Shown here piece after piece: positions 1 through 48,261 of a DNA stretch of 48,261 nucleotides. A program made the position numbers and the translations under genes. The stretch comes from Candidatus Woesebacteria bacterium. GTDB taxonomy: Bacteria; Patescibacteriota; Microgenomatia; UBA1400; UBA12028. The DNA lies in NCBI GenBank assembly GCA_040006915.1, contig JBDTWD010000007.1:1-48261 (forward strand), given 5' to 3'. The notes beneath the pieces are model-generated. The model searched no databases. It was given only the letters and a program-made list of their open reading frames with translations, and was not told the origin of the DNA. Every line of letters starts with the position of its first letter. Positions within the stretch are counted from its first letter, which is position 1.

Positions 1-79
1 TCGGAGCATTTTTATTTACTTCAGGAGTTCCCGCAGCTTTTTTGTCTTTTGAAAGTAATGTAAAAAGATTGAGTGCCAT
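1..79 (-). CDS. 5' end of an ORF that runs off the window (MALNLFTLLSKDKKAAGTPEVNKNAP...). By position it could be the ATPase part of a VirB4-like protein.
   Basis: ATG at 79-77 on the minus strand, 1 nt after the stop of the upstream gene (81-83). The frame stays open to the window edge. Only 26 codons are visible. Confidence 0.3.
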   Translation of the reverse strand, partial: MALNLFTLLSKDKKAAGTPEVNKNAP

Positions 80-80
80 A

Positions 81-1178
81 TTATGTGGTGCTTGATCCAC
101 TCGCAGGGGTTGCGGGTGGGATTGGTGGTGTCAAATCACTCCCAACTGATATTGTATCTTCTTTGAGTGCCGGATTGGCTTCAAATACTGTTTGAGTTGG
201 AGATGTAGGTGGAACTGGAGCCATAGGAACTTCCACTGGGGGAGGAGTTGGAGCTTCCATCGGTTTGGGTTCTGTCACCTGGGGAATGGGAGCATGAGCC
301 TCCATGGGTTTTATTTCTTGAGTCATCATTGGTGTTTGTGCCGGTGGGGTTGGAGGAAGTTGCATCTCTGGAATAGGTACGGGTTGTGGGAGTGGAGTTA
401 TGGTCGGTTCACTGGGTGCAACTGGAGCAGCTGATGGGTTTGCTGATGTAGCAGGAACTTGGGCATGGACCATCTCTTCAGGAGGTAAATCCGCGTTCAC
501 TACTGGAGAAGAATATTCTGCCGCTTCACCAACTCGAATTCCCTTTGCCCCGTCAGGATTGTAGATAGTATAGAACAATTGAATTAATTCTTGCGTTTTC
601 ACTTGTCGCAAAAACAAGCCAATACGGGCAAATTGATGCATTAAATGATCACGTCGGGGTTCTAAGTTCGTTAATGATTTTTCCAGAATAGCTGCTTTAT
701 CCAATGGGGCTGCGCTTTTTTTATTTTTGGCATTCATTCCCGGGAGCAGCGAGGATCCTGGCAATAGTCCAGCTTCTAGCGCAGTGTAGCTAATAATAAT
801 GTAGAACTTTTTTTCCAATACATTTCGCTCTTGAACTAGCTGTGCCACAAACTCGCGATATTCTTTAATGTTTTTTCTACTAATCGGATTAAAGGATTTC
901 ATCTCCGCGTGCTTTAACAAGTCCAAATAGGAAGTAACATCTTTTTTTTGCGAGCGAATAACGATTTCAATCGGGAATGAGAGGGAATTTAGCAGTGCCG
1001 CATAGGCATAAATAGCCGCATCTTGTTCTTCTTCGGAATACAAATCAAAGTTAATAGCGGTTGACTGCATCACCATCGAGATGGTGCCATCTTGCAAGAT
1101 GATGACATCGTTGGTTATATCAAATAGCTCAAGGTATTTTTGAGTTGTCGACTGGAGGGAGTTTGGTTGATTAATCAT
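81..1178 (-). CDS. T4SS-associated protein resembling the N-terminal domain of VirB4 (tentative), with a proline-rich C-terminal tail
   Basis: 365-aa ORF. The segment YLELFDITNDVIILQDGTISMVMQSTAINFDLYSEEEQDAAIYAYAALLNSLSFPIEIVIRSQKKD matches, from memory, the N-terminal pattern of Gram-positive VirB4-like ATPases (TcpF/PrgJ/Tn916 Orf16 type). No Walker motifs are present. The last ~150 aa are Pro/Thr/Ala low complexity. It overlaps the upstream gene by ATGA. Confidence 0.55.
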   Translation of the reverse strand: MINQPNSLQSTTQKYLELFDITNDVIILQDGTISMVMQSTAINFDLYSEEEQDAAIYAYAALLNSLSFPIEIVIRSQKKDVTSYLDLLKHAEMKSFNPISRKNIKEYREFVAQLVQERNVLEKKFYIIISYTALEAGLLPGSSLLPGMNAKNKKSAAPLDKAAILEKSLTNLEPRRDHLMHQFARIGLFLRQVKTQELIQLFYTIYNPDGAKGIRVGEAAEYSSPVVNADLPPEEMVHAQVPATSANPSAAPVAPSEPTITPLPQPVPIPEMQLPPTPPAQTPMMTQEIKPMEAHAPIPQVTEPKPMEAPTPPPVEVPMAPVPPTSPTQTVFEANPALKEDTISVGSDLTPPIPPATPASGSSTT

Positions 1179-2230
1179 TTTGCTTTCAGTAACACTGGCG
1201 CCACTACTTGATTATTCAGGACTAGAGAATAATTGTCAAAACTATAGCCATCCTTCTCGACACTAATCCGATAGGATGCTGTATCAAGTGGGGTGACCAC
1301 AGCAAACTGTCCCAATGTGTTAGTTTTCATCGCTCTCACTGGGGTGTGATCGGACTCTCGTAAGATCGTGATAATCGCATTCTCTATAATTTTATTGTCA
1401 CTGCTTACTACCATACCAGCGACCACATTTGGGGTTGTGGGTTTATTAGGGAACGGAAATCCACTTAATGTGGGAACTGGCTGTAAGCCAGTCATTGAGG
1501 TAGTGTCAGGTGCAGCGGAATACACTGTCTCAAGTTTCCCTGGAGTGATTGGAGTATTTGACTCAGCAGCTTTGAGAGGCAAATGTTCAGATGTAACCCC
1601 TTGTTTTTCTGCATATCCAATAGGAGTATTTTGATTGAAGACGGTTGTCTGTGCAGGTGGTGGTGGAGCTGGAACTGGCGCTGGTGATATAGGAGCAGGT
1701 GCAGTTGGGCTTGGGACAACATTCATCTCCAATATTCTTCCAGTTGGAGTAGGACTGGGCTCAGAGAATAATTTGAGCACATCTTCTGCGGCTTTAGTTT
1801 CTTCATCCGAAATGAGTTTCGGCTCGGATGTTGTAGTCTGGATAAATTCTTGCACACGAGATTTGCGAATTGGACCATAATCGACAGAGGGGGTTGTATC
1901 GACAGTGATTGGTTGTGTGTAGGTAAAGGCTCCGGGAACAGTGTTGGTTTTTTTCCAAAAAAACAAGGTTGGTTGATAGATGGATTTGATAAAAGCAAAA
2001 AACCAACGATCCAGTGGTCTGCCTTCCAAGGGAATGAAAGCAAGAGCTGCGCCCAGCAGTGCAGAAATAACCATCAAAGGATATTTAATAATGCCCGGCA
2101 GGTTGGTCATGTTAATTAAGACCGCTCCCAAAATTCCTCCCGCAACTTCCAAGAATTGCTTGAGCGTCATTTGCCCAATCAAGTGAAATTCGTAACCGGT
2201 GACGTTTTGCGGAACTGGATGTTCTTGCAT
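1175..2230 (-). CDS. PrgI-family (VirB3-like) membrane protein with a Pro-rich linker and a C-terminal beta-sandwich-like domain
   Basis: The N-terminus MQEHPVPQNVTGYEFHLIGQMTLKQFLEVAGGILGAVLI plus two TM helices fits the PrgI-family pattern. A PAPISPAPVPAPPPP linker follows. The C-terminus (VVSSDNKIIENAIITILRES...YRISVEKDGYSF) resembles carboxypeptidase-regulatory-like domains. Confidence 0.6.
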   Translation of the reverse strand: MQEHPVPQNVTGYEFHLIGQMTLKQFLEVAGGILGAVLINMTNLPGIIKYPLMVISALLGAALAFIPLEGRPLDRWFFAFIKSIYQPTLFFWKKTNTVPGAFTYTQPITVDTTPSVDYGPIRKSRVQEFIQTTTSEPKLISDEETKAAEDVLKLFSEPSPTPTGRILEMNVVPSPTAPAPISPAPVPAPPPPAQTTVFNQNTPIGYAEKQGVTSEHLPLKAAESNTPITPGKLETVYSAAPDTTSMTGLQPVPTLSGFPFPNKPTTPNVVAGMVVSSDNKIIENAIITILRESDHTPVRAMKTNTLGQFAVVTPLDTASYRISVEKDGYSFDNYSLVLNNQVVAPVLLKAK

Positions 2231-2260
2231 AAGAGTACTAGAGTATGATACCCGATTTCT

Positions 2261-3268
2261 CTAGTTATTTTCTACGGAAGTTTTTACCGCAGGAGTGATA
2301 AGGGTGAGTTGAATAGGAGCAGGAAGAGATGCAAGTTTTACCTCAGCATCAATATTGTAATAGGGGATGACGGTATTAGAGCTTGAGGAGAAGCGATACT
2401 CGACCGTTACTGAGGTGGCGATCAGTTGCTCGACATTTTTAAGATCAAATCCCGACGGATCATCGGTAGCGATTTTCAGGATAGAAAAGTTTCCAGCTTT
2501 TATTTCTCCAGAAACACTTTCGGCCTGCAAAGCTTGGACTTTACTGCTACTACCAACTGAAAAGAAGTATTCAGAAGCAGTAAAGCCTGTGACTTGGTCA
2601 CCACTATCAACAAACACTACAACTGGCGGTTGAGAATCACTGTCACTGTAAAAAGTGAAGCCATTTTTTTCATAGGTGAAAGGAATTAACGCCAAGTTTC
2701 CGGTTTCAGCGGTCGCTTCTTCTGGATGACTATCCGTTTTAGTAAAGAATTCCATGTCGTCTTTTTTTGCCAACAAGCCAGTCGCTCCCAATGTTTGTTT
2801 TACGAAAGTGTTTGCAATGCTAATCGCAGTGTCAGTTTGGAGTTTTTGGACTGTGGCTGCATCAAAATCGCCTGAAACTAGAGTGTTGGAATAATTAAAT
2901 CGTTTGGAGTATGGATCGAAGACTAACGCTTTACGTTTGGTTGTATCCTGCCAAGTGTTTTTAAAACTGGTAGCTTGTAAACCCAGCTTTGGCCCTAGTG
3001 CTTCAAGTGTCAGATGTACTGGTGTGGCTTGGAATACGTCATAGGTAGAAACAACCGGAATTTTAGACAAGTCGATAGAGACTTGTGCATCTTGAAGTGA
3101 CGTTTGCCTAAGTGTGGGGATTGTAGGAACAGGAATGGATGAAAGCGTTTGTTGAGCTGGAGTAAAAACCCGGAGAAAAAAAGCGATGATCGCCAGAAGA
3201 ATAAGTCCTGCAATCAGTAAGCGCAGAGGTTTTTCTTTAAAGTATGTGATAGGTCTGATTCGTGTCAT
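2261..3268 (-). CDS. N-terminally membrane-anchored extracytoplasmic protein. It sits where a VirB8/TcpC-like component would, but function is unknown.
   Basis: I trimmed the track ORF 2261..3397 to ATG 3268 (MTRIRPITYFKEKPLRLLIAGLILLAIIAFFL). The longer version overlaps the upstream gene. It has a single TM helix followed by ~290 aa of soluble sequence. Confidence 0.55.
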   Translation of the reverse strand: MTRIRPITYFKEKPLRLLIAGLILLAIIAFFLRVFTPAQQTLSSIPVPTIPTLRQTSLQDAQVSIDLSKIPVVSTYDVFQATPVHLTLEALGPKLGLQATSFKNTWQDTTKRKALVFDPYSKRFNYSNTLVSGDFDAATVQKLQTDTAISIANTFVKQTLGATGLLAKKDDMEFFTKTDSHPEEATAETGNLALIPFTYEKNGFTFYSDSDSQPPVVVFVDSGDQVTGFTASEYFFSVGSSSKVQALQAESVSGEIKAGNFSILKIATDDPSGFDLKNVEQLIATSVTVEYRFSSSSNTVIPYYNIDAEVKLASLPAPIQLTLITPAVKTSVENN

Positions 3269-3275
3269 AGATCTA

Positions 3276-6200
3276 TTATTGTCCAGCCGACTGTAAAAAG
3301 GTATTGATCTTTCCACAATGATCTGGATACTGAGTGTACGAGGCTTGTGGATCGTCGCGATATCCCGGTCCTGATTTTGTTGCGTTACACAAACCAAAGG
3401 CTTCAGCGAAATCTTCTGTCTTGGTTTTGGTCAGTGGATATGTAGAAATATAGCCTTCAGATTGTGATCCGTAATCGGGGAAAATAGTGCTCCAGTTGCT
3501 GTATTTCTGCTGCAAAATATGGCCTGGTTCATGCCACATCGTCGATCGTCCAAATCGAGTTGGGTTTGAGAACATCAAATCACATACTGCAATTTCGGTA
3601 GCAGAGATAACTTCTGCTCCACCTTGACCAGGAGTTTTGATTGCACATCCTTCTGTAGTGCTGGATGGATCTGGGTCATAGCGAACAATCTTGATCGTTT
3701 GGCCATTTTTACACATAGCTTGTTGAATAAGACTATTGTCCATCATTGCCGTCATCTCTGTCTTGTACTGTGCAAGCTCTGAATCACTCCACGCTTTGGC
3801 ACCATCAACAATCTGCAGACAGGCAATAGTGGCGCGAACTTTCCCTTGAATTGGAGTAGAAATACCGGTTGAACACTGTCCAATCTCGACGTGTTGGTTA
3901 CCCGTGACGATCCATGGACTACTGTAGTTAATGGAGGCGGGAGCACCTGGCAAGATTCCTTCTAACTTACTCGAAACTCCTTTGGAAGCAGATGGACGAT
4001 ATTCATAGTGGAGATGTTGATTGCCGACAACATTGAATTTTGGGTCACAGCTGGTAAAACCCATATGTCCGATTTTGGTACCGGGCTGAATTTGATACGT
4101 TTGTCCTCCTTGGAAAGGAGCTTCAAATTCAGTCATATGACCGTAGAGTAACTGAAATCCTTGATTGGTATTTACAATGGCATGGTTTCCATACACGCAG
4201 CCACCACCACCAGTCATATCTTGAGTATAAAAGGTAACACTGCCACCAAAGGGAGACACGATATCCGAGTTGAGATCTCCATGAATATCAATCGCATCGA
4301 CATTTGAATGACTATACGGTCCCCATGGACCTTGAATGATTGTTCCAGTTGCGGGCCAGCAGGCAAGTACTGGAGGATTTCCAAACACAACTCCTTCTGT
4401 AACTGTAAAGCTATCATTAACAGTTTCTCCACCTTTGATGGCTGTATATGAGACTTTTAAGGTGTTGGTAACGAGGGTGTCATCAAATAATATCACTTCT
4501 CCAGGGCCAGTAAAGCTAATGGTGTACTCGGTTTTTTTCTCTTGATCTGAATTCACAGTACCTTTCAATGTATCAAGTTTGGATTGGTCGGCATTTTTTT
4601 GTGGAGCCTGAGGGGCTCCTTCTTTTCTAGTATAGGTAATGGCATCTGTAACGTCATTAATGTTAACGGTGTATCCATCTTTTGGTTTTATTGTAATAGT
4701 GTAGAGTACATTGACTGGATCTTCAGATACGTCTGGAGTAGCAACTTTGGTAATTGAAAAATACTTGGGTCCTTGTGGGATAACATCTCCAGAAGAAAGA
4801 AAAGCTCCAGGAACAATCATCCCTCCGACTGTTAATGCGACGACAGCCATACCTCCGAAGAGAGTTGGCACGATGACAGCGACCGGAACTGAAAGTGGAG
4901 CGGACGAAAAGGCTCCCAAGGCTGCTGAGGCATTGGTAATTCCGATTCCAGCTGCTTTTGCCGTGCCGGAAGCGATTGAGTTGACGAGAATATTAGAGTT
5001 TACCCCAATTCCAGAGGCCATACCTTGCCCAGCAGAAGCTCCAAAAGTACTAAAGTTTATTCCAGCCGGAGCAGTAGGAAGCCCTCCTCCAAGACTAGCT
5101 TGTACAGCGTTATTGGTAAGAAAACCAATACCTCCTCCGATCACACCACCCACCAAAGCTCCAACCGGACCTCCAATCAAGAAACCAATTCCGGCTCCAG
5201 CTGTTACTGCCCCTCCGATAATGAGTGGAGCAGAATGACCTATAATTCCGGCAATAAATGCCGCTGTTCCTCCAATTCCGATACCGGCTGCTATTGTTGC
5301 GGGACTGCGTACCAGTCTGACAATACTGTTGGCTTTCGCGATATCATTTTTTTTCCTACCCGGGATCAGTCCTTGCAATCTTCCCCAAGCTCCGCGAGGG
5401 GCAGGATCTCTTAAAGCTGATTCTTGTTGCAGTTCTCCGCCGCCAGCTGTGATGGTAATAATTTGTCCATCGTCGGCGAAAGGGACTTCATCGGTTACGC
5501 GTGAAACAATTCTAGTTTCTTGGGGATTGGAACCAAATTGCTGGACGACATAGGTTCCTTCTGGGTAACCGTCAGTCAATTTGTTTTGAATTTCTTCGGT
5601 CCAAGCGTTCGCTCGGTTCATTCGCATTTCAGCTTTAAATGCAGCAAAGTCTCCGGCAAGCCCTTGTTCTACTGATCGCATCAATTTGTCCGCCTCACCT
5701 GGGGTAAGCTCTCTGCCGGCCATTTTTATTATGTCTCTTCGGTGCTGCTCGAGCATTTCTGAGAGAGATTTTTTGTTGGTCGTGTAAATATACGGCCACA
5801 TCTCATTGATAATCTTGGCTGCACTTTCTTTGGCGCTTGGGGCTCCGGTGTTTTCAGCTTGCGGAGAAGTATTAGGATTTACTGCTCCGTGAAATGTAGC
5901 CAGAATTTGAGCTTTGTGTTTTTCCTCTTGTTTTTTGACTCGCTCGACCTCAGCTCGTACCTGTGTTTTGGTACCAAATAAGGTCATGATCGCTTGTTCC
6001 GGAGTCATTCCATCAAAGCTTTTCCCTTCTTGAATGATTCGAAGCAGGGAACTGAGGGTTTCAGTGCTTTGCGGTCCATCAAAGAAAATGTTCTTTCCCG
6101 TCAAAGCTTTGATTTGTCTCTGATAGTCAATTTTCTTTTGTGAGAAAAGTGATTGGAGCTCTCGTCTCGCATCCTCTGAGGCCAAAATTTCTTTTCCAAT

Positions 6201-7304
6201 ATCACCATACCTCGCGGCTATTTCTTCAATGACGCTCGCGGTTAATTTCTCGTCTGGACCAGTTTGCGAATTAACTTCGAGGGAGAGAGCAGCAAACAAT
6301 GCCGCTCCTTCAATTTGTTTTTGGATAAAAGCTCGCTGTCCTGAGTTTTGCGAGAGCATCTCGCGTAACGTTTGCGTTTGTTCGATCGTAATCGGTTTGG
6401 CAGCACCCCATTTTTCTTCCGAATATGTTTTATAGACACCCATCAGATCTTTTAAAAGCTCAGCGTTGGTACTCGAATCAATTCCTAGGGCCGCCAGTTT
6501 GCTTTGCAGTTCATCTGAATCAACCGGTCTGTCGTAGGAATAGATTAAAAGTGATCCGGCTTTGCGTAAGTCCTCAACTTGGCCTGAGACACGATCACGA
6601 GCCTCTGCTACTTGGTTGGCAGTTACTGAGTCTTCACTTGATCCTGGAGCGGATTGAACGGGCGTGTCGGCTTGACCTGCTAATACATGGCTTGTTCCTT
6701 CATATGAATCGTCGTCATCATTTTTTTCAGAAGCTGGACGTTCTTTTTCAAGAGCTTGTGCTGCATTTGGATCAATCTTTTTCACTTTCTCCATTATGTT
6801 TGCCGTGGTATCCATTACCATTTTGGCGGCAATTGCGGTGAATAAAGGATATGCAGGCCACTCATCTTCTGTGTCTTTTCGCGCTTGGATGTTTTGCAAA
6901 ATATCAGAGATATACTGTAACTCACTGCCACGATCCATTAACCCTCGAGCAAATGCCACGGCTTTGTTAAAGCTATCCGCTATTGTTTTCAATTCAGTGG
7001 TTTGAATAATCTGGGCAACAGCTTGGAAAACCACTTCTTCATCAGTTTCGGGAACTAGTGGTGGATCTGAAGGACGCAGGTACTCTTCTTTCCAGATTTT
7101 AACTCCATTAACCCAACTTAATGGAGCTTCCGTGAGCTTGGTGCTTTTGTAAGCATTACTCAGCGCGACATTTCTATCGAAGTGTTTTAATACGAAAGCA
7201 TTGATTTCCTGCCAATATTGATTTAATTGCACGACTGCAGCACTCAGTTCATCAACGGAACTGTTTTGAGAAGAACGAGGAAGTGATGAGGCAGAATCAG
7301 CCAT
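3276..7304 (-). CDS. Large multidomain T4SS-associated cell-wall hydrolase: cytoplasmic N-domain, Gly-rich TM bundle, M23 (LytM) peptidase domain and an HExxH metalloprotease-like domain
   Basis: 1342-aa ORF with no signal peptide. Gly/Ala-rich TM helices lie at about residues 655-835 (nt ~4800-5340). M23 motifs are AIDIHGDLNSD...GNHAIV...GHMGFT...NQHLHYEYR (nt ~3990-4364). MWHEPGHILQ is encoded at nt 3519-3533. Confidence 0.8.
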   Translation of the reverse strand: MADSASSLPRSSQNSSVDELSAAVVQLNQYWQEINAFVLKHFDRNVALSNAYKSTKLTEAPLSWVNGVKIWKEEYLRPSDPPLVPETDEEVVFQAVAQIIQTTELKTIADSFNKAVAFARGLMDRGSELQYISDILQNIQARKDTEDEWPAYPLFTAIAAKMVMDTTANIMEKVKKIDPNAAQALEKERPASEKNDDDDSYEGTSHVLAGQADTPVQSAPGSSEDSVTANQVAEARDRVSGQVEDLRKAGSLLIYSYDRPVDSDELQSKLAALGIDSSTNAELLKDLMGVYKTYSEEKWGAAKPITIEQTQTLREMLSQNSGQRAFIQKQIEGAALFAALSLEVNSQTGPDEKLTASVIEEIAARYGDIGKEILASEDARRELQSLFSQKKIDYQRQIKALTGKNIFFDGPQSTETLSSLLRIIQEGKSFDGMTPEQAIMTLFGTKTQVRAEVERVKKQEEKHKAQILATFHGAVNPNTSPQAENTGAPSAKESAAKIINEMWPYIYTTNKKSLSEMLEQHRRDIIKMAGRELTPGEADKLMRSVEQGLAGDFAAFKAEMRMNRANAWTEEIQNKLTDGYPEGTYVVQQFGSNPQETRIVSRVTDEVPFADDGQIITITAGGGELQQESALRDPAPRGAWGRLQGLIPGRKKNDIAKANSIVRLVRSPATIAAGIGIGGTAAFIAGIIGHSAPLIIGGAVTAGAGIGFLIGGPVGALVGGVIGGGIGFLTNNAVQASLGGGLPTAPAGINFSTFGASAGQGMASGIGVNSNILVNSIASGTAKAAGIGITNASAALGAFSSAPLSVPVAVIVPTLFGGMAVVALTVGGMIVPGAFLSSGDVIPQGPKYFSITKVATPDVSEDPVNVLYTITIKPKDGYTVNINDVTDAITYTRKEGAPQAPQKNADQSKLDTLKGTVNSDQEKKTEYTISFTGPGEVILFDDTLVTNTLKVSYTAIKGGETVNDSFTVTEGVVFGNPPVLACWPATGTIIQGPWGPYSHSNVDAIDIHGDLNSDIVSPFGGSVTFYTQDMTGGGGCVYGNHAIVNTNQGFQLLYGHMTEFEAPFQGGQTYQIQPGTKIGHMGFTSCDPKFNVVGNQHLHYEYRPSASKGVSSKLEGILPGAPASINYSSPWIVTGNQHVEIGQCSTGISTPIQGKVRATIACLQIVDGAKAWSDSELAQYKTEMTAMMDNSLIQQAMCKNGQTIKIVRYDPDPSSTTEGCAIKTPGQGGAEVISATEIAVCDLMFSNPTRFGRSTMWHEPGHILQQKYSNWSTIFPDYGSQSEGYISTYPLTKTKTEDFAEAFGLCNATKSGPGYRDDPQASYTQYPDHCGKINTFLQSAGQ

Positions 7305-7317
7305 GCCTTCGATTATA
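7305..7317 (-). promoter_or_regulatory. -10 box TATAAT, 7 nt upstream of the ATG of the 1342-aa hydrolase gene
   Basis: Minus strand reads GGGTATAAT-CGAAGGC-ATG. Confidence 0.45.
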
Positions 7318-7320
7318 CCC

Positions 7321-7545
7321 TTAGTTGAAGTCTTCTTGCACGATGGTTGTGGAGTTTAGATCTGCATTTAAATCAGTCAGCCCATCATCTTTTGCCATTG
7401 GTGACGCTTGAATTTGATCCGCTGACTGCGTGGTTTCCGGAGCAGGAGATTGAACACCGTTGTTAGTCTGACCGGTTGTTGAGATATTGGTTTTACATCC
7501 AGCCAAGAATATGCCAGCGAGAGCGATGAAAAGAATTTTTTTCAT
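7321..7545 (-). CDS. small lipoprotein
   Basis: MKKILFIALAGIFLAGCKT carries the lipobox LAGC. An AAGGAG Shine-Dalgarno lies 7 nt upstream. Confidence 0.7.
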   Translation of the reverse strand: MKKILFIALAGIFLAGCKTNISTTGQTNNGVQSPAPETTQSADQIQASPMAKDDGLTDLNADLNSTTIVQEDFN

Positions 7546-7557
7546 AAGTATCTCCTT

Positions 7558-8118
7558 TTAATTTGTAGCCAGTGCTTTGAGTGCGTCTGCTAACAATTGA
7601 TGCACGTGAGCAAATTCGCTGCGCGCTTTTTGTGCGGCATCGATAGCTGTCTTCACTTCTGGCTTTTGTACATCCCAGGTGCTCACTGTGATCGCAGCAA
7701 ACAAATCCACCGCTTTTTGTCCATCACTGATCGCGACAGTCAATTGAGTTTTTGCTTGATCTAAAGCAGTTTGGGCGCTGGTGACATTTTTCCCTTCCGT
7801 TTTTTCTTTATCGATTCGCGTTTGAATTCTGTCGGCAATGTTGCCAAGACGTTCAGTGTACCAGTTGAAGTGGGTTTCTAGTCTTTTAGCGTGCATCTTG
7901 GCACGCTCAGAACGAAATGTTTGTCGGGATGCGGAAATAGACGCGCGCAGTTCTTTGCGCTCATTTTGATTACCGGTACGTATATCTTTTCTCGCATCCT
8001 TGATTTCTTGAGTGCGGATTTGAACAGGACGAGGAGAGGTGTCTGTAGCCAGGACAATTCCAGTGCTGACCGTAAATACAGCGAATGCGGATACAACTGC
8101 AAGAAAAGTGTTTTTCAT
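7558..8118 (-). CDS. secreted alpha-helical protein, unknown function
   Basis: Trimmed to ATG 8118 (MKNTFLAVVSAFAVFTVSTGIVLA signal peptide). GGAGG lies 8 nt upstream. The sequence is rich in R/K/E/Q and looks helical. Confidence 0.6.
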   Translation of the reverse strand: MKNTFLAVVSAFAVFTVSTGIVLATDTSPRPVQIRTQEIKDARKDIRTGNQNERKELRASISASRQTFRSERAKMHAKRLETHFNWYTERLGNIADRIQTRIDKEKTEGKNVTSAQTALDQAKTQLTVAISDGQKAVDLFAAITVSTWDVQKPEVKTAIDAAQKARSEFAHVHQLLADALKALATN

Positions 8119-8167
8119 ACGAGAGCCTCCGTAAGTAACTATACCACACATGATACAATCAACCCGT

Positions 8168-8500
8168 ATGAAGCCACCTATTACCTACGACGATTTTGAC
8201 AAAATAGATGTTCGTATTGGAACAATTGAAAGCGCTACAGCTCCCGAGTGGAGTAGTAAGCTCCTGCGTTTTGAAGTGGATTTTGGTGAAGAGATTGGCA
8301 AACGCGTGATTTTCTCCGGCATCAAACAATGGTATAGTCCCGATACGTTTGTGGGGAAACAATTTCCTTTTTTGGTCAATCTTGCTCCCAAGAAGATGGG
8401 ACCAGAAGAAAGCCAAGGCATGATGCTGATGTCTGATGGAGAAAAACCCACCCTATTTCATTTAGATGACAGTGTACAAACAGGAGCGATTGTTCGATAA
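8168..8500 (+). CDS. tRNA-binding domain protein (CsaA/EMAP-II-like OB fold)
   Basis: MKPPITYDDFDKIDVRIGTIESA...GKRVIFSGIKQWYSPDTFVGKQFPFLVNLAPKKMG...SQGMMLM is the typical tRNA_bind pattern. I prefer the 8168 start because TGATACAAT lies 8 nt upstream. Confidence 0.8.
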   Translation: MKPPITYDDFDKIDVRIGTIESATAPEWSSKLLRFEVDFGEEIGKRVIFSGIKQWYSPDTFVGKQFPFLVNLAPKKMGPEESQGMMLMSDGEKPTLFHLDDSVQTGAIVR

Positions 8501-10406
8501 CCTTATGGCAAAAGATACCTTAAAATCCGAAGATGCAAAAAAGAACGCAGTTCCAGCTGGCAAGAAGCCACGAATTGTAAAGCTACAAATGGGATTCCAT
8601 TTTGATCCAAAGAAATCATTGCTATGGATCTTGCTTTTCTTGCTCTTTGTTCCATTCCTGTTCTCATTGGTTCGGGGAACTGGATCGAACAAAGTTTCTC
8701 TCTCTGATCTTTTACGAGACATCAAAGACAAGAAGGTAGAGAAGGTCGAAATTGATGGTGCTACTCTCACTGCAAAATATACCGACGGTGATATTAAAAT
8801 CTCTCGTAAAGAAGAAGGACAAGACTTAACCAGCATTTTGCGTCAAGCCGATATTGATATCACCTCTTTAGGAGTGATGGTCAAAGACCAAATGCCTGGA
8901 CACTTGATCGTTGATATTTTAATCAATGTTCTCCCTTTGCTTTTAATGGTCGTATTTTTCTTGTTCCTGTTTCGCCAAGCGAGAGGGGCGCAAGGAGATA
9001 TCATGGGTTTTGGCAAATCTAAAGCCAAGTTGTTTGCCAAAGGCAAGCAAGATACCAAGTTTGCAGATGTTGGTGGCTTGAAAGAGGCTAAGCAGGAATT
9101 AGAAGAAATTGTTGATTTCTTGAAGAATCCGAAAAAATATGCGCAAGTTGGAGCTAGAACCCCAAAGGGTGCTTTGCTTGTTGGGCCTGCTGGTACTGGC
9201 AAAACCCTATTGGCTCGTGCTGTTGCAGGAGAAGCCAATGCTCCATTCTTCTCCATGGCTGGATCTGAATTCATGGAAATGTTGGTTGGTGTTGGAGCTT
9301 CACGGGTCAGAGATTTGTTTGATACTGCCAAAAAGTCAGCTCCTTCAATTATCTTCATCGATGAAATTGATGCCATTGGTCGGATGCGTGGACATGGCAG
9401 TATGGGGGGACATGATGAACGCGAACAGACATTAAACCAAATCTTGGTTGAGATGGATGGATTCCAACCCAATGATGCAGTAGTGGTGTTGGCGGCAACC
9501 AACCGTGCCGATCTCTTAGATCCTGCACTAGTTCGTCCTGGTCGATTTGACCGACGCGTGACTTTGGACCTTCCAGATTTGGAAGAGCGAAAATACATTT
9601 TATCAATTCATGCCAAAAACAAACCGTTTGCAACTGATGTAAATTGGGACCGAGTAGCCAAACGCACTGTCGGATTCTCGGGCGCAGACCTAGAGAACAT
9701 GCTGAACGAAGCCGCCATTCTCATCGCTCGGGCCAGTCGTGACAAGATTACCTCACAAGATGTTGAAGAAGCAGCTCTTAAAGTGAAACTTGGACCTGAA
9801 CGAAAACGTATGCAATCAGAGCTGGAACGCAAGATGACGGCATATCACGAAGGTGGACACGCAATAGTTGCCCACTTCTTGCCACATACAGATCCAGTGC
9901 ACCGAATCTCGATTGTCTCTCGTGGCCGAGCCCTTGGCTTTACCATGACCCCACCAGAACAAGATAAATACCAACAAACCAAAGAAGAGTTGGAAGAGCA
10001 GATCAGTGTGATGCTTGGCGGCAGAGCAGCAGAAAAACTGGTGTTCGGTCAGTTAACTGGAGGAGTGAGTTCGGATTTGGAACGTGTTACTCGGATTGCT
10101 CGAGCTATGGTAATGGATTATGGAATGTCCGAATTACCACCAATTAACTACAATCCACTGTATGATTATTCCGATTACGGCAGGGCCACGATGGAGCCAT
10201 ATACGATCTCAGAAGACATGAAGAAGAAAGTCGATAGCGCAGTCGAAAAAATTGTAGACGCTGGCTGGAAGCAATCTGAGATTCTGTTGAAGAAATATCG
10301 CAAGGAACTAGATGCTGTGGCTGAAAGACTGTTGGATGTCGAATCTATGGATCAAGATGACTTTGAGAAAGTAGTAGGGGCTGCAAAAGTAAAACCACAA
10401 GCGTAA
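8466..10406 (+). CDS. ftsH: ATP-dependent zinc metalloprotease FtsH
   Basis: Walker A GPAGTGKT, Walker B IIFIDEIDA, the SRH region and the zinc motif HEGGHAI, with two N-terminal TM helices. The start is uncertain: 8466 overlaps the upstream gene, and ATG 8505 is the alternative. Confidence 0.95.
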   Translation: MTVYKQERLFDNLMAKDTLKSEDAKKNAVPAGKKPRIVKLQMGFHFDPKKSLLWILLFLLFVPFLFSLVRGTGSNKVSLSDLLRDIKDKKVEKVEIDGATLTAKYTDGDIKISRKEEGQDLTSILRQADIDITSLGVMVKDQMPGHLIVDILINVLPLLLMVVFFLFLFRQARGAQGDIMGFGKSKAKLFAKGKQDTKFADVGGLKEAKQELEEIVDFLKNPKKYAQVGARTPKGALLVGPAGTGKTLLARAVAGEANAPFFSMAGSEFMEMLVGVGASRVRDLFDTAKKSAPSIIFIDEIDAIGRMRGHGSMGGHDEREQTLNQILVEMDGFQPNDAVVVLAATNRADLLDPALVRPGRFDRRVTLDLPDLEERKYILSIHAKNKPFATDVNWDRVAKRTVGFSGADLENMLNEAAILIARASRDKITSQDVEEAALKVKLGPERKRMQSELERKMTAYHEGGHAIVAHFLPHTDPVHRISIVSRGRALGFTMTPPEQDKYQQTKEELEEQISVMLGGRAAEKLVFGQLTGGVSSDLERVTRIARAMVMDYGMSELPPINYNPLYDYSDYGRATMEPYTISEDMKKKVDSAVEKIVDAGWKQSEILLKKYRKELDAVAERLLDVESMDQDDFEKVVGAAKVKPQA

Positions 10407-11353
10407 TGCCTATGTCGACCTTCATGCTCATTGATGGTCATGCCCTTGCATATCGGGCATACCATGCGTTCCCACCACTCACTAGTCCAAAAGGGGAACT
10501 AGTTAATGCTGTGTACGGATTTTCTCGCATTCTTCTCACTGTCCTTCGAGATCTAGAACCGGAATACCTTGCCTGTTGCTTTGATCTCCCGGCTCCAACC
10601 TTTCGTCACACGCAATACACTGGCTACAAAGCTCAACGAGAAGAGATGCCTCAAGACTTACAAACCCAGATTGAACGAATCAAGGGCGTCGTGTTGGCGA
10701 TGGATATACCCACGTTTGCGGTAGAAGGGTATGAGGCTGATGATGTGATTGGGACACTGGCAGCAAAAGCGAGTACTGGAAAAATGGATCATGTCGACAA
10801 AGTATTGATCGTCACTGGAGACCGGGACGCCTTTCAATTGGTCAATAACACGGTTCATGTATATATGCCACCTCGTAGCAAAGAAGCCTTCTATACCGAA
10901 TTTGATGCTGCAGGGGTGGAAGAGAAGATGGGCTTACGACCTGATCAAATCGTTGACTACAAGGCCCTTGCGGGTGATGCCAGTGACAATATTCCAGGAA
11001 TCAAAGGAATAGGAGACAAGACAGCCGTACGGTTACTGCAATCCTTTCAAACAACTGAGAATATTTATGAAGCGATCAAGGATCCGAGCCTACTAAGCGA
11101 AGAACAACAGAAATTATTAAAGCCCAAGTTACTTGAGAACCTTGCGAATGGGTATGAAGATATGGTGATGTCCAAGAGTCTTGCAACCATTGATTGTGAT
11201 GTTCCGCTCACGTTAACTATTAAAGACTGTATCTTAAAGAACTTTGATAAATCAAAGATTAGTACTGTGTTTGAGGAGTTGGAATTTAAAAGTCTTTTAA
11301 AATTGCTTCCTACCGATTCTTTTGAAGACTGTGTGCAACAAGCATTATTTTAA
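10406..11353 (+). CDS. stand-alone 5'-3' exonuclease (Pol I N-terminal / FEN-like domain)
   Basis: MLIDGHALAYRAYHA...EADDVIGTLA...VTGDRDAFQL...LAGDASDNIPGIKGIGDKTA. The start overlaps the ftsH stop (TAATG). Confidence 0.9.
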   Translation: MPMSTFMLIDGHALAYRAYHAFPPLTSPKGELVNAVYGFSRILLTVLRDLEPEYLACCFDLPAPTFRHTQYTGYKAQREEMPQDLQTQIERIKGVVLAMDIPTFAVEGYEADDVIGTLAAKASTGKMDHVDKVLIVTGDRDAFQLVNNTVHVYMPPRSKEAFYTEFDAAGVEEKMGLRPDQIVDYKALAGDASDNIPGIKGIGDKTAVRLLQSFQTTENIYEAIKDPSLLSEEQQKLLKPKLLENLANGYEDMVMSKSLATIDCDVPLTLTIKDCILKNFDKSKISTVFEELEFKSLLKLLPTDSFEDCVQQALF

Positions 11354-11456
11354 CTCTTTTTACCATCTGTTATCCCAATGTGGATACGGGAGCGATGGTA
11401 GTGTAGCCATTTCCTCATATAGAAAAAAAACTCAAGGTGTCGTACTCTAAAGAGAT

Positions 11457-12470
11457 ATGGATGGATCAAGCCCAGAACTTTATCAAGACCCTTCAACGGG
11501 AGCAGCACAAGCAAAATTCCCTACAGACAAAATTTTATCTGGACTGACGAACCTTTCGGAAGAAAAAGTGGTCCAATACCAAGCCGAAATAGCTGAACAC
11601 GATAAACCAATTCCATTTGATCAGAGTGCAGAGAAAGAAGCTCTTACAAAAGAGGAACGAGATACTCTAATTAAAAAAACTCTTGAAGAAGAGGGAGAAA
11701 CGGCCGCTATTTCTGTAGGTGTCTCAGCTCTTACTGAACGGATGAAGATGGTTACAGGGACTTCAGATGTAGATGCTAATAAACTGATGAAAATCGATGC
11801 CCAGGAGTGGATATCGAAACTTTTTGAAGAGAAAGTAAAAAATGAGCTTCGATTACAAAATGTGATTCCCAGTACTGATGAAGAAATGAAGGAAGATGAT
11901 TGGGAGAAAATCAAGGCTTTGTCTCAACTACGAGCAAAAGAATATAAAGACAAATCACTGCGAGAAATAACTGGTGAAGTAGTCGAAGATATTTATAACA
12001 ATGTAGATTTTGAGACCTTTTTATGGGCAGTGCTAGGGAAAGATGTAGGCGAAGGGAGGTATGGAAAACGATCTGAGAACACTGTATCCGATAAAATGAG
12101 TAGTAATCCGACCGAGTTTGTGCTTGAAAGTTTCCAAAAAAATCAGCGATTTCAGCCAGACTATCTTGCTCGGGCTTTCGCTGTCTGTCAGGATCAAACA
12201 GTGATTGAGGATGTCGAGAAATTGCGTCAAAATCCACACGATGAGGAAGCGAGGAAAAAGATTATTGAGCATTTAAAAGAGGTTATAGGCAAGGATCCAA
12301 AGCAATCGAAAAAATTTGTTTGGGGTTTGTATGTTGCCCTGGGACACCCAGCACAAGGAGCCAAAATCTCCTCTGAAGAAGCCGTGGCTGTTGTGAAGGC
12401 ACTGGCAGAGAGTAAACTCTCGGCCAGTTCTATAGGAAATAATATACCAGAGGCAAAAGTAGCTGCATAA
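11457..12470 (+). CDS. hypothetical acidic, helical cytoplasmic protein
   Basis: Long ORF with coding-like composition and no motif I recognise. Confidence 0.6.
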   Translation: MDGSSPELYQDPSTGAAQAKFPTDKILSGLTNLSEEKVVQYQAEIAEHDKPIPFDQSAEKEALTKEERDTLIKKTLEEEGETAAISVGVSALTERMKMVTGTSDVDANKLMKIDAQEWISKLFEEKVKNELRLQNVIPSTDEEMKEDDWEKIKALSQLRAKEYKDKSLREITGEVVEDIYNNVDFETFLWAVLGKDVGEGRYGKRSENTVSDKMSSNPTEFVLESFQKNQRFQPDYLARAFAVCQDQTVIEDVEKLRQNPHDEEARKKIIEHLKEVIGKDPKQSKKFVWGLYVALGHPAQGAKISSEEAVAVVKALAESKLSASSIGNNIPEAKVAA

Positions 12471-12482
12471 AAGCCTGTAAAA

Positions 12483-15400
12483 GTGTATAATTCACCTCAT
12501 ATGCCAGATGGTAGACTCTTTTCAGAACGATACGAGAATAATCCAGATCATCCTCTGAATACTGAACAATTCAACATGTCTTTACGCAGAGGTGAAGTTT
12601 CTGTCTCCTTCTCTGAGGCGATTGATCGATATAAGGCTCTCGCACGTACGGGGATTCCATTCAACGAGAAACAGCGCAGCGAACTTTCAGACCTGGCTCA
12701 GGAGGTTCAAGCATCTATCTCAGCTCTGGAAAAAGACACCGCTATCTCTTCAGAGGAAAAAGACATTCAAAAAATGGGACTTTTGCGTGCGCAGCTAGAG
12801 ATACGAAACATTCTCGTTCCTTCGGAAAATAAAAAAGAAAGTGGTCCAGTAAAAAGTGAAAGTTCGGTTCAACAATGGGAGAATAACCCAGAGAGTCTTC
12901 CTGAAACTATTCGAGAGCTTCGAACCTTTATTATCGAAACCAGAGCCGCAATCAAAGACAATCCAGCCAGTCTGATACAAGAAGCTCCTCAAAGAGAAGC
13001 GAAACTTGCCGATTTGAAGAGGCTTGCAACCCAACGAGTTGAAGGCCATGAGTCTATCAACGTTGATCAACTGCTAAAAGAGCAAGAATACTTACGCACG
13101 TTTTTGAGGGATGCTGACAAGATTCCTAATGAAATATTTGGTGAATGGGAAAAACAGGCTAAAAATGTATATCCGGCACTAGCAGAAATTCAAAAGTTCT
13201 TATCAATTGATGTAAATACTTTGGATCTTGCGAATACAAATATTAATTTAGCAGAAGCAACAAGAATAGCAGCAGAATTTGATGCTGAGAAATCACGCTA
13301 TGGAATATATTCTGGCGAATCATCGTATGCGAAATATATTAAGGATAGCGTTGATTCATTTCGAAAGAAAAGACAAGAGTTGGAACTTCGAAAGAAGAAA
13401 TTGGCTTTGGAAAGTGCTACCTGGTACAAGAATGCACAAACTTTGGAGGGAGCAGATGCACTTCCTTCTACATCTTCTGAAACTCAGCTTCAAACAGAAA
13501 TTAGAAACCTAGATTTGGTTTTAGCTGATCTGAATACTTTTGTAAAAGCACTGACTCCAGAGGAGCAGGACGCTTTTAAAAGAACTAAAGAAATAGGAGA
13601 GAAATTAAAAAATCGGAAAGTACAGTATGAGGAATTTATTAATAAAAGAGGATCCGACTCTGAAGCTCAACGAAGAGATGAGCAGGATCAAGTCAGAAGT
13701 TTGAATAAAATTTTAAGTTTGTTTGATCCTCCAATCGAACCTTTTGATTTTTCCAAGGATTTTGTAGCTGAAAAAGAACGTCTCGAGAATTCTATTCGTA
13801 ACTGGATATATGCTGCGTTGATAGGAAGAATGAAAGATACTTCTGAAGGTGTCAGTCCTACGAAAGCATCGGCATTCTGGACCGATATTTCGACTCCTTC
13901 GGGTGGAGATGCAAAGATCTCAGCGAATTTGGAAGATTTTGTAAATTCATTACCAGCAACTCTTGTGGTGAAGGGGGAGCGAAAGAATTTTTTGAATGCA
14001 CTTCAAGGAGAAATTGTTCCTTTAGTGAAAAATGCAACGTCAATGCATGATCGAGCTACTTATTTTTATTCGTACGCCAAGCCAGATGAGTGGTTGGCTC
14101 AACTTGAAAAAGCGAATAGTTCCGTGCCATTCGGAAAAACAGAACTGAAACGACTTATTAAAGAAGGTACGATCGAAAAAAACAGCGCGTTTGCGGCATT
14201 TAGATTAGCTAAGCAGCTCTTCATTCAACTCGCAGAGGATCCTAATCTATCAAAAAAGTTTAACATGTATCCTTTTGGTCAGGTACAAGAGACAAGTGAG
14301 GTTAGTTTAGGTGCTTTTGTGACACAGGATAGAAACCAAGATTGGATAATGAAGCAACTGACAGGGAAAGGTTTTAGCAAGGAAGCAGCTGAACTGGGGT
14401 ATCGATTGGCCGTTACTGATAATCGTAATACTGGTCTTGAGGAATTTTTAGATTACACTTCAACAGTGGATAGCAAAGGAAAGATAATTACCAAGACTAA
14501 AGCAATCCGCTCGATGTCTCGTTTTTATCGTTGGAGATCATGGGCAAAATATTCGGTTGAAGCAAAAGGCTCGGGTCGCGCACCTATTTCTTCAACAATG
14601 GCCGATAAGCGTCCAGCCTTGACCGTTCCAGCAGAAAAGCTTTGGCTTGTATTAGTGAAAGATACATCAGGAAAAGAAACTCCGATGAGTTTATACGACG
14701 TATATAAAAATGGACTGTGGGAACAAGTATCGGCTGAAGACAAAGCCTTTCTTGCTGATAATCCTGTGAAGATGCAAACGGAACACGCTCGTTTCATGGG
14801 AATGGAATATTTCAACATTGCGGCTGATATGACAGAGAAGGCTAATCATCTCCTTCCAGACTTAGAACACTTGGCAAAATATGAGCCAACAGCTGAAGGC
14901 AGCTTCCGTAGAGATGTTGCTCGGTTGTTCCTACTGTTTCAAAAAGACAGAACGTTGAGTGATGAAAACAGAACGAAACTATTAAGTGTTCTTGAACCAG
15001 GTGGGAGATTCATTACAGTTCAGGTAGACGATCTTGTCGACTTTAACTTTCGAAACGCTCTCAAGAATGCTGGTGATTATGCTTGGGATAATACTCCGGT
15101 AACAAAGGAGATATTTGAAGAGCTCTTCTCACTACCTAGTGACACTGATCCAAAAGGATATGTTCCACATCGGAAAATTATGGAGGCAGTTTCTGAAGGT
15201 AGTAAAGGGAAGCCTGAGTTTGCCATGTGGTCTGTGATCACTATTTTATTAATGTCAGAACTTGAACGCTATTCGATTCCGGAACATGATCAAGGACACA
15301 AAGATCTTCTCACTCCTGTCCCAACGAAAAGTGGTAGACCAGCTTTGCATTGGGGACAGCGTGAAGCATTGATAACTTGGTTACTTGAAATTCAATCAGG

Positions 15401-15617
15401 TCTTCCTGAAGAATATAAAGCTCACTATATGAGCGAGGATAATATTCGAACGATGTTCAAGAAATTAGGAATAGACGAAACAGATGCCAGCAAAAGTGTA
15501 GACATTCAGTGGTTGCTCAATTCCGAGGCTCGATCAAGTATGCAAGTAATTCCTTCGTTGTTCCCATGGCTAGACAAGTTTGTCGATTGGATTCCACTGG
15601 GAACCGATGTGAAGTAA
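12483..15617 (+). CDS. hypothetical large (about 1040 aa) cytoplasmic protein
   Basis: Uninterrupted 3.1-kb ORF with no TM helix, signal peptide or nucleotide-binding motif. The track start is GTG 12483. ATG 12501 is the alternative, with TATAAT at 12486-12491. Confidence 0.7.
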   Translation: MYNSPHMPDGRLFSERYENNPDHPLNTEQFNMSLRRGEVSVSFSEAIDRYKALARTGIPFNEKQRSELSDLAQEVQASISALEKDTAISSEEKDIQKMGLLRAQLEIRNILVPSENKKESGPVKSESSVQQWENNPESLPETIRELRTFIIETRAAIKDNPASLIQEAPQREAKLADLKRLATQRVEGHESINVDQLLKEQEYLRTFLRDADKIPNEIFGEWEKQAKNVYPALAEIQKFLSIDVNTLDLANTNINLAEATRIAAEFDAEKSRYGIYSGESSYAKYIKDSVDSFRKKRQELELRKKKLALESATWYKNAQTLEGADALPSTSSETQLQTEIRNLDLVLADLNTFVKALTPEEQDAFKRTKEIGEKLKNRKVQYEEFINKRGSDSEAQRRDEQDQVRSLNKILSLFDPPIEPFDFSKDFVAEKERLENSIRNWIYAALIGRMKDTSEGVSPTKASAFWTDISTPSGGDAKISANLEDFVNSLPATLVVKGERKNFLNALQGEIVPLVKNATSMHDRATYFYSYAKPDEWLAQLEKANSSVPFGKTELKRLIKEGTIEKNSAFAAFRLAKQLFIQLAEDPNLSKKFNMYPFGQVQETSEVSLGAFVTQDRNQDWIMKQLTGKGFSKEAAELGYRLAVTDNRNTGLEEFLDYTSTVDSKGKIITKTKAIRSMSRFYRWRSWAKYSVEAKGSGRAPISSTMADKRPALTVPAEKLWLVLVKDTSGKETPMSLYDVYKNGLWEQVSAEDKAFLADNPVKMQTEHARFMGMEYFNIAADMTEKANHLLPDLEHLAKYEPTAEGSFRRDVARLFLLFQKDRTLSDENRTKLLSVLEPGGRFITVQVDDLVDFNFRNALKNAGDYAWDNTPVTKEIFEELFSLPSDTDPKGYVPHRKIMEAVSEGSKGKPEFAMWSVITILLMSELERYSIPEHDQGHKDLLTPVPTKSGRPALHWGQREALITWLLEIQSGLPEEYKAHYMSEDNIRTMFKKLGIDETDASKSVDIQWLLNSEARSSMQVIPSLFPWLDKFVDWIPLGTDVK

Positions 15618-15863
15618 TTAAATGTTTTGATCGAAGTCCGAATGAGCTTCGGGGGGAAGGTTTTCAACGGCTCTGTCACGTTTTCTTAAACTTGATTCCA
15701 CCTGTTGCTGGGAAACGTTTTTACGATCTCTATGGCTAGCGAGAAGTCCAAATACTCCACCTGTTTTTGGAATATAATCCTTAGAGCTTAGTATCCCAAG
15801 TTCTTTCTCTCTTTTGCGGTACTCGTCCGTGCCAATAAGTAGTCTCTTTATTGATTCAATCAT
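15618..15863 (-). CDS. small protein paralogous to the C-terminal tail of the adjacent VirB6-like protein
   Basis: LLIGTDEYRKREKELGILSSKD...GGVFGL...RKNVSQQQVESS aligns with SLIGTDAYRKRQQELMVLAPKD...GGVIGV...RKRATNEQVDRS at the end of 15873..17741. It starts 9 nt after that gene's stop. Confidence 0.5.
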   Translation of the reverse strand: MIESIKRLLIGTDEYRKREKELGILSSKDYIPKTGGVFGLLASHRDRKNVSQQQVESSLRKRDRAVENLPPEAHSDFDQNI

Positions 15864-15872
15864 GAGAAGTTA

Positions 15873-17741
15873 TTAGAAATCAGAATCTACTCTATCTGTA
15901 TCTGGTTTTAGTGGGGCAGAGAAAGCTCTCCCTGCTTTGTCTCGACGAGCTTCAGACCTGTCTACCTGCTCATTTGTGGCCCTCTTGCGTCCACGTAATC
16001 TATCGTAGACACCGATGACACCACCATACTGGTCAATATATTGTTTCTTATCCTTTGGAGCAAGCACCATGAGTTCTTGCTGTCTCTTACGGTACGCATC
16101 AGTTCCAATAAGACTGTTTTTCCAGCCCGTATAAGCTTTTCCTACGCCTCCAACACCAGCAAGCCCTGTCAATCCCACTCCCGGTATTAATTCTCCGCCT
16201 TTGAAGCCCTTACTTGCAAATTCACCAGCAGCTTTCCCTACATCCAAGTTGAGTTTTCCTGTCGCTAGCTGTTTGGCAATTTCCACTGCTTGAGGGATCA
16301 TAGCAAGAATTCCAAATTGGAGAATAGCAAGCACAAAAGTACCTGAGGATCCGGCATGGATTCCCAATTGTGGGGCGGCAAAACCACCTTGGCCGGTTGT
16401 TCCAAAGTTGTCGTTAGGATTGTAAGTGAAATATTGAGCGCAAAACAGGAAAAAGATCACAACAGGGAAGACCAAGAGATTCTCCCATAGTCCTTTAATC
16501 CACGCACCAAAGGTGTTCTGTCCGGGGACAGCTCCGATGAGCAGTTGAATGGGAGCAAACACGACAGCAAAGATGACTCCGACGTAGGCTTTCAGGAGGG
16601 CAAAGAATATTCTAAACATGTTAACCAAGAGAGCAACTAACATGACTAAGAGGAAGATAATGCCGGCACCAAAGCCTGCTAAACCCGAGACTCCACTCCA
16701 TCCAGTAGTGGAAAGCATATCTGTAACCGCTGTACCGATCTGAGTGGCAATCGTTGATACGGCTCCACCAGAGATTAAGTTCCAAATATTGCCTAAGATG
16801 TTGTTACTAAAGGCAATGTTGGTGAGCGTTCCGTTATCCAGTTTTCCTGCTGCACTACTGACGGTGAAGATATTGATCATTAAGAAGATGATCAAATACA
16901 TCAAATCAACCATCAGACCAGCAATCGCATAGGAAAAGGTGACGAGAAGCAGAGCAATGACGATCTTGGGAAGGGCTTGTTGGATAGTCACCGCAGCTTG
17001 CCCTCCCAGTCTACTACGGAACATAATTAAGAATCCGATTACCAAGAAGATTAAGACAAAGAAAAAGTAGGCGACATTTCGAAACAATCTCCACAACCCT
17101 AAGACCGGACGAAGGGAAGAGAAGCCTAAACCTTGCGCATAGGCAGGTTGCGCCCCAAATGGATTTTGTAAGCTATCGCGTACGTACGCGACATATTCTC
17201 CGGTACTTATTGGTATAGCCGCAACAAAACCAGTCGCTTTGGTCAAAGAGCCAATCGCTCCGGACTCATAATACTTTGCTTGCACACCAGCGGGTGGTGG
17301 GCCGAAAAATGCTTGATTATTTGCGTCAGTTCCTCCACCCCCGATTACGACGGCAAGATAACCACCAGTATTACGAAGAACATTGGTATTGTGAGTTTCA
17401 GCATTCAGTGAGCCATCTTTTTCATGATCAGCTCGACCCTCAACAACTTCTTTTACTTCTAGAGGAAGACTGGTGTTATATCCTGCAACGAAAGTACGAC
17501 AATTAATATCAGTAGGGAAATTATTTCCTGTTTTACACCACGCACAGGCGCTTTGATTTGGTGAACCTGCACACCCTGCACAGAGTGCGGGAGGATTGGC
17601 GCCAGTACAAAAATTGTCGTAGGGAGCTGCCATCACTTTGGTCGTGACTGTATAGACACACAAGAACAAGATGAAGAAAATAAAGCTGCTAAAGCGAGTC
17701 AATTTCTGGAGGTGCTGAAGGGAGGACTTGAGTGACACCAT
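15873..17741 (-). CDS. VirB6/TrbL-like polytopic membrane protein with a Cys-rich extracytoplasmic N-domain
   Basis: Signal/anchor sequence, then CTGANPPALCAGCAGSPNQSACAWCKTGNNFPTDINC, then about 8 hydrophobic helices and a basic cytoplasmic tail. I prefer ATG 17741 to the track's TTG 17768. Confidence 0.65.
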   Translation of the reverse strand: MVSLKSSLQHLQKLTRFSSFIFFILFLCVYTVTTKVMAAPYDNFCTGANPPALCAGCAGSPNQSACAWCKTGNNFPTDINCRTFVAGYNTSLPLEVKEVVEGRADHEKDGSLNAETHNTNVLRNTGGYLAVVIGGGGTDANNQAFFGPPPAGVQAKYYESGAIGSLTKATGFVAAIPISTGEYVAYVRDSLQNPFGAQPAYAQGLGFSSLRPVLGLWRLFRNVAYFFFVLIFLVIGFLIMFRSRLGGQAAVTIQQALPKIVIALLLVTFSYAIAGLMVDLMYLIIFLMINIFTVSSAAGKLDNGTLTNIAFSNNILGNIWNLISGGAVSTIATQIGTAVTDMLSTTGWSGVSGLAGFGAGIIFLLVMLVALLVNMFRIFFALLKAYVGVIFAVVFAPIQLLIGAVPGQNTFGAWIKGLWENLLVFPVVIFFLFCAQYFTYNPNDNFGTTGQGGFAAPQLGIHAGSSGTFVLAILQFGILAMIPQAVEIAKQLATGKLNLDVGKAAGEFASKGFKGGELIPGVGLTGLAGVGGVGKAYTGWKNSLIGTDAYRKRQQELMVLAPKDKKQYIDQYGGVIGVYDRLRGRKRATNEQVDRSEARRDKAGRAFSAPLKPDTDRVDSDF

Positions 17742-17754
17742 GAGATATATTGTA
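17742..17754 (-). promoter_or_regulatory. -10 box TACAAT, 7 nt upstream of the VirB6-like ATG
   Basis: Minus strand reads GTGTACAAT-ATATCTC-ATG. It shares the 12-mer TACAATATATCT with the sigma-gene promoter. Confidence 0.4.
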
Positions 17755-17786
17755 CACCAAAAGCTCAAGCAAAAAACAAGTCAAAC

Positions 17787-20700
17787 TTAGTTAATACCAT
17801 TGTAGAAATCTTTTACACGAGAGGGGAATTGTCTGTTGTTACAGAAATCATTTTGTCCGGTCGTTTTTTCTCCAGAATAGCGACGCAAGAATGCCAAGTA
17901 AGTAGGTTGGCCATTTAAAGTATTTAGAAAAACGGATACCTGCGGGGTGATACTTGCTGCTGTACGGCTTGAGTTTTGTGATATCACTCCAAAGTCTGCA
18001 ACATCATAGGCGCCAAACCCTGATTCATCTCCCCAGATGGAAAGTGCTAACCTAGGGCTGACACCGGCTTCTTTGGCTTTTTGGACCACATACTGACAAG
18101 CAGTCAATGTTCCATTCGGAGAGTAACTACCACTGGCGTCAACTTTATGAGCAATCAAAGTAAACTTCGGTGCTCCTCGTTTCGGACTATACGTACACGC
18201 AACACGTGAATAGAAGTTCTCATTACAAAGTCCGTCTCCTCCATCGTTCCCATTTTTCCAAGAAGCCACATCTAAAGCAGAAGAATAAAGTGCGGCTTTT
18301 TGTCCGACTGATCCTGCTCCAGCCTCACCAGCTGTACATGTATGAGTGGAATTAACGACTGCAATTCCGCCACCTGCAGTAATACCACCGCTCGTCCCGT
18401 TACAGGTAGCGACTTCAGTTTCAAGATATGCTAAATCCCCGCTACCCGGAGCTGGAGATGAACCAGGAGTCGCTCCTTTGGTACAAGCAGAGAGCCCCTC
18501 TTTTAAGAACGCTTCAAAGCCAGCATATGGAACTGTAGGAATATTATTGTTTGGACGTAAGACATTACACATTACTTCCCATAAGCCGCGTGCTAACATG
18601 CCGCCAGGAACTTGAGGATCTGGATTAAACTCACTGACTCCTTTGGTTCCAGTTACGCGACCTTCCAAAAAGACCGGACCTTGATCTACTGTCGTGCCAG
18701 CAGGAGGAGCATTCGGATCAGGAGGGGCGTTCGGATCGATAGGAGGAGCTTCACCACGATTCTCTCCAATTGGAGAGTTTGCCCTCACCGGAGGGGAGGA
18801 AATATCAAACCCAGAGCCAGAAAGTTGCAGATACCGAAATGGATTCCTTGGGCTCGTTTGCTCAGAACTTCGAGAGATGAAATGGAAATCAGGATCCTTG
18901 ATATTTTGATTCGGAACGAATGTTTGCACAAATGACAACTCATAGTTATTGATATTGCGATATTCTTCTGGAAGTAACAGGAAGGTTCGCACCGTCTGTG
19001 GATCACCAGCTCCAGTACCTCCTGCAGTGAGTCTAGCGACAGCAGTTTGCTTACGCGGCTGGACTGGATCAGGATTCCCTTCAGGGTTAATTAAATGATT
19101 GACTTGTGGGGCGGTCTCCCCGACGTAGTTTTCATAGCTACAACCAGCAAACGGAGTGCCAAGGGTTGCTCCAAAGTTAATTGGGGTTGTAAATTGGGCA
19201 TTAATACGTCGGACAATGATGCCACGATAGTCATCTGCGGGAATTTGGCTACACTTGGTACATTGGATATATTTTTTGTCGGAATTAGAGTTGAACGAGG
19301 GATTGCCGACCTTAGGAGTAAGACCCTTCACTTCATCTTGGGTTATGGTTTCAATGCGATCAATCGTTTCTTTGGGAAGAATCGATTTAATGACTTGGGT
19401 AAAACCGCCATCGTACGTTGGAAAGAAGGATTTTTTGTCAGGAATTGTCGCATTGTTTTCTTCCGCAAAGCCTGCTGGGACATAGACTTTGGTGATTTGA
19501 ATGCGATCGTTAATTGTCATGTTTAAAATTTCACTAGGATCAGTTTCAAGGGTACTAGGGGTGAGCCAAGTCACTTTGCTGGCAAAATCACTTGGTTGGT
19601 CTTCAGGCCGGTCCATGTAGCGGACAATATAGGCAGGCTTAAAGGCCCTAGGAGTGGTAACCTCAATAGATGTGAACGCTTGATACCAGTCTTTATTTTT
19701 TGTTTGGACGTTCTCTACCCATTCTGGAGAACAAGTAGCAGTTCCTGATACCTTAGGAATATTGTTCCCAACTTCTTTGTAGCTAGGAAACTGTGGCTTA
19801 GCGCCAGGGATGGGACGATATAACGCACATTCGCCTTTAGGAGCGGCGGATGCGGAGGCAATCTGAGGTGGCTTTTTTGAATCCGTCGTTGTGCCCACGG
19901 CATTCACAGCAATATTGCTGCGTTTGTATTCATCATCACACAGCTGCTTGATGGCAGAAAGATAGGTCATAGTGTTAGTACATTGCACCGTTTGGGAAGT
20001 CAGCTTTTTTGAAACACCGTTGGCTAGTGGGGAGATCAAGTCAGTGGCCTGGTTCAATTGTTTTTTTGTATAATTGGCTGAGAAGAATCCCTCAAGATCA
20101 TCCATGCGGCGAGTGGGATCTGTGGGTCGGGGAGAAGTGACATCCTGCATACGAAACAAGGGAATAACTGTCTTGGTGTTGTCAATGAACACATTCCCAA
20201 AGGCAATAAAACTACATGCAGGATCGTTTGGGGTACAGGGTCCATCAAAACGATTTGGACCAGGACCATTCGATGCTTTACTATCATAGCCTGGAAGAGC
20301 ATCATTTAGTTTACTTTCGTTAGTGATTTCTCCTTGGAGGGTAATCTTGTTTCCACACGTTAACATGTAACTGGCAGCCATGGCATTCTTTTGATCTGTT
20401 CCTTGCATGTCTTCAATTCCTGGATAAACAAACAGGGGATTTTGGCGACCATTACAGTCATCTGTTACTTCTTGTCCATTCTTGTCATAGGCTTTACCGT
20501 AGACATAAAAGAGCCAATCACTTTTTGTAACGTTACTGTTTTTACATGGATCAAGAATCAAGGTTGTTGCAGTCTCAACGCCAGCTGGCATTTGGTAGGT
20601 ATTCAAAAAATCGAGTTGATCCTTAATGCTGGGAGGCGGTTGGGTATTGGGATCAACACCCAGTCCACCAAAGTGGACCACTTTTTTCCCTGGACACATA

Positions 20701-21401
20701 TTAGTCTGTAAAAACTGCCAAGCATCTAAAGCTGGAAGTCCAACTCGTGATCCTGATAATTTAAACACGTTCGCAATCAATACGTCGGCACCAGCACAAC
20801 CACCGCTGCCTTTGAAGGAATTGATCCACGGAACTGGATCCCAGACACCGTTATATAAATCAGGGGGGGCCGGAGCGACTTTGAAGTATCCGGCACATCC
20901 AGAATGAACAGCATCAGCTAACGCGTTAAATTGCGTTGCATATTGTTTCGCAGCCTCGGAGAGACTAGTTGTTCCTTTATATTCTAGATCCAGGTTATTT
21001 AACTCATTTCCGACTCCCACGATAGTTCCTTGTGGGAAGACACCTTTGTTCGCACATAGTGCTGATCCATACGCTGCAAACTTGCTGGCAGGGGCGTTGA
21101 AATCAAATCCAACAATACGGATCGCAACTTTAGGACTTTGAGGAGTCGGATTATATGGAGCTTCATCTAATCCATTGGCAACTTGCACGATTCCTTTGAA
21201 TTGTTGTGGCACAAGTAGCGCTCCATTTAAAGCTTCTTGTGCCCCGCGATCAAAGCCAGCACCAGCGACTTCTGGTCCGATATCATCACGATGCGCAGGG
21301 GCAGCTTGTGCATATACTTGAGCAGAAGTCAGGAAAACGGACCCTAACAAGAGAGCAATAAAAAAAGAGAACGACGATACTACACGGCAGATCTGTCGCA
21401 T
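17787..21401 (-). CDS. giant secreted protein with a possible clan GH-A-like glycosidase motif near the N-terminus and a lysozyme/SLT-like C-terminal domain
   Basis: Signal peptide FFIALLLGSVFLTSAQVYAQA. GVGNELNN lies at residues ~130-136. A PPIDPNAPPDPNAPP repeat is present. The C-terminal ~105 aa (GVSPRLALSIWGDESGFGAY) carries a transglycosylase-like E-S motif. Confidence 0.8.
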   Translation of the reverse strand: MRQICRVVSSFSFFIALLLGSVFLTSAQVYAQAAPAHRDDIGPEVAGAGFDRGAQEALNGALLVPQQFKGIVQVANGLDEAPYNPTPQSPKVAIRIVGFDFNAPASKFAAYGSALCANKGVFPQGTIVGVGNELNNLDLEYKGTTSLSEAAKQYATQFNALADAVHSGCAGYFKVAPAPPDLYNGVWDPVPWINSFKGSGGCAGADVLIANVFKLSGSRVGLPALDAWQFLQTNMCPGKKVVHFGGLGVDPNTQPPPSIKDQLDFLNTYQMPAGVETATTLILDPCKNSNVTKSDWLFYVYGKAYDKNGQEVTDDCNGRQNPLFVYPGIEDMQGTDQKNAMAASYMLTCGNKITLQGEITNESKLNDALPGYDSKASNGPGPNRFDGPCTPNDPACSFIAFGNVFIDNTKTVIPLFRMQDVTSPRPTDPTRRMDDLEGFFSANYTKKQLNQATDLISPLANGVSKKLTSQTVQCTNTMTYLSAIKQLCDDEYKRSNIAVNAVGTTTDSKKPPQIASASAAPKGECALYRPIPGAKPQFPSYKEVGNNIPKVSGTATCSPEWVENVQTKNKDWYQAFTSIEVTTPRAFKPAYIVRYMDRPEDQPSDFASKVTWLTPSTLETDPSEILNMTINDRIQITKVYVPAGFAEENNATIPDKKSFFPTYDGGFTQVIKSILPKETIDRIETITQDEVKGLTPKVGNPSFNSNSDKKYIQCTKCSQIPADDYRGIIVRRINAQFTTPINFGATLGTPFAGCSYENYVGETAPQVNHLINPEGNPDPVQPRKQTAVARLTAGGTGAGDPQTVRTFLLLPEEYRNINNYELSFVQTFVPNQNIKDPDFHFISRSSEQTSPRNPFRYLQLSGSGFDISSPPVRANSPIGENRGEAPPIDPNAPPDPNAPPAGTTVDQGPVFLEGRVTGTKGVSEFNPDPQVPGGMLARGLWEVMCNVLRPNNNIPTVPYAGFEAFLKEGLSACTKGATPGSSPAPGSGDLAYLETEVATCNGTSGGITAGGGIAVVNSTHTCTAGEAGAGSVGQKAALYSSALDVASWKNGNDGGDGLCNENFYSRVACTYSPKRGAPKFTLIAHKVDASGSYSPNGTLTACQYVVQKAKEAGVSPRLALSIWGDESGFGAYDVADFGVISQNSSRTAASITPQVSVFLNTLNGQPTYLAFLRRYSGEKTTGQNDFCNNRQFPSRVKDFYNGIN

Positions 21402-21414
21402 GAGATTTATTATA
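21402..21414 (-). promoter_or_regulatory. -10 box TATAAT, 7 nt upstream of the ATG of the 1204-aa secreted protein gene
   Basis: Minus strand reads GGTATAAT-AAATCTC-ATG. Confidence 0.45.
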
Positions 21415-21451
21415 CCTTAGATTGCTGTGTAGAGGAAAAACAAACGCAAGA

Positions 21452-21886
21452 TTATATCTGTGTATTAAAATCCATGAGTGTCGGGATGCCAGTAAACGTG
21501 GAAATAAAGCGCAGGATCACAAACGAGGCGAGAGCCACCACAATTCCTAGAATTGCGAAGCTAATGGCTTTCTTTCCGCTCTCCACACCTTTTGCATTGG
21601 CTCCAGCTGTGAGATATTGAAACGAACCGATCAGGAACATGACGAACGCAGCAATGCCGATGATTGTGATCGCAGTTGATAATACATTTGCAACTAAACA
21701 CTCAATTCCCTGAATGGTAGCGACGTCCGCGTTTGGATCTTTCGAGACAGTGGTTCCAGCCGTCACATAACCGCCAACACATTTTCCGGTCCAGGCGTTG
21801 GTTTGAGATTGAGCAAGAACAGGTGAGGCGAGTGTAATAAACATTGAACTACATACAAAGAAGATGGAGAGAGCTTTTGATTTCAT
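21452..21886 (-). CDS. T4SS pilin-fold protein P1 (VirB2/TrbC-like)
   Basis: Sec signal ending PVLA|QS, then two TM helices flanking YLTAGANAKGVESGKKAISFAILG. Confidence 0.75.
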   Translation of the reverse strand: MKSKALSIFFVCSSMFITLASPVLAQSQTNAWTGKCVGGYVTAGTTVSKDPNADVATIQGIECLVANVLSTAITIIGIAAFVMFLIGSFQYLTAGANAKGVESGKKAISFAILGIVVALASFVILRFISTFTGIPTLMDFNTQI

Positions 21887-21903
21887 AGCCTATTCATTAT
21901 AGC

Positions 21904-21933
21904 AAACAAAAGCCCCCGCTTTAAGCGAGGGCT
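21904..21933 (-). terminator. intrinsic terminator after pilin gene P2
   Basis: The minus strand reads AGCCCTCGC-TTAAA-GCGGGGGCT (one G:U pair) followed by TTTGTTTG. It starts about 25 nt after the P2 stop. Confidence 0.7.
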
Positions 21934-21958
21934 TTATTCATTTCAATTCAACACAAGG

Positions 21959-22360
21959 TTAGTATCCTTGTGGGATCGCAATTGGGCCACCGATGGTGGT
22001 TCCAAAGAAGCGATTCAAGACTGCACCGATAGCAAAGGCAGATGCGACGATTGCCAAACCAATGATGGCGTTGGTAATTTTCTGACGTGCACTTTCTGTC
22101 TTACTTTTATCTCCACCGGCAGTCAACCACTCAATTCCACCCCAGATCAGGTAGATGAATACCAAGAGTCCAACGATACCTAAGACAACTTGAAGAAGTC
22201 TAGTGATCAAGACTCCGATATCAGTGATCTTGAATCCAGCTTGACCAGCATCAATACTGATGGTGTCCTGTGGGGGGATTCCTTGGGCAAATACAGGACT
22301 AGCAAATGCAACGAGTGCACTTCCAGCTGCGGTTGCAGATGCAATTAATTTTTTTACCAT
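21959..22360 (-). CDS. T4SS pilin-fold protein P2 (candidate major subunit)
   Basis: Signal peptide ending PVFA|QG, core EWLTAGGDKSKTESARQKITNAIIGLAIV. An AAGGAG SD lies 7 nt upstream and an intrinsic terminator lies downstream. Confidence 0.8.
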   Translation of the reverse strand: MVKKLIASATAAGSALVAFASPVFAQGIPPQDTISIDAGQAGFKITDIGVLITRLLQVVLGIVGLLVFIYLIWGGIEWLTAGGDKSKTESARQKITNAIIGLAIVASAFAIGAVLNRFFGTTIGGPIAIPQGY

Positions 22361-22433
22361 AGCACTTCTCCTTAGATAATATTAGGTATGCTACTAGAGC
22401 TATTCTACCATGTTAGGCAACAAAGCCGCTCGA

Positions 22434-22453
22434 GTCAAGCAGGAAAGCTTGAC
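22434..22453 (-). other. perfect 7-bp stem-loop immediately after the P3 stop
   Basis: GTCAAGC-N6-GCTTGAC, 1 nt downstream of the stop at 22455, with no U-tract. It could be an mRNA processing or stability element ahead of P2. Confidence 0.35.
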
Positions 22454-22454
22454 A

Positions 22455-23012
22455 CTATGGGCAATTTGGCCACGCGAATGTGTGGGTTCCAGTCACACAA
22501 CTACACGGTTCGTAATGAACATAGGAAAGTCCGCCGACTCCCGCTGCTTCGCACTTGACCATGGCTGCTCCACCTCCGGTGCAGTAGCCTCCAGCTCCAC
22601 CGTCATTCACTGTTGCATTCACAGCAACATTTCCAGCACATGTTTGAGCCGTTGGATTTTGACCGCCAGTATTTCCGCCACCAGTTGTTCCTCCAAATCC
22701 TAGGTTAATTCGATCCCCGAGTCCGAAGAATCCTAAAAGGAGTCTAAAGATGGCAAACACGGATGCGAGAATCGCTAAACCAATGATTGCTTGGGTGATT
22801 TCACTTCGAGCAGTTTCGATTTTACTTTTGTCTCCACCTGCAGTAATCCAGTTAAATCCTCCCATCAGAAGATAGAGTAGGACAGCCAAAGTTCCGACGA
22901 CCAAAACTCCACCAGCACCCAGTTCAACTACTTTTCCGATGGTTTGCACCGGAGAGATAGTCAACGATTGAGCGCCGATATTTAAGTTGTTTTGTGCAAG
23001 TAAGATAAACAT
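22455..23012 (-). CDS. T4SS pilin-fold protein P3 with a Gly/Cys-rich C-terminal extension
   Basis: Trimmed to ATG 23012 (MFILLAQ...). Core NWITAGGDKSKIETARSEITQAIIGLAIL, then GGTTGGGNTGG and a 5-Cys tail. Confidence 0.75.
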   Translation of the reverse strand: MFILLAQNNLNIGAQSLTISPVQTIGKVVELGAGGVLVVGTLAVLLYLLMGGFNWITAGGDKSKIETARSEITQAIIGLAILASVFAIFRLLLGFFGLGDRINLGFGGTTGGGNTGGQNPTAQTCAGNVAVNATVNDGGAGGYCTGGGAAMVKCEAAGVGGLSYVHYEPCSCVTGTHTFAWPNCP

Positions 23013-23016
23013 AGAA

Positions 23017-23445
23017 TTAATTTTTACACGGACATCCAGGCATTGGAACACAAGTAGGTGCTTGTTGATTTGGACACTGAGGGATCTGTCCACCGCCGTT
23101 CGTTGCCGGAGTACCAGTTAAGTTGTCTGCAAAGTTGGGGTTGAGTAGTTGCAAACCGATGATTCCACCAATAAAGATACTGATTGCTACCGTTCCGACT
23201 AATACTAGCATTCCGATGACTGACTGCGTAATACGATTGCGGGCCGCTTCAATTTTTCCTTTGTCTCCACCTGCGGTAATCCACTCCAAAGCGCCAATGA
23301 CAAGCATGACGAGAAGAGCAAGGCCTCCAAGAGTCACAGCCGTACGCCAAACAGTGACGATAATGTTCGTCAAAGCTACGTTGGCAGGTCCGGTTCCAAA
23401 GGTTGGAACAACAGGATTCGTGATTTGAGCAATAAGTGTCAACAT
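23017..23445 (-). CDS. T4SS pilin-fold protein P4 with a short Cys-rich C-terminal tail
   Basis: MLTLIAQ..., core EWITAGGDKGKIEAARNRITQSVIGMLVL, tail CPNQQAPTCVPMPGCPCKN. Confidence 0.75.
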   Translation of the reverse strand: MLTLIAQITNPVVPTFGTGPANVALTNIIVTVWRTAVTLGGLALLVMLVIGALEWITAGGDKGKIEAARNRITQSVIGMLVLVGTVAISIFIGGIIGLQLLNPNFADNLTGTPATNGGGQIPQCPNQQAPTCVPMPGCPCKN

Positions 23446-23449
23446 AGGT

Positions 23450-23833
23450 TTATGGAGTTCCTCCTCCTGGAGCCAACTGTTGTAGCAGTTTTAATGGGTT
23501 TAATACATCGAGTCCTAGTACTCGTCCAACGACACCAACGATTCCATATCCAGCAATCACGACTACTAAACCTAAAGCGGCTTGGGTCATTTGGTTACGA
23601 GCGCTTTCAACTTTGCCTTTATCTCCACCAGAAGTAATCCAGGACAGGGCGGCAAAGATAAAGAAAATCAAGAACATTAACCCGGCAAGAGTGGTCAAAA
23701 AACCCAAGAAATTACTCAAGAAATTTTCAAGAGGAATTCCTCCAGCTTCGGCTCCCGTTCCTGGAGCAGGAGTAAATGCCGCTGTTGGAGGTTTTAAAGG
23801 ACCGAGTTGGAGTTGGGCTAAAAGTCGCGACAT
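23450..23833 (-). CDS. T4SS pilin-fold protein P5
   Basis: MSRLLAQ..., core SWITSGGDKGKVESARNQMTQAALGLVVV. Confidence 0.75.
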   Translation of the reverse strand: MSRLLAQLQLGPLKPPTAAFTPAPGTGAEAGGIPLENFLSNFLGFLTTLAGLMFLIFFIFAALSWITSGGDKGKVESARNQMTQAALGLVVVIAGYGIVGVVGRVLGLDVLNPLKLLQQLAPGGGTP

Positions 23834-23834
23834 A

Positions 23835-24206
23835 TTATGGTACAGCAGTAGGAATAACTGGATTTAAGATAAAGGTAGCATCACCAAACAACAAGAAACT
23901 GATAATGGCAGTGATTGCAAATGAACCGACAATCAAGATTAAGCCGATCAAGCTGTAGGAAAGTTGTTGCATTGCTTGCTCAGTCGCTTTGGCATTTCCA
24001 GCTGAATTTAAATAGGTATAACCAGCACCGATGATATTAAACAAACCAAACAGGCCAGCTATGATCGTAATCACTTTGATTAAGTTCGACGCGAAAATGA
24101 CAATGCCAATACCATCTGGTCCACCAGCTTGAGCATTAAAGATTGCCACTCCTGGGGGAGGACTGACAGTTCCAAAGATTTGTAAAACTGGAAGTATGAT
24201 AATCAT
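23835..24206 (-). CDS. T4SS pilin-fold protein P6 (divergent)
   Basis: Two TM helices flanking YLNSAGNAKATEQAMQQLSYSLIGLILIV. Confidence 0.65.
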   Translation of the reverse strand: MIIILPVLQIFGTVSPPPGVAIFNAQAGGPDGIGIVIFASNLIKVITIIAGLFGLFNIIGAGYTYLNSAGNAKATEQAMQQLSYSLIGLILIVGSFAITAIISFLLFGDATFILNPVIPTAVP

Positions 24207-24218
24207 AGGACTTGACTA

Positions 24219-24563
24219 TTATAGCGTTGAATTCAAAATCGGTACACCAGTGATCCTTTGGATGATTTGAATGATCCAGAATGCGGCAAAAATAACTAAA
24301 AATCCAATCACCGCTCCAGTAATCTGACCTTTCCCTTGTTCGACACTTTTGGCATTCCCTCCAGAAGAGATGATGGCAAATCCGCCACCAATCAAGAGGA
24401 AAAGTAAAATAATTCCGGCGATAATAAAGGCTAGAGGAACGAGAAGATTTAGAAAAGAAGAGATTGTGGCGTATTTCCCTTGTGCTCCTCCGACTGCGTT
24501 TACTCCCCCTTGGTCCAAGAACAGCTGATCTCCAATATTAAAAGCGAACAGTAATGCAGACAT
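24219..24563 (-). CDS. T4SS pilin-fold protein P7 (first gene of the array)
   Basis: Two TM helices flanking IISSGGNAKSVEQGKGQITGAVIGFLVIF. TATACT lies 7 nt upstream of the ATG. Confidence 0.7.
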   Translation of the reverse strand: MSALLFAFNIGDQLFLDQGGVNAVGGAQGKYATISSFLNLLVPLAFIIAGIILLFLLIGGGFAIISSGGNAKSVEQGKGQITGAVIGFLVIFAAFWIIQIIQRITGVPILNSTL

Positions 24564-24576
24564 ACACAGTAGTATA
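24564..24576 (-). promoter_or_regulatory. -10 box TATACT, 7 nt upstream of the P7 ATG (pilin array promoter, leaderless-type)
   Basis: Minus-strand TATACT at 24576-24571, spacer ACTGTGT, ATG at 24563. Confidence 0.45.
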
Positions 24577-24586
24577 CAATATATCT
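24575..24586 (+). promoter_or_regulatory. -10 box TACAAT, 6 nt upstream of the sigma-factor ATG (leaderless-type)
   Basis: TACAAT 24575-24580, spacer ATATCT, ATG 24587. It overlaps the divergent -10 box by 2 nt. Confidence 0.45.
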
Positions 24587-25132
24587 ATGGTTTTTTCGAA
24601 TGAAGCAGCTCTGATTGTGGCATTAAAAAGCGGTGAAAGCTCCATGGTTAGCCGATGGTATGAGGAGTCAAAACGAGCCCTCCTGGCTTTCTTCGTGCAT
24701 CAAGTGAGTAATGAAGCGGATGCTCAGGAGCTGGTTCATGACACGTATATGTCATGCCTTGCTTCACTGCCACTGTTTAGAGGAGAGTCGGGCCTATGGA
24801 GTTTTATGATTTCCATTGCTCGCCATGAACTGGCAGACTATTGGCGCAAAAAGTACGCCAAAAAAGCCATTGCGATGCTCCCATTCGGTCAAGAATTATT
24901 AGATACCGTGGAGCGTCCTCAGGGCAGTGAGCCACAAACCCAAGAAGTACAAGAATTACTACAAAATCTTCCCGGTGATATTGCTGAACTTTTAGCTCTA
25001 AAATACATTGACGGCTTATCAGTCAAAGAATTGGCCAAGAAATATAAATTAAGTTTTGCGGCGATGCAAAGTAAGTTGTATCGAGCTAAAGAAGTATTTA
25101 AAGAACAGTATGAACGAAACCCAATTTCTTAA
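24587..25132 (+). CDS. ECF-type RNA polymerase sigma-70 family factor
   Basis: Region 2: ELVHDTYMSCLASLPLFRGESGLWSFMISIARHELADYWRKK. Region 4 HTH: LALKYIDGLSVKELAKKYKLSFAAMQSKLYRAKE. I prefer ATG 24587 to 24554, which overlaps the divergent pilin gene. Confidence 0.85.
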   Translation: MVFSNEAALIVALKSGESSMVSRWYEESKRALLAFFVHQVSNEADAQELVHDTYMSCLASLPLFRGESGLWSFMISIARHELADYWRKKYAKKAIAMLPFGQELLDTVERPQGSEPQTQEVQELLQNLPGDIAELLALKYIDGLSVKELAKKYKLSFAAMQSKLYRAKEVFKEQYERNPIS

Positions 25133-25322
25133 AAACCTCCAGCAGAAAGCCAAAGTCCAGGCATCGGTTGATGGATCATCACCTTTGCCGCAGTGGGCAA
25201 GACCACTTGCATCACTTGTCGGTTTACACTATTGGCAATTTTTGTTGGTGATTTCCTGTATTATTGCCATATTTATTAGTGTGTGGCTTTTTCCAGAAGT
25301 ATATGCAACGACTCGTTTCTAA
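25110..25322 (+). CDS. putative anti-sigma factor (single-pass membrane protein)
   Basis: 70 aa with one TM helix (YWQFLLVISCIIAIFISVWLF). It overlaps the 3' end of the sigma gene, a typical sigma/anti-sigma arrangement. The call rests on position only. Confidence 0.45.
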   Translation: MNETQFLKNLQQKAKVQASVDGSSPLPQWARPLASLVGLHYWQFLLVISCIIAIFISVWLFPEVYATTRF

Positions 25323-25617
25323 AAGTACCAGCTTTTCCTATGGTGTCATAGCCACAATTTTGGGGTTTTTAACGCACCCCTATCAAACCATGCAAAAAGT
25401 GGTGGATAAACACATCCCACTGCTCTTCGTGTTCTTTCCTGCAGTTTTTTGTCTGATTGGTTGGCTTACTGCCAAAGAATTATCCTGGTTTTTCTTAGAT
25501 CTAATCCCTTTGGTGGGATTATGGTGGTTTTTGGAAGTTTGGTGGCTGACGTTCTGGGGATTGTGGCAAGTAACACTTCTGTATCTTTTCTGGCGGTTTT
25601 CTTCTGTACAGGAATGA
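25303..25617 (+). CDS. small polytopic membrane protein, unknown function
   Basis: About three hydrophobic, Trp-rich helices. It overlaps the preceding ORF by 20 nt. Confidence 0.5.
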   Translation: MQRLVSKSTSFSYGVIATILGFLTHPYQTMQKVVDKHIPLLFVFFPAVFCLIGWLTAKELSWFFLDLIPLVGLWWFLEVWWLTFWGLWQVTLLYLFWRFSSVQE

Positions 25618-25650
25618 TTTTTCTTCTTTTTCCCGACTTTGGTCGTATAT
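25612..25650 (+). repeat. copy 1 of a ~39-nt repeated intergenic element (GAATGATTTTTC..TTTTCCCGACT.T.GTC)
   Basis: 31 of 39 positions are identical to 25841-25879 in an ungapped hand alignment. Both copies start at the E-stop (GAATGA) of one ORF and run into the start of the next. Confidence 0.6.
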
Positions 25651-25846
25651 GGAATCAGAACAAAACTTTATTCACGATGAAATTATAGCGGATCAAAGTC
25701 TACTCATAGCAATTATTGCCGGAGAACCAATAAGGGAGATAGGATTACCCCTATTCCTTGTTCTCGAGATTGCCAATCAAATCCGAAATAGTCACAACCT
25801 TCCACTGTATGAAATCCAGTTGGTCGTTCCCAGTCGAAATGAATGA
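25649..25846 (+). CDS. hypothetical small protein
   Basis: 65-aa ORF preceded by a copy of the repeated intergenic element. No motif recognised. Confidence 0.3.
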   Translation: MESEQNFIHDEIIADQSLLIAIIAGEPIREIGLPLFLVLEIANQIRNSHNLPLYEIQLVVPSRNE

Positions 25847-25879
25847 TTTTTCATTCTTTTCCCGACTATTGTCTTGTCT
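25841..25879 (+). repeat. copy 2 of the ~39-nt repeated intergenic element
   Basis: See copy 1. Confidence 0.6.
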
Positions 25880-26104
25880 ATGCAAATTTCACGTCATTGG
25901 CGTATGAATCCACTACGATACCGACTTCAAGGAGTTCGCTATGCAAATGGGGAAGTTAGTCTTCAAGCACGACCTCAGCCAGTGAGAGAGAACTCTGATC
26001 TTCGACTTTCTGAGTCAGTTGCGAAGACTGTTTTAGATGCAACAGCCGCTGTTGAACCAGAAACGACCATTGAGGGTAAAAGAAAAGGCATAGAGGCAGC
26101 ATAA
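25874..26104 (+). CDS. hypothetical small protein (possible degenerate DUF35-N-like, see findings)
   Basis: 76-aa ORF with a TTG start (ATG at 25880). It is preceded by the second copy of the repeated element and ends 2 nt before idi. Confidence 0.35.
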   Translation: MSMQISRHWRMNPLRYRLQGVRYANGEVSLQARPQPVRENSDLRLSESVAKTVLDATAAVEPETTIEGKRKGIEAA

Positions 26105-26106
26105 CT

Positions 26107-26631
26107 ATGGATCAAGTGATTTTAGTTGATGCTGATGATAAAGAAATTGGAGTGATGGATAAAGTAGAAGCACATCGAGGAACCGGAAAATTACATCGAG
26201 CGACCTCAGTTTTTTTGTTTAACAAAAAAGGAGAATTATTGGTCCAACAGCGCAGTAGTAAGAAAATAACGTGCCAATTGATGTGGGCGAATACCTGCTG
26301 TGGGAATTTGAGGCCAGGGGAAACATATCGTGAGTGTGCTCATCGGAGATTGCAGGAAGAATTAGGTATTTTTGGAGTGAAATTAGAGGAAGTCGTCAAG
26401 TTTTTGTATCAAACTCCTTGTGATGATGAGTTTAGTGAATACGAGATGGATACGGTCTATATGGGGTATTATGACGGACAAGTAAGGCCGAACCCAGATG
26501 AAGTGAGTGGATACAAGTGGATTGAATGGAACGATTTGATGTTACAAAACTCACTTGTCCCTTGGGTAAAAATAATGAAACAGAAAGAAATAATAAAGAA
26601 AATAAAGGAGCACTATGACGGAATCAGATAA
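26107..26631 (+). CDS. idi: isopentenyl-diphosphate delta-isomerase, type 1 (Nudix fold)
   Basis: LHRATSVFLFNKKGELLVQQRSSKK...WANTCCGNLRPGETYRECAHRRLQEELGI is the type-1 IDI signature, including the catalytic Cys and the Nudix box. Confidence 0.9.
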   Translation: MDQVILVDADDKEIGVMDKVEAHRGTGKLHRATSVFLFNKKGELLVQQRSSKKITCQLMWANTCCGNLRPGETYRECAHRRLQEELGIFGVKLEEVVKFLYQTPCDDEFSEYEMDTVYMGYYDGQVRPNPDEVSGYKWIEWNDLMLQNSLVPWVKIMKQKEIIKKIKEHYDGIR

Positions 26632-26797
26632 AAAACTAAAAGTATTAGAAGGAATAGGGCTTTCGACTTCACGAGCACAAGAAGTATTGAATGATGAATC
26701 CGACACTTTTTGGGATGGAATTGCATCTGGTTCAATAGTCTTGAGCCCTGATCAACTACTTGCGCTCTTTTCCAAAGAAACTGAAGTTGCTGCTTAA
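26615..26797 (+). CDS. hypothetical small protein
   Basis: 60-aa ORF packed exactly between idi (17-nt overlap) and the kinase start at 26799. No motif recognised. Confidence 0.35.
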   Translation: MTESDKKLKVLEGIGLSTSRAQEVLNDESDTFWDGIASGSIVLSPDQLLALFSKETEVAA

Positions 26798-26798
26798 T

Positions 26799-27647
26799 AT
26801 GCAAGACTTCACTTCTCATGGCAAGATTATTCTTTCCGGAGAACACTCCGTAGTATACGGCTATCCTGCGCTCGTCTGTCCTGTGGATCAAGAAGTGAAA
26901 GTTGTAATTCAAAAGGGAGAACAAAAAAAAACATCTCCTTTTTTGCTCAATATTCTTTCGATTTTTCAGAACGAGCAAGAGGTCTCTTTTGATGATCTAT
27001 TGATTGTAATAGAAAGTACTCTACCTCTCGGTAGTGGCTTAGGATCTTCAGCTGCGACTGCATCGGCAGTTTTCCAGGCACTCTATTGTTTTTTTAAAAT
27101 TAAATATACGAAAAAGCATTTACTTTTCTTGGTCCAAGAAAGTGAAAAATTCGCGCATGGAAATCCAAGCGGAGTAGACGCAGTGGCTGTCGTATACCCA
27201 AGCATAATCGAATTTCAAAAAACAGATGAGCAAATTGAGTGGGATATAATTGCAACAGGTAAAGCTCTTCCTCCTTTTCTTCTCCTTCAGTCAGGAATTC
27301 CAAGTGAAACAACTCGAGAAATGGTTGAATATGTAAAAACCTTCTCCCGGAAAGAAGAGATTTTACCTCGAATTGGGAAAATCACTCAAAAAATGATTAA
27401 GAAACTTAAAGAGAAGCATCTTGATTTAGGGCTCATTACGCAAAACGAGCGGTTGCTAGAAGAACTGGGTGTTGTCGGTCAGAAAGCTCTGTCTATGATT
27501 CATCAAATTGAAAGTAAAGGGGGAGTAGCAAAGATTGTTGGTGCAGGTGGCAGAGAAAATGGTTCAGGAGTAATCATCGCATTTCATCCTACCAATATTT
27601 CAATACTACGAGAAGTTGCTCTACAAAACGAATGGGAGATTATTTAA
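26799..27647 (+). CDS. mvk: GHMP kinase, mevalonate-kinase-like
   Basis: Trimmed to MQDFTSHGKIILSGEHSVVYGYPAL. GHMP motif PLGSGLGSSAATASAV. C-terminal GAGG. Confidence 0.75.
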   Translation: MQDFTSHGKIILSGEHSVVYGYPALVCPVDQEVKVVIQKGEQKKTSPFLLNILSIFQNEQEVSFDDLLIVIESTLPLGSGLGSSAATASAVFQALYCFFKIKYTKKHLLFLVQESEKFAHGNPSGVDAVAVVYPSIIEFQKTDEQIEWDIIATGKALPPFLLLQSGIPSETTREMVEYVKTFSRKEEILPRIGKITQKMIKKLKEKHLDLGLITQNERLLEELGVVGQKALSMIHQIESKGGVAKIVGAGGRENGSGVIIAFHPTNISILREVALQNEWEII

Positions 27648-27651
27648 TACT

Positions 27652-28623
27652 ATGATAGTGGTCACTGCTTCTGCCCCAGGCAAGTTATTACTTTTCGGAG
27701 ATCATGCTGTCGTCTATGGACGACCTTGCATTGTCACTGCTGTGGATCAACGCTTGTGGGTCACAGTTAAAAAAAATGGCATAGATGTTTTTCATTTAGA
27801 GGCTCCTGATCTTGGTCTGTCTGCATATTCCAAAACAGTAAAAGAACTGGGAAAGAAAGAAGTGCCGAAATCTGTTTCATTTATCGAACATGTGTATAAA
27901 CGTTTTTTGGAACGATTCCCACAAAAAGAAGGAATTATTGTTACCACAAAAAGTGATTTCTCTAGTAATTTCGGATTTGGTTCAAGCAGTGCGGTTACAG
28001 TGGCCTTTGCCAAAGCCCTTACAACGTTGTACGGAATTTCATATACAAAAATGGAGCTTTTTGAATTGTGCTACCAAGCCGTCCTTGATGTTCAGGGGGT
28101 GGGATCTGGTTTTGATATCGCCGCTGCGATTTGGGGAGGCACTATTTACTACGTCAGTCCAGCAAAGATTGTAGAACAGTTAGATTGTCCTGATTTGTCG
28201 CTGATAGTTGGATATACCGGAATGAAAGCTGACACTCCAACCTTAATACGCATGGTTGAATCGCAGTATAAAGAGAATGAAGAAGCAATTGGAGCAATTT
28301 TTGATGAGATGGGAACAATTGTTGATCAAGCTCGAGAAGTAATGAAAGACAAGAAGTGGAAAAAGGTTGGAGAACTAATGATTAAAAATCAACAACTGCT
28401 TGCGTTTTTGAAGGTGAGTAGCGTGCAACTGGATGCACAAATCAATGCTAGTATCAAAGCCGGAGCGTATGGAGCAAAATTGTCAGGGGCTGGTGGTGGT
28501 GATTGTATGGTTGCGGTTAGCGATCCATCAAAAAAAGATTCTATTGAATCGGCAATTCAAAAAGTAGGGGGGATAATTCTGCCAGTGAATCTCAATGCCA
28601 GAGGAGTCACCATTGAAAAATAA
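27652..28623 (+). CDS. second GHMP kinase, probably phosphomevalonate kinase (also mevalonate-kinase-like in sequence)
   Basis: MIVVTASAPGKLLLFGDHAVVYGRPCIV, FGFGSSSAVTVAFAKAL, LSGAGGGDCMVAV. The PMK assignment comes from operon logic only. Confidence 0.65.
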   Translation: MIVVTASAPGKLLLFGDHAVVYGRPCIVTAVDQRLWVTVKKNGIDVFHLEAPDLGLSAYSKTVKELGKKEVPKSVSFIEHVYKRFLERFPQKEGIIVTTKSDFSSNFGFGSSSAVTVAFAKALTTLYGISYTKMELFELCYQAVLDVQGVGSGFDIAAAIWGGTIYYVSPAKIVEQLDCPDLSLIVGYTGMKADTPTLIRMVESQYKENEEAIGAIFDEMGTIVDQAREVMKDKKWKKVGELMIKNQQLLAFLKVSSVQLDAQINASIKAGAYGAKLSGAGGGDCMVAVSDPSKKDSIESAIQKVGGIILPVNLNARGVTIEK

Positions 28624-28627
28624 TTCT

Positions 28628-29605
28628 ATGAAAACAACGATTCAAGCTTCTTCAGATGTTGCTCTTGTCAAATATTGGGGAAAAAAAGACGAGATTCTAC
28701 GACTTCCCGAAAATGGAAGTATTTCCATGATTCTCGAAGGGCTCGATACCAAAACGACAGTTGAATTTCAGTCTGAACTAGAATTAGATGATGTCCTCAT
28801 TGCCGGCGAAAAAGGAAAAGGAGAGGAAGAGCGGGTCTCGAAGCATCTAGACCGAATTCGCAAACTCGCTGGAGTTCCAACTTTTGCAAAAGTTGTATCA
28901 GAAAATGTGTTTCCTAAAGGAACAGGTCTCTCGAGTTCTGGTTCAGGCTTTGCCGCACTGACGCTTGCCGCGACCAAAGCACTAGGAATGAATTTGAGTC
29001 AAAAAGAATTGAGCATTCTTGCTCGACAAGGGTCGGGAACTGCTTGTCGGTGTGTGTGTGGAGGATTTGTTGAATGGAAAGATGGTGATACTAGTGAGAC
29101 ATCATATGCGGAGACTATCTTTTCCAAAGAGTACTTCGATATTCGAGATGTGGTTGCTGTCGTCAGTGAGGGGAAGAAAGCAATTTCTTCAACTCAGGGA
29201 CACGCAAATGCCAAATCAGGAATTTTCTTTCAAGCCAGGCAAGCGCACATTCAACAAAAAATTGAGGCTGTAAAACAAGCGGTTGGCAAAAAAGACTTTA
29301 CTCTATTGGGTGAATTAGTAGAAGCCGAGGCATTAGAGTTCCACAGTATTCTATTTACCAGTAGTCCTTCGCATATTGCCTGGTATCCAGGAACGATAGA
29401 AGTCATACTTGCGGTGCAGCAGATGAGAAGAGATGGCATTAAAGCATACTTTACAATTAACACAGGGTTTAATGTCCATGTACTTACACTTCCAGAATAT
29501 GAGACGGAAGTGTGCGATAGATTACAAAAACTTTCACTTGTCCAAAAATGTATTCGCACTACAGTTGGAGATGCTCCAAAAGAACTCCATACTCATTTGT
29601 TTTAA
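28628..29605 (+). CDS. mvaD: diphosphomevalonate decarboxylase
   Basis: ALVKYWGKKDE...NGSISM, GTGLSSSGSGFAALTLA, ARQGSGTACRCVCGGFVEW. Confidence 0.9.
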   Translation: MKTTIQASSDVALVKYWGKKDEILRLPENGSISMILEGLDTKTTVEFQSELELDDVLIAGEKGKGEEERVSKHLDRIRKLAGVPTFAKVVSENVFPKGTGLSSSGSGFAALTLAATKALGMNLSQKELSILARQGSGTACRCVCGGFVEWKDGDTSETSYAETIFSKEYFDIRDVVAVVSEGKKAISSTQGHANAKSGIFFQARQAHIQQKIEAVKQAVGKKDFTLLGELVEAEALEFHSILFTSSPSHIAWYPGTIEVILAVQQMRRDGIKAYFTINTGFNVHVLTLPEYETEVCDRLQKLSLVQKCIRTTVGDAPKELHTHLF

Positions 29606-29607
29606 AT

Positions 29608-30300
29608 ATGCAAAAACCCACTTTACCCAAACACATTGCTATCATCATGGATGGAAACCGTCGGTGGGCACGGCAAAACAAATTAAAAGCCTTGCAAGGA
29701 CATTCGTATGTCGTTGATCATTGTATCGAGCCATTGGTTGATCGATGTATTGAGCTTGGTATTCCATATTTAACCTTGTGGGCTTTTAGTACCGAAAACT
29801 GGGAACGGGATCAAGAGGAAGTTTCAGGATTGATGAACATCTTTCGTCGAGCATTTCAAAAGAAAGCCGAGGATCTGCACAAAAAAGGTGTGCGACTCAA
29901 TGTTTTAGGCGACATCGATGCATTTCCCAAAGACATTGCTGCGCAAGCAAAAGAATGGGTGAAGTTATCGACCACAAACACCAATATTACCGTATCATTT
30001 GCGTTAAACTACGGTGGACGAGCAGAAATATTGCATTCAGTCAACAAACTTTTAAAATCAAATCATCAATTGCCAATTCAGTCGGAAGACTTCGAAGAGA
30101 ATCTGTATACTGTCGGTCTACCTGATCCAGATTTATTGATCAGACCAGGTGGAGAGAAGCGTCTTTCTGGCTTCCTACCTTGGCAAACGGTTTATACTGA
30201 GCTGTATTTTACCGATATTTTAATGCCTGACTTCACCCCCGAGAAACTAGATGAGGCACTCGAAGAGTACGCCAAACGACAGCGTCGTTTTGGACACTAG
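29608..30300 (+). CDS. uppS: undecaprenyl-diphosphate synthase (cis-prenyltransferase)
   Basis: PKHIAIIMDGNRRWAR...LTLWAFSTENWERD...NYGGRAEI...DLLIRPGGEKRLSGFLPWQ. Confidence 0.95.
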   Translation: MQKPTLPKHIAIIMDGNRRWARQNKLKALQGHSYVVDHCIEPLVDRCIELGIPYLTLWAFSTENWERDQEEVSGLMNIFRRAFQKKAEDLHKKGVRLNVLGDIDAFPKDIAAQAKEWVKLSTTNTNITVSFALNYGGRAEILHSVNKLLKSNHQLPIQSEDFEENLYTVGLPDPDLLIRPGGEKRLSGFLPWQTVYTELYFTDILMPDFTPEKLDEALEEYAKRQRRFGH

Positions 30301-30593
30301 AGAATGCTAATTCCAAAGATTCTCTGCACAATCTGGGCCAGCCAGAATGAAGCAAACAGAAGAAGAAACCCAACTAGTGCTGCCGTAATCCGTTCTTTAC
30401 CTGCTTGTTGGGATTTCGGGTCCGCTGCTCCGGTTAACATTTCAAATCCACCCCAAATGAGCATAATAAAGAGAATAAGACCGCCGAATGAAAATAAGTA
30501 GGGAAGTAACTTGGAAATAATCCCTCTAGGAGTTGTCAGTTGTACATCTGGTCCTGCTGCTCCAAAAATTGCTTGATTAAGTTTAGTAAAGGT
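30297..30593 (-). repeat. copy 1 of a ~295-bp direct repeat encoding the shared C-terminal pilin module of P8/P9
   Basis: Aligns with 30935-31231. The 32-mer ATAATCCCTCTAGGAGTTGTCAGTTGTACATC is identical at 30517-30548 and 31155-31186. By hand alignment, 87 of 98 encoded residues are identical. Confidence 0.85.
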
Positions 30594-30890
30594 TGCACTG
30601 TTTACCCCCGGTCCAGTACCATCAGGGTTTTGACCGAATTGTTGGCACAGTTGTGAGGAAGTAGGAGGTCCGCAATAGTAGGCAACTGTTCCATCAGCAC
30701 AGGTCGTCGTTTGTGCAGTACAGACAGCAGGCTGACTCCCACCGTTACTGTCGACGACGCTTTGTAAGCAGGTAACAGGAACAGTACTCCACTGTCCACA
30801 GTTCACAGACGCAGCCTGAGCAAAACTATGCTGTCCACACAATAAAAAAATCCCAACCACAATCAGTAGTATTTTTCTTGTCTTTTTCAT
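30297..30890 (-). CDS. secreted Cys-rich domain fused to a T4SS pilin module (P8)
   Basis: Trimmed to MKKTRKILLIVVGIFLLCGQHSFAQA. An 8-Cys N-domain of about 75 aa is followed by WGGFEMLTGAADPKSQQAGKERITAALVGFLLLF. Confidence 0.75.
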   Translation of the reverse strand: MKKTRKILLIVVGIFLLCGQHSFAQAASVNCGQWSTVPVTCLQSVVDSNGGSQPAVCTAQTTTCADGTVAYYCGPPTSSQLCQQFGQNPDGTGPGVNSATFTKLNQAIFGAAGPDVQLTTPRGIISKLLPYLFSFGGLILFIMLIWGGFEMLTGAADPKSQQAGKERITAALVGFLLLFASFWLAQIVQRIFGISIL

Positions 30891-30934
30891 TGCATAGCTA
30901 GTATGCCTTAAACTGAAGAAAGTTACAGAATCAT

Positions 30935-31231
30935 TTAGAGGATGCTGATTCCAAAGACCTTTTGCACAATCTGTGCTAGCCAGAAGGAGGAGAAGAGTAG
31001 CAAGAAACCAATAATGGCGGCCGTAATTCGTTCTTTTCCTGCTTGTTGGGATTTCGGGTCTGCTGCCCCGGTTAACATTTCGAATCCACCCCAAAGGATC
31101 ATGATAAACAAAATCAGTCCTGCAAAGGAAAAGAGATAGGGAAGCAATTTTGAGATAATCCCTCTAGGAGTTGTCAGTTGTACATCAGGCCCAGCTGCCC
31201 CAAAAATTGCGGCATTTAATTTGGAAAACAA
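30935..31231 (-). repeat. copy 2 of the ~295-bp direct repeat (P9 C-terminal pilin module)
   Basis: See copy 1. Confidence 0.85.
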
Positions 31232-31867
31232 CAGTGGCGTTGCTCCCTCAGTTGGATTAATGGGGGCATTTGAAATTGGTGGAATCGTTGGCTGTGTTGC
31301 TGAACACCCAGAAGTAGTATTCACTGCCCATCCACAACAGCGTCTTCCCGCTATTGGTGGATTGTATTCTGCATTGGACTGACAGTCACATGTTTCCGTT
31401 GCCGTGTTATATGCATGTCCACAAGTTTTTGCGATGGTTGCCGGTGCGGTTGCATATCCTTGGCAGCTCGTACCCTGATCGTTATTGGCTTGGCCGATAA
31501 CTCCTTGCAAAACATAGGTCGCTCCAGGTTGAGGCGCCGTGTTTGCAAAGGCGTTTGGAGCAGAGACTGCACAAGTGTAGGTAACGGTACTTGTTGTACT
31601 CAGTTGTTTGGTGCACTCAGACTCATTGATTCCGGTTTGATGAATAATGGTTCCAGAGCCCGTTAAAAATATCTCAAGACCAATAGGGAAGTGCTGACTG
31701 GGGAAAGGAGAGTTTGTTTGAAACGTAACGGTGGCGTTATATCCAGTAGAGGTAATTGAAGTGTTTGAGACTCCACAACTAGAGGCAAAAACAGCGGTTG
31801 GTAAAACGAAACCGACAAAAAGAAGAACGGTGAGTGACAAGATAGTGGTGGTGAAAATCTTCTTCAT
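30935..31867 (-). CDS. secreted Cys-rich domain fused to a T4SS pilin module (P9)
   Basis: Trimmed to MKKIFTTTILSLTVLLFVGFVLPTAVFA. A Cys/Thr-rich N-domain of about 185 aa is followed by a C-terminal module nearly identical to that of P8. Confidence 0.75.
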   Translation of the reverse strand: MKKIFTTTILSLTVLLFVGFVLPTAVFASSCGVSNTSITSTGYNATVTFQTNSPFPSQHFPIGLEIFLTGSGTIIHQTGINESECTKQLSTTSTVTYTCAVSAPNAFANTAPQPGATYVLQGVIGQANNDQGTSCQGYATAPATIAKTCGHAYNTATETCDCQSNAEYNPPIAGRRCCGWAVNTTSGCSATQPTIPPISNAPINPTEGATPLLFSKLNAAIFGAAGPDVQLTTPRGIISKLLPYLFSFAGLILFIMILWGGFEMLTGAADPKSQQAGKERITAAIIGFLLLFSSFWLAQIVQKVFGISIL

Positions 31868-31871
31868 ACGA

Positions 31872-33059
31872 TTATGTTCCAAATCCAGGGATATGGAGGA
31901 GTGTTACTCCGATAAACTGCAGAATAATGATTGAGAAGATCACAAAGAACAGTCCCATAACTGCGGCTGTAACCATTTCTTGTCCTTCTTTGACTCGGGT
32001 TGGATCTCCACTACTCGTTGTCAGTAAGAAAGCTCCATAGAGGATGGAGAGGAGGACGAAACCTCCCGCAATTCCAAGGCCAATACGTAAGAATGAGGTG
32101 ACAATTCCTTCCGCAGAAGTTTTCACACATCCAAACGCTGTCCAGTATCCTTGGCTGTTCGGATCAGTGATGGTATCACCACCACCTATACATTTGCGGC
32201 ATTCAACTTGATCAGGAGGAGCTGCTTGATTACAGAGGATAAAGGCTGGAGCTGCGCCCCCAGGATTTGGGATAGGAAAATTATCGGTTGGGTCATCATC
32301 TTGTTCCAAAGAACTTTTTAGGACATTGAACGTAGTAGAACAATTTCGATGATCAGTGAGTGTATTTAGAGAGCCGCTTCCGTTCCCCACTTCTAATGCG
32401 TAGTCTCCATCTGGCCATTTTTCCATGATCCCACCTGTTAGAACCTCTCCATTAAAAGTGAGAGGTACCTTTGCCAGAAGAGGATTACCTGGTATGCGAA
32501 TATATGCGGCGTATCCTTGAGAATGATTTAAAGGACCTCCAGGGACGGTAATATTGACGTTAATCAGATCACCATTGCGGGTGAGGCCAACCTGCGGGGT
32601 TCCGCAGTTATAGGCAACTGGTTTTTGGAATCGTACGTTTGTACTACAGACAAGAGCATCGGCTACACCAGCTTCTCTTTCGATTTGAACATGAAAGATA
32701 GCAACGGTGTCACTTTGTTTATTAAACATGGACGCTAAGTTACTTGTAATATCAACTGATAGATTTCCGTTTGATAGCTGTGAGGAGGTCAAAGGGAAAA
32801 ATTTATCACTAAGAGGTACTGTTGGATCGAATGCATGAATAAAGTAATCGTCAGCTCCATCAGTGGCTGGTGCACCATCTTTTTTTACGTCATTTGCAGA
32901 AAGCCTGACGGCTTCAGGGTTAATAAAGTAATCGTTATTAGCGGGGGTATTAGTTTGCAGGGTACAGTTATCTGCGGCAAAGGCTTGAGTTTTCTCCATC
33001 GCAAAAAATAGCCCTGTGAAAAGGAAAACGGCAACCGCAAATTTGCCTAGAAGCTTCAT
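31872..33059 (-). CDS. secreted ~300-aa domain fused to a T4SS pilin module (P10)
   Basis: Start at MKLLGKFAVAVFLFTGLFFA (track start 33077 is also possible). The C-terminus reads YGAFLLTTSSGDPTRVKEGQEMVTAAVMGLFFVI between two TM helices. Confidence 0.7.
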   Translation of the reverse strand: MKLLGKFAVAVFLFTGLFFAMEKTQAFAADNCTLQTNTPANNDYFINPEAVRLSANDVKKDGAPATDGADDYFIHAFDPTVPLSDKFFPLTSSQLSNGNLSVDITSNLASMFNKQSDTVAIFHVQIEREAGVADALVCSTNVRFQKPVAYNCGTPQVGLTRNGDLINVNITVPGGPLNHSQGYAAYIRIPGNPLLAKVPLTFNGEVLTGGIMEKWPDGDYALEVGNGSGSLNTLTDHRNCSTTFNVLKSSLEQDDDPTDNFPIPNPGGAAPAFILCNQAAPPDQVECRKCIGGGDTITDPNSQGYWTAFGCVKTSAEGIVTSFLRIGLGIAGGFVLLSILYGAFLLTTSSGDPTRVKEGQEMVTAAVMGLFFVIFSIIILQFIGVTLLHIPGFGT

Positions 33060-33116
33060 ACCTTGTAATTTTACCATTCTCTTGTATTTAAGGGGAAGGA
33101 AAACGCAAATACTGGT

Positions 33117-33428
33117 TTACTCTGTTAACGTTTGCAGGTTCTCGGTATTATCTTGGAAAACTTTAGAAACTTGCTCTGCAGACTCTTCCTCACTTTGGGT
33201 AAGCTTCTCTTCTACATCATCAGCTGCGTCAGCAGCATCAATCAAGGTTTGCCCTGACTGGACTTCTGTTGCTTGGACTTTTGCCACAAATGTATTAAAA
33301 CGCTCAAAATCAGCAGGCGAAAGATCCTCAGGATACCCAGAAAGTTCGGCGACTAGTATATCGAGTACGTCACTTTCGACCTCTTTTGTTTCTTTAATTT
33401 CAGTAATCAATTGTTGTTTTGTAGGCAT
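33117..33428 (-). CDS. small, very acidic hypothetical protein
   Basis: 103-aa ORF rich in D/E, in an operon position upstream of P10. Confidence 0.5.
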   Translation of the reverse strand: MPTKQQLITEIKETKEVESDVLDILVAELSGYPEDLSPADFERFNTFVAKVQATEVQSGQTLIDAADAADDVEEKLTQSEEESAEQVSKVFQDNTENLQTLTE

Positions 33429-33451
33429 ACGGTTTCCTTTTTTAAAGTACG

Positions 33452-34951
33452 TTATTTTGCATCAATAAATGAGGCAATACGCTTTCGTAGCCCCGACAAA
33501 AATTTTCCGTTATTCTTTCGTTTTTCTCCCTCAGAACGAGCTTTTTGGGCAGCCAAGAAATCTTTGTCAGCGCTGGTTTCTCCTAACTCTGCTTTCGTAT
33601 TCAGTTTGGTTTGTAGCTTTTGAATTCTTTCATCAAGTTTAGCGATAGCTTCAGTTTTTTCTACTAGAGCACCTTGAGAAACTTCCCCACGAAGGAGGGC
33701 ATCGACTGATAAATGAAGTTGTCTTGATTCATATTCTCTTTGGTTTTCGAGGCCTTTGAGATATAAGCTTGTCCCGAGATTGAGTGTATCGAGGACTTTT
33801 TGCGTTACATCCGCACGCTTTTGATAGAGAGTACCCTCTACTTTAAGGTATATGTTTTCTACGGCACCAGTAGCTGTAGCCATATTTCGTTCGAACCCAT
33901 CGGCAATGGTGTTTCGCTTCTGGGCGATCATTACACCAATATTGTCGATCCTGTATTCCACGTATCCAACAGATCGGTCGAAAGCTGCTTTCGTGTGTTC
34001 GGGTAATGCGTGGAGAGTTCCAACAACTGCTCCTGCTGTATCAACTGAATTTTGAACAAATGTTACAAATGTTTCAGCTCCCTTGTCTTTCTTAGCTTTA
34101 GCTGCAGCTTGGCGTTCAGCAATTTTCTTTGCTCGTTCTTCCACTTTTGTATCTCTCACTTCTGCTTTTCTCTCCCAAGCTCTGAGGTTTGCACTTGCGG
34201 TGGGAGTCGCTTCTGGAGAAGGAGGCTGAGCTCCTGGAGTTGAATTTCTTTGGGCTTCTAATGCTTGTAGAGTACTTCTTAAAGTGTTGAGTCTGGTTTC
34301 GTATCTGGTTCTCATTTCATCCCCAACTGGGAGAGCATTTACGTAGACCTCATTTTCCTGAATATCGGCTTGCACAGTTGCGATTTCACGTTCGAGTGGA
34401 GGGGTCGTAGGCTCAACTTCTGTCTGGATAGCGTCAACTGCTGGGGCCGCAGGTATAACTTCAGGTGTGGCAGCAGTTTCAGCTCTTGGTACAGCCAGAT
34501 TGGGATACCTTACTTCTTGATTCGTGCTGGGTTGTGTGCCTGCGCTCGCAAAAGTCGTCAAATCCGGATCTGGAAGTTCTCTTGTTGCGTCGGTATTGAG
34601 AGTGTCTGGAAGAAGGCTTTCTAAACTTGGTAATTCATCATCATCGGAGGGCTTGGGGGCTTGAGTTTCCTGATATTGTTTTAGGCGACTTTTTTCTGGA
34701 GGGGCCGATTGTGTTTCACTACTTGGGGCAGTGATACTCGCAAATTTAGCAGCTATACGTTCTTTATCTTTTGCGATTTTTTCAGTCTCAGAAGTTGTCT
34801 CACCATTCGTTGGAGTGGATGGAGCTCTTTTTAATATCCAATCCTTAAAAAAACTTCTCGCAGATTTTCGTTCAGAGGGTGGAGTACTTTGATCGTTTGT
34901 TTCTTTTCGAAGATCTTTCAGTTTTGGAGGTTGCGAATCTTGAGGTTCCAT
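33452..34951 (-). CDS. hypothetical protein with a disordered Pro/Ser/Thr/Glu-rich N-half and a helical C-half
   Basis: Trimmed to ATG 34951 (MEPQDSQPPK). The longer track version would overlap the divergent gene. An AAGGA SD lies 5 nt upstream, and TGCTATAAT lies further upstream. Confidence 0.6.
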   Translation of the reverse strand: MEPQDSQPPKLKDLRKETNDQSTPPSERKSARSFFKDWILKRAPSTPTNGETTSETEKIAKDKERIAAKFASITAPSSETQSAPPEKSRLKQYQETQAPKPSDDDELPSLESLLPDTLNTDATRELPDPDLTTFASAGTQPSTNQEVRYPNLAVPRAETAATPEVIPAAPAVDAIQTEVEPTTPPLEREIATVQADIQENEVYVNALPVGDEMRTRYETRLNTLRSTLQALEAQRNSTPGAQPPSPEATPTASANLRAWERKAEVRDTKVEERAKKIAERQAAAKAKKDKGAETFVTFVQNSVDTAGAVVGTLHALPEHTKAAFDRSVGYVEYRIDNIGVMIAQKRNTIADGFERNMATATGAVENIYLKVEGTLYQKRADVTQKVLDTLNLGTSLYLKGLENQREYESRQLHLSVDALLRGEVSQGALVEKTEAIAKLDERIQKLQTKLNTKAELGETSADKDFLAAQKARSEGEKRKNNGKFLSGLRKRIASFIDAK

Positions 34952-34981
34952 AAAAATCCTTTTGTTCAAATATGAGGCACA

Positions 34982-34990
34982 ATTATAGCA
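34982..34990 (-). promoter_or_regulatory. extended -10 promoter TGCTATAAT for the 33452..34951 operon (leadered, with SD)
   Basis: Minus-strand TGCTATAAT about 30 nt upstream of ATG 34951, with an AAGGA SD in between. Confidence 0.45.
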
Positions 34991-35072
34991 TTTCTCTCTC
35001 TTCACTATGGCAGGAGCCAAATGTAAGATCAAGTGGACGGATTTTCGGGTAGGAAAATGGGGAAGGTTTGGG

Positions 35073-35084
35073 TAGTATAGAGGA
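35073..35084 (+). promoter_or_regulatory. -10-like TAGTAT, 6 nt upstream of the GTG start of the SpoIID-like gene
   Basis: TAGTAT-AGAGGA-GTG. Confidence 0.35.
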
Positions 35085-36824
35085 GTGAAACGAACCCGTT
35101 TTTTTCTAGCGTTCATTTTTGTCTGTCTTCTTACCTTGAGTATAGGTTTTGGAAAGTTCTCGGGGATTGTGTTTGCTGATCAAATTGATGATCTCCAACA
35201 CCAGATTGATGATTTGGCACATTTAAAGCAGCTCTCAGAAGCCGCTACCACTCCGTTGGAAAAGCAAGTTGCTGATCTAGATGCAAAAATTAAGAGTGCC
35301 CAAGCAGGGATTCTCTCTGCACAAAAGCAATCTGAAGAAGCGGGGAAACAAATCCAGATTCGTGATGCCAATATAGGGACAACGTATTCACTTTTTTCAG
35401 CTCGAGTTGCAGATCGGTATCGCACCCAACGACAAATTGATCCGTTCATGATTGTGCTTGCCAGTCAGGACTTGGCAACCATGACGAACGCCTTGACCTA
35501 TCAGTTCCAGGCGGCTCAACGTGATTCATTAGAATTAAAACGATTGGCAACTGAAATTTCCTCTTTGGAAGTGGATAAGAAAAAATATGAAGAGACCAAA
35601 GTGAAATTGGCAGCCATGCAAAAGACTTTGGACAGCAGTGCCACGTTCTTTAAAGGAGAGATTAACAAAGCCAAAAAATATCAGCAAGAACTGGCTGGGA
35701 AAATTGCGGCTCTCTCCGCCCAACAGCAAGCAATCTTGGCTGAGCGTAGCGGAACGGCGACCACTACTGTGGGTGATGTGCCATTAGCTGACGATCCTGC
35801 CAGTCAAGTCAGTTATAATCCAGGATTCTCTCCTGCCTACGCAGTGTTTTCTTTCGGAGCCCCCCATTTTAAAGGATTATCTCAATATGGTGCATATGGA
35901 CGGGCTAAGTCTGGTCAGAACGCGGAAGCCATTCTCCAAGCGTATTACGGTGGAGCCGAACTGAAGAAAGACTACAACACAGGAGTTAACATCAGTGTTC
36001 AAGGATATGGATCAGTAGATATTGAAACGTATACCAAGCGTATTTATGAAATGCCTTCTTCCTGGGGAGATTCTGGTGGATTTGAAGCCCTTAAAGCGCA
36101 AGCCGTAGCCGCTCGAACCTATGCACTTTCCTATACAAATAACGGCAGCAAAAGTATATGTGCCACTGAAAGCTGTCAGGTCTATAAACCCAGTAACAAG
36201 GGAGGGAAGTGGGATGAAGCCGTGAATGCCACCCGCGGTTGGGTGTTAGTGAAAGGTGGGCAACCGATTTCAGCTTTGTATGCTTCAACCTCTGGAGGAT
36301 ATCAGCAAAGTTACACCACTCAAGGGTATTCAACCCCGGGATTTTGGGATACGACCAGTGATTGGAGTCGGTGGGCAGAGGGAGCGTACGAAGGAAAAGG
36401 GAAAGGGAATAGTCCATGGTTTTATAAAGCCTGGTACAAAAGCCGTAGTGGGGACAGCTGTGGAAGAAGTCATCCCTGGCTTACCCAAGCCGAATTTGCT
36501 GATATCTTGAATGCTTGGGTAGTACGAGAGAAAGGATCGAGTGGGGATGTCGGACGAGTCACTCCAATCGGAAGTTGTAATGGAGGGAATCCGTTTAGTT
36601 TGGATGAGATGAAAAACAAAGCCAATGAATTAGGAGGAGCGTTTACATCTGTCTCCAGTGTCCGAGTGGAACACGGAAGTAATGGTTTCACCAAAAATGT
36701 GGTTTTGGACACCAATAAGGGGTCTGTTACTATTCCTGGTGCAGAATTTAAAACCGCTTTTAACTTGCGCGCACCTGGTCGAATCTCAGTGAAGGGCAAC
36801 TTGTTTGGGATTGAAAAGAAGTAG
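35085..36824 (+). CDS. SpoIID/LytB-domain protein with an N-terminal coiled coil
   Basis: GTG start, signal/anchor FFLAFIFVCLLTLSIGFG, heptad-like region. SpoIID motifs GLSQYGAYGRA, ALKAQAVAARTYAL, CATESCQVY, ALYASTSGGY. Confidence 0.85.
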   Translation: MKRTRFFLAFIFVCLLTLSIGFGKFSGIVFADQIDDLQHQIDDLAHLKQLSEAATTPLEKQVADLDAKIKSAQAGILSAQKQSEEAGKQIQIRDANIGTTYSLFSARVADRYRTQRQIDPFMIVLASQDLATMTNALTYQFQAAQRDSLELKRLATEISSLEVDKKKYEETKVKLAAMQKTLDSSATFFKGEINKAKKYQQELAGKIAALSAQQQAILAERSGTATTTVGDVPLADDPASQVSYNPGFSPAYAVFSFGAPHFKGLSQYGAYGRAKSGQNAEAILQAYYGGAELKKDYNTGVNISVQGYGSVDIETYTKRIYEMPSSWGDSGGFEALKAQAVAARTYALSYTNNGSKSICATESCQVYKPSNKGGKWDEAVNATRGWVLVKGGQPISALYASTSGGYQQSYTTQGYSTPGFWDTTSDWSRWAEGAYEGKGKGNSPWFYKAWYKSRSGDSCGRSHPWLTQAEFADILNAWVVREKGSSGDVGRVTPIGSCNGGNPFSLDEMKNKANELGGAFTSVSSVRVEHGSNGFTKNVVLDTNKGSVTIPGAEFKTAFNLRAPGRISVKGNLFGIEKK

Positions 36825-36826
36825 GG

Positions 36827-36838
36827 TATAATTCCCTC
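36827..36838 (+). promoter_or_regulatory. -10 box TATAAT, 6 nt upstream of ATG 36839
   Basis: GGGTATAAT-TCCCTC-ATG. Confidence 0.45.
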
Positions 36839-37525
36839 ATGCCTGAGATCTTCAATAGTGCGAATACCCGCGTGTCAAACCCCCAGCCAAAGCGGCGGTC
36901 CCGCAAAGAAAATGTCACTGAAGCAGAGAAGTACAGTTCAATCTTGCGTACCGCAACTGGAGCAGGGAACGTGTTTTCGGCGTATTGTCCCAAACCTTCA
37001 GGAGTGACCTTTGATCTCCAGCATGATGATGAGCCCGTGCTTTTAATCCTACGTCAACATCCGATTGTTAATATCCCCTGGATTTTGATCACGCTGTTTT
37101 TGAGTATCGCCCCTGTCATCTTCCTTCCTCTTGTTCCGGTTTTACAATTTTTCCCTGGACGATTTGGAAGTTTAGCTATTTTGGGATGGTATACCATTGT
37201 TTTAGGCTACGCACTCGAACAATTTTTAATTTGGTTTTTTAATATCTACATCATTACGGATGAGCGAATCATCGATGTTGATTTTTACAATTTGCTGTTT
37301 AAAAAAGTCAGTGAAGCAAAAATCGAAAACATTGAAGATATCACTACTTCAAACAATGGGTTCTTGCAGTCAATTGTGGATTACGGAGATATCCGGATTC
37401 AGACCGCTGCTGAGATTCCAGAAATCGAATTTGAACGTGTTCCCCATCCAGACAAGGTCCAAAAGTTCTTAAGTGAAATGATCGACCAAGAAGAACAAGA
37501 GAAAATAGAGGGGAGGGTCAGATAA
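36839..37525 (+). CDS. membrane protein with a bacterial PH (YdbS/YdbT-like) domain
   Basis: Two TM helices followed by IYIITDERIIDVDFYNLLFKKVSEAKIENIEDITT...GDIRIQTA. Confidence 0.65.
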   Translation: MPEIFNSANTRVSNPQPKRRSRKENVTEAEKYSSILRTATGAGNVFSAYCPKPSGVTFDLQHDDEPVLLILRQHPIVNIPWILITLFLSIAPVIFLPLVPVLQFFPGRFGSLAILGWYTIVLGYALEQFLIWFFNIYIITDERIIDVDFYNLLFKKVSEAKIENIEDITTSNNGFLQSIVDYGDIRIQTAAEIPEIEFERVPHPDKVQKFLSEMIDQEEQEKIEGRVR

Positions 37526-37526
37526 T

Positions 37527-37796
37527 ATGCCTACCGCAGTCCCCCAAATTTTAGGTGCAGTCTTTGATCCCTCGAGTCCGTTCTTGTTTTCGGGAGCGTT
37601 CCTCCTGACTGTTTTGCGATTTATGTTTTTGATTGGTTTTGGACTTTACATCATTTTCGCGTTCGCCGTGATCCGGCAAATTGCATTGATGACTAGAACT
37701 TTAAAAACTGGTGCGAACGTGTTCGTTCATTTGTTAGGATGGATTCATTTTGGAGTAGCGGTGGTCATTTGGTTGGTGGCTTTTTTCGTACTGTAG
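37527..37796 (+). CDS. small two/three-TM membrane protein
   Basis: 89-aa hydrophobic ORF starting 1 nt after the previous stop. Confidence 0.55.
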   Translation: MPTAVPQILGAVFDPSSPFLFSGAFLLTVLRFMFLIGFGLYIIFAFAVIRQIALMTRTLKTGANVFVHLLGWIHFGVAVVIWLVAFFVL

Positions 37797-37816
37797 TCAA
37801 GTGAGCAGTGACACGC

Positions 37817-37828
37817 TATTATGGGAAG
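37817..37828 (+). promoter_or_regulatory. -10-like TATTAT, 6 nt upstream of ATG 37829
   Basis: TATTAT-GGGAAG-ATG. Confidence 0.35.
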
Positions 37829-39637
37829 ATGCAGTATCCGCATACAATATTAGTCGGAATCCCAACCCAGGAAATTTGGTCAGTCGCGCGGGTAGTTAGC
37901 CGTGATGACCGCACCTTCATTCTCACGTTGACTGTCCATTCTCAGACTCCAGAACCTTCAGAAATGGGGAAACGATATTTGGAAGAACTTCTGACGTGGT
38001 TTGATGGCAGTCCGACGTTTGAAGCCGCTACTGATTTTCTCTCACGCTATGTCTTTCCGCCTGAGTGTTGTGCTGCCTTTGCTTTTATCGATCAAGAACG
38101 AACGCTTTTTTATGTCTTTGGACCAGCTAAAGTATGTATCAAACGAGCCGGCTCATATTTGTCCATTATCGAAGGAGCAATACAGCCACAATGTGTGAAA
38201 GGAACACTGTTCCCAGCCGATATATTGGTGATAGGAACCCGAGTCTTTTTTGATACGTATGAATCAACATTATCCGAGGCTTCCGATCCATTAGAAGCTG
38301 CCCAAAAACTACTGTCTCAAACCCAGACTCATGAGATGGCCGATATTTGTGGTTGTGTCTTTTCTTTTTCTAAAGAACATATAGAAGCAGCAACCCCAGA
38401 AGTCGTGCAGGATAGCGGTCCATTTGTCCCACAAAAACAAATAGAGATTCAACGTAGCGAATCTATACGGCAGCCTTTGGCGAGCAAACGCAAACGCGTG
38501 TTTGTCTGGCTCTCGGTTTCGCCTACTCGCAGGAAAGCGCTCAAACTGGTAGTGGCTGGATTACTACTGATTGGAATTTTCTTGTCTGTGCAGAGGTTTG
38601 TGTTATATAGACGAGAAATGAGGATTAAAAGTGCGGTTACTCCACTTCAAACACGATATGATCAAATTGGATCGGATAATCCACCTCGGGTCGAGAAAGA
38701 ACGGTTATTAGGTGACTTGTTAAATGATGTTGGTGAAGCTGCCAAAACCGCGGCATCTGACCCTGCCACCAGTAGCAAGTTGTTTTCCTTGCGAGAAAAG
38801 GTTCTTGATTCCTACCAGCAAGTATCCAAACAAACCCAAGTAGAACATCTCTCCATTTTTTATGATTTCCGTTTAGTAACGGCAGACTTTGTGGCCTCCC
38901 AAGTTGCCTACGATGTTCCAGGGAAATTGGCGGTATTTTTAGATACCAACCGGAATCGCATGGTGTCATTATCACTGGAAAAGAAACAACCTCAAACATT
39001 ATCATTAAATTCTGATTTAGGAGCAGCAGTCTCAGTGACCATCGTCGACCGGAAAGCCTATGTTCTGGGAACGAAAGGAATCTATGAGGTCTCTTTACCG
39101 CTCGACACTGCCGGGAAAAACATCGTTGAAGCATCAAGTGATTGGCAAGAACCAAAGATGATTGGCAGTTTTGCTACTAATCTCTATGTGGTTGATAGGG
39201 AAGCCCGTCAAATCTTCCGTTATGATCGCAGTGACCCCGCTGCATCGCCATCAGCATGGCTCAAACGTAAAGAAGGAATTGATTTTGGATCTTTAAACTC
39301 TCTGGCTATTGATGGCGATATTTTCTTAAGTACTACTCAAGGGAAAATCAACAAGTTAACCCGTGGAGAGCCAGTCGGCTTTTCGTTGACTGATCTCTTA
39401 AAAGTTCCTGATTCTTCTCTGGTAGTTTATACCGATGAAGAATCACCGTATTTGTATTTCTTAGAACCACACGCTAAACGAATCTTCATTACCGATAAGT
39501 CGGGGCAATATGTGATGTCAATTGTCAGTCAGGATTTGGAAGCTGCAACTGGTTTGATTGTCGATGAAGAGGGGAAAAAGATCTATGTACTAGCTGGCAG
39601 CTTAGTTTACGAAGTTTCCTTTATAATACCCTCATGA
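37829..39637 (+). CDS. hypothetical bitopic membrane protein (~600 aa) with a beta-rich C-terminal half
   Basis: Central TM helix LKLVVAGLLLIGIFLSVQRFVL. I prefer ATG 37829 to GTG 37808 because TATTAT lies 6 nt upstream. Confidence 0.65.
   Translation: MQYPHTILVGIPTQEIWSVARVVSRDDRTFILTLTVHSQTPEPSEMGKRYLEELLTWFDGSPTFEAATDFLSRYVFPPECCAAFAFIDQERTLFYVFGPAKVCIKRAGSYLSIIEGAIQPQCVKGTLFPADILVIGTRVFFDTYESTLSEASDPLEAAQKLLSQTQTHEMADICGCVFSFSKEHIEAATPEVVQDSGPFVPQKQIEIQRSESIRQPLASKRKRVFVWLSVSPTRRKALKLVVAGLLLIGIFLSVQRFVLYRREMRIKSAVTPLQTRYDQIGSDNPPRVEKERLLGDLLNDVGEAAKTAASDPATSSKLFSLREKVLDSYQQVSKQTQVEHLSIFYDFRLVTADFVASQVAYDVPGKLAVFLDTNRNRMVSLSLEKKQPQTLSLNSDLGAAVSVTIVDRKAYVLGTKGIYEVSLPLDTAGKNIVEASSDWQEPKMIGSFATNLYVVDREARQIFRYDRSDPAASPSAWLKRKEGIDFGSLNSLAIDGDIFLSTTQGKINKLTRGEPVGFSLTDLLKVPDSSLVVYTDEESPYLYFLEPHAKRIFITDKSGQYVMSIVSQDLEAATGLIVDEEGKKIYVLAGSLVYEVSFIIPS
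39622..39633 (+). promoter_or_regulatory. -10 box TATAAT, 6 nt upstream of the smpB ATG
   Basis: TATAAT-ACCCTC-ATG. It lies inside the 3' end of the upstream gene. Confidence 0.4.
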
Positions 39638-40080
39638 CCCCTTTGATTGAGAATCGAAAAGCCCGTCGTGACTATGCCATCCTTGACACACTAGAAGCAG
39701 GGATTGTTTTGTCGGGCCAGGAAGTGAAATCGCTGCGTGCCAAGCGTGCAAATATCTCGGAAGCGTTTGTTCGAGTCCTTTCTAATGAAGTGTTTTTGGT
39801 GAATGCTCACATTCAACCACTGTTAACTGTAGCCCATGTTGAATATGAACCTACGCAGTCACGAAAGCTTCTGTTAAAGAAGAAACAAATCAAGGATTTA
39901 GAAGTGGCCTTACATACCAAAGGACTAACTGCAGTGCCATTGATGATTGGATTACAGAAAAACTATATTAAAGTGTTGGTTGGGATTGGAAAAGGAAAGA
40001 AGGTGTACGAACGAAAAGAGGAATTAAAGAAACGTGATTTAAAACGAGAAGAATCCCGAGAGTTACGCGGGAAAAGATAA
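39634..40080 (+). CDS. smpB: SsrA-binding protein SmpB
   Basis: IENRKARRDYAILDTLEAGIVLSGQEVKSLR...EPTQSRKLLLKKKQI plus a basic C-tail. Confidence 0.95.
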   Translation: MTPLIENRKARRDYAILDTLEAGIVLSGQEVKSLRAKRANISEAFVRVLSNEVFLVNAHIQPLLTVAHVEYEPTQSRKLLLKKKQIKDLEVALHTKGLTAVPLMIGLQKNYIKVLVGIGKGKKVYERKEELKKRDLKREESRELRGKR

Positions 40081-40110
40081 CTTTTATCCCCGTACATTTT
40101 TCATATGGTG

Positions 40111-40508
40111 TGGAGATGCCGAGATTGAACTCGGGTCCGTATATGAACAATCACATCGTCTACACACGTAGAGTATTCTTGATAAAGTCTGAGCGGTGAA
40201 TTTTCAAGCCGTACTCAGACATCTCTCATCAAAGGTTTCCACAAGTCGGATGAGATACGTCTTGTGTAACACACTGACTGTGTTTCCATCTAAACCCTGA
40301 CGCCAGTGAGATAAAGGTCTAGATGCCAACATTAGCCGGTAAAGGCGTACTGTGGAGCAGCGAACAAACTTGCAATAGAATTGAAAGCGTTCGTTACTGT
40401 ATTGCGAACAGAAGTTGCAATTATGTTTTTGGCTCTGTTTTACGTCTTCTCTAGCCAAAGACGGTGTGCAGATGTGAAAGAACGATACACGTCGAAACGT
40501 ACATCCCC
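40111..40508 (-). ncRNA. ssrA: tmRNA (SsrA)
   Basis: The minus strand reads 5' GGGGATGTACGTTTCGACG... and ends ...GGACCCGAGTTCAATCTCGGCATCTCCA. The 5' GGGGATG pairs with the 3' CATCTCC, including a G3:U pair as in tRNA-Ala. PK1 is CGTCTT-TGGCT..-AAGACG...AGCCA. An A-rich tract precedes GCA at 40418. CCA is not encoded. It lies next to smpB. Confidence 0.85.
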
Positions 40509-40527
40509 AATATCGTGTATTATACCA
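40509..40527 (-). promoter_or_regulatory. extended -10 promoter TGGTATAAT for the tmRNA
   Basis: Minus strand reads TGGTATAAT-ACACGATATT-GGGGATG, placing the -10 box 10 nt upstream of the mature 5' end. Confidence 0.5.
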
Positions 40528-40630
40528 CTTTTTCTTCTTTTTCGCCTCGACTAAACACCTACTTCATTCCTTCATCAGTTACTCTAAAAAGAGAGATTTC
40601 TCTGGCCTTTTCAGCTTTTCCAAGGAGTGA

Positions 40631-40929
40631 TCGTGTGCGCAGGGCATCTGCGTCGCTATCCGAATCTATGACTTCTCCCATGAGAAAACAGATTTCTCCA
40701 TGGATATAGGCGACGTAGAGGTTTCTAAAGTCCTCAAGAAGGTGCTGAGGTTTTTCAAAGAGGTAAACTTTTGATGAAAATGAATACCCACCAAGTAGTC
40801 GTTAAGAACGCTACTGGAGCTGGAGATACTTTTGCAGGAGCATATATTGCTACTTGGGAAAAAACTAAAGATCTGCAAGTCTCATTAAAATCTGCTATTG
40901 AAGCGGCCACAAATTTTATTAGTCAGTAG
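40631..40929 (+). pseudogene. remnant of a PfkB-family (ribokinase-like) sugar kinase, 3' end only, with a frameshift
   Basis: 40774-40929 encodes MKMNTHQVVVKNATGAGDTFAGAYIATWEK...ATNFISQ*. This carries the PfkB signature-2 GAGD motif with the usual Asp replaced by Asn. A different frame upstream (40631-40771) gives a weak kinase-like continuation ending in TGA. The N-terminal ~250 aa are missing. Confidence 0.5.
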
Positions 40930-41014
40930 GTACTTTAGTCGTTGACGATAAAACCTAGATACCATCTTACGCTCAAAGGTATTAGATGGATTTATCAGAG
41001 CTTTTCGATACTTG

Positions 41015-41101
41015 CGGAGAGGGTGGGATTCGAACCCACGAAGAGCTTTCACCCTTAGTAGTTTTCAGGACTACCGCACTAGACCACTATGCGACCTCTC
41101 C
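41015..41101 (-). tRNA. type-II tRNA, Ser-like, anticodon UGA by hand fold (anticodon loop CCUGAAA)
   Basis: GGAGAGG-TC-GCA-TAGTGGTCTAG-TGC-G-GTAGT-CCTGAAA-ACTAC-(18-nt variable arm)-GTGGG-TTCGAAT-CCCAC-CCTCTCC-G. CCA is not encoded. Confidence 0.8.
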
Positions 41102-41190
41102 AGATAAGCTCTTATTTTACCAGAGTTTTCCTGATTTGCGTCCTTTTTGCTCTGGTGGTAAACTACACCCGTAGTGAAAGTGAATGATAA

Positions 41191-41212
41191 GGTGGGACTC
41201 CCACCTTTTTTT
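41191..41212 (+). terminator. intrinsic terminator-like hairpin in the nusA leader (possible attenuator)
   Basis: GGTGGG-ACT-CCCACC followed by TTTTTTT, 32 nt upstream of the nusA ATG. No plus-strand gene ends immediately upstream. Confidence 0.5.
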
Positions 41213-41244
41213 AAAGCTAAATACAAGTAATAAAGGGGAAAAAT

Positions 41245-42336
41245 ATGGCAGCTAGTGCATCAAATAATGCCCGTACAGAATTTGCATCCGCATTGACGCA
41301 AATTGCTTCCGAGAGAGGCATTGAAGTTTCAACCATCATCGCCGCGATCAAAGAGGCCATCAAAGCCGCTTTCCGCAAAGACTGGATGTTAACGCATGAA
41401 GATGAAGAATTTTTGGATGAAGATTTTGATGTTGAAATCAATGAAGAGAGTGGAGAATCTCGAGTGTTTGATATCCGAAATGACAAACGTACAGATGTCA
41501 CTCCTCCGGGATTTGGACGCATTGCCGCCCAAACTGCCAAACAAGTGATTTTGCAAAAAGTCAGAGAAGCAGAAAAGGATGCAATCATTGCTGACTATTC
41601 AGAGAAGATAGGAACTTTGGTTCAAGGAACAGTGATCCGCTATGACGAACGTTCTGTCATAGTTGATATTGGTCGAGGCCAAGCGTGGATGCCGATTGAA
41701 GAGCAGATGCGTGGAGAGTTCTATCGTATCAATACCAGACTGACGTTCTATATTAAAGACATTCGTGAAACCCATCGTGGGAAGACGATCATCGTTTCTC
41801 GAGCTGACAAACAGTTGGTTGCCAAGCTCTTCGAACGAGAAGTTCCTGAAGTTGGATCGGGAGCCGTTGAAATTGTCTCCATCGCTCGCGAAGCTGGTGT
41901 ACGTACCAAACTAGCGGTCAAATCCACTCAAGATGGAATCGATCCAGTTGGTGCTTGTGTTGGACAAAAAGGAGTTCGTGTTCAAGAAGTTATCAAAGAA
42001 GTGAACAATGAGAAAATCGATATCATCCAATCAGCTGATGACGCTCGGACTTTTATCCAAGCCGCTTTAGCTCCAGCAGAGCATTTGAAAGTGACATTGG
42101 AAGAAGTGAAAAAAGCCGCAACCGTAGTGTGTCCTGATGATCAATTGTCATTGGCAATTGGTCGGAACGGTCAAAACGCCCGACTCGCCGCCAAACTCAC
42201 TGGATGGCATATCACCATTGTTGGTGAGACCACTCAGCCAGAAAATGCCCAAACTGAATTTGCTGCAACTGAAGAGGAAGTCGTTACCGAGCCAAAAACG
42301 GAAGAAGTGAAGGCTGAAGAACCAAAAACTGAATAA
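41245..42336 (+). CDS. nusA: transcription termination/antitermination factor NusA
   Basis: N-terminal domain, S1 region (GTLVQGTVIRYDERSVIVDIG) and KH motifs (DPVGACVGQKGVRVQ, AIGRNGQNARLAAKLTGW). AAAGGGGA SD upstream. Confidence 0.95.
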   Translation: MAASASNNARTEFASALTQIASERGIEVSTIIAAIKEAIKAAFRKDWMLTHEDEEFLDEDFDVEINEESGESRVFDIRNDKRTDVTPPGFGRIAAQTAKQVILQKVREAEKDAIIADYSEKIGTLVQGTVIRYDERSVIVDIGRGQAWMPIEEQMRGEFYRINTRLTFYIKDIRETHRGKTIIVSRADKQLVAKLFEREVPEVGSGAVEIVSIAREAGVRTKLAVKSTQDGIDPVGACVGQKGVRVQEVIKEVNNEKIDIIQSADDARTFIQAALAPAEHLKVTLEEVKKAATVVCPDDQLSLAIGRNGQNARLAAKLTGWHITIVGETTQPENAQTEFAATEEEVVTEPKTEEVKAEEPKTE

Positions 42337-42338
42337 GT

Positions 42339-43751
42339 ATGCCACAAGTAACCAGACCACCAGTTATTGCCATCATGGGCCATGTCGATCACGGCAAGAC
42401 CTCACTTTTGGATGCAATTCGAAAGACTGATGTGGCAGCTGGTGAAGCAGGTGGAATTACCCAGCATATTGGTGCCTATCAAATTGAACATAATGGCAGA
42501 AAACTTACATTCCTTGATACTCCAGGTCACGCAGCCTTCTCAAAGATGCGCTCTCGTGGAGCGAACGTCACTGATATCGTCGTCTTGGTGGTTGCGGCTG
42601 ATGATGGAGTCAAGCCACAGACTATTGAATCAATTCAACATATTAAGCAAGCGAAAGTCGACTATATCGTCGCTATTAATAAAATTGACATGCCTGGAGC
42701 TGACATCATTAAAGTTAAAACCCAATTGGCTGAACAAGAAGTATTCTTGGAAGGGTTTGGAGGTAATGTCTCAGCCGTCGAAGTTAGTGCCAAAACCAAA
42801 GCCGGAATTCCGGATTTGCTAGATCTCTTACTACTTACTGCAGATGTTAAAGAGTTAAAAGCTGATCCTGAGGCTTCATTACATGGAGTGGTGATTGAAT
42901 CGGGAAAAGATGCTCGTAAGGGTATTTACGCAACAGTACTTGTTCAAGAGGGAACTCTAGCTCCTCGTCAGAATTTCTTTGTTGGAAAATTAGAAGAGCG
43001 TGTGAGACAAATGACTGATCATACGGGAAAAGTGGTTTTGGCTGCTCAACCTGGAATGCCGGTCTCGGTGATTGGATGGACTCAAGTTCCTGAAGTAGGT
43101 GCGGTTGTTAGTGGAACTCCAACCGATGAAACGCGCCAAGAACATGTGGTGGCCAATGTCGAAGAAGGAAAACTGCGCATGATTCTCAAGGCTGATGTGA
43201 TTGGATCTCTAGAAGCGTTAATTGGCAGCATGCCTCCTGAAATTGCAGTTGTAGCTGCCAGTATCGGTGACGTCAGTGAATCTGATGTGTTGTTAGCCCA
43301 AACCACCGGATCTCGAATCTTAGGGTTTAACGTTAAAGTTCCAAAAGACACCCAAGAATTGTCAGTCACTTCAAATGTCAAAATCAAAACCTACCGCATC
43401 ATTTATGAATTGTTAGAAGATCTAGAGAAAATTGTGTTTGCGTTCTTAAATCCCAAAGCCAATGAAGTGACGTTAGGAACTGCTGAAATCATTGCGCAAT
43501 TTGATATCAAGGGTGACAAAATTGCTGGCTGTAAAGTAACCGAAGGGGAAATCAAACGCGGACAAAATATTTTTTACTATTTAAAACGTGGTGGAGTAGA
43601 AGTCGGATCTCCAAGAGTTCGGACCATGAGAGCCGGAAAAGCTGATGTCGAATCAGTGAAAGCTCCAAGTGAATGTGGAATTGTCTTCCGTGGAACAGTG
43701 CGTTTTGCGATCGGTGACACCATTGAGTGTTACACCATGAAGGAAATTTAA
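42339..43751 (+). CDS. infB: translation initiation factor IF-2, short form starting at the G domain
   Basis: RPPVIAIMGHVDHGKTSLLD, DTPGHAAF, NKID, then the domain II-IV pattern. Only 470 aa. Confidence 0.95.
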   Translation: MPQVTRPPVIAIMGHVDHGKTSLLDAIRKTDVAAGEAGGITQHIGAYQIEHNGRKLTFLDTPGHAAFSKMRSRGANVTDIVVLVVAADDGVKPQTIESIQHIKQAKVDYIVAINKIDMPGADIIKVKTQLAEQEVFLEGFGGNVSAVEVSAKTKAGIPDLLDLLLLTADVKELKADPEASLHGVVIESGKDARKGIYATVLVQEGTLAPRQNFFVGKLEERVRQMTDHTGKVVLAAQPGMPVSVIGWTQVPEVGAVVSGTPTDETRQEHVVANVEEGKLRMILKADVIGSLEALIGSMPPEIAVVAASIGDVSESDVLLAQTTGSRILGFNVKVPKDTQELSVTSNVKIKTYRIIYELLEDLEKIVFAFLNPKANEVTLGTAEIIAQFDIKGDKIAGCKVTEGEIKRGQNIFYYLKRGGVEVGSPRVRTMRAGKADVESVKAPSECGIVFRGTVRFAIGDTIECYTMKEI

Positions 43752-44545
43752 GAGCGGAACAGTTCTGCTACTTTTTCAGGTTCCATTCCCATCGCTGTTT
43801 GAATCAACTGTCTGTTTTCTTCAGACGCGTCGTAAAATTCCAGAAATTCCTTCTTCTTATCTGCCAAAGCAAGATACGTCTCTGCTAGGTCTTCCTTCTC
43901 ATCTCTCCCAAGGTATTTTCCAAGCTTTACCATTGCTTGGCTTTGTTCCATGTCAGGCATATTAATACCAGCCCATCCTTTACGCTCATAATCAAAATCG
44001 AGGGGCTTTTCAGTTACTTCTCCGTGATTGATTCTGTGAAAACTTCCAAAGAGAGCCGGAATCCGTAAGATTTTGTTTCTATTATCTGGAGATATTTCGA
44101 GCGATTTCCCAAGCTCCTTTAATTGTTTTTGGCGAATCGGAAAACTTTGTGTGTTTATATCTGCCAAGTAGACACGGAGAGCAAATAGCGTTGGGACGTC
44201 GTAAATGTCTTTTCGACCTAAAACAGTTGCAGCTCTGGTCAACCCATACATCACTGACGAAAATCCGACGGTAGCCGCGTCTTGAATAAATAACTCAAAA
44301 AAGGAAAGGTATTCTGAATTTTGACGTGAAGGATCATCTATAACATGCTGCACTACATCTTCAAGTATCATGTCATCTGGAGGAAAGTGTTCATGAACAA
44401 AGGTAATAAATTCTTCTAACCGAGGTCGTAGCTCTTGTGGAGCTTTGCGTAATTGACGTCTCCATGGAACTAGAAGATCTTTGTCCTCTGGCTTTTTAAA
44501 ATGTTCTACCAATACTTTTACTCGGCTTTCTCCTGAATCTTTCAT
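43748..44545 (-). CDS. hypothetical cytoplasmic protein
   Basis: 265-aa ORF with no motif recognised. TATACT lies 6 nt upstream of the ATG. Confidence 0.6.
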   Translation of the reverse strand: MKDSGESRVKVLVEHFKKPEDKDLLVPWRRQLRKAPQELRPRLEEFITFVHEHFPPDDMILEDVVQHVIDDPSRQNSEYLSFFELFIQDAATVGFSSVMYGLTRAATVLGRKDIYDVPTLFALRVYLADINTQSFPIRQKQLKELGKSLEISPDNRNKILRIPALFGSFHRINHGEVTEKPLDFDYERKGWAGINMPDMEQSQAMVKLGKYLGRDEKEDLAETYLALADKKKEFLEFYDASEENRQLIQTAMGMEPEKVAELFRS

Positions 44546-44557
44546 TTCTACAGTATA
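44546..44557 (-). promoter_or_regulatory. -10 box TATACT, 6 nt upstream of ATG 44545
   Basis: Minus strand reads TATACT-GTAGAA-ATG. Confidence 0.4.
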
Positions 44558-44578
44558 ACAGTCAAATCAAATTACACT

Positions 44579-45547
44579 CTATTTCGTCTTGTTTTTCTTG
44601 TGGGGATAAGTGGAACGATGAAGATTCACTCTTTTTTCGGCAAAGATGACTCCAATGATGACAATCCCTAAAGCAGCTACTTGAATTACGGTGATTCGTT
44701 CATTGAGTAATACAAACCCTAAAGGGATATAGACGACTGGTTGCAGATACGAAAACAAACTGGCTTCTGAAGCTTCAATTCCCATCTGACCTTTAATATA
44801 TGTTGTGAGCCCGATGATGGAACCCACAATAGCCGCATAGGCAATTACAAACAAAATGAGAGGAGAAGAGAGTTCTTTAGTGGCAATAGATACAAATTCT
44901 GGTAACTGAAAGTGGACTTCTGCCAAGGAAAGAATAGCAAAGGTAATCGCTCCAACGTAGAAACTAATTCCACTGACAAACAATTTGGGATACGGTTGGT
45001 AGTATCTTTTGGTGAGAAGAAAGTATGCGGTAGTAACGATGTTGTACACCACTATGCAGCCTATTCCCAGCATTGAACCAGCAAAAGTAAGTTGATCGGC
45101 GGTAAGTGAACTATAGATCAATACTAAGGTTCCGATCAAAGAGATTGCCAGACCTAGCCATTCATGTCCGTCTTCTCGTTCACGCAAGAAAAAAACTCCT
45201 CCAAGAGTTACAAAAATGGGAAGGGTAGTGGCAAGTAAATTGATAATCAGTGACGATGTTTGATGCAATCCAATATACAGGAAACTTAACGCAATGGAGG
45301 TTCCTAAGATCTCAATCAAGCTAATAATGATGACGGCTTTGAACTTCTTTTTGATAACCGAAAATCCTCGGATGATAAAAGGGATTGAAAGAATTCCTGC
45401 GAACACAAAACGATAGAGAAGGTAGCGATAGGGAGTGATGGCAGATTCATTAAATCCAATTTTGACGATCGGTAAGAACGCCCCCCAAGCTAGGGTGTTG
45501 ATCAGAAGGTAGAGGTAGGAGGTTGCACGAGATTGCTTCTTTGGCAT
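44579..45547 (-). CDS. EamA/DMT-family transporter
   Basis: About 10 TM helices in a duplicated 5+5 arrangement. Confidence 0.75.
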   Translation of the reverse strand: MPKKQSRATSYLYLLINTLAWGAFLPIVKIGFNESAITPYRYLLYRFVFAGILSIPFIIRGFSVIKKKFKAVIIISLIEILGTSIALSFLYIGLHQTSSLIINLLATTLPIFVTLGGVFFLREREDGHEWLGLAISLIGTLVLIYSSLTADQLTFAGSMLGIGCIVVYNIVTTAYFLLTKRYYQPYPKLFVSGISFYVGAITFAILSLAEVHFQLPEFVSIATKELSSPLILFVIAYAAIVGSIIGLTTYIKGQMGIEASEASLFSYLQPVVYIPLGFVLLNERITVIQVAALGIVIIGVIFAEKRVNLHRSTYPHKKNKTK

Positions 45548-45562
45548 CGTTCTAGCGTAGCA
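45548..45562 (-). promoter_or_regulatory. extended -10-like TGCTACGCT, 6 nt upstream of ATG 45547
   Basis: Minus strand reads TGCTACGCT-AGAACG-ATG. Confidence 0.3.
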
Positions 45563-45601
45563 TGAAACTGGCTTTCTCTGGTAGAATATACCTTGTTAGG
45601 T

Positions 45602-46024
45602 ATGAGTACTGTTGAATATGCAGCTAAGCATCATAAATTAGGGCTCTGTCGAAGTTGCCCTCGTCCTTTAGTGGAAGGAAGCGGTGTGTATTGCAAATCT
45701 CACAGAGATATTAATAGAATTCGTGGAAGGGTAAAAGACAAGAGACTCTCAGCAAAGCTGAAGCAAAAATGTTTTCAGTATTATGGAGCAAAATGTCATT
45801 GCTGTGGTGAAGAAACGATTCAGTTCCTAACTTTGGAACATGAGCTAGGAAATGGTAATAATCATCGGAAAGCATTGTTTAAACATAATGTGGGTGGTGC
45901 CCACATGTATAGATGGTTGAAGAAAAACAATTTTCCTAAAGGATTCAGTATTCTTTGTATGAACTGTAACTGGGCGAAAAGATACGGTGGTATTTGCCCT
46001 CATAAACTCGGAGAGGTCGCATAG
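45602..46024 (+). CDS. HNH-type endonuclease-like Cys-rich protein
   Basis: CRSCPRP...YCKSH...AKCHCCGEE...LTLEHELGNGNNHRK...LCMNCNWAK. TTG 45593 is an alternative start. The last 15 nt overlap the tRNA at 46010. Confidence 0.65.
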   Translation: MSTVEYAAKHHKLGLCRSCPRPLVEGSGVYCKSHRDINRIRGRVKDKRLSAKLKQKCFQYYGAKCHCCGEETIQFLTLEHELGNGNNHRKALFKHNVGGAHMYRWLKKNNFPKGFSILCMNCNWAKRYGGICPHKLGEVA

Positions 46025-46094
46025 TGGTCTAGTGCGGCCGCCTACTAAGCGGCTGTGGCGCAAGTCACCGTGGGTTCGAATCCCACCCTCTCCG
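46010..46094 (+). tRNA. type-II tRNA, Ser-like body, anticodon loop CUACUAA (anticodon ACU by hand fold)
   Basis: GGAGAGG-TC-GCA-TAGTGGTCTAG-TGC-G-GCCGC-CTACTAA-GCGGC-(16-nt variable arm)-GTGGG-TTCGAAT-CCCAC-CCTCTCC-G. The acceptor, D and T arms are identical to the tRNA at 41015-41101. Confidence 0.75.
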
Positions 46095-46095
46095 C

Positions 46096-46851
46096 ATGAA
46101 TATAAAAATCCTCAGTTTAAACCTCTTTGAAGGTGGGTTGTTTTGGGAAAATATAGAAGCGTTTATCAAGAGAGAAAACCCAGACATCTTGTGTCTTCAA
46201 GAAGTATTTAATGGAGACCAAAAACAGCCAGTTAGTTTCCAGTCCGTTAAACGCCTAGGTGTTTTGCTCCCTGACTTTTATTCCTACTATTCTCCTGAAC
46301 TATTTGAAATTTGGCCTCACGGACAAGGTGATGGCGGGAATGCAATATATTCTCGGTTTCCGTTGAGTGATGAGAAAACTATTTTCTTGCACGAAGAGTA
46401 TCGCAAGATCTTGCGACCACGGCGTGAAGACGACTTCTCCCACTATCCAAAAAATTTGCAAAGTATTGTGGTAACAATGGATGGAAAAAAACTTCACGTG
46501 TGCAACTTGCATGGAATTTGGGGACTAGAGGGGACTGATACCAAAGAACGTTTACGCATGAGTAAACTGATTGTCAAAGAAATTAAAAAGAAACAGCCAC
46601 TGGTTCTGATGGGAGATTTCAATTTAAAACCTGAGACAGAAACGATTGGAAATATCGAAAAACAGTTAACCAATGTGTTCAAAGGAGAGATGGTAAGCTC
46701 CTTCAATATGGAGCATAAAAGTAATCCGGGGTATGCAACTGCAGTTGTTGATATGTTTTTTGCGAGCAAGGATATTAAAATAGTTGCAAAAAGTGTTCCT
46801 GACGACGATGTCTCGGATCATAAGCCGTTGCTGGTAACGATAGAAATATAG
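46096..46851 (+). CDS. endonuclease/exonuclease/phosphatase (EEP) family protein
   Basis: ILSLNLFEG...NPDILCLQEV...LMGDFN...VSDHKPL. The ATG lies 2 nt after the tRNA end. Confidence 0.85.
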   Translation: MNIKILSLNLFEGGLFWENIEAFIKRENPDILCLQEVFNGDQKQPVSFQSVKRLGVLLPDFYSYYSPELFEIWPHGQGDGGNAIYSRFPLSDEKTIFLHEEYRKILRPRREDDFSHYPKNLQSIVVTMDGKKLHVCNLHGIWGLEGTDTKERLRMSKLIVKEIKKKQPLVLMGDFNLKPETETIGNIEKQLTNVFKGEMVSSFNMEHKSNPGYATAVVDMFFASKDIKIVAKSVPDDDVSDHKPLLVTIEI

Positions 46852-46868
46852 CAAGATCAAAAACACCT

Positions 46869-47534
46869 ATGGCAGATGTCAAAATTGACCCCTCATGGAA
46901 AGCAGTTCTTGAACCTGAATTTGAACAGCCATATTGGCAAGACCTAACTGGTTTTGTAAAAGAAGAATACAAAACCAAAACAGTCTATCCACCAGGGAAC
47001 AAAATTTTCAGAGCCTTTGACATGTGCCCATTTGAAAAAGTAAAAGTAGTGATCGTTGGGCAAGATCCATATCACGGCCCGAATCAAGCCAATGGTCTCT
47101 CGTTTGCAGTTAATGATGGAATTCCACTCCCACCATCACTCAAAAATATTTACAAAGAAATTCAGCAAGATACAGGAGTGGTTCCGATTCAGTCGGGAGA
47201 TCTTTCTCGTTGGGCAAACCAAGGGGTATTGATGTTAAACAGTGTGTTAACGGTTGCTGCTCATTCTCCTGCATCCCATAAAGGCAGAGGATGGGAGCTT
47301 TTCACGGACGCTGTGATCAAACGTTTAAATGATGAACGAGAAAATATTGTGTATATGCTTTGGGGAAGATATGCACAGGAAAAGGGCGAGAATATTGATC
47401 GAGAGAAAAACCTAGTTTTGGAATCCGGTCACCCCTCACCATTTTCAGCCACACTTTTTTATGGACACCATCACTTTAGCCAAGCCAATGCATATTTAGC
47501 CTTAAATGGTCTTGATCCTATCGATTGGCGATAA
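46869..47534 (+). CDS. ung: uracil-DNA glycosylase, family 1
   Basis: [42 protein letters not shown]. Confidence 0.95.
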
Positions 47535-47535
47535 G

Positions 47536-47550
47536 TGTTACACTAAATTC
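47536..47550 (+). promoter_or_regulatory. extended -10-like TGTTACACT, 6 nt upstream of the msrB ATG
   Basis: TGTTACACT-AAATTC-ATG. Confidence 0.35.
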
Positions 47551-48129
47551 ATGAAGATTCTTCCATTGGTTATCATCGTTTCTGCAATAGCCGGAATCGG
47601 AATGATCGTTTTTCCTTTGCTGTACCCTAAACCCCAACCTGCCGTAGGTTGTACGCTGGAGGCCAAGATTTGTTCCGATGGCAGTAGTGTAGGGCGGCAA
47701 GGACTTGCCTGTGAATTTGCACCATGTCCTGATACGACCACTGACGTAACCAAACGGAGCGATGAAGAATGGAAAAATATTCTAAGCCCCGAACAATATG
47801 ATGTCTTGCGTAATAAAGGAACAGAAGTGCCATTCACTGGAGCACTGCTGCATGAAAATCGCAAAGGCACGTACGTGACGGCAGATTGTGGAACTCCAGT
47901 ATTTCGCTCTGAGACCAAGTTCGAGTCGGGAACAGGATGGCCAAGCTTTTATGCACCGATCGAAGGATCAGTCAAACTGATTGAAGACGGATCATTAGGG
48001 ATGGTACGAACCGAAGTTGTTGATAGCAAATGTGGTTCCCATTTGGGTCACGTATTTGATGATGGTCCCGAACCCACAGGTAAGCGTTTCTGCATGAATT
48101 CTGTAGCTCTCAAATTTATTCCAGACTGA
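47551..48129 (+). CDS. msrB: peptide-methionine (R)-S-oxide reductase MsrB with an N-terminal membrane anchor and a Cys-rich linker
   Basis: [25 protein letters not shown] anchor, 5-Cys linker, then [20 protein letters not shown] and RFCMNS. Confidence 0.9.
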
Positions 48130-48176
48130 TCACAGCAAAATTCTCTTACTCTGGTAAAATAGATCCTTGCCACCAA

Positions 48177-48260
48177 GGAAGCGTCGCATAGTGGCTATTG
48201 CAGCGGGTTGCTAACCCGCGACCTTAAACGGTCTCGTGGGTTCGAATCCCACCGCTTCCG
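48177..48260 (+). tRNA. tRNA-Ser (GCU), type II
   Basis: GGAAGCG-TC-GCA-TAGTGGCTAT-TGC-A-GCGGG-TTGCTAA-CCCGC-(16-nt variable arm)-GTGGG-TTCGAAT-CCCAC-CGCTTCC-G. Confidence 0.85.
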
Positions 48261-48261
48261 C

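Follow-up and report, generated by a model that had tools for sequence, protein, structure and literature searches.

T4SS that combine Gram-positive-type parts with arrays of VirB2-like pilin genes have been described in Patescibacteria by Wang et al. (2023; PMC10633639), with genes SEML1_0006-0019 of Southlakia epibionticum as the example, and Tn-seq indicated that the Southlakia T4SS is needed for epibiotic growth on the host (PMC10633639). The same combination was surveyed phylum-wide by Quinonero-Coronel et al. (2025; PMC12102498), and Patescibacteria T4SS are also covered in a 2025 FEMS review (PMC12857230). In the published surveys, pilin genes form arrays of 2-11, especially in Microgenomatia, and VirB6 is reported as scarce in this class (PMC12102498). 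These systems are viewed as chromosomal, devoid of a relaxase and probably not conjugative (PMC10633639; PMC12102498; PMC12857230).

We analyzed a window of 48.3 kb, that is, the whole stretch of DNA under study, together with a 5.5-kb extension on its left, covering ~54 kb of the genome. The results support the presence of a Gram-positive-style T4SS with ten VirB2-like pilin genes on the chromosome of an uncultured, ultra-small bacterium of the Microgenomatia (Patescibacteria). Its genes are arranged in three modules, A, B, and C, and inside each module the genes either overlap or are separated by gaps of 1-94 nt. An earlier note on this DNA had given the gene content and coordinates of the modules, both of which were confirmed, and had regarded Gram-positive T4SS parts beside an expanded set of pilins as unusual. 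The combination is indeed present, but as it had already been published in 2023-2025, the locus is one more instance of an already known system.

The likeness to the published Patescibacteria-clade T4SS includes an MPF-FATA-like VirB4 with an adjoining TrsD-like gene, PrgI/VirB3, a putative VirB6, hydrolases of M23 or possibly lysozyme type, tandem divergent VirB2-like pilins (~25-28% identity), a chromosomal location and no nearby relaxase or T4CP. In contrast to the published loci, the cluster is here split by housekeeping genes into three modules over 35 kb, the putative VirB6 has diverged beyond the reach of the published HMMs, the ten pilins fall in two sets with three long N-terminal fusions, and the array has an ECF sigma gene linked to it; the class is Microgenomatia, whereas Southlakia belongs to the Saccharimonadia. 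The Gram-positive MPF-FATA systems (pCF10 Prg/Pcf, pGO1 Trs, and CTn2 CD1110 of C. difficile) share with the locus the VirB4 family, TrsD and PrgI, and like it have large wall hydrolases of several domains but no outer-membrane core. They are, however, equipped with relaxase, coupling protein and oriT, all absent from the sequence seen here, and use adhesins such as PrgB and no VirB2 pilins, whereas ten pilin-domain genes are present here. VirB2-fold pilins and a VirB6-like fold matching R388 TrwI are in common with the Gram-negative VirB/D4 systems (MPF-T; R388 Trw, Agrobacterium VirB), from which the locus differs by a VirB4 without its N-domain, a monoderm setting, far more pilin genes and the lack of detectable VirB7/9/10/11 (no Pfam or NCBIfam match to VirB7, VirB9, VirB10, or VirB11 among the scanned ORFs). 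Tandem divergent VirB2 paralogues are also found in Bartonella and Anaplasma, where the multiple virB2 copies are thought to diversify the exposed surface (PMC12102498). Unlike the organism studied here, these are diderm intracellular animal pathogens with complete VirB/D4 systems. To our knowledge, pilin-domain fusions of 200-400 aa, as found here, are undescribed in their virB2 context.

At the left end of module A, the first 26 codons of a VirB4 ATPase gene were identified (1..79, minus strand), the remainder lying past the end of the window. The earlier note had proposed to look there for the ATPase, and Logan contig L001, 100% identical to window positions 1-1668, extends into a VirB4 ORF of 668 aa. 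This ORF matched NCBIfam conju_CD1110 with 386.9 bits (cutoff 325; profile positions 185-734), as well as Pfam P-loop_TraG, AAA_10, and CagE_TrbE_VirB. Beyond VirB4, L001 encodes a membrane protein of 195 aa, a protein with a VTT domain, a protein of FeS assembly and RNase J; neither VirD4 nor a relaxase was found in the 5.5-kb extension. Among the 80 nearest genomic relatives, every informative title names a Patescibacteria MAG. Ending 1 nt ahead of the virB4 start is the gene for a TrsD-like protein (81..1178, minus strand), a free-standing VirB4 N-terminal domain with a Pro-rich tail, which adjoins VirB4 in 75 of 80 related loci. It matched VirB4 profiles at the N-terminal part only (VirB4_plasma positions 113-235, E 1.9e-7; CD1110 profile positions 11-123), matched TrsD weakly (E 2e-4), and is annotated as TraC-like (PF26593) in precomputed Pfam data. 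Judged by these profile matches, VirB4 belongs with the Gram-positive MPF-FATA (CD1110-like) ATPases and is separated from its own N-terminal domain. Upstream, 1175..2230 (minus strand) encodes a PrgI/VirB3-like membrane protein (Pfam PrgI, 33.6 bits, cutoff 27) with a C-terminal beta-sandwich extension, where CarboxypepD_reg scored 28.5 bits, under its cutoff; a PrgI-like gene occupies this position upstream of TrsD-VirB4 in 73/80 related loci.

The next gene (2261..3268, minus strand) encodes an anchored extracytoplasmic protein of 335 aa with a single transmembrane stretch at residues 12-40. It lies where a VirB8/TcpC-type subunit is expected, and anchored proteins of 320-340 aa are found directly upstream of PrgI in ~25 related loci. 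Pfam and PDB sequence searches gave no match for this protein, its structure model was unusable (pLDDT 38), and no VirB8-like subunit (PrgL/TraM/TcpC fold) was identified among the window ORFs. The large protein of 1342 aa encoded by 3276..7304 (minus strand) consists of a cytoplasmic N-terminal half, a Gly-rich membrane region with transmembrane-like stretches at 669-726 and 794-839, an extracellular M23 domain (Pfam Peptidase_M23, residues 1003-1104, 37.9 bits) and a C-terminal HExxH stretch, and also has a PHROG metallo-endopeptidase match. Homologues of this protein occupy the interval from the VirB6-like gene to PrgI in 22 and 15 related loci. Module A is completed by a 74-aa lipoprotein (7321..7545, minus strand) with an LAGC lipobox and a weak LPAM_1 match, present only in the closest relatives such as L085, and by a helical basic protein of 186 aa (7558..8118, minus strand; pI 9.9), secreted or anchored by an N-terminal hydrophobic segment/signal-anchor. 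The latter gave no significant match in a family profile search and has homologues in only three of the related loci (L002, L054, and L085). Both are uncertain members of the T4SS. The VirB4-N-like, PrgI/VirB3-like, anchored, M23/HExxH hydrolase and lipoprotein labels of the earlier note all stand for this module, the first as a TrsD-like copy of the VirB4 N-terminus and the fourth by its Pfam M23 domain.

All ten ORFs claimed as VirB2/TrbC-fold pilins matched Pfam T4SS_pilin (PF18895), five exceeding the gathering score (26.6 bits) and the others under it, with 18-25 bits (E 2e-5 to 2.4e-3). An HMM built from the ten pilin cores and used for a six-frame scan of the window recovered exactly these ORFs (E 1e-34 to 4e-25) and no eleventh pilin gene. 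The profile searches proposed in the earlier note thus uphold the pilin assignments along with those of PrgI and Peptidase_M23. All ten have a pair of hydrophobic helices on either side of a (T/S)xGG(D/N)xxK loop, and they fall in two sets, seven short pilins in an array and three longer proteins whose N-terminal domain is secreted. The short pilins form a tandem array on the minus strand in module B (21452-21886, 21959-22360, 22455-23012, 23017-23445, 23450-23833, 23835-24206, and 24219-24563). Their core identity averages 28%, each was recovered by the pilin-core HMM at E <1e-25, and one also matched Pfam TrbC (PF04956). The array is placed upstream of the VirB6-like gene, and in 64/80 related loci pilin genes likewise precede the VirB6-like gene in the same orientation. 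The long pilins (30297-30890, 30935-31867, and 31872-33077, minus strand, module C) carry the T4SS_pilin hairpin (Pfam) at the C-terminus. Two of them share a 293-nt 3' repeat with 81% DNA identity and 91% core protein identity. Comparable genes occur in relatives, with two to three pilin genes between SpoIID and the VirB6-like gene in 22 related loci (300 and 244 aa in L124) and a pilin fusion of 411 aa in L080. Upstream of the fusions are two co-directional, tightly spaced ORFs (33117..34951, minus strand) of 103 aa (pI 4.05) and ~499 aa (pI 5.84), the acidic proteins of the earlier note, which gave no family match in profile searches and have no homologues in 160 related loci; their part in the T4SS is uncertain.

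The hairpin proteins might, as an alternative, be small two-helix stabilizers of membrane or wall, or Sec-secreted surface proteins, resembling VirB2 in the hairpin only, in a system that like other Gram-positive T4SS would have no pilus. Half of the Pfam matches lie under the gathering score, an array in Nanosynbacter TM7x was earlier named a "Sec secreted array" (PMC12102498), and a pilus has never been seen for any Gram-positive T4SS (PMC12857230). We consider this reading unlikely, however, in view of the hairpin and loop motif common to all ten, the five scores above the curated cutoff, the TrbC/VirB2 match of one array pilin, the tight and wide linkage of pilin genes to the VirB6-like gene and VirB4, and the essentiality of the array in Southlakia (PMC10633639).

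Between the array and the VirB6-like gene lies the gene for a secreted three-module protein of 1204 aa (17787..21401, minus strand). The label of putative secreted glycanase given to it earlier holds as far as the signal peptide is concerned, but for the glycanase part the evidence consists of a motif and non-significant profile matches. Pfam gave no match in the protein, nor in 37 of its relatives except for a GDSL lipase in two; 102 relatives were found among 1.84 billion representatives. The C-domain conserves W-x-E-E-S-G, and its profile had as best PDB matches the cell-wall hydrolases 4fdy and 4hpe (CTn1-Orf17), at the non-significant E-values of 0.23 and 0.48, with this motif paired to the catalytic ESGG in the alignments. 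The C-terminal module is thus possibly a VirB1-type lysozyme-like domain.

The polytopic membrane protein encoded downstream (minus strand; ORF 15873-17768, 631 aa; 15873..17741 and 622 aa from the ATG) is probably a divergent VirB6-like protein on the basis of topology, fold and synteny. It contains five or more transmembrane stretches in addition to a signal-anchor, and belongs to a family of at least 419 homologues with Patescibacteria source names wherever named. Searches of Pfam, NCBIfam and PDB sequences gave no match, and nothing was found when its profile was compared with the TrwI sequence (hhalign). In the AlphaFold model (pLDDT 70), however, the top seven PDB matches were all R388 TrwI/VirB6 chains, the best with E 7.6e-4, probability 1.0 and a TM-score by target of 0.35 (range 0.35-0.39, which is low). 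The predicted fold of the 622-aa protein is VirB6-like, with a moderate model and low TM-scores. The VirB6-like label of the earlier note accordingly agrees with topology, fold and gene order, but not with any sequence family. An 81-aa ORF (15618..15863, minus strand) duplicates the cytoplasmic C-terminal tail, with 42% identity to residues 550-626 over 77 residues (BLASTP, E 3e-16). Convergent on the VirB6-like gene is the gene for a cytoplasmic protein of 1044 aa (12483..15617, plus strand), the positional counterpart of a conserved neighbor, as the gene next to the VirB6-like one is a large ORF in convergent orientation in 65 of 66 such loci. The 1044-aa protein has no Pfam match, and homology to the convergent ORFs of other VirB6-like loci was sought but not shown.

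At the other end of module B, an ECF-type sigma factor gene (24554..25132, plus strand; Pfam Sigma70_ECF, r2, r4_2) is divergent from the pilin array, and a homologue directly adjoins the first pilin gene in the same divergent orientation in 24/80 VirB6-like loci. This sigma factor is a candidate regulator. The survey text (PMC12102498) contains no mention of sigma/ECF factors, SpoIID or pilin fusions. Small increments over the published work are the conservation of a divergent ECF sigma gene where pilin arrays begin, the second, SpoIID-linked class of long pilin fusions, the large convergent ORF conserved beside the VirB6-like gene, and the backing from fold and synteny for VirB6, reported scarce in Microgenomatia.

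In relatives, the parts of the three modules are found together. PrgI, TrsD, and VirB4 co-occur in 73-75 of 80 related loci. In 17 loci, the strand of the VirB6-like gene also carries, 7-10 kb farther downstream, the genes for M23, the anchored protein, PrgI, TrsD, and VirB4, and the whole cluster is contiguous in L049, L120, L124, and L142. In other Microgenomatia genomes, pilins, VirB6-like gene, M23, PrgI, TrsD, and VirB4 are contiguous on one strand. For the nearest VirB4 and VirB6-like loci, all relatives with an informative title are labeled as Microgenomates, Woesebacteria, Pacebacteria, Shapirobacteria, or simply Patescibacteria MAGs. The synteny comparison called for in the earlier note hence links the module parts in single co-directional clusters, and for this reason we regard the three modules as one system.

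Several features point to a chromosomal context. GC is even across the window (0.39-0.47), and long repeats are limited to two pilin genes with duplicated 3' halves and a tRNA-Ser gene pair. The order of ECF sigma, pilins, 1204-aa protein, VirB6-like gene, exonuclease, FtsH, tRNA-binding protein and helical protein is common to L083-L085 and L002, and the housekeeping flanks of the modules are kept between the species compared. The earlier view that the locus is unlike a recently acquired island agrees with the even composition, the lack of flanking repeats and the conserved neighbor order. The description of the modules as interleaved with plus-strand housekeeping operons is correct for these conserved flanks, but the ECF sigma gene and the large convergent ORF recur beside the system.

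No relaxase, VirD4/coupling protein, integrase or transposase domain was found in the large ORFs of the window or in the 5.5-kb extension, and the window contains no oriT-like repeats and no direct or att-like repeats flanking the modules. For relaxase, coupling protein and origin-like repeats, the earlier note had observed the same in the 48 kb. An ordinary integrative conjugative element, or the remnant of an integrated plasmid, with relaxase, coupling protein and att sites outside the sequenced stretch, is on this evidence highly improbable. Although VirB4 is of the CD1110 conjugative-transposon type, the C-domain of the 1204-aa protein has its best, non-significant matches among hydrolases from Tn916-like elements, T4CP homologues are distant from virB4 in many Patescibacteria genomes (PMC12102498), and only ~54 kb were examined, the modules are embedded among housekeeping genes whose order is kept from species to species, and relaxases are known from just 103 Patescibacteria genomes, with only 15 relaxase genes near virB4 (PMC12102498). 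The findings support the reading of a chromosomal organelle given in the earlier note. Very probably, the three modules constitute one chromosomal Patescibacteria-type T4SS with Gram-positive-type parts and ten pilins, for which a host-dependent role is likely over conjugation.

The lack of a relaxase and coupling protein would also fit a competence-type T4SS, like Helicobacter ComB or archaeal Ced, importing host DNA as a source of the nucleotides that Patescibacteria are unable to make (PMC12857230). VirB4 is weakly similar to the archaeal DNA-import ATPases CedB (E 8e-14) and CedD (4e-7), far under their cutoffs, and T4SS loci of the class ABY1 co-localize with comF, recG, and radA. Competence and recombination genes are, however, absent beside all three modules here, and in Southlakia competence needs type IV pili and ComEC, without which the cells are viable, whereas the T4SS is essential (PMC12857230). 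A DNA-uptake function is thus very unlikely.

In the preferred reading of a host-directed T4SS, VirB4/TrsD, PrgI, and the VirB6-like protein would form the membrane translocon, while the M23 peptidase, and possibly the lysozyme-like domain of the 1204-aa protein, would open the peptidoglycan. VirB4 would pull pilins out of the membrane and polymerize them to build a pilus, or a conduit, through the monoderm wall. The divergent pilin paralogues may diversify the filament surface and so suit it to contacts with different host cells; the same may hold for the N-terminal domains of the long pilins, which would be placed on the outer side of the filament. As no relaxase or coupling protein accompanies the machine, it probably serves the host-dependent lifestyle, be it in attaching to the host, in delivering proteins or in taking up host molecules, and not conjugation of the plasmid type. 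Such a role, proposed by analogy, would agree with the one proposed for the essential T4SS of the cultivated Southlakia epibionticum, a member of another class, the Saccharimonadia.

The three minus-strand gene groups delimited in the earlier note (module A, 1-8118; module B, 15618-24563; module C, 30297-34951) are present at these positions and, with high probability, encode a patescibacterial T4SS. The genes inside each group overlap or are separated by at most 94 nt, which is operon-like spacing. In module A, Pfam PrgI was matched by the ORF at 1175-2230 (33.6 bits against a cutoff of 27), and Pfam Peptidase_M23 was matched at residues 1003-1104 of the 1342-aa protein (3276-7304, minus strand), confirming both earlier assignments; the latter protein gave no sequence match in the PDB. 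The ORF at 81-1178 (minus strand) was without a Pfam match in the scan. Compared with VirB4 family profiles it matched their N-terminal positions, as expected from its earlier description as VirB4-N-like, and its TrsD match was weak. Extension of the contig beyond position 1, proposed at the same time, was possible with the public Logan contig L001, which is 100% identical to window positions 1-1668 and runs 5.5 kb beyond them; Logan run SRR26386622 contains an identical contig. This extension contains the VirB4 ATPase gene, starting at window position 79, 1 nt past the stop of the TrsD-like ORF. The encoded protein of 668 aa scored above the NCBIfam CD1110-family cutoff and covers profile positions 185-734 only. 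Since the N-terminal part lies in ORF 81-1178, VirB4 is split and, judged from profile coverage, its N-domain is a separate TrsD-like protein. The genes 3′ of VirB4 on L001 encode a small membrane protein, a VTT-domain protein, an FeS-assembly protein and RNase J.

GC content is even across the 48,261-bp window (0.39-0.47) and GC skew is positive over its entire length (1-48261), a pattern suggesting that the leading strand is the plus strand. If so, replication and transcription would run in the same direction for the housekeeping genes, and the three T4SS modules would all lie on the lagging strand. The plus-strand housekeeping genes encode a tRNA-binding protein, FtsH, a 5′-3′ exonuclease, a NUDIX protein, three mevalonate-pathway kinases/decarboxylase, UppS, SpoIID, a DUF5657 protein, SmpB, NusA and IF2. 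In addition, a tmRNA gene and three tRNA-Ser genes were identified. The tmRNA gene (40108-40508, minus strand) adjoins smpB and was found with Rfam (94.8 bits), and was not called by ARAGORN. A class-II tRNA at 46010-46095 (plus strand) was called as tRNA-Ser with anticodon ACT (anticodon loop CTACTAA); it carries A at position 34, which is uncommon in bacterial serine tRNAs. Its body is almost the same as that of tRNA-Ser(TGA) at 41014-41101 (minus strand), and a regular tRNA-Ser(GCT) is located at 48177-48261.

Around the 80 VirB4 relatives surveyed, of which the informatively titled ones were all MAGs of the Microgenomates group or other Patescibacteria, PrgI-TrsD-VirB4 was near-universal and was frequently preceded by genes for an M23 protein and for an anchored ~330-aa protein. 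Pilin genes are located upstream on the same strand in 64 of the 80 relatives of the VirB6-like protein (up to ten genes), and 17 of the 80 have the M23 protein, anchored protein, PrgI, TrsD and VirB4 7-10 kb downstream. Two loci, L049 and L124, show a contiguous order of pilins, large secreted protein, VirB6-like protein, convergent ORF, an ORF in the M23 position, PrgI, TrsD and VirB4, the large ORF in the M23 position being missing from L049. The dispersed order of the window, including the exonuclease, FtsH and tRNA-binding genes between modules, is common to its closest relatives (L083-L085 and L002), which makes it a stable chromosomal organisation and no recent insertion and agrees with the earlier judgement that the locus is unlike a recently acquired island. 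A standard ICE or other mobile element is thus a highly improbable explanation, and we rejected it: the flanks are conserved among relatives, no relaxase, T4CP or integrase and no flanking repeats were found in the window, and the absence of relaxase and VirD4 genes reported earlier extends to the 5.5-kb stretch of L001 3′ of VirB4. Among L002-L162, many records of MAGs with clear Patescibacteria T4SS genes bear the title 'uncultured Pseudomonadales' or 'Gammaproteobacteria', and two have archaeal titles; such titles look like placeholder or wrong taxon labels.

The polytopic VirB6-like protein of module B (622/631 aa; 15873-17741, minus strand) has hundreds of homologues, and all those with a named source come from Patescibacteria. 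None of the homologues carries a Pfam annotation, and the protein itself gave no match by Pfam, NCBIfam or PDB profile search, or by hhalign against TrwI of R388. An AlphaFold model computed from 48 homologues had a mean pLDDT of 70, with 80-95 in the membrane core, and its best seven PDB matches were TrwI/VirB6 chains of the R388 T4SS; there were no other matches at E < 0.1. The TM-scores are low (0.35-0.39 by target), and we therefore grade the VirB6 identity as supported at the fold level, short of proof. Synteny in the relatives strengthens the call, so that the earlier VirB6-like assignment has support from fold and gene order; all sequence methods were negative. VirB6 was found to be scarce in Microgenomatia in a survey of the phylum, and this was put down to divergence (Quinonero-Coronel et al. 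2025, PMC12102498). Based on fold and synteny, the divergent VirB6-like family probably explains this 'scarcity'.

Directly downstream of the VirB6-like gene, an 81-aa ORF (15618-15863, minus strand) is a paralogue of the cytoplasmic C-terminal tail of the VirB6-like protein (42% identity, E 3e-16). Of 66 related loci (among L083-L162), 65 have a large convergent ORF (291-1505 aa) as the next gene after the VirB6-like one, and 32 of these ORFs belong to one sequence family; a Pfam scan of eight of them gave no domain. In the window the same position is held by a cytoplasmic protein of 1044 aa (12483-15617, plus strand). Its homology to the conserved convergent ORFs could not be demonstrated, as searches with phmmer, BLASTP, hhalign and an HMM of the family were negative save for one weak match.

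The secreted 1204-aa protein (17787-21401, minus strand) has 102 relatives in a set of 1.84 billion representatives and gave no match in Pfam, NCBIfam, PHROGs or PDB sequence searches; a Pfam scan of 37 relatives returned a GDSL lipase in two and nothing else. Its C-terminal module keeps a W-x-E-E-S-G motif, and the best PDB profile matches of this module were wall hydrolases of Tn916-like elements, at non-significant E-values (0.23 and 0.48). The N-terminal module (residues about 35-335) contains a conserved GNELNNL motif and its profile had no match in the PDB. A GH-A-like reading of this module ('GNE...TE(Y)G') would be speculative. At the F-T-E-(Y/F)-G stretch of many relatives, the Glu (the second Glu of that reading) is Gly in the window's protein, and across this protein and its nearest relatives Gly, Asn or Gln takes its place. 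Should the module be enzymatic, it may lack activity in this lineage. The earlier 'glycanase' call is hence no more than plausible. The anchored 335-aa protein (2261-3268, minus strand) found itself alone in a word-indexed homologue search and two more proteins in a profile search. Pfam and PDB profile searches gave noise only, and a three-sequence structure model had a pLDDT of 38; the protein could be a candidate VirB8/TcpC-type subunit. Conservation is poor for the lipoprotein, for the helical protein and for the two module-C upstream ORFs (previously termed acidic proteins), which are all uncertain members of the system.

All ten pilin genes recognized earlier, seven short ones in an array at 21452-24563 and three long fusions at 30297-33077 (all minus strand), match Pfam T4SS_pilin, five over and five under the gathering score; TrbC/VirB2 is matched by one of them as well. 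With an HMM of the ten cores, a six-frame scan of the window recovered the same ten ORFs, and no eleventh. The core consists of two hydrophobic helices flanking a (T/S)xGG(D/N)xxK loop. Mean core identity is 28%, the exception being two module-C paralogues with a common 3′ repeat of 293 nt. In the array, the pilins encoded at 22455-23012 and 23017-23445 (minus strand) have Cys-rich C-terminal extensions past the second helix, which the other five are without. The gene of an ECF-type sigma factor (24554-25132, plus strand) is divergent from the array and has a 10-nt overlap with the beginning of the first pilin gene; it is followed by a gene for a 117-aa membrane protein (25264-25617, plus strand). 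There are two conserved pilin modules: an ECF-linked short-pilin array, its head marked by a divergent ECF sigma factor in 24 related loci also, and a group of 2-3 SpoIID-linked pilin genes, seen in 22 loci. The window has both, its SpoIID-linked pilins being long and bearing a secreted domain at the N-terminus. In VirB2 pilus structures the pilin termini point outward, and by analogy a filament could carry the N-terminal domains of the long pilins on its outside. That the pilin-like proteins do not form filaments is a possible minority reading.

The Southlakia T4SS is most like Gram-positive conjugative systems and has a series of essential predicted pilins, without recognisable coupling or relaxase proteins (Wang et al. 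2023, PMC10633639). The phylum survey described a Patescibacteria VirB4 clade related to MPF-FATA, with TrsD as the commonest partner, VirB3 of the PrgI type, VirB1 candidates containing M23, a chromosomal location and relaxases nearly always missing; its 441 VirB2 arrays (2-11 genes, ~25% identity) occur above all in Microgenomatia and Saccharimonadia, and sigma factors, SpoIID and pilin fusions are not mentioned (Quinonero-Coronel et al. 2025, PMC12102498). A 2025 FEMS review makes the same points and puts forward a pilus conduit as a speculation (PMC12857230). The combination that had seemed surprising, Gram-positive-type parts beside many VirB2-fold pilins, was thus already established (PMC10633639, PMC12102498, PMC12857230), and the window is a further example of the published system. 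The VirB6-like placement, the ECF link, the two pilin modules, the convergent ORF and the VirB6-tail duplicate go slightly beyond these papers.

From homology and Southlakia genetics, we infer that VirB4/TrsD, PrgI and the VirB6-like protein would form the membrane translocon, that hydrolases would breach the peptidoglycan and that the pilins would build a variable surface filament or conduit for a host-dependent lifestyle; a role in DNA uptake is a possible minority reading. Taken jointly, the observations allow a tentative and rather doubtful proposal that the patescibacterial T4SS of Microgenomatia is a sub-variant of its own. In this sub-variant the 'missing' VirB6 would be a divergent family of 520-670 aa, and there would be two conserved classes of pilus subunit: short pilins, in a long array with a dedicated divergent ECF sigma factor at its head, and SpoIID-linked long pilins, with secreted N-terminal domains that would serve as integral adhesins along the filament. 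A further component or substrate would be the large, fast-evolving cytoplasmic protein that is always encoded convergently to the VirB6-like gene. If so, envelope or host-contact signalling would switch pilus composition via the ECF sigma factor.

To our knowledge, the patescibacterial T4SS is the sole T4SS known to be essential to the growth of its owner, and the sole monoderm T4SS that may form a VirB2-type pilus. The locus leaves this general picture unchanged and provides a well-resolved Microgenomatia example in which fold and synteny allow VirB6, scarce in published HMM surveys, to be placed. Testable regulatory and structural leads are the ECF sigma factor, the fusions of the long pilins, the giant convergent ORF and the duplicate of the VirB6 tail; these could guide work on Microgenomatia, a class without a cultivated model.

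Follow-up and report, generated by a model that had tools for sequence, protein, structure and literature searches.

The pilin gene array and its neighbours

The window (the whole stretch of 48,261 nucleotides that was analysed) carries seven consecutive small pilin-like open reading frames, P7 to P1, on its minus strand between 24563 and 21452. They lie beside type IV secretion system (T4SS) genes, at the positions where an earlier note had placed them (Table 1). All seven proteins matched the Pfam family PF18895 (T4SS_pilin), P1, P2, P5 and P7 above its gathering score and P3, P4 and P6 below it (E = 2e-5 to 3e-4). In BLASTP comparisons within the array every pair was recovered at E <= 5e-4, with 20-64% identity over 47-128 aa, a similarity far beyond chance; the closest paralog of P2 is P3 (64% over 56 aa). 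Each protein has two strongly hydrophobic helices flanking a basic loop. The loop motif that the note had described for the whole array is matched exactly in P2-P5 (as W[IL]T[AS]GGDK[SG]KxExAR) but only loosely in P1, P6 and P7, these three carrying a variant, G(A/G)NAKxxE. The packing of P7 to P3 is as tight as had been claimed, with gaps of 12, 1, 4 and 4 nt between successive genes when the P3 start is taken as the ATG at 23012; the GTG at 23093 given in the list of open reading frames would overlap P4.

Signal peptides were predicted in P1 and P2 and not in P3-P7. P2 combines its predicted signal peptide (..SPVFA/QG) with a helical hairpin and the loop WLTAGGDKSKTESARQK, and an AlphaFold2 model places the hairpin at H47-80/H85-118 with a pLDDT above 90. 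The N-terminal segment of P1 contains two conserved cysteines (W.G.C ... ATIQGIEC), and at least two cysteines precede the first transmembrane (TM) helix in 14 of 20 scorable P1 orthologs. The VirB2-like pilin assignment of the note is backed by PF18895 and by the linkage to T4SS genes. P5 also matches PF04956 (TrbC/VirB2; E = 5.9e-4, below the gathering score), and among sampled relatives 103/103 proteins match PF18895, 14 of them also PF04956 (best 1.2e-6) and six PF16943 (CagC). The TrbC cross-matches were accompanied by noise from TM composition, for example DctQ, matched by 16 members. Solved conjugative pilins are only weakly linked to the family: no PDB sequence was recovered at E <= 10 in a profile search, and a Foldseek search with the P2 model gave no significant match, the best being the Aeropyrum conjugation pilus 8dfu (E = 2.4).

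Directly downstream lies the gene for a large secreted protein with no Pfam or PDB match, which has its own TATAAT (21414-21409) 7 nt before the ATG and a detectable homolog downstream of the array in 13/79 loci. Beyond it, ~4.7 kb from P2 and on the same strand in 56/79 loci, is the candidate VirB6-like subunit. In a Foldseek search of the PDB each of its top seven matches was a chain of the R388 VirB5-VirB6 stalk complex (best E = 2.3e-3, probability 1.00, TMt 0.41); the VirB6-like identity is borderline. The T4SS core genes, PrgI/VirB3-like and TraC-like, were found on the strand of P2, 8-9 kb downstream of it, in 11 and 8, respectively, of the 79 relatives. Just past the window end there is a VirB4-like ATPase; at locus L084 a 668-aa protein with AAA_10 and P-loop_TraG domains follows the TraC-like gene. 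Of the proteins of the window that were scanned against Pfam, none showed a VirB5 domain. On the other side of the array, an ECF sigma factor gene is divergent and adjacent in 40/79 loci, and Q3-like genes lie upstream on the same strand, also in 40/79. Q1-Q3 fuse long Cys-rich N-terminal domains to a C-terminal pilin domain; the pilin domains of Q1 and Q2 are 90% identical, whereas their N-terminal parts have no detectable similarity.

Table 1. Genes and putative signals of the array and its surroundings
Feature	Position	Strand	Description
P7	24219-24563	-	114 aa; first of five-gene upstream block; two TM helices; PF18895 28.5 bits; loop variant GGNAKSVEQGK; orthologs hold the same position in other species
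P6	23835-24206	-	123 aa; PF18895 E = 3e-4; positional orthologs in 75 loci
P5	23450-23833	-	127 aa; PF18895 33.4 bits
P4	23017-23445	-	142 aa; C-terminal tail
P3	22455-23012	-	185 aa; 85-aa C-terminal extension
P2	21959-22360	-	133 aa; PF18895 38.6 bits; proposed principal subunit
P1	21452-21886	-	144 aa; signal peptide, pilin hairpin; PF18895 26.8 bits
P7 promoter-like site (putative)	24571-24599	-	TCGAAA-N17-TATACT; consensus scan
Stem-loop after P3	22434-22453	-	perfect 7 bp, just past P3 stop; GTCAAGC-TTTCCT-GCTTGAC; dG -11.3 kcal/mol, z = -4.2
P2 promoter region (putative)	22402-22438	-	TTGACT (22438-22433), 17 nt, TAACAT (22415-22410)
P2 extended -10 (putative)	22410-22402	-	TGG-TAGAAT, after TAACAT
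P2 Shine-Dalgarno	22368-22373	-	AAGGAG, 7 nt before P2 ATG
Intrinsic terminator after P2	21901-21935	-	AAAGCCCTCGC-TTA-AGCGGGGGCTTT, then TGTTTGCT
P1 -10 box (putative)	21896-21901	-	TATAAT, 9 nt before P1 ATG; abuts terminator T-tract
Secreted protein	17787-21401	-	1204 aa
Candidate VirB6-like T4SS subunit	15873-17768	-	631-aa polytopic membrane protein, ~7 TM segments
ECF-type sigma factor	24554-25132	+	Pfam match
Second pilin-domain cluster	30297-33077	-	Q3 31872-33077, Q2 30935-31882, Q1 30297-31094
PrgI/VirB3-like	1175-2230	-	PF12666 PrgI
TraC-like	81-1178	-	PF26593 at locus L084

Expression signals within the array

The note had singled out P2 by its layout, and the individual signals were recovered both here and in relatives. 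The spacer between P3 and P2 is 94 nt, and the pre-P2 gap stays long in other genomes (median 75 nt, IQR 62-106) compared with 3-8 nt within the upstream block. TTGAC was found in 58 of 75 such gaps (shuffle mean 3.4, maximum 8) and the complete -35/-10 pattern in 36 (shuffle mean 0.4). P2 alone within the array has a well-placed Shine-Dalgarno (SD) sequence, and an AGGAG-class SD precedes 49% of P2 orthologs against 0-3% at each other array position. The only intrinsic terminator follows P2, with a 12-pair stem at 21935-21909 (dG -20.6, z = -4.7). Strong terminators follow 57/78 P2 orthologs but only 0-1 of 47-78 loci at other positions, the background being 15/316 random long open reading frames (4.7%); in relatives the hairpins of these post-P2 terminators have 55 different sequences and lie a median of 22 nt past the stop. 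The combination of a promoter-bearing gap, sole strong SD and sole terminator is conserved in 75-80 species-level relatives and is not a quirk of one genome. The P2 features are not all universal: the P2 ortholog of Collierbacteria-type loci lacks an SD, and its N-terminal leader is short.

The perfect stem-loop noted after P3 is present, but it is not a conserved element, since only 2/72 loci reach an MFE <= -8 at this site. No U-tract follows it, and its 3' arm is the conserved TTGACT -35-like box of the P2 promoter region.

P7 and P1 have a different type of signal. The putative -10 box of P7 ends 7 nt before the ATG, a leaderless-type layout, and a -10-like box ends 6-10 nt before the start in ~31/53 P7 orthologs. 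The TATAAT that the note had assigned to P1 has similar leaderless-type spacing, and 40/74 P1 orthologs carry a -10-like box whose end lies 5-10 nt before the start, many loci showing the module hairpin-TTTTTTG-TATAAT-N6-9-ATG.

Conservation of the array across relatives

Labelled by best hits, the order P7-P6-P5-P4-P3-P2-P1 is collinear in ~80 species-level genomes (loci L002-L081); these were retrieved with P2 motifs, so that genomes with no recognisable P2 are left out, and many of the loci are mutually related, so that counts are not independent events. The all-against-all best-hit matrix is diagonal, with the best match falling at the same position for 98% of P2, 80% of P5, 73% of P4 and 69% of P6 comparisons; genes at the P3 position find their best match among P2 orthologs in 60% of locus pairs. 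Homologs of P2 at 40-95% identity form 156 protein clusters. P2 does not clearly exceed the other paralogs in conservation, a comparison biased by the retrieval with P2 motifs. Median identity to the best match in another species is 42%, against 40% to the best paralog in the same genome, and within P1-P7 nothing pointed to recent duplication or gene conversion. To the question of whether the array is ancient or lineage-specific, the answer is that it is ancient, with a gene order that is collinear across relatives, and its members do not have the look of interchangeable variants.

The Cys-rich C-terminal extensions reported for P3 and P4 are real, with six and four cysteines after the second TM helix, but they are lineage-restricted: of the genes at the P3 position 10/49 carry such a tail, and of those at the P4 position 2/45. 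The extension at the P3 position varies among species.

A proposed model of three transcription units

We think it probable, though with some reserve, that the array is the pilin module of a Microgenomatia-type T4SS locus, read as three transcription units with P2 as the principal structural subunit. P7-P3 would form one tightly packed operon with almost no SD sequences; the -10 box so close to the P7 ATG suggests a leaderless mRNA, from which five specialised subunits would be made at low and roughly equal levels. P2 would be transcribed alone from its own sigma-70-type promoter, with a ~35-nt leader, a consensus SD and a strong intrinsic terminator, giving a much larger amount of one subunit. 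P1 would restart right after the terminator, apparently leaderless. The proteins may insert N-out/C-out with the basic GGDKxKxExxR loop in the cytoplasm, and would then pass to the linked VirB4, VirB3-like and VirB6-like machinery and perhaps be assembled into a filament or stalk, in which the minor paralogs could have separate roles. The five signal-peptide genes with the highest expression in Paceibacteria metatranscriptomes include T4SS pilins (PMC10936435).

An alternative is that these proteins are not filament subunits and instead reside in the membrane as channel components or a lipid-embedded collar or stalk, with P2 the most abundant component. It is consistent with the absence of solved pili from the significant matches in the sequence and structure searches, with the purified filaments of a cultivated Saccharimonadia species, which were Ig-fold Pam pili with no VirB2-like filament reported (PMC13278184), and with the usual absence of a pilus from Gram-positive-type T4SSs (PMC12102498, PMC12857230). 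We nevertheless consider it rather unlikely given the family-level link to TrbC/VirB2 and CagC, the two-helix, basic-loop architecture common to conjugative pilins, the archaeal conjugation pilus as top (non-significant) Foldseek match, and the structure-based annotation as pilins in the literature (PMC10633639). Signal peptides on P1 and P2 would also suit small Sec-secreted effectors exported through the T4SS like pertussis toxin subunits, the original reading of the TM7x array, proposed for Saccharibacteria (PMC7427843). Two strongly hydrophobic helices and a pilin-family match in 7/7 proteins, the lack of signal peptides in P3-P7 and the later re-annotation of the Saccharibacteria arrays as pilins (PMC10633639, PMC12102498) make this barely credible.

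By analogy with the VirB2 paralogs of Bartonella and Anaplasma, Patescibacteria arrays have been suggested to supply interchangeable variants, for antigenic variation or for matching host strains (PMC12102498). The low identity within the array, a feature also reported in that study, would fit, as would the variable Cys-rich extensions, predicted to face outward, at the P3 position and on Q1/Q2. However, each position keeps its own ortholog in the same order in ~80 species, matches in other species are about as close as paralogs in the same genome, recent duplication or gene conversion has left no sign, and the five upstream genes are probably co-transcribed and not individually switchable, own signals being found at P2 only; we regard this explanation as quite unlikely here. 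It is also possible that the punctuation sets timing and not amount, P2 being constitutive while the divergent ECF sigma factor turns on P7-P3, for example on host contact. The frequent presence of that gene and the differing promoter layouts of P7-P3 and P2 speak for this, but no -35/-10 motif of ECF type was conspicuous ahead of the first array gene, and we judge it very unlikely; it is in any case compatible with, not opposed to, a division into major and minor subunits.

Several known systems resemble parts of this arrangement. The VirB2/TrbC/TraA pilins of Gram-negative T4SSs are likewise small, with two hydrophobic helices, a short basic loop and in some cases signal peptides; they are encoded with VirB3, VirB4 and VirB6 homologs and share weak Pfam cross-matches (PF04956, PF16943). 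Those systems have one VirB2 and a VirB5 tip protein, whereas the present array has seven paralogs in a monoderm host and matches no solved pilin significantly in sequence or fold. The same logic of one abundant subunit with its own signals and four or five co-transcribed low-level paralogs thought to prime or tip the fibre is seen in type IV pili and type II secretion pseudopili, but the array family is unrelated, lacking both the G/FTLIE class III signal peptide and a link to a prepilin peptidase. The short M-x-x-L-I-A-Q N-termini resemble FTLIE only superficially. In Bartonella and Anaplasma several VirB2-type genes also stand in tandem at one locus, where their supposed role is to evade immunity through antigenic variation (as cited in PMC12102498); here, in contrast, each position retains its orthologs across class-level diversity.

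A pilin array in ultrasmall Patescibacteria is of an already published kind (Quinonero-Coronel et al. 2025, PMC12102498; Wang et al. 2023, PMC10633639; review PMC12857230). These papers cover 441 arrays of 2-11 VirB2-like genes situated in T4SS loci and an essential array in Southlakia epibionticum, with Microgenomatia among the two classes richest in them. Shared with the present locus are tandem PF18895 genes of low mutual identity and a monoderm-type T4SS locus with PrgI/VirB3 and VirB4. The published arrays are described as variable and tied to antigenic or host-range variation, and we found in these papers neither a fixed collinear order nor conserved P2 signals. The present array, in contrast, consists of seven fixed orthologous groups in conserved order, with a P2 that has a conserved promoter, SD and terminator. 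On the reading that we think probable, it would comprise seven distinct, anciently diverged VirB2-like two-helix membrane proteins, of which P2 is likely to be the main, abundant subunit.

Seven divergent pilin-domain genes in tandem

All seven of the consecutive small genes, P7 to P1, that an earlier note on this contig had read from the sequence as pilin-like matched the Pfam family PF18895, 'Type IV secretion system pilin'. The gathering score of this family, 26.6 bits, was reached by P2 (38.6 bits), P5 (33.4), P7 (28.5) and P1 (26.8), and P4 (25.0), P3 (21.5) and P6 (21.2) fell below it with E values from 2e-5 to 3e-4. The same family was matched by 103 of the 103 relatives sampled. The genes are also divergent paralogs, as had been proposed, with every pair detected by BLASTP at E <= 5e-4. 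Their identity of 20-64%, in local alignments of 47-128 aa, is low as in the published VirB2-like arrays, whose members share 25% on average and 54% at most (PMC12102498). For P3 we took the ATG at 23012 as the start, which leaves a 4-nt gap to P4, where the alternative GTG at 23093 would overlap that gene; the N-terminus read from this ATG, MFILLAQ, resembles those of P4 and P5. Hydropathy and the alignment place two strongly hydrophobic helices around a short basic loop in each of the seven proteins. An AF2 structure prediction for P2 gave a hairpin of helices 47-80 and 85-118, with pLDDT above 90, behind a signal-peptide helix. The loop motif given in the earlier note was found exactly in P2 to P5; it fits P1, P6 and P7 only loosely, and these carry a G(A/G)NAKxxE variant.

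Arrays of this kind have been described before. One in Saccharibacteria was read as a set of secreted proteins by McLean et al. 2020 (PMC7427843) and re-annotated by Wang et al. 2023 as essential pilin subunits inside a type IV secretion system (T4SS) cluster (PMC10633639). In 383 assemblies, Quinonero-Coronel et al. 2025 counted 441 arrays, each of 2-11 VirB2-like genes and most common in Microgenomatia and Saccharimonadia, and defined such an array as 2-11 pilin genes, in tandem or with one non-pilin gene between, in a Patescibacteria genome (PMC12102498). Here we find seven contiguous genes and three more 5.7 kb upstream, and the array is one more of this published type of Patescibacteria VirB2-like pilin array. 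All homologs of P2 came from Patescibacteria metagenomes, the named ones being Woesebacteria, Cerribacteria, Collierbacteria and Pacebacteria (Microgenomatia-type lineages). The closest relatives were MAGs of Woesebacteria, Cerribacteria and Collierbacteria, and an 834-kb JGI contig encodes P2 at 92% identity.

Positions of the pilin genes, their signals and neighbouring features (window coordinates unless another contig is named)
Feature	Position	Strand	Details
P7	24219-24563	-	114 aa
P6	23835-24206	-	123 aa
P5	23450-23833	-	127 aa
P4	23017-23445	-	142 aa
P3	22455-23012	-	185 aa
P2	21959-22360	-	133 aa
P1	21452-21886	-	144 aa
Short-leader N-termini of P3, P4, P5	starts 23012, 23445, 23833	-	also in orthologs from related loci L002-L081
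TATACT before P7	24571-24576	-	ends 7 nt before ATG
Stem-loop after P3	22453-22434		perfect 7 bp
TATAAT before P1	21896-21901	-	ends 9 nt before ATG
TATAAT before 1204-aa gene	21409-21414	-	ends 7 nt before ATG
1204-aa secreted protein	17787-21401	-	directly after P1; detectable in only 13/79 loci
631-aa polytopic protein, candidate VirB6	15873-17768	-	after the array in 56/79 related loci
1342-aa protein	3276-7304	-	M23 peptidase domain, several TM segments
PrgI/VirB3-like	1175-2230	-	array's strand; Pfam match
TraC-like	81-1178	-	array's strand; 365-aa ORF
VirB4-like ATPase	1590-3596 of overlapping public contig L084		668 aa; AAA_10, P-loop_TraG; immediately past window end
ECF sigma gene	24554-25132	+	divergent from array, likewise in 40/79 loci
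Mevalonate-pathway and associated genes	26760-30300	+	between the pilin clusters
Second pilin cluster	30297-33077	-	three pilin-domain genes
Q1	30297-31094	-	in second cluster
Q2	30935-31882	-	in second cluster
tRNA-Ser (TGA)	41014-41101
tRNA-Ser (ACT)	46010-46095	+	ARAGORN
tRNA-Ser (GCT)	48177-48261

Gene order and the signals around P2 across relatives

We gathered 80 species-level loci with an alignment of the P2 family. All ORFs with a pilin domain were then called in these loci, the start codons of the other species being projected from the window genes. As the loci were gathered by P2 motifs, genomes without a recognisable P2 are absent from the sample and rankings of conservation are biased; many of the loci are also phylogenetically close, so that locus counts are not independent events. 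Best-hit labels against the window genes gave the order P7-P6-P5-P4-(P3)-P2-P1 almost everywhere in the 80 loci, with local duplications raising the total to 8 or 9 pilin genes in some lineages. An all-against-all matrix in which the window was not used as reference was diagonal. For P2, the best hit in other species lay at the same relative position in 98% of locus pairs; the figure was 80% for P5, 73% for P4, 69% for P6 and 59% for P1. Genes at the P3 position mostly best-matched P2, which makes P3 a diverged P2-like copy. The earlier note had asked whether the array is ancient or lineage-specific; the collinear order together with the diagonal matrix indicates that it is ancient and that each member represents an orthologous group of its own. 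For VirB2-like arrays, antigenic variation or host adaptation has been suggested (PMC12102498), but the positional orthology observed here argues against interchangeable copies serving antigenic or host-range variation. We do not claim that P2 is the most conserved paralog, since its normalised scores tie with those of P5 and P6 and the sample is biased towards P2.

The signals described earlier in the window were recovered, with promoters and terminators called from consensus patterns. P7 to P3 are tightly packed, with successive gaps of 12, 1, 4 and 4 nt, and a search for a well-placed Shine-Dalgarno (SD) sequence found none in any of these five genes. The stem-loop after P3 is present (-11.3 kcal/mol, no U-tract), and the spacer of 94 nt between P3 and P2 holds TTGACT-N17-TAACAT and an overlapping TGG-TAGAAT. 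P2 itself has the SD sequence AAGGAG 7 nt ahead of its ATG and a textbook terminator 23 nt past its stop codon (-20.6 kcal/mol, z = -4.7), on which lie the only Rfam matches in 21300-24700, sub-threshold ones to attenuator leaders. The T-tract of this terminator runs into the TATAAT box of P1. The -10-like boxes lie so close to the ATG of P7, of P1 and of the 1204-aa gene following P1 that all three may be transcribed as leaderless mRNAs.

The layout had been taken to single out P2, and the comparison bears this out, as gap, promoter, SD and terminator signals recur at its orthologs. The gap ahead of P2 orthologs has a median of 75 nt (IQR 62-106), against medians of 3-8 nt within the upstream block. 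TTGAC was present in 58 of 75 of these gaps (shuffles: mean 3.4, maximum 8) and TTGACN followed at 15-19 nt by TANNNT in 36 of 75 (shuffle mean 0.4), with the -10 box usually ending 38-48 nt ahead of the ATG. An SD sequence of the AGGAG class was found at 49% of P2 orthologs and at 0-3% of the genes at all other array positions. Strong hairpins with a T-run no more than 120 nt past the stop codon followed 57 of 78 P2 orthologs. At each of the other array positions they were seen in 0 or 1 locus out of 47-78, and the baseline was 15 in 316 random long ORFs. The 58 P2 terminators, with the window counted, comprise 55 different sequences at a median of 22 nt past the stop, which indicates that the structure is kept while the sequence changes. 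Among P7 orthologs about 31 of 53, and among P1 orthologs 40 of 74, have a -10-like box whose end lies 5-10 nt upstream of the start codon, and a hairpin-TTTTTTG-TATAAT-N6-9-ATG module links P2 to P1 in many species. The stem-loop after P3 was rejected as a conserved element, only 2 of 72 loci folding to <= -8 kcal/mol there; conserved at this site is the TTGACT box, which is the 3' arm of the hairpin. Within our limited reach of the published literature we found no mention of fixed positional orthology among array members, nor of one paralog being flanked by conserved promoter, SD and terminator signals. The two together are a useful and apparently unreported comparative result, which opens the role of the paralogs to direct testing.

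Pilin type and secretion-system context

Signal-peptide-like N-termini are present in P1 and P2, ending in LAQ and FAQ, and P3 to P7 have only a leader of 5-10 residues that ends in AQ or a similar motif. Paralogs lacking a hydrophobic signal-peptide core often start M-x(1-6)-[LI][LI]-A-Q or x-[VA]-[YF]-A-[AQ]. Of 508 N-termini, 185 have this short leader motif, compared with 45 of 508 for a control window, and the motif resembles the end of a signal peptide at which cleavage takes place. Per-position signal-peptide counts from a classifier based on hydropathy were discarded, as it proved too strict for the alanine-rich leaders of P2. In type IV pilins the leader ends in G; F/M-T-L-I-E comes next, and the N-terminal helix is long and hydrophobic. 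We rejected this identity (class III signal peptide) for the array proteins, which have no G-1 and no E5, and whose M-x-x-L-I-A-Q start precedes polar residues.

The evidence that the array proteins are VirB2-type pilins is suggestive, not decisive. P5 matched PF04956 (TrbC/VirB2) below the gathering score (E = 5.9e-4), and 14 of 103 relatives matched it at E <= 0.01 (best 1.2e-6), in a range where unrelated TM families score similarly; 6 of 103 relatives matched the Helicobacter CagC family, with unrelated membrane families in the same score range. A profile of the P2 family gave 0 hits at E <= 10 among PDB sequences, tblastn of P5 against 72,556 plasmids gave no match, and Foldseek of the P2 model against the PDB gave nothing significant. 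Its top hit was the archaeal Aeropyrum conjugation pilus 8dfu (E = 2.4, TMt 0.50), the hairpin being too simple to discriminate. The strongest contextual support is the linkage to VirB3-like, VirB4-like and VirB6-like genes. By our count the PrgI-like, TraC-like and VirB4-like genes lie about 13 ORFs from P1, placing the array near virB4 of a monoderm-type T4SS, and in relatives their distance downstream from P2 is only 8-9 kb. The TraC-like ORF is directly upstream of the VirB4-like ATPase, and VirB4 function may be split over the two genes. No VirB5 domain was found among the window proteins scanned. A cultivated Saccharimonadia species yielded purified filaments that proved to be a different pilus, with an Ig-fold (PMC13278184), and a 2025 review raises the possibility of a pilus in monoderms (PMC12857230).

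The 631-aa protein belongs to a large family without a Pfam domain. In Foldseek, the top seven hits of its AF2 model all fell on the VirB5-VirB6 stalk complex of R388, the best with E = 2.3e-3, prob 1.00 and a low TM-score. On this borderline match it is a candidate VirB6, and may be a divergent form of the VirB6 that was scarce in a survey of Microgenomatia (PMC12102498). The 1204-aa protein evolves fast and gave no Pfam match and no PDB sequence match. A VirB1- or lysozyme-like nature, suspected from an 'ESGFG' motif, was dropped as an idea when a PDB sequence search with its C-terminal 206 aa gave no hit. Pfam searches at E <= 1 on the neighbours of 1204, 631, 1044, 337, 378, 554 and 609 aa returned nothing useful. 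Just upstream of the PrgI-like gene, the 1342-aa M23 protein could be a cell-wall hydrolase of the T4SS. The annotated start of the ECF sigma gene overlaps that of P7 by 10 nt, and no ECF-type promoter motif was seen upstream of P7 orthologs by eye or in 5-mer counts.

The Cys-rich C-terminal tails that the earlier note had reported for P3 and P4 are present in the window; across relatives they vary by lineage: 10 of the 49 genes occupying the P3 position have one, as do 2 of the 45 at P4. In a putative VirB2-like topology these tails would face outward. An HMM built from the seven array genes detected the three pilin-domain genes of the second cluster, which have long Cys-rich N-terminal extensions. 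The pilin domains of Q1 and Q2 are 90% identical over 97 aa, but no similarity could be detected between the Cys-rich N-terminal parts of the two proteins. The pair resembles a constant stalk bearing variable heads, and gene conversion or a recent duplication may lie behind it. As listed, the Q1 ORF shares 160 nt with Q2, and the true start of Q1 is therefore probably at an internal MKKTRKILL signal peptide. Between the clusters lie genes for two GHMP kinases, diphosphomevalonate decarboxylase (mevalonate pathway) and undecaprenyl-diphosphate synthase, and the 834-kb relative, by its gene table, has a similar set between its two pilin clusters. Elsewhere in the window, one tRNA-Ser has the anticodon ACT; A34 is unusual in bacterial tRNA-Ser.

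A possible division of labour among the paralogs

From the signals and the conservation observed we infer the expression ratios, topology and assembly of the array proteins as follows. The array would most likely form three transcription units, P7-P3, P2 and P1. The P7-P3 operon would be expressed at a low level, probably from a leaderless mRNA, and would supply five specialised subunits in similar amounts. P2 would be monocistronic and strongly expressed, and the P1 transcript would be leaderless, possibly extending into the genes that follow. Whatever the T4SS assembles from the array proteins, P2 would make up the bulk of it, and the remaining paralogs would be low-copy initiation, tip or adaptor subunits, some with lineage-variable Cys-rich tails. 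In a Paceibacteria metatranscriptome, T4SS pilins were among the five highest-expressed genes with a signal peptide (PMC10936435).

It is conceivable, if in our judgement rather unlikely, that each of the seven paralogs contributes a non-redundant part to a single heteromeric assembly of the VirB2 type, with P2 polymerising as the shaft, the co-transcribed P7-P3 as a tip or initiation complex and P1 as an adaptor. In such an assembly the P7-P3 complex would be fixed and five-membered, would sit on a VirB6-like platform in place of VirB5, and may display variable Cys-rich binding modules. If this heteromeric arrangement were true, a major/minor pilin system would have evolved independently inside the conjugative-pilin family.

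The T4SS is essential for epibiotic growth in the sole Patescibacteria species tested, and pilin arrays are the trait that most distinguishes Patescibacteria T4SSs from other monoderm T4SSs. The 631-aa candidate would fill the VirB6 role in such a system. Seven fixed orthologous groups, one of them with stand-alone high-expression signals, would turn 'many variable pilins' into a testable model, which names the P2 ortholog as the subunit to seek in filaments and proteomes and predicts exact transcript ends.

Follow-up and report, generated by a model that had tools for sequence, protein, structure and literature searches.

Pilin-like hairpins with lineage-variable secreted heads at a SpoIID–UppS locus of a Woesebacteria-type Patescibacterium

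In three tandem genes of an uncultured, ultra-small Patescibacterium of the Microgenomates/Woesebacteria type, here called P10, P9 and P8, a conserved pilin-like membrane hairpin of similar kind is preceded by a secreted, disulfide-rich head that differs from gene to gene. Judged from sequence, related genomes keep the hairpin and replace the head, which makes the three proteins candidates for binding modules of the cell surface or of a pilus and speaks against a newly exchanged cassette. The account that we favour, with moderate confidence, is that these are VirB2-like hairpin proteins whose heads vary between lineages at an ancient locus, that P9 is an older P8-like duplicate with a new head and that short stretches of the two anchors have undergone conversion.

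Gene layout and protein architecture

The open reading frame list of the window (the whole 48,261-nucleotide stretch of DNA that was analysed) places the three genes in tandem on the minus strand. They are tightly packed, with 4 nt between P10 and P9 and 44 nt between P9 and P8, and form one operon. The P8 stop codon overlaps the stop codon of the convergent UppS gene. The genes and their parts are as follows.

31872..33077, minus strand: P10 ('P10 family'), 401 aa; signal peptide, two FN3/Ig-like beta-sandwich domains, 4-Cys stalk ending in WTAFGC, pilin-like hairpin
32322..32963, minus strand: P10 head, two beta-sandwich domains, residues 33-145 and 156-246 in 395-aa numbering (AlphaFold, Foldseek)
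31914..32252, minus strand: P10 C-terminal module, Cys stalk (residues 270-313) and helical hairpin (316-382)
30935..31867, minus strand: P9, 310 aa; signal peptide 1-28, N-domain 29-147, 'CCGW' repeat 148-195, Pro/Thr linker, anchor 213-310
31427..31783, minus strand: P9 N-domain, apparent orphan, ~119 aa, 4 Cys
31283..31426, minus strand: P9 'CCGW' repeat, six-Cys unit CG..Y..C.C....CCGW....C
30938..31231, minus strand: P9 anchor, 98 codons; pre-TM segment LNAAIFG..LTTPRGII, TM1, basic loop PKSQQAGKER, TM2
30297..30890, minus strand: P8, 197 aa; signal peptide 1-26, 6-Cys head 27-99, anchor 100-197
30594..30812, minus strand: P8 head, ~73 aa, 6 Cys
30300..30593, minus strand: P8 anchor, 98 codons, PF18895 at 36.3 bits

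The initial annotation had described three Sec signals, each followed by an N-terminal domain and a C-terminal pilin module, and the head lengths of ~73, 184 and 287 aa agree with that description. By eye, the signal peptides are classical (P8, MKKTRKILLIVVGIFLLCGQHSFAQA/A; P9, MKKIFTTTILSLTVLLFVGFVLPTAVFA/S; P10, ...FAMEKTQAFA/A, the slash marking the end of the signal). The further count of at least eight cysteines in the N-domains of P8 and P9 holds for P9, with 10, and fails for P8, which has seven in total and six in its mature head; the mature-head counts are all even (P8 6, P9 10, P10 8). The feature end formerly placed at 33059 most likely lies at 33077, because the MVKLQGM start of P10 is conserved in its homologues (P0039, P0040 and P0059).

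The AlphaFold model of P10 (pLDDT 84.6) contains helices at residues 316-348 and 353-382, and Foldseek matches the protein to tandem FN3/cytokine-receptor pairs (E ~2e-6). Across 38 P10 homologues, Cys276, Cys287, Cys290, Cys311 and the WTAFGC motif are invariant. Full-length homologues occur in close relatives only (P0039 65%, P0040 50%, P0041 41% and P0044 35%), and in the remainder similarity is restricted to the C-terminal ~130 aa. The match of P10 to PF18895 is sub-threshold (18.3 bits, E=0.0024); the pilin module previously assigned to it is supported instead by the predicted AlphaFold helices and by PF18895-bearing members of its family, which point to a pilin-like hairpin.

The locus in related genomes

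The order SpoIID, P10-family gene, one or two 'anchor-A' pilins and UppS is found at about 30 loci/Patescibacteria species, with SpoIID/UppS synteny conserved across classes, and a P10-like gene lies directly upstream of an anchor-A pilin in nearly every related locus in which that flank is present. By this comparison, the trio represents the local form of an ancient syntenic SpoIID–UppS locus. The anchor is 55-90% identical across species whose UppS proteins are 42-85% identical, and some genes at the locus have no head whereas others have heads of up to 320 aa. In a set of 38 anchor-A genes taken from related genomes, 26 have heads of at least 35 aa, and these heads form 13 sequence clusters; many gene pairs have anchors that are 70-89% identical and heads that are unalignable. 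The notion of a conserved anchor with swapped heads is therefore true of the whole family. Diversifying selection had been proposed for the heads; where orthologous, they evolve only about 1.6-2x faster than anchors, with dS saturated across all available orthologs, and the anchor module changes at a rate about as low as that of the adjacent UppS. The hairpin of this locus is held by strong purifying selection; between species, heads come and go, are repeated or give way to others.

Compared with its relatives, P8 proves to be an ordinary ortholog of their 194-aa terminal gene. Full-length orthologs are P0015/L042, P0019/L007 and P0018, with head identities of 74%, 68-72% and 49%, respectively; against the relatives' 194-aa genes, the head is 68-74% and the anchor ~74-77% identical. 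The ortholog in L007 has diverged proportionally along its length (head 68-72%, anchor ~74-77%, UppS 74%), which argues against the mosaic boundary that had been proposed for P8.

P9 has a different history. A search of its N-domain against 1.84 billion representative proteins returned three weak matches only (E 1e-6 to 8e-5); P0077 and P0078 carry MBG_3 repeats of surface proteins, and the top match, P0076, has a sub-threshold STAND-NTPase match only. At this depth of search the domain appears to be an orphan, and its AlphaFold pLDDT is below 50. The adjoining CCGW repeat is modelled with a pLDDT of 80-92 and matched no Pfam family. The same unit occurs in 1-6 copies per head in many anchor-A pilins, is visible in P0003, P0005, P0006, P0008 and P0013, and in P9 shares 59% identity with the repeat nearest the membrane in P0003/L009. 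The P9 anchor, with high-confidence AlphaFold helices at 234-266 and 271-305, clusters with the P8 anchor (88% bootstrap) and has the residues diagnostic of headed, terminal genes. In relatives the slot of P9 is occupied by a headless pilin of 104-123 aa (L007, L008, L011/L012 and L042), and one such gene starts there in L036. P9 is best read as a lineage-specific headed-pilin paralog. Duplication followed by head replacement, as once suggested for the pair, fits P9 in its anchor clade, diagnostic residues, headless slot and orphan N-domain; what does not fit is that the event was recent.

P8 and P9 belong to PF18895 (T4SS_pilin, the VirB2-like pilin of Patescibacteria), with 36.3 and 37.5 bits against a gathering score of 26.6 bits. 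Over the hairpin they also resemble TrbC/VirB2 (PF04956; not significant, E 0.029 and 0.85) and, weakly, the Mbov_0395 pilin-like conjugal transfer proteins of Mycoplasma ICEs (NF045849), in both cases below the curated thresholds, which makes any such relationship a distant one at most. No significant match to a pilin came from Foldseek or from sequence searches of the PDB. Elsewhere in the window are a pilin array and T4SS genes that match the Patescibacteria components described in PMC12102498.

21452..24563, minus strand: pilin array, seven small PF18895 genes downstream of a divergent ECF sigma factor
24554-25132, plus strand: ECF sigma factor, divergent from the array
81..7304, minus strand: part of a T4SS core cluster, four genes
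81-1178, minus strand: TrsD/VirB4-N-like gene of that cluster
1175-2230, minus strand: PrgI/VirB3 gene of that cluster
2261-3397, minus strand: unknown gene of that cluster
3276-7304, minus strand: M23 peptidase gene of that cluster, 1342 aa

The seven array genes likely encode major or companion pilins, and the sigma-plus-array arrangement recurs in L007, L008, L011, L013, L014, L025 and L027. The P8/P9-type anchor has its closest paralog in the first gene of the array (69 bits), and two array pilins (22455-23093 and 23017-23445) have Cys-rich tails at their C-termini. From these tails and the even cysteine counts of the mature heads, we infer that both termini of the hairpin lie outside. P8, P9 and P10 would be exported by Sec, with the C-terminal two-helix hairpin in the membrane, its basic loop inside and the disulfide-rich or beta-sandwich head held outside on a Pro/Thr/Gly linker.

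The alternative that survives best, unlikely but with appreciable weight, is that these proteins are not pilus subunits and that the hairpin is a membrane anchor or oligomerisation module of envelope proteins acting with SpoIID and UppS, perhaps when the wall is remodelled, the cell divides or a surface layer is attached. A position between two cell-envelope genes, in a synteny this widely conserved and ~23 kb from the T4SS core (P8 start to M23 gene end; ~28 kb to PrgI), would also fit such a role, as would the lack of a significant match to solved pilins. However, the hairpin and its loop are conserved far beyond the need of a passive anchor when set against UppS, P8 and P9 exceed a curated pilin-family threshold, and the paralogy with the first array gene ties the two loci together.

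The anchor shared by P8 and P9

Over their last 98 codons, P8 and P9 agree at 87 of 98 amino acids and at 236 of 297 nucleotides (79.5%), and a repeat scan reports this region as a 293-nt direct repeat (30298-30590 and 30936-31228, 81%). Identity drops to a random level upstream of ~290 nt from the stop codon. Alignment of the regions 30297-30593 and 30935-31231, together with a BLASTP comparison of the heads (E=1.2), confirmed the reported anchor identity, the unalignable heads and one exact match.

30517-30548 (P8) and 31155-31186 (P9), minus strand: exact 32-mer GATGTACAACTGACAACTCCTAGAGGGATTAT, encoding DVQLTTPRGII

No such match is expected by chance, and given the overall identity a 32-nt run is marginally unusual (codon-column permutation P=0.036). 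The 32-mer is not nucleotide-conserved in orthologs (7 mismatches in L004 and 11 in L007). The sharp boundary between P8 and P9 is no fresh breakpoint, because it coincides with the family-wide domain boundary 'F..LN.AIFG...LTTPRG'.

The two anchors diverged long ago. They differ with a dS of 1.13, a dN of 0.086 and a dN/dS of ~0.08, and synonymous sites in the codons of the TM helices have reached saturation, so that the event proposed as recent was not so; between species, pS is likewise saturated (0.76-0.85). The 89% identity of the anchor proteins is mainly due to purifying selection. Synonymous-codon identity is nonetheless uneven, at 27/36 in the pre-TM segment and loop (10/14 and 17/22) versus 13/36 in the TM helices (5/14 and 8/22; Fisher P=0.002). 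The loop value also exceeds that between species (29/74, P=0.003; between-species baseline ~0.32-0.45), and the 32-mer sits in one of the two raised patches. Residues PYLFS, SQQAGKER and SFW are derived and unique to P8 and P9. These comparisons, which cover a few dozen codons, suggest short gene-conversion tracts inside the anchor, with selection at synonymous sites as a possible alternative; of the homologous recombination formerly invoked for cassette exchange, such tracts would be the only part to stand. Nine informative sites clustered in TM1 join P9 with L004_392 and P8 with L007_194, a grouping that older paralogy plus conversion fits better than a simple late duplication does.

On the favoured account, a headed-type anchor closest to P8 would have been duplicated long enough ago for this synonymous divergence to accumulate. 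The P9 copy would now carry the orphan domain and one CCGW repeat in the slot of the relatives' headless pilin, and conversion of the pre-TM segment, with its 32-mer, and of the cytoplasmic loop would probably keep the two anchors partly alike.

We consider it improbable that no recombination took place at all, that is, that P8 and P9 descend from an old duplication, with heads that diverged or grew by domain accretion on a merely more constrained anchor, and with a 32-mer and patches that reflect chance, codon bias or mRNA-level constraints. The low dN/dS, the UppS-like slowness of the anchor and the modest permutation P-value are all consistent with this explanation. Moreover, high anchor identity requires no conversion, because a within-genome pair (L009_419/L011_370) has anchors 88% identical and fully saturated synonymous sites (26/79). 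Yet the loop and pre-TM patches lie above the between-species baseline for the same codons, the derived residues are confined to P8 and P9, the relatives have a headless gene in the P9 slot, and the P9 anchor is nearer to P8 than to any ortholog, though the P8 head predates the split.

Recent or ongoing cassette exchange is more doubtful still. Expressed genes would trade heads with one another or with silent copies by recombination at the 3′ anchor, for example at the 32-mer, and phase or antigenic variation would result. This is the pattern of the R64 PilV shufflon and of Neisseria pilE/pilS, in which homologous or site-specific recombination at a conserved sequence puts one of several variable parts next to an invariant part of the pilin. 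The sharp boundary with its exact 32-mer, the two raised patches and the turnover of heads across species could be read in this way, but the age and saturation of the anchors could not. Unlike those systems, the 48-kb window yielded neither silent fragments of heads or anchors nor inverted, sfx-like shufflon repeats by tblastn and repeat scan, and no recombinase gene by Pfam/NCBIfam among the ORFs at ~15.9-25.1 kb and 33.1-46.9 kb (those at ~25.2-30.3 kb, on the UppS side, were identified from translations and Pfam labels on syntenic loci only). Public metagenome and genome collections do not contain the 32-mer, and the anticipated alternative heads joined to it were thus not seen there. In L007 and L042 the head and anchor of P8 have remained stably joined, and head variation here is between species over long times rather than within a clone. 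An assembly artefact, in which a collapsed or chimeric repeat made the apparent shared 3′ cassette, is extremely improbable: the contig is a metagenome-type assembly and nothing specific favours an error, whereas the copies are only 81% identical in DNA, both frames are intact and the gene order agrees with many independent assemblies.

Known systems and possible roles

VirB2-like pilin arrays are reported to be typical of Microgenomatia (Quinonero-Coronel et al. 2025, PMC12102498), and such an array is reported to be essential in Ca. Southlakia epibionticum (Wang et al. 2023, PMC10633639). P8 and P9 resemble these arrays in their Pfam family, two-helix hairpin, several paralogs per genome and abundance in Microgenomatia, and the window has both PrgI/TrsD-type T4SS genes and a tandem array. 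The described array pilins are small and divergent (identity within an array averages 25% and reaches 54% at most), and we found no mention of N-terminal domains on them in either paper (PMC12102498, PMC10633639). Here, by contrast, the proteins have Cys-rich or FN3-like heads of 73-290 aa, two anchors are 89% identical, and the genes lie in a separate conserved SpoIID–UppS locus rather than beside virB4. The T4SS loci of Bartonella and Anaplasma, as cited in PMC12102498, hold tandemly amplified and diversified VirB2 paralogs that are thought to broaden host interaction. Their variation is inside the pilin, whereas here it is in appended domains and the pilin module is conserved.

The chaperone-usher tip adhesins FimH and PapG fuse an N-terminal receptor-binding domain to a C-terminal pilin domain. 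By analogy, the variable, putatively binding heads described here would sit on a conserved polymerisation or anchoring domain beside plain pilins, although fold and assembly are unrelated, with Ig-like donor-strand exchange in the adhesins and an alpha-helical hairpin here. A VirB2-type filament may lack the space for a head of 20-30 kDa on each of its subunits. The heads would act as modules that bind a ligand or host. They would be displayed either at the cell surface or on a T4SS-type pilus, along its length or at its tip, and the seven small array pilins of this genome would be the other components of this putative pilus.

Architecture of the P8-P9-P10 operon and its pilin module

Three tandem genes lie between the mevalonate/UppS block and the SpoIID gene, each joining an N-terminal head to a C-terminal anchor:

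30297-30890, minus strand: P8, 197 aa
30935-31867, minus strand: P9, 310 aa
31872-33077, minus strand: P10, 401 aa

We infer the P10 start at 33077 from a MVKLQGM start that is conserved in its homologs. The intergenic gaps are 4 nt (P10 to P9) and 44 nt (P9 to P8), and the P8 stop is overlapped by the convergent UppS stop. Promoter and terminator scans of 30100-33500 returned counts at chance level.

By eye, all three proteins carry an N-terminal Sec-type signal of classical form, followed by a Cys-containing ectodomain and a C-terminal two-helix hydrophobic hairpin. The initial annotation had counted at least 8 Cys in the heads of both P8 and P9, which holds for P9 (10 Cys) and not for P8 (6 in the mature head, 7 including the signal peptide); P10 has 8. 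Its description of a shared 3′ end was confirmed: P8 and P9 agree at 87 of 98 residues and 236 of 297 bases, including an exact 32-mer (30517-30548 in P8, 31155-31186 in P9), while their heads do not align and, counted back from the stop, identity falls to background beyond about 290 nt. The feature is genuine and not a product of chance.

The module falls into an established family, that of the Patescibacteria VirB2-like pilins. Both P8 (36.3 bits, E 6e-9) and P9 (37.5 bits, E 2.5e-9) pass the gathering score of PF18895 T4SS_pilin (26.6 bits); P10 scores below it (18.3 bits), and a precomputed PF18895 match is present in several P10-family homologs. The gathering score of TrbC/VirB2 (PF04956, 27.9 bits) was reached by neither P8 (15.0 bits, E 0.029) nor P9 (10.3 bits, E 0.85).

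AlphaFold models place the hairpin helices at residues 234-266 and 271-305 of P9 (pLDDT 85-94) and at 316-348 and 353-382 of P10, and the loop between the two hydrophobic helices is short and basic (PKSQQAGKER). Foldseek found no significant PDB match to the P9 model; its best pilin match, the Aeropyrum conjugation pilus 8dfu, was not significant (TM 0.65 over 70 columns, E=3.1), structural comparison of helical hairpins being nonspecific. PDB sequence searches with the P9 head, the P10 head and an anchor profile gave chance-level matches only. The P10 model (pLDDT 84.6) consists of two beta-sandwich domains, a small Cys stalk and the long helical hairpin, and its head resembles tandem FN3/Ig-like pairs (Foldseek, E about 2e-6), a predicted fold that is generic for binding or spacing. 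In the P9 model, a six-Cys repeat (CCGW) and the hairpin are confident and the orphan N-domain has a pLDDT below 50. Neither the P8 head nor the CCGW repeat resembles known families, and the latter has no Pfam match.

Head turnover at the SpoIID-UppS locus

A search with P9 returned 37 proteins, all 37 with PF18895, in which the C-terminal module of about 98 aa is 55-90% identical and the N-termini are very different. Using the contigs of these homologs and a scan of GTDB species representatives, we traced a locus that is conserved in some 30 species; the related loci belong to MAGs of Woesebacteria, Microgenomates, Cerribacteria and Paceibacterota. In this locus, a divergent SpoIID gene comes first, followed by a P10-like gene, then by one or two genes bearing the P8/P9 type of anchor (anchor-A), and finally by UppS in convergent orientation. 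The rate of anchor evolution is about as low as that of UppS: identities between the window and the related contig L004 are 83-89% for the anchor (by alignment span) and 85% for UppS, and those with contig L007 are about 74-77% and 74%.

The heads turn over. They range from none (genes of 82-123 aa) to 320 aa with 31 Cys, and 26 of the 38 anchor-A genes carry heads of at least 35 aa (13 BLAST clusters, 8 singletons). The commonest type is the six-Cys repeat CG..Y..C.C....CCG[WY]....C in one to six copies. In P10-like proteins, conservation is confined to roughly the last 130 aa, which hold a 4-Cys stalk with WTAFGC at its end and the hairpin; their heads differ, except among closest relatives.

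P8 has full-length orthologs. By local BLAST against the homologous proteins retrieved here, its head is 74% identical to that of P0015 (contig L042), 68% to P0019 (L007) and 49% to P0018, and its anchor is about 74-79% identical to the L007 and L042 orthologs. P8 has therefore diverged proportionally along its whole length, and the mosaic boundary that the initial annotation proposed is not present in this gene.

P9 has a different history. The gene upstream of the P8-type gene in L007 and L042 is a 113-aa headless pilin, an anchor lacking an ectodomain. In L036, the closest relative of the window (P10 65% identical over its full length, and a shared 103-aa gene otherwise specific to the window), a headless pilin begins directly after P10. 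P9 thus occupies the headless-pilin slot. Derivation of its anchor from the relatives' headless middle pilin was rejected because the P9 anchor has the residues of terminal, headed pilins at every diagnostic column. It groups with P8 at 88% bootstrap, compared to 0% for P8 with L007_194, a 194-aa protein of L007. The P9 head is a composite of a 119-aa orphan N-domain and one CCGW repeat, which is 59% identical to the membrane-proximal repeat of P0003, a homolog on contig L009. Among 1.84 billion representative proteins, the N-domain had weak matches only, two of three carrying repeats of MBG_3-type surface proteins, and when metagenome contigs were scanned with P9, the only matches were distant anchors (about 60% identity), none with the P9 head. 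On these comparisons, the best reading of P9 is that a headed anchor was duplicated in this lineage and carries a different head.

Other genes of the locus deserve mention. The SpoIID-domain protein (35085-36824, plus strand) has about 580 aa and a coiled-coil N-terminus; its gene is divergently paired with the P10-family gene in about 25 species (L006-L035). Published work finds VirB1 lacking in most pilin-bearing Patescibacteria; this peptidoglycan-remodelling enzyme could be a functional partner of the pilins, or the arrangement could be plain envelope-gene synteny. Between SpoIID and P10 (33117-35116, minus strand) lie genes for a 103-aa acidic protein and a 554-aa Pro/Glu/Ala-rich low-complexity protein, which have no family match and no homologs in the roughly 30 related loci except L036, where a 104-aa counterpart of the former and a partial upstream ORF are found. 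Many of the related MAGs (L006-L035) are titled 'uncultured Pseudomonadales bacterium' despite Patescibacteria gene content; judging by their pilin arrays, mevalonate genes and synteny with Woesebacteria/Microgenomates contigs, the labels of these TPA assemblies look wrong.

Age of the shared anchor and possible traces of recombination

The cassette shared by P8 and P9 is not recent, as their anchors differ at dS 1.13. With a dN of 0.086 (dN/dS about 0.08), the anchors are under purifying selection. The P8/P9 synonymous difference (pS 0.585) is lower than that of the split from L036 (pS 0.62-0.74), and on this measure the P8/P9 split is no older than the latter. Between-species anchor pairs are saturated (pS 0.76-0.85), as are the synonymous sites of every available ortholog pair (pS 0.74-0.85); therefore, heads and anchors were compared by relative dN only (0.48 versus 0.30 for P8-L007, and 0.30 versus 0.14 for P10-L036).

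The divergence between P8 and P9 is uneven along the anchor, in which TM1 and TM2 are the two helices.

P8-P9 codon identity at codons encoding identical residues, by anchor segment
Pre-TM segment (contains the 32-mer): 10/14
TM1: 5/14
Loop: 17/22
TM2 and tail: 8/22

Between species, the corresponding baseline lies at about 0.32-0.45, whichever segment is taken. The pre-TM and loop patches differ from the helices (Fisher P=0.002), and the P8-P9 loop differs from the pooled between-species loop (P=0.003); the 32-mer alone is marginal (P=0.036). The derived residues PYLFS, SQQAGKER and SFW are common to P8 and P9 alone; nine informative sites clustered in TM1 instead join P8 with L007_194 and P9 with L004_392. 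Such a pattern, small as the numbers are, is what one would expect if old paralogs lying side by side had exchanged short tracts by gene conversion. The 32-mer is not a conserved DNA element, since its nucleotide sequence is not kept in orthologs, and its exact sequence has no match elsewhere in the metagenome and genome contig collections.

Purifying selection alone can also keep anchors alike. Two headed pilins at different loci of the same MAG, binchicken_co347_42 (L009 5981-7294 and L011 6188-7300), have anchors that are 88% identical (L009_419 and L011_370) and share a lineage-specific C-terminus, LVELILRVDIL, with heads that are not directly alignable and a saturated synonymous identity of 26/79. 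General concerted evolution of anchors within genomes was considered and holds only partly, because the close species pairs L011/L012 and L007/L042 keep positional orthology and the synonymous sites of the L009/L011 pair are saturated. Separately, two adjacent anchors in L007 (6333-7300) have raised synonymous identity in TM1 (12/16), a different segment from the patches in the window, which hints at independent short conversion events in the two.

Shufflon and pilS-type pilin variation rely on silent partial cassettes or inverted recombination sites and on a dedicated recombinase nearby, none of which was found in the window or the ORFs scanned. A repeat scan and tblastn revealed no silent cassettes, extra head or anchor fragments or shufflon-like inverted repeats in the window, where the P8/P9 anchor pair is the only repeat, in direct orientation. 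No recombinase or integrase family was detected among the window ORFs scanned, apart from a sub-threshold IS1182-like match at 11457-12470. In outline, the evolutionary reading of the initial annotation stands, with its conserved anchor, replaced heads and duplication; its timing and mechanism are wrong, as the cassette is not recent and no cassette system was found in the window.

Secretion-system context and putative role of the heads

The window is a chromosomal segment of a Patescibacteria (CPR) genome of Microgenomates/Woesebacteria type and contains a further pilin array:

21452-24563: seven further PF18895 pilin genes in a row, adjoining a divergent ECF sigma factor

Its left end carries part of a T4SS core, namely a TrsD/VirB4-N-like gene, PrgI/VirB3 and a large M23 peptidase. 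The TrsD-like gene, PrgI and the seven-gene array are about 6 to 28 kb away from the P8-P10 operon. The virB4 gene itself is absent from the 48-kb window, and the VirB4 ATPase is probably encoded just outside its edge; at the left edge, 81-1178 (minus strand) weakly resembles TrsD and the N-terminal part of VirB4 (E 2e-7, far below the cut-off). These genes agree with the published picture of Patescibacteria, notably Microgenomatia, as bearers of a monoderm-type T4SS and VirB2-like pilin arrays, an array that is essential in Southlakia epibionticum (PMC12102498, PMC12857230, PMC10633639). In these papers, no PF18895 member is reported as shown to polymerise into an extracellular filament.

Directly downstream of the array, the minus strand encodes a secreted protein of 1204 aa (17787-21401) and a polytopic membrane protein of 631 aa (15873-17768), both without a Pfam or NCBIfam match. 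The latter has a Cys-rich N-terminus (CTGANPPALCAGCAGSPNQSACAWCK...) and is a candidate divergent VirB6, a component that a published report calls 'scarce' in Microgenomatia. Two array pilins (22455-23093 and 23017-23445, minus strand) have C-terminal rather than N-terminal Cys-rich extensions, with 6 and 4 Cys, which suggests that heads can be attached to either end of the hairpin. These ORFs overlap as listed, the start of the former probably being an internal MFILLAQ. Headless and array pilins have no classical signal peptide, and carry instead a short conserved N-terminal motif, M-x-x-L-[IL]-A-[QA], that may be a dedicated leader or processing signal (variants MLTLIAQ, MSRLLAQ, MFILLAQ, MPNLIAAAC, MISLIAQAC and MIGMLLAQ; carriers 23017-23445, 23450-23833 and 22455-23093 in the window, L007 6333-6674, L036 2091-2261 and L013 6932-7294).

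In F- and T-pilus structures, the pilin termini point outward from the filament, with the loop lying along the lumen. By analogy with this geometry, an N-terminal head would decorate or cap a VirB2-type filament. The positive-inside loop, signal peptides and even Cys counts predict that both termini lie outside the membrane with the heads displayed externally, a topology also supported by the two array pilins with C-terminal extensions. That the pre-TM motif and loop are so highly conserved speaks against a passive anchor and for specific contacts, be it with partner pilins, lipid or the assembly machine. A binding role for the heads is plausible, and the functional reading of the initial annotation, as tip adhesins or receptor-binding subunits, stands as a hypothesis. 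It is possible, if doubtful, that in the Patescibacteria T4SS pilus the recognition of hosts or surfaces falls to headed VirB2-like pilins: the strongly conserved hairpin would plug interchangeable disulfide-rich heads (CCGW repeats, FN3 pairs or orphan domains) into one filament, and duplication and recombination at the anchor would re-tool binding specificity in each lineage.

We did not find this variant, pilin modules fused to interchangeable disulfide-rich or FN3-like heads at a conserved SpoIID-UppS locus, described. Host recognition and attachment by ultra-small Patescibacteria are for the most part poorly understood, and the T4SS and pilin array are essential in the sole system tested genetically. 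Fast-turnover disulfide-rich ectodomains fused to a pilin module at a conserved locus are candidate specificity determinants, and the head type at this locus would offer a simple comparative marker to relate to host or habitat. The uncatalogued CCGW repeat and the P10-family stalk (WTAFGC) are domains worth defining. If the proteins are simply membrane-anchored envelope proteins, they would exemplify domain shuffling on a conserved anchor. If they are recognition subunits, they would represent a class of adhesin-pilin fusion not described before for T4SS-type pili, and would serve as a genomic indicator of the host range of uncultured episymbionts.
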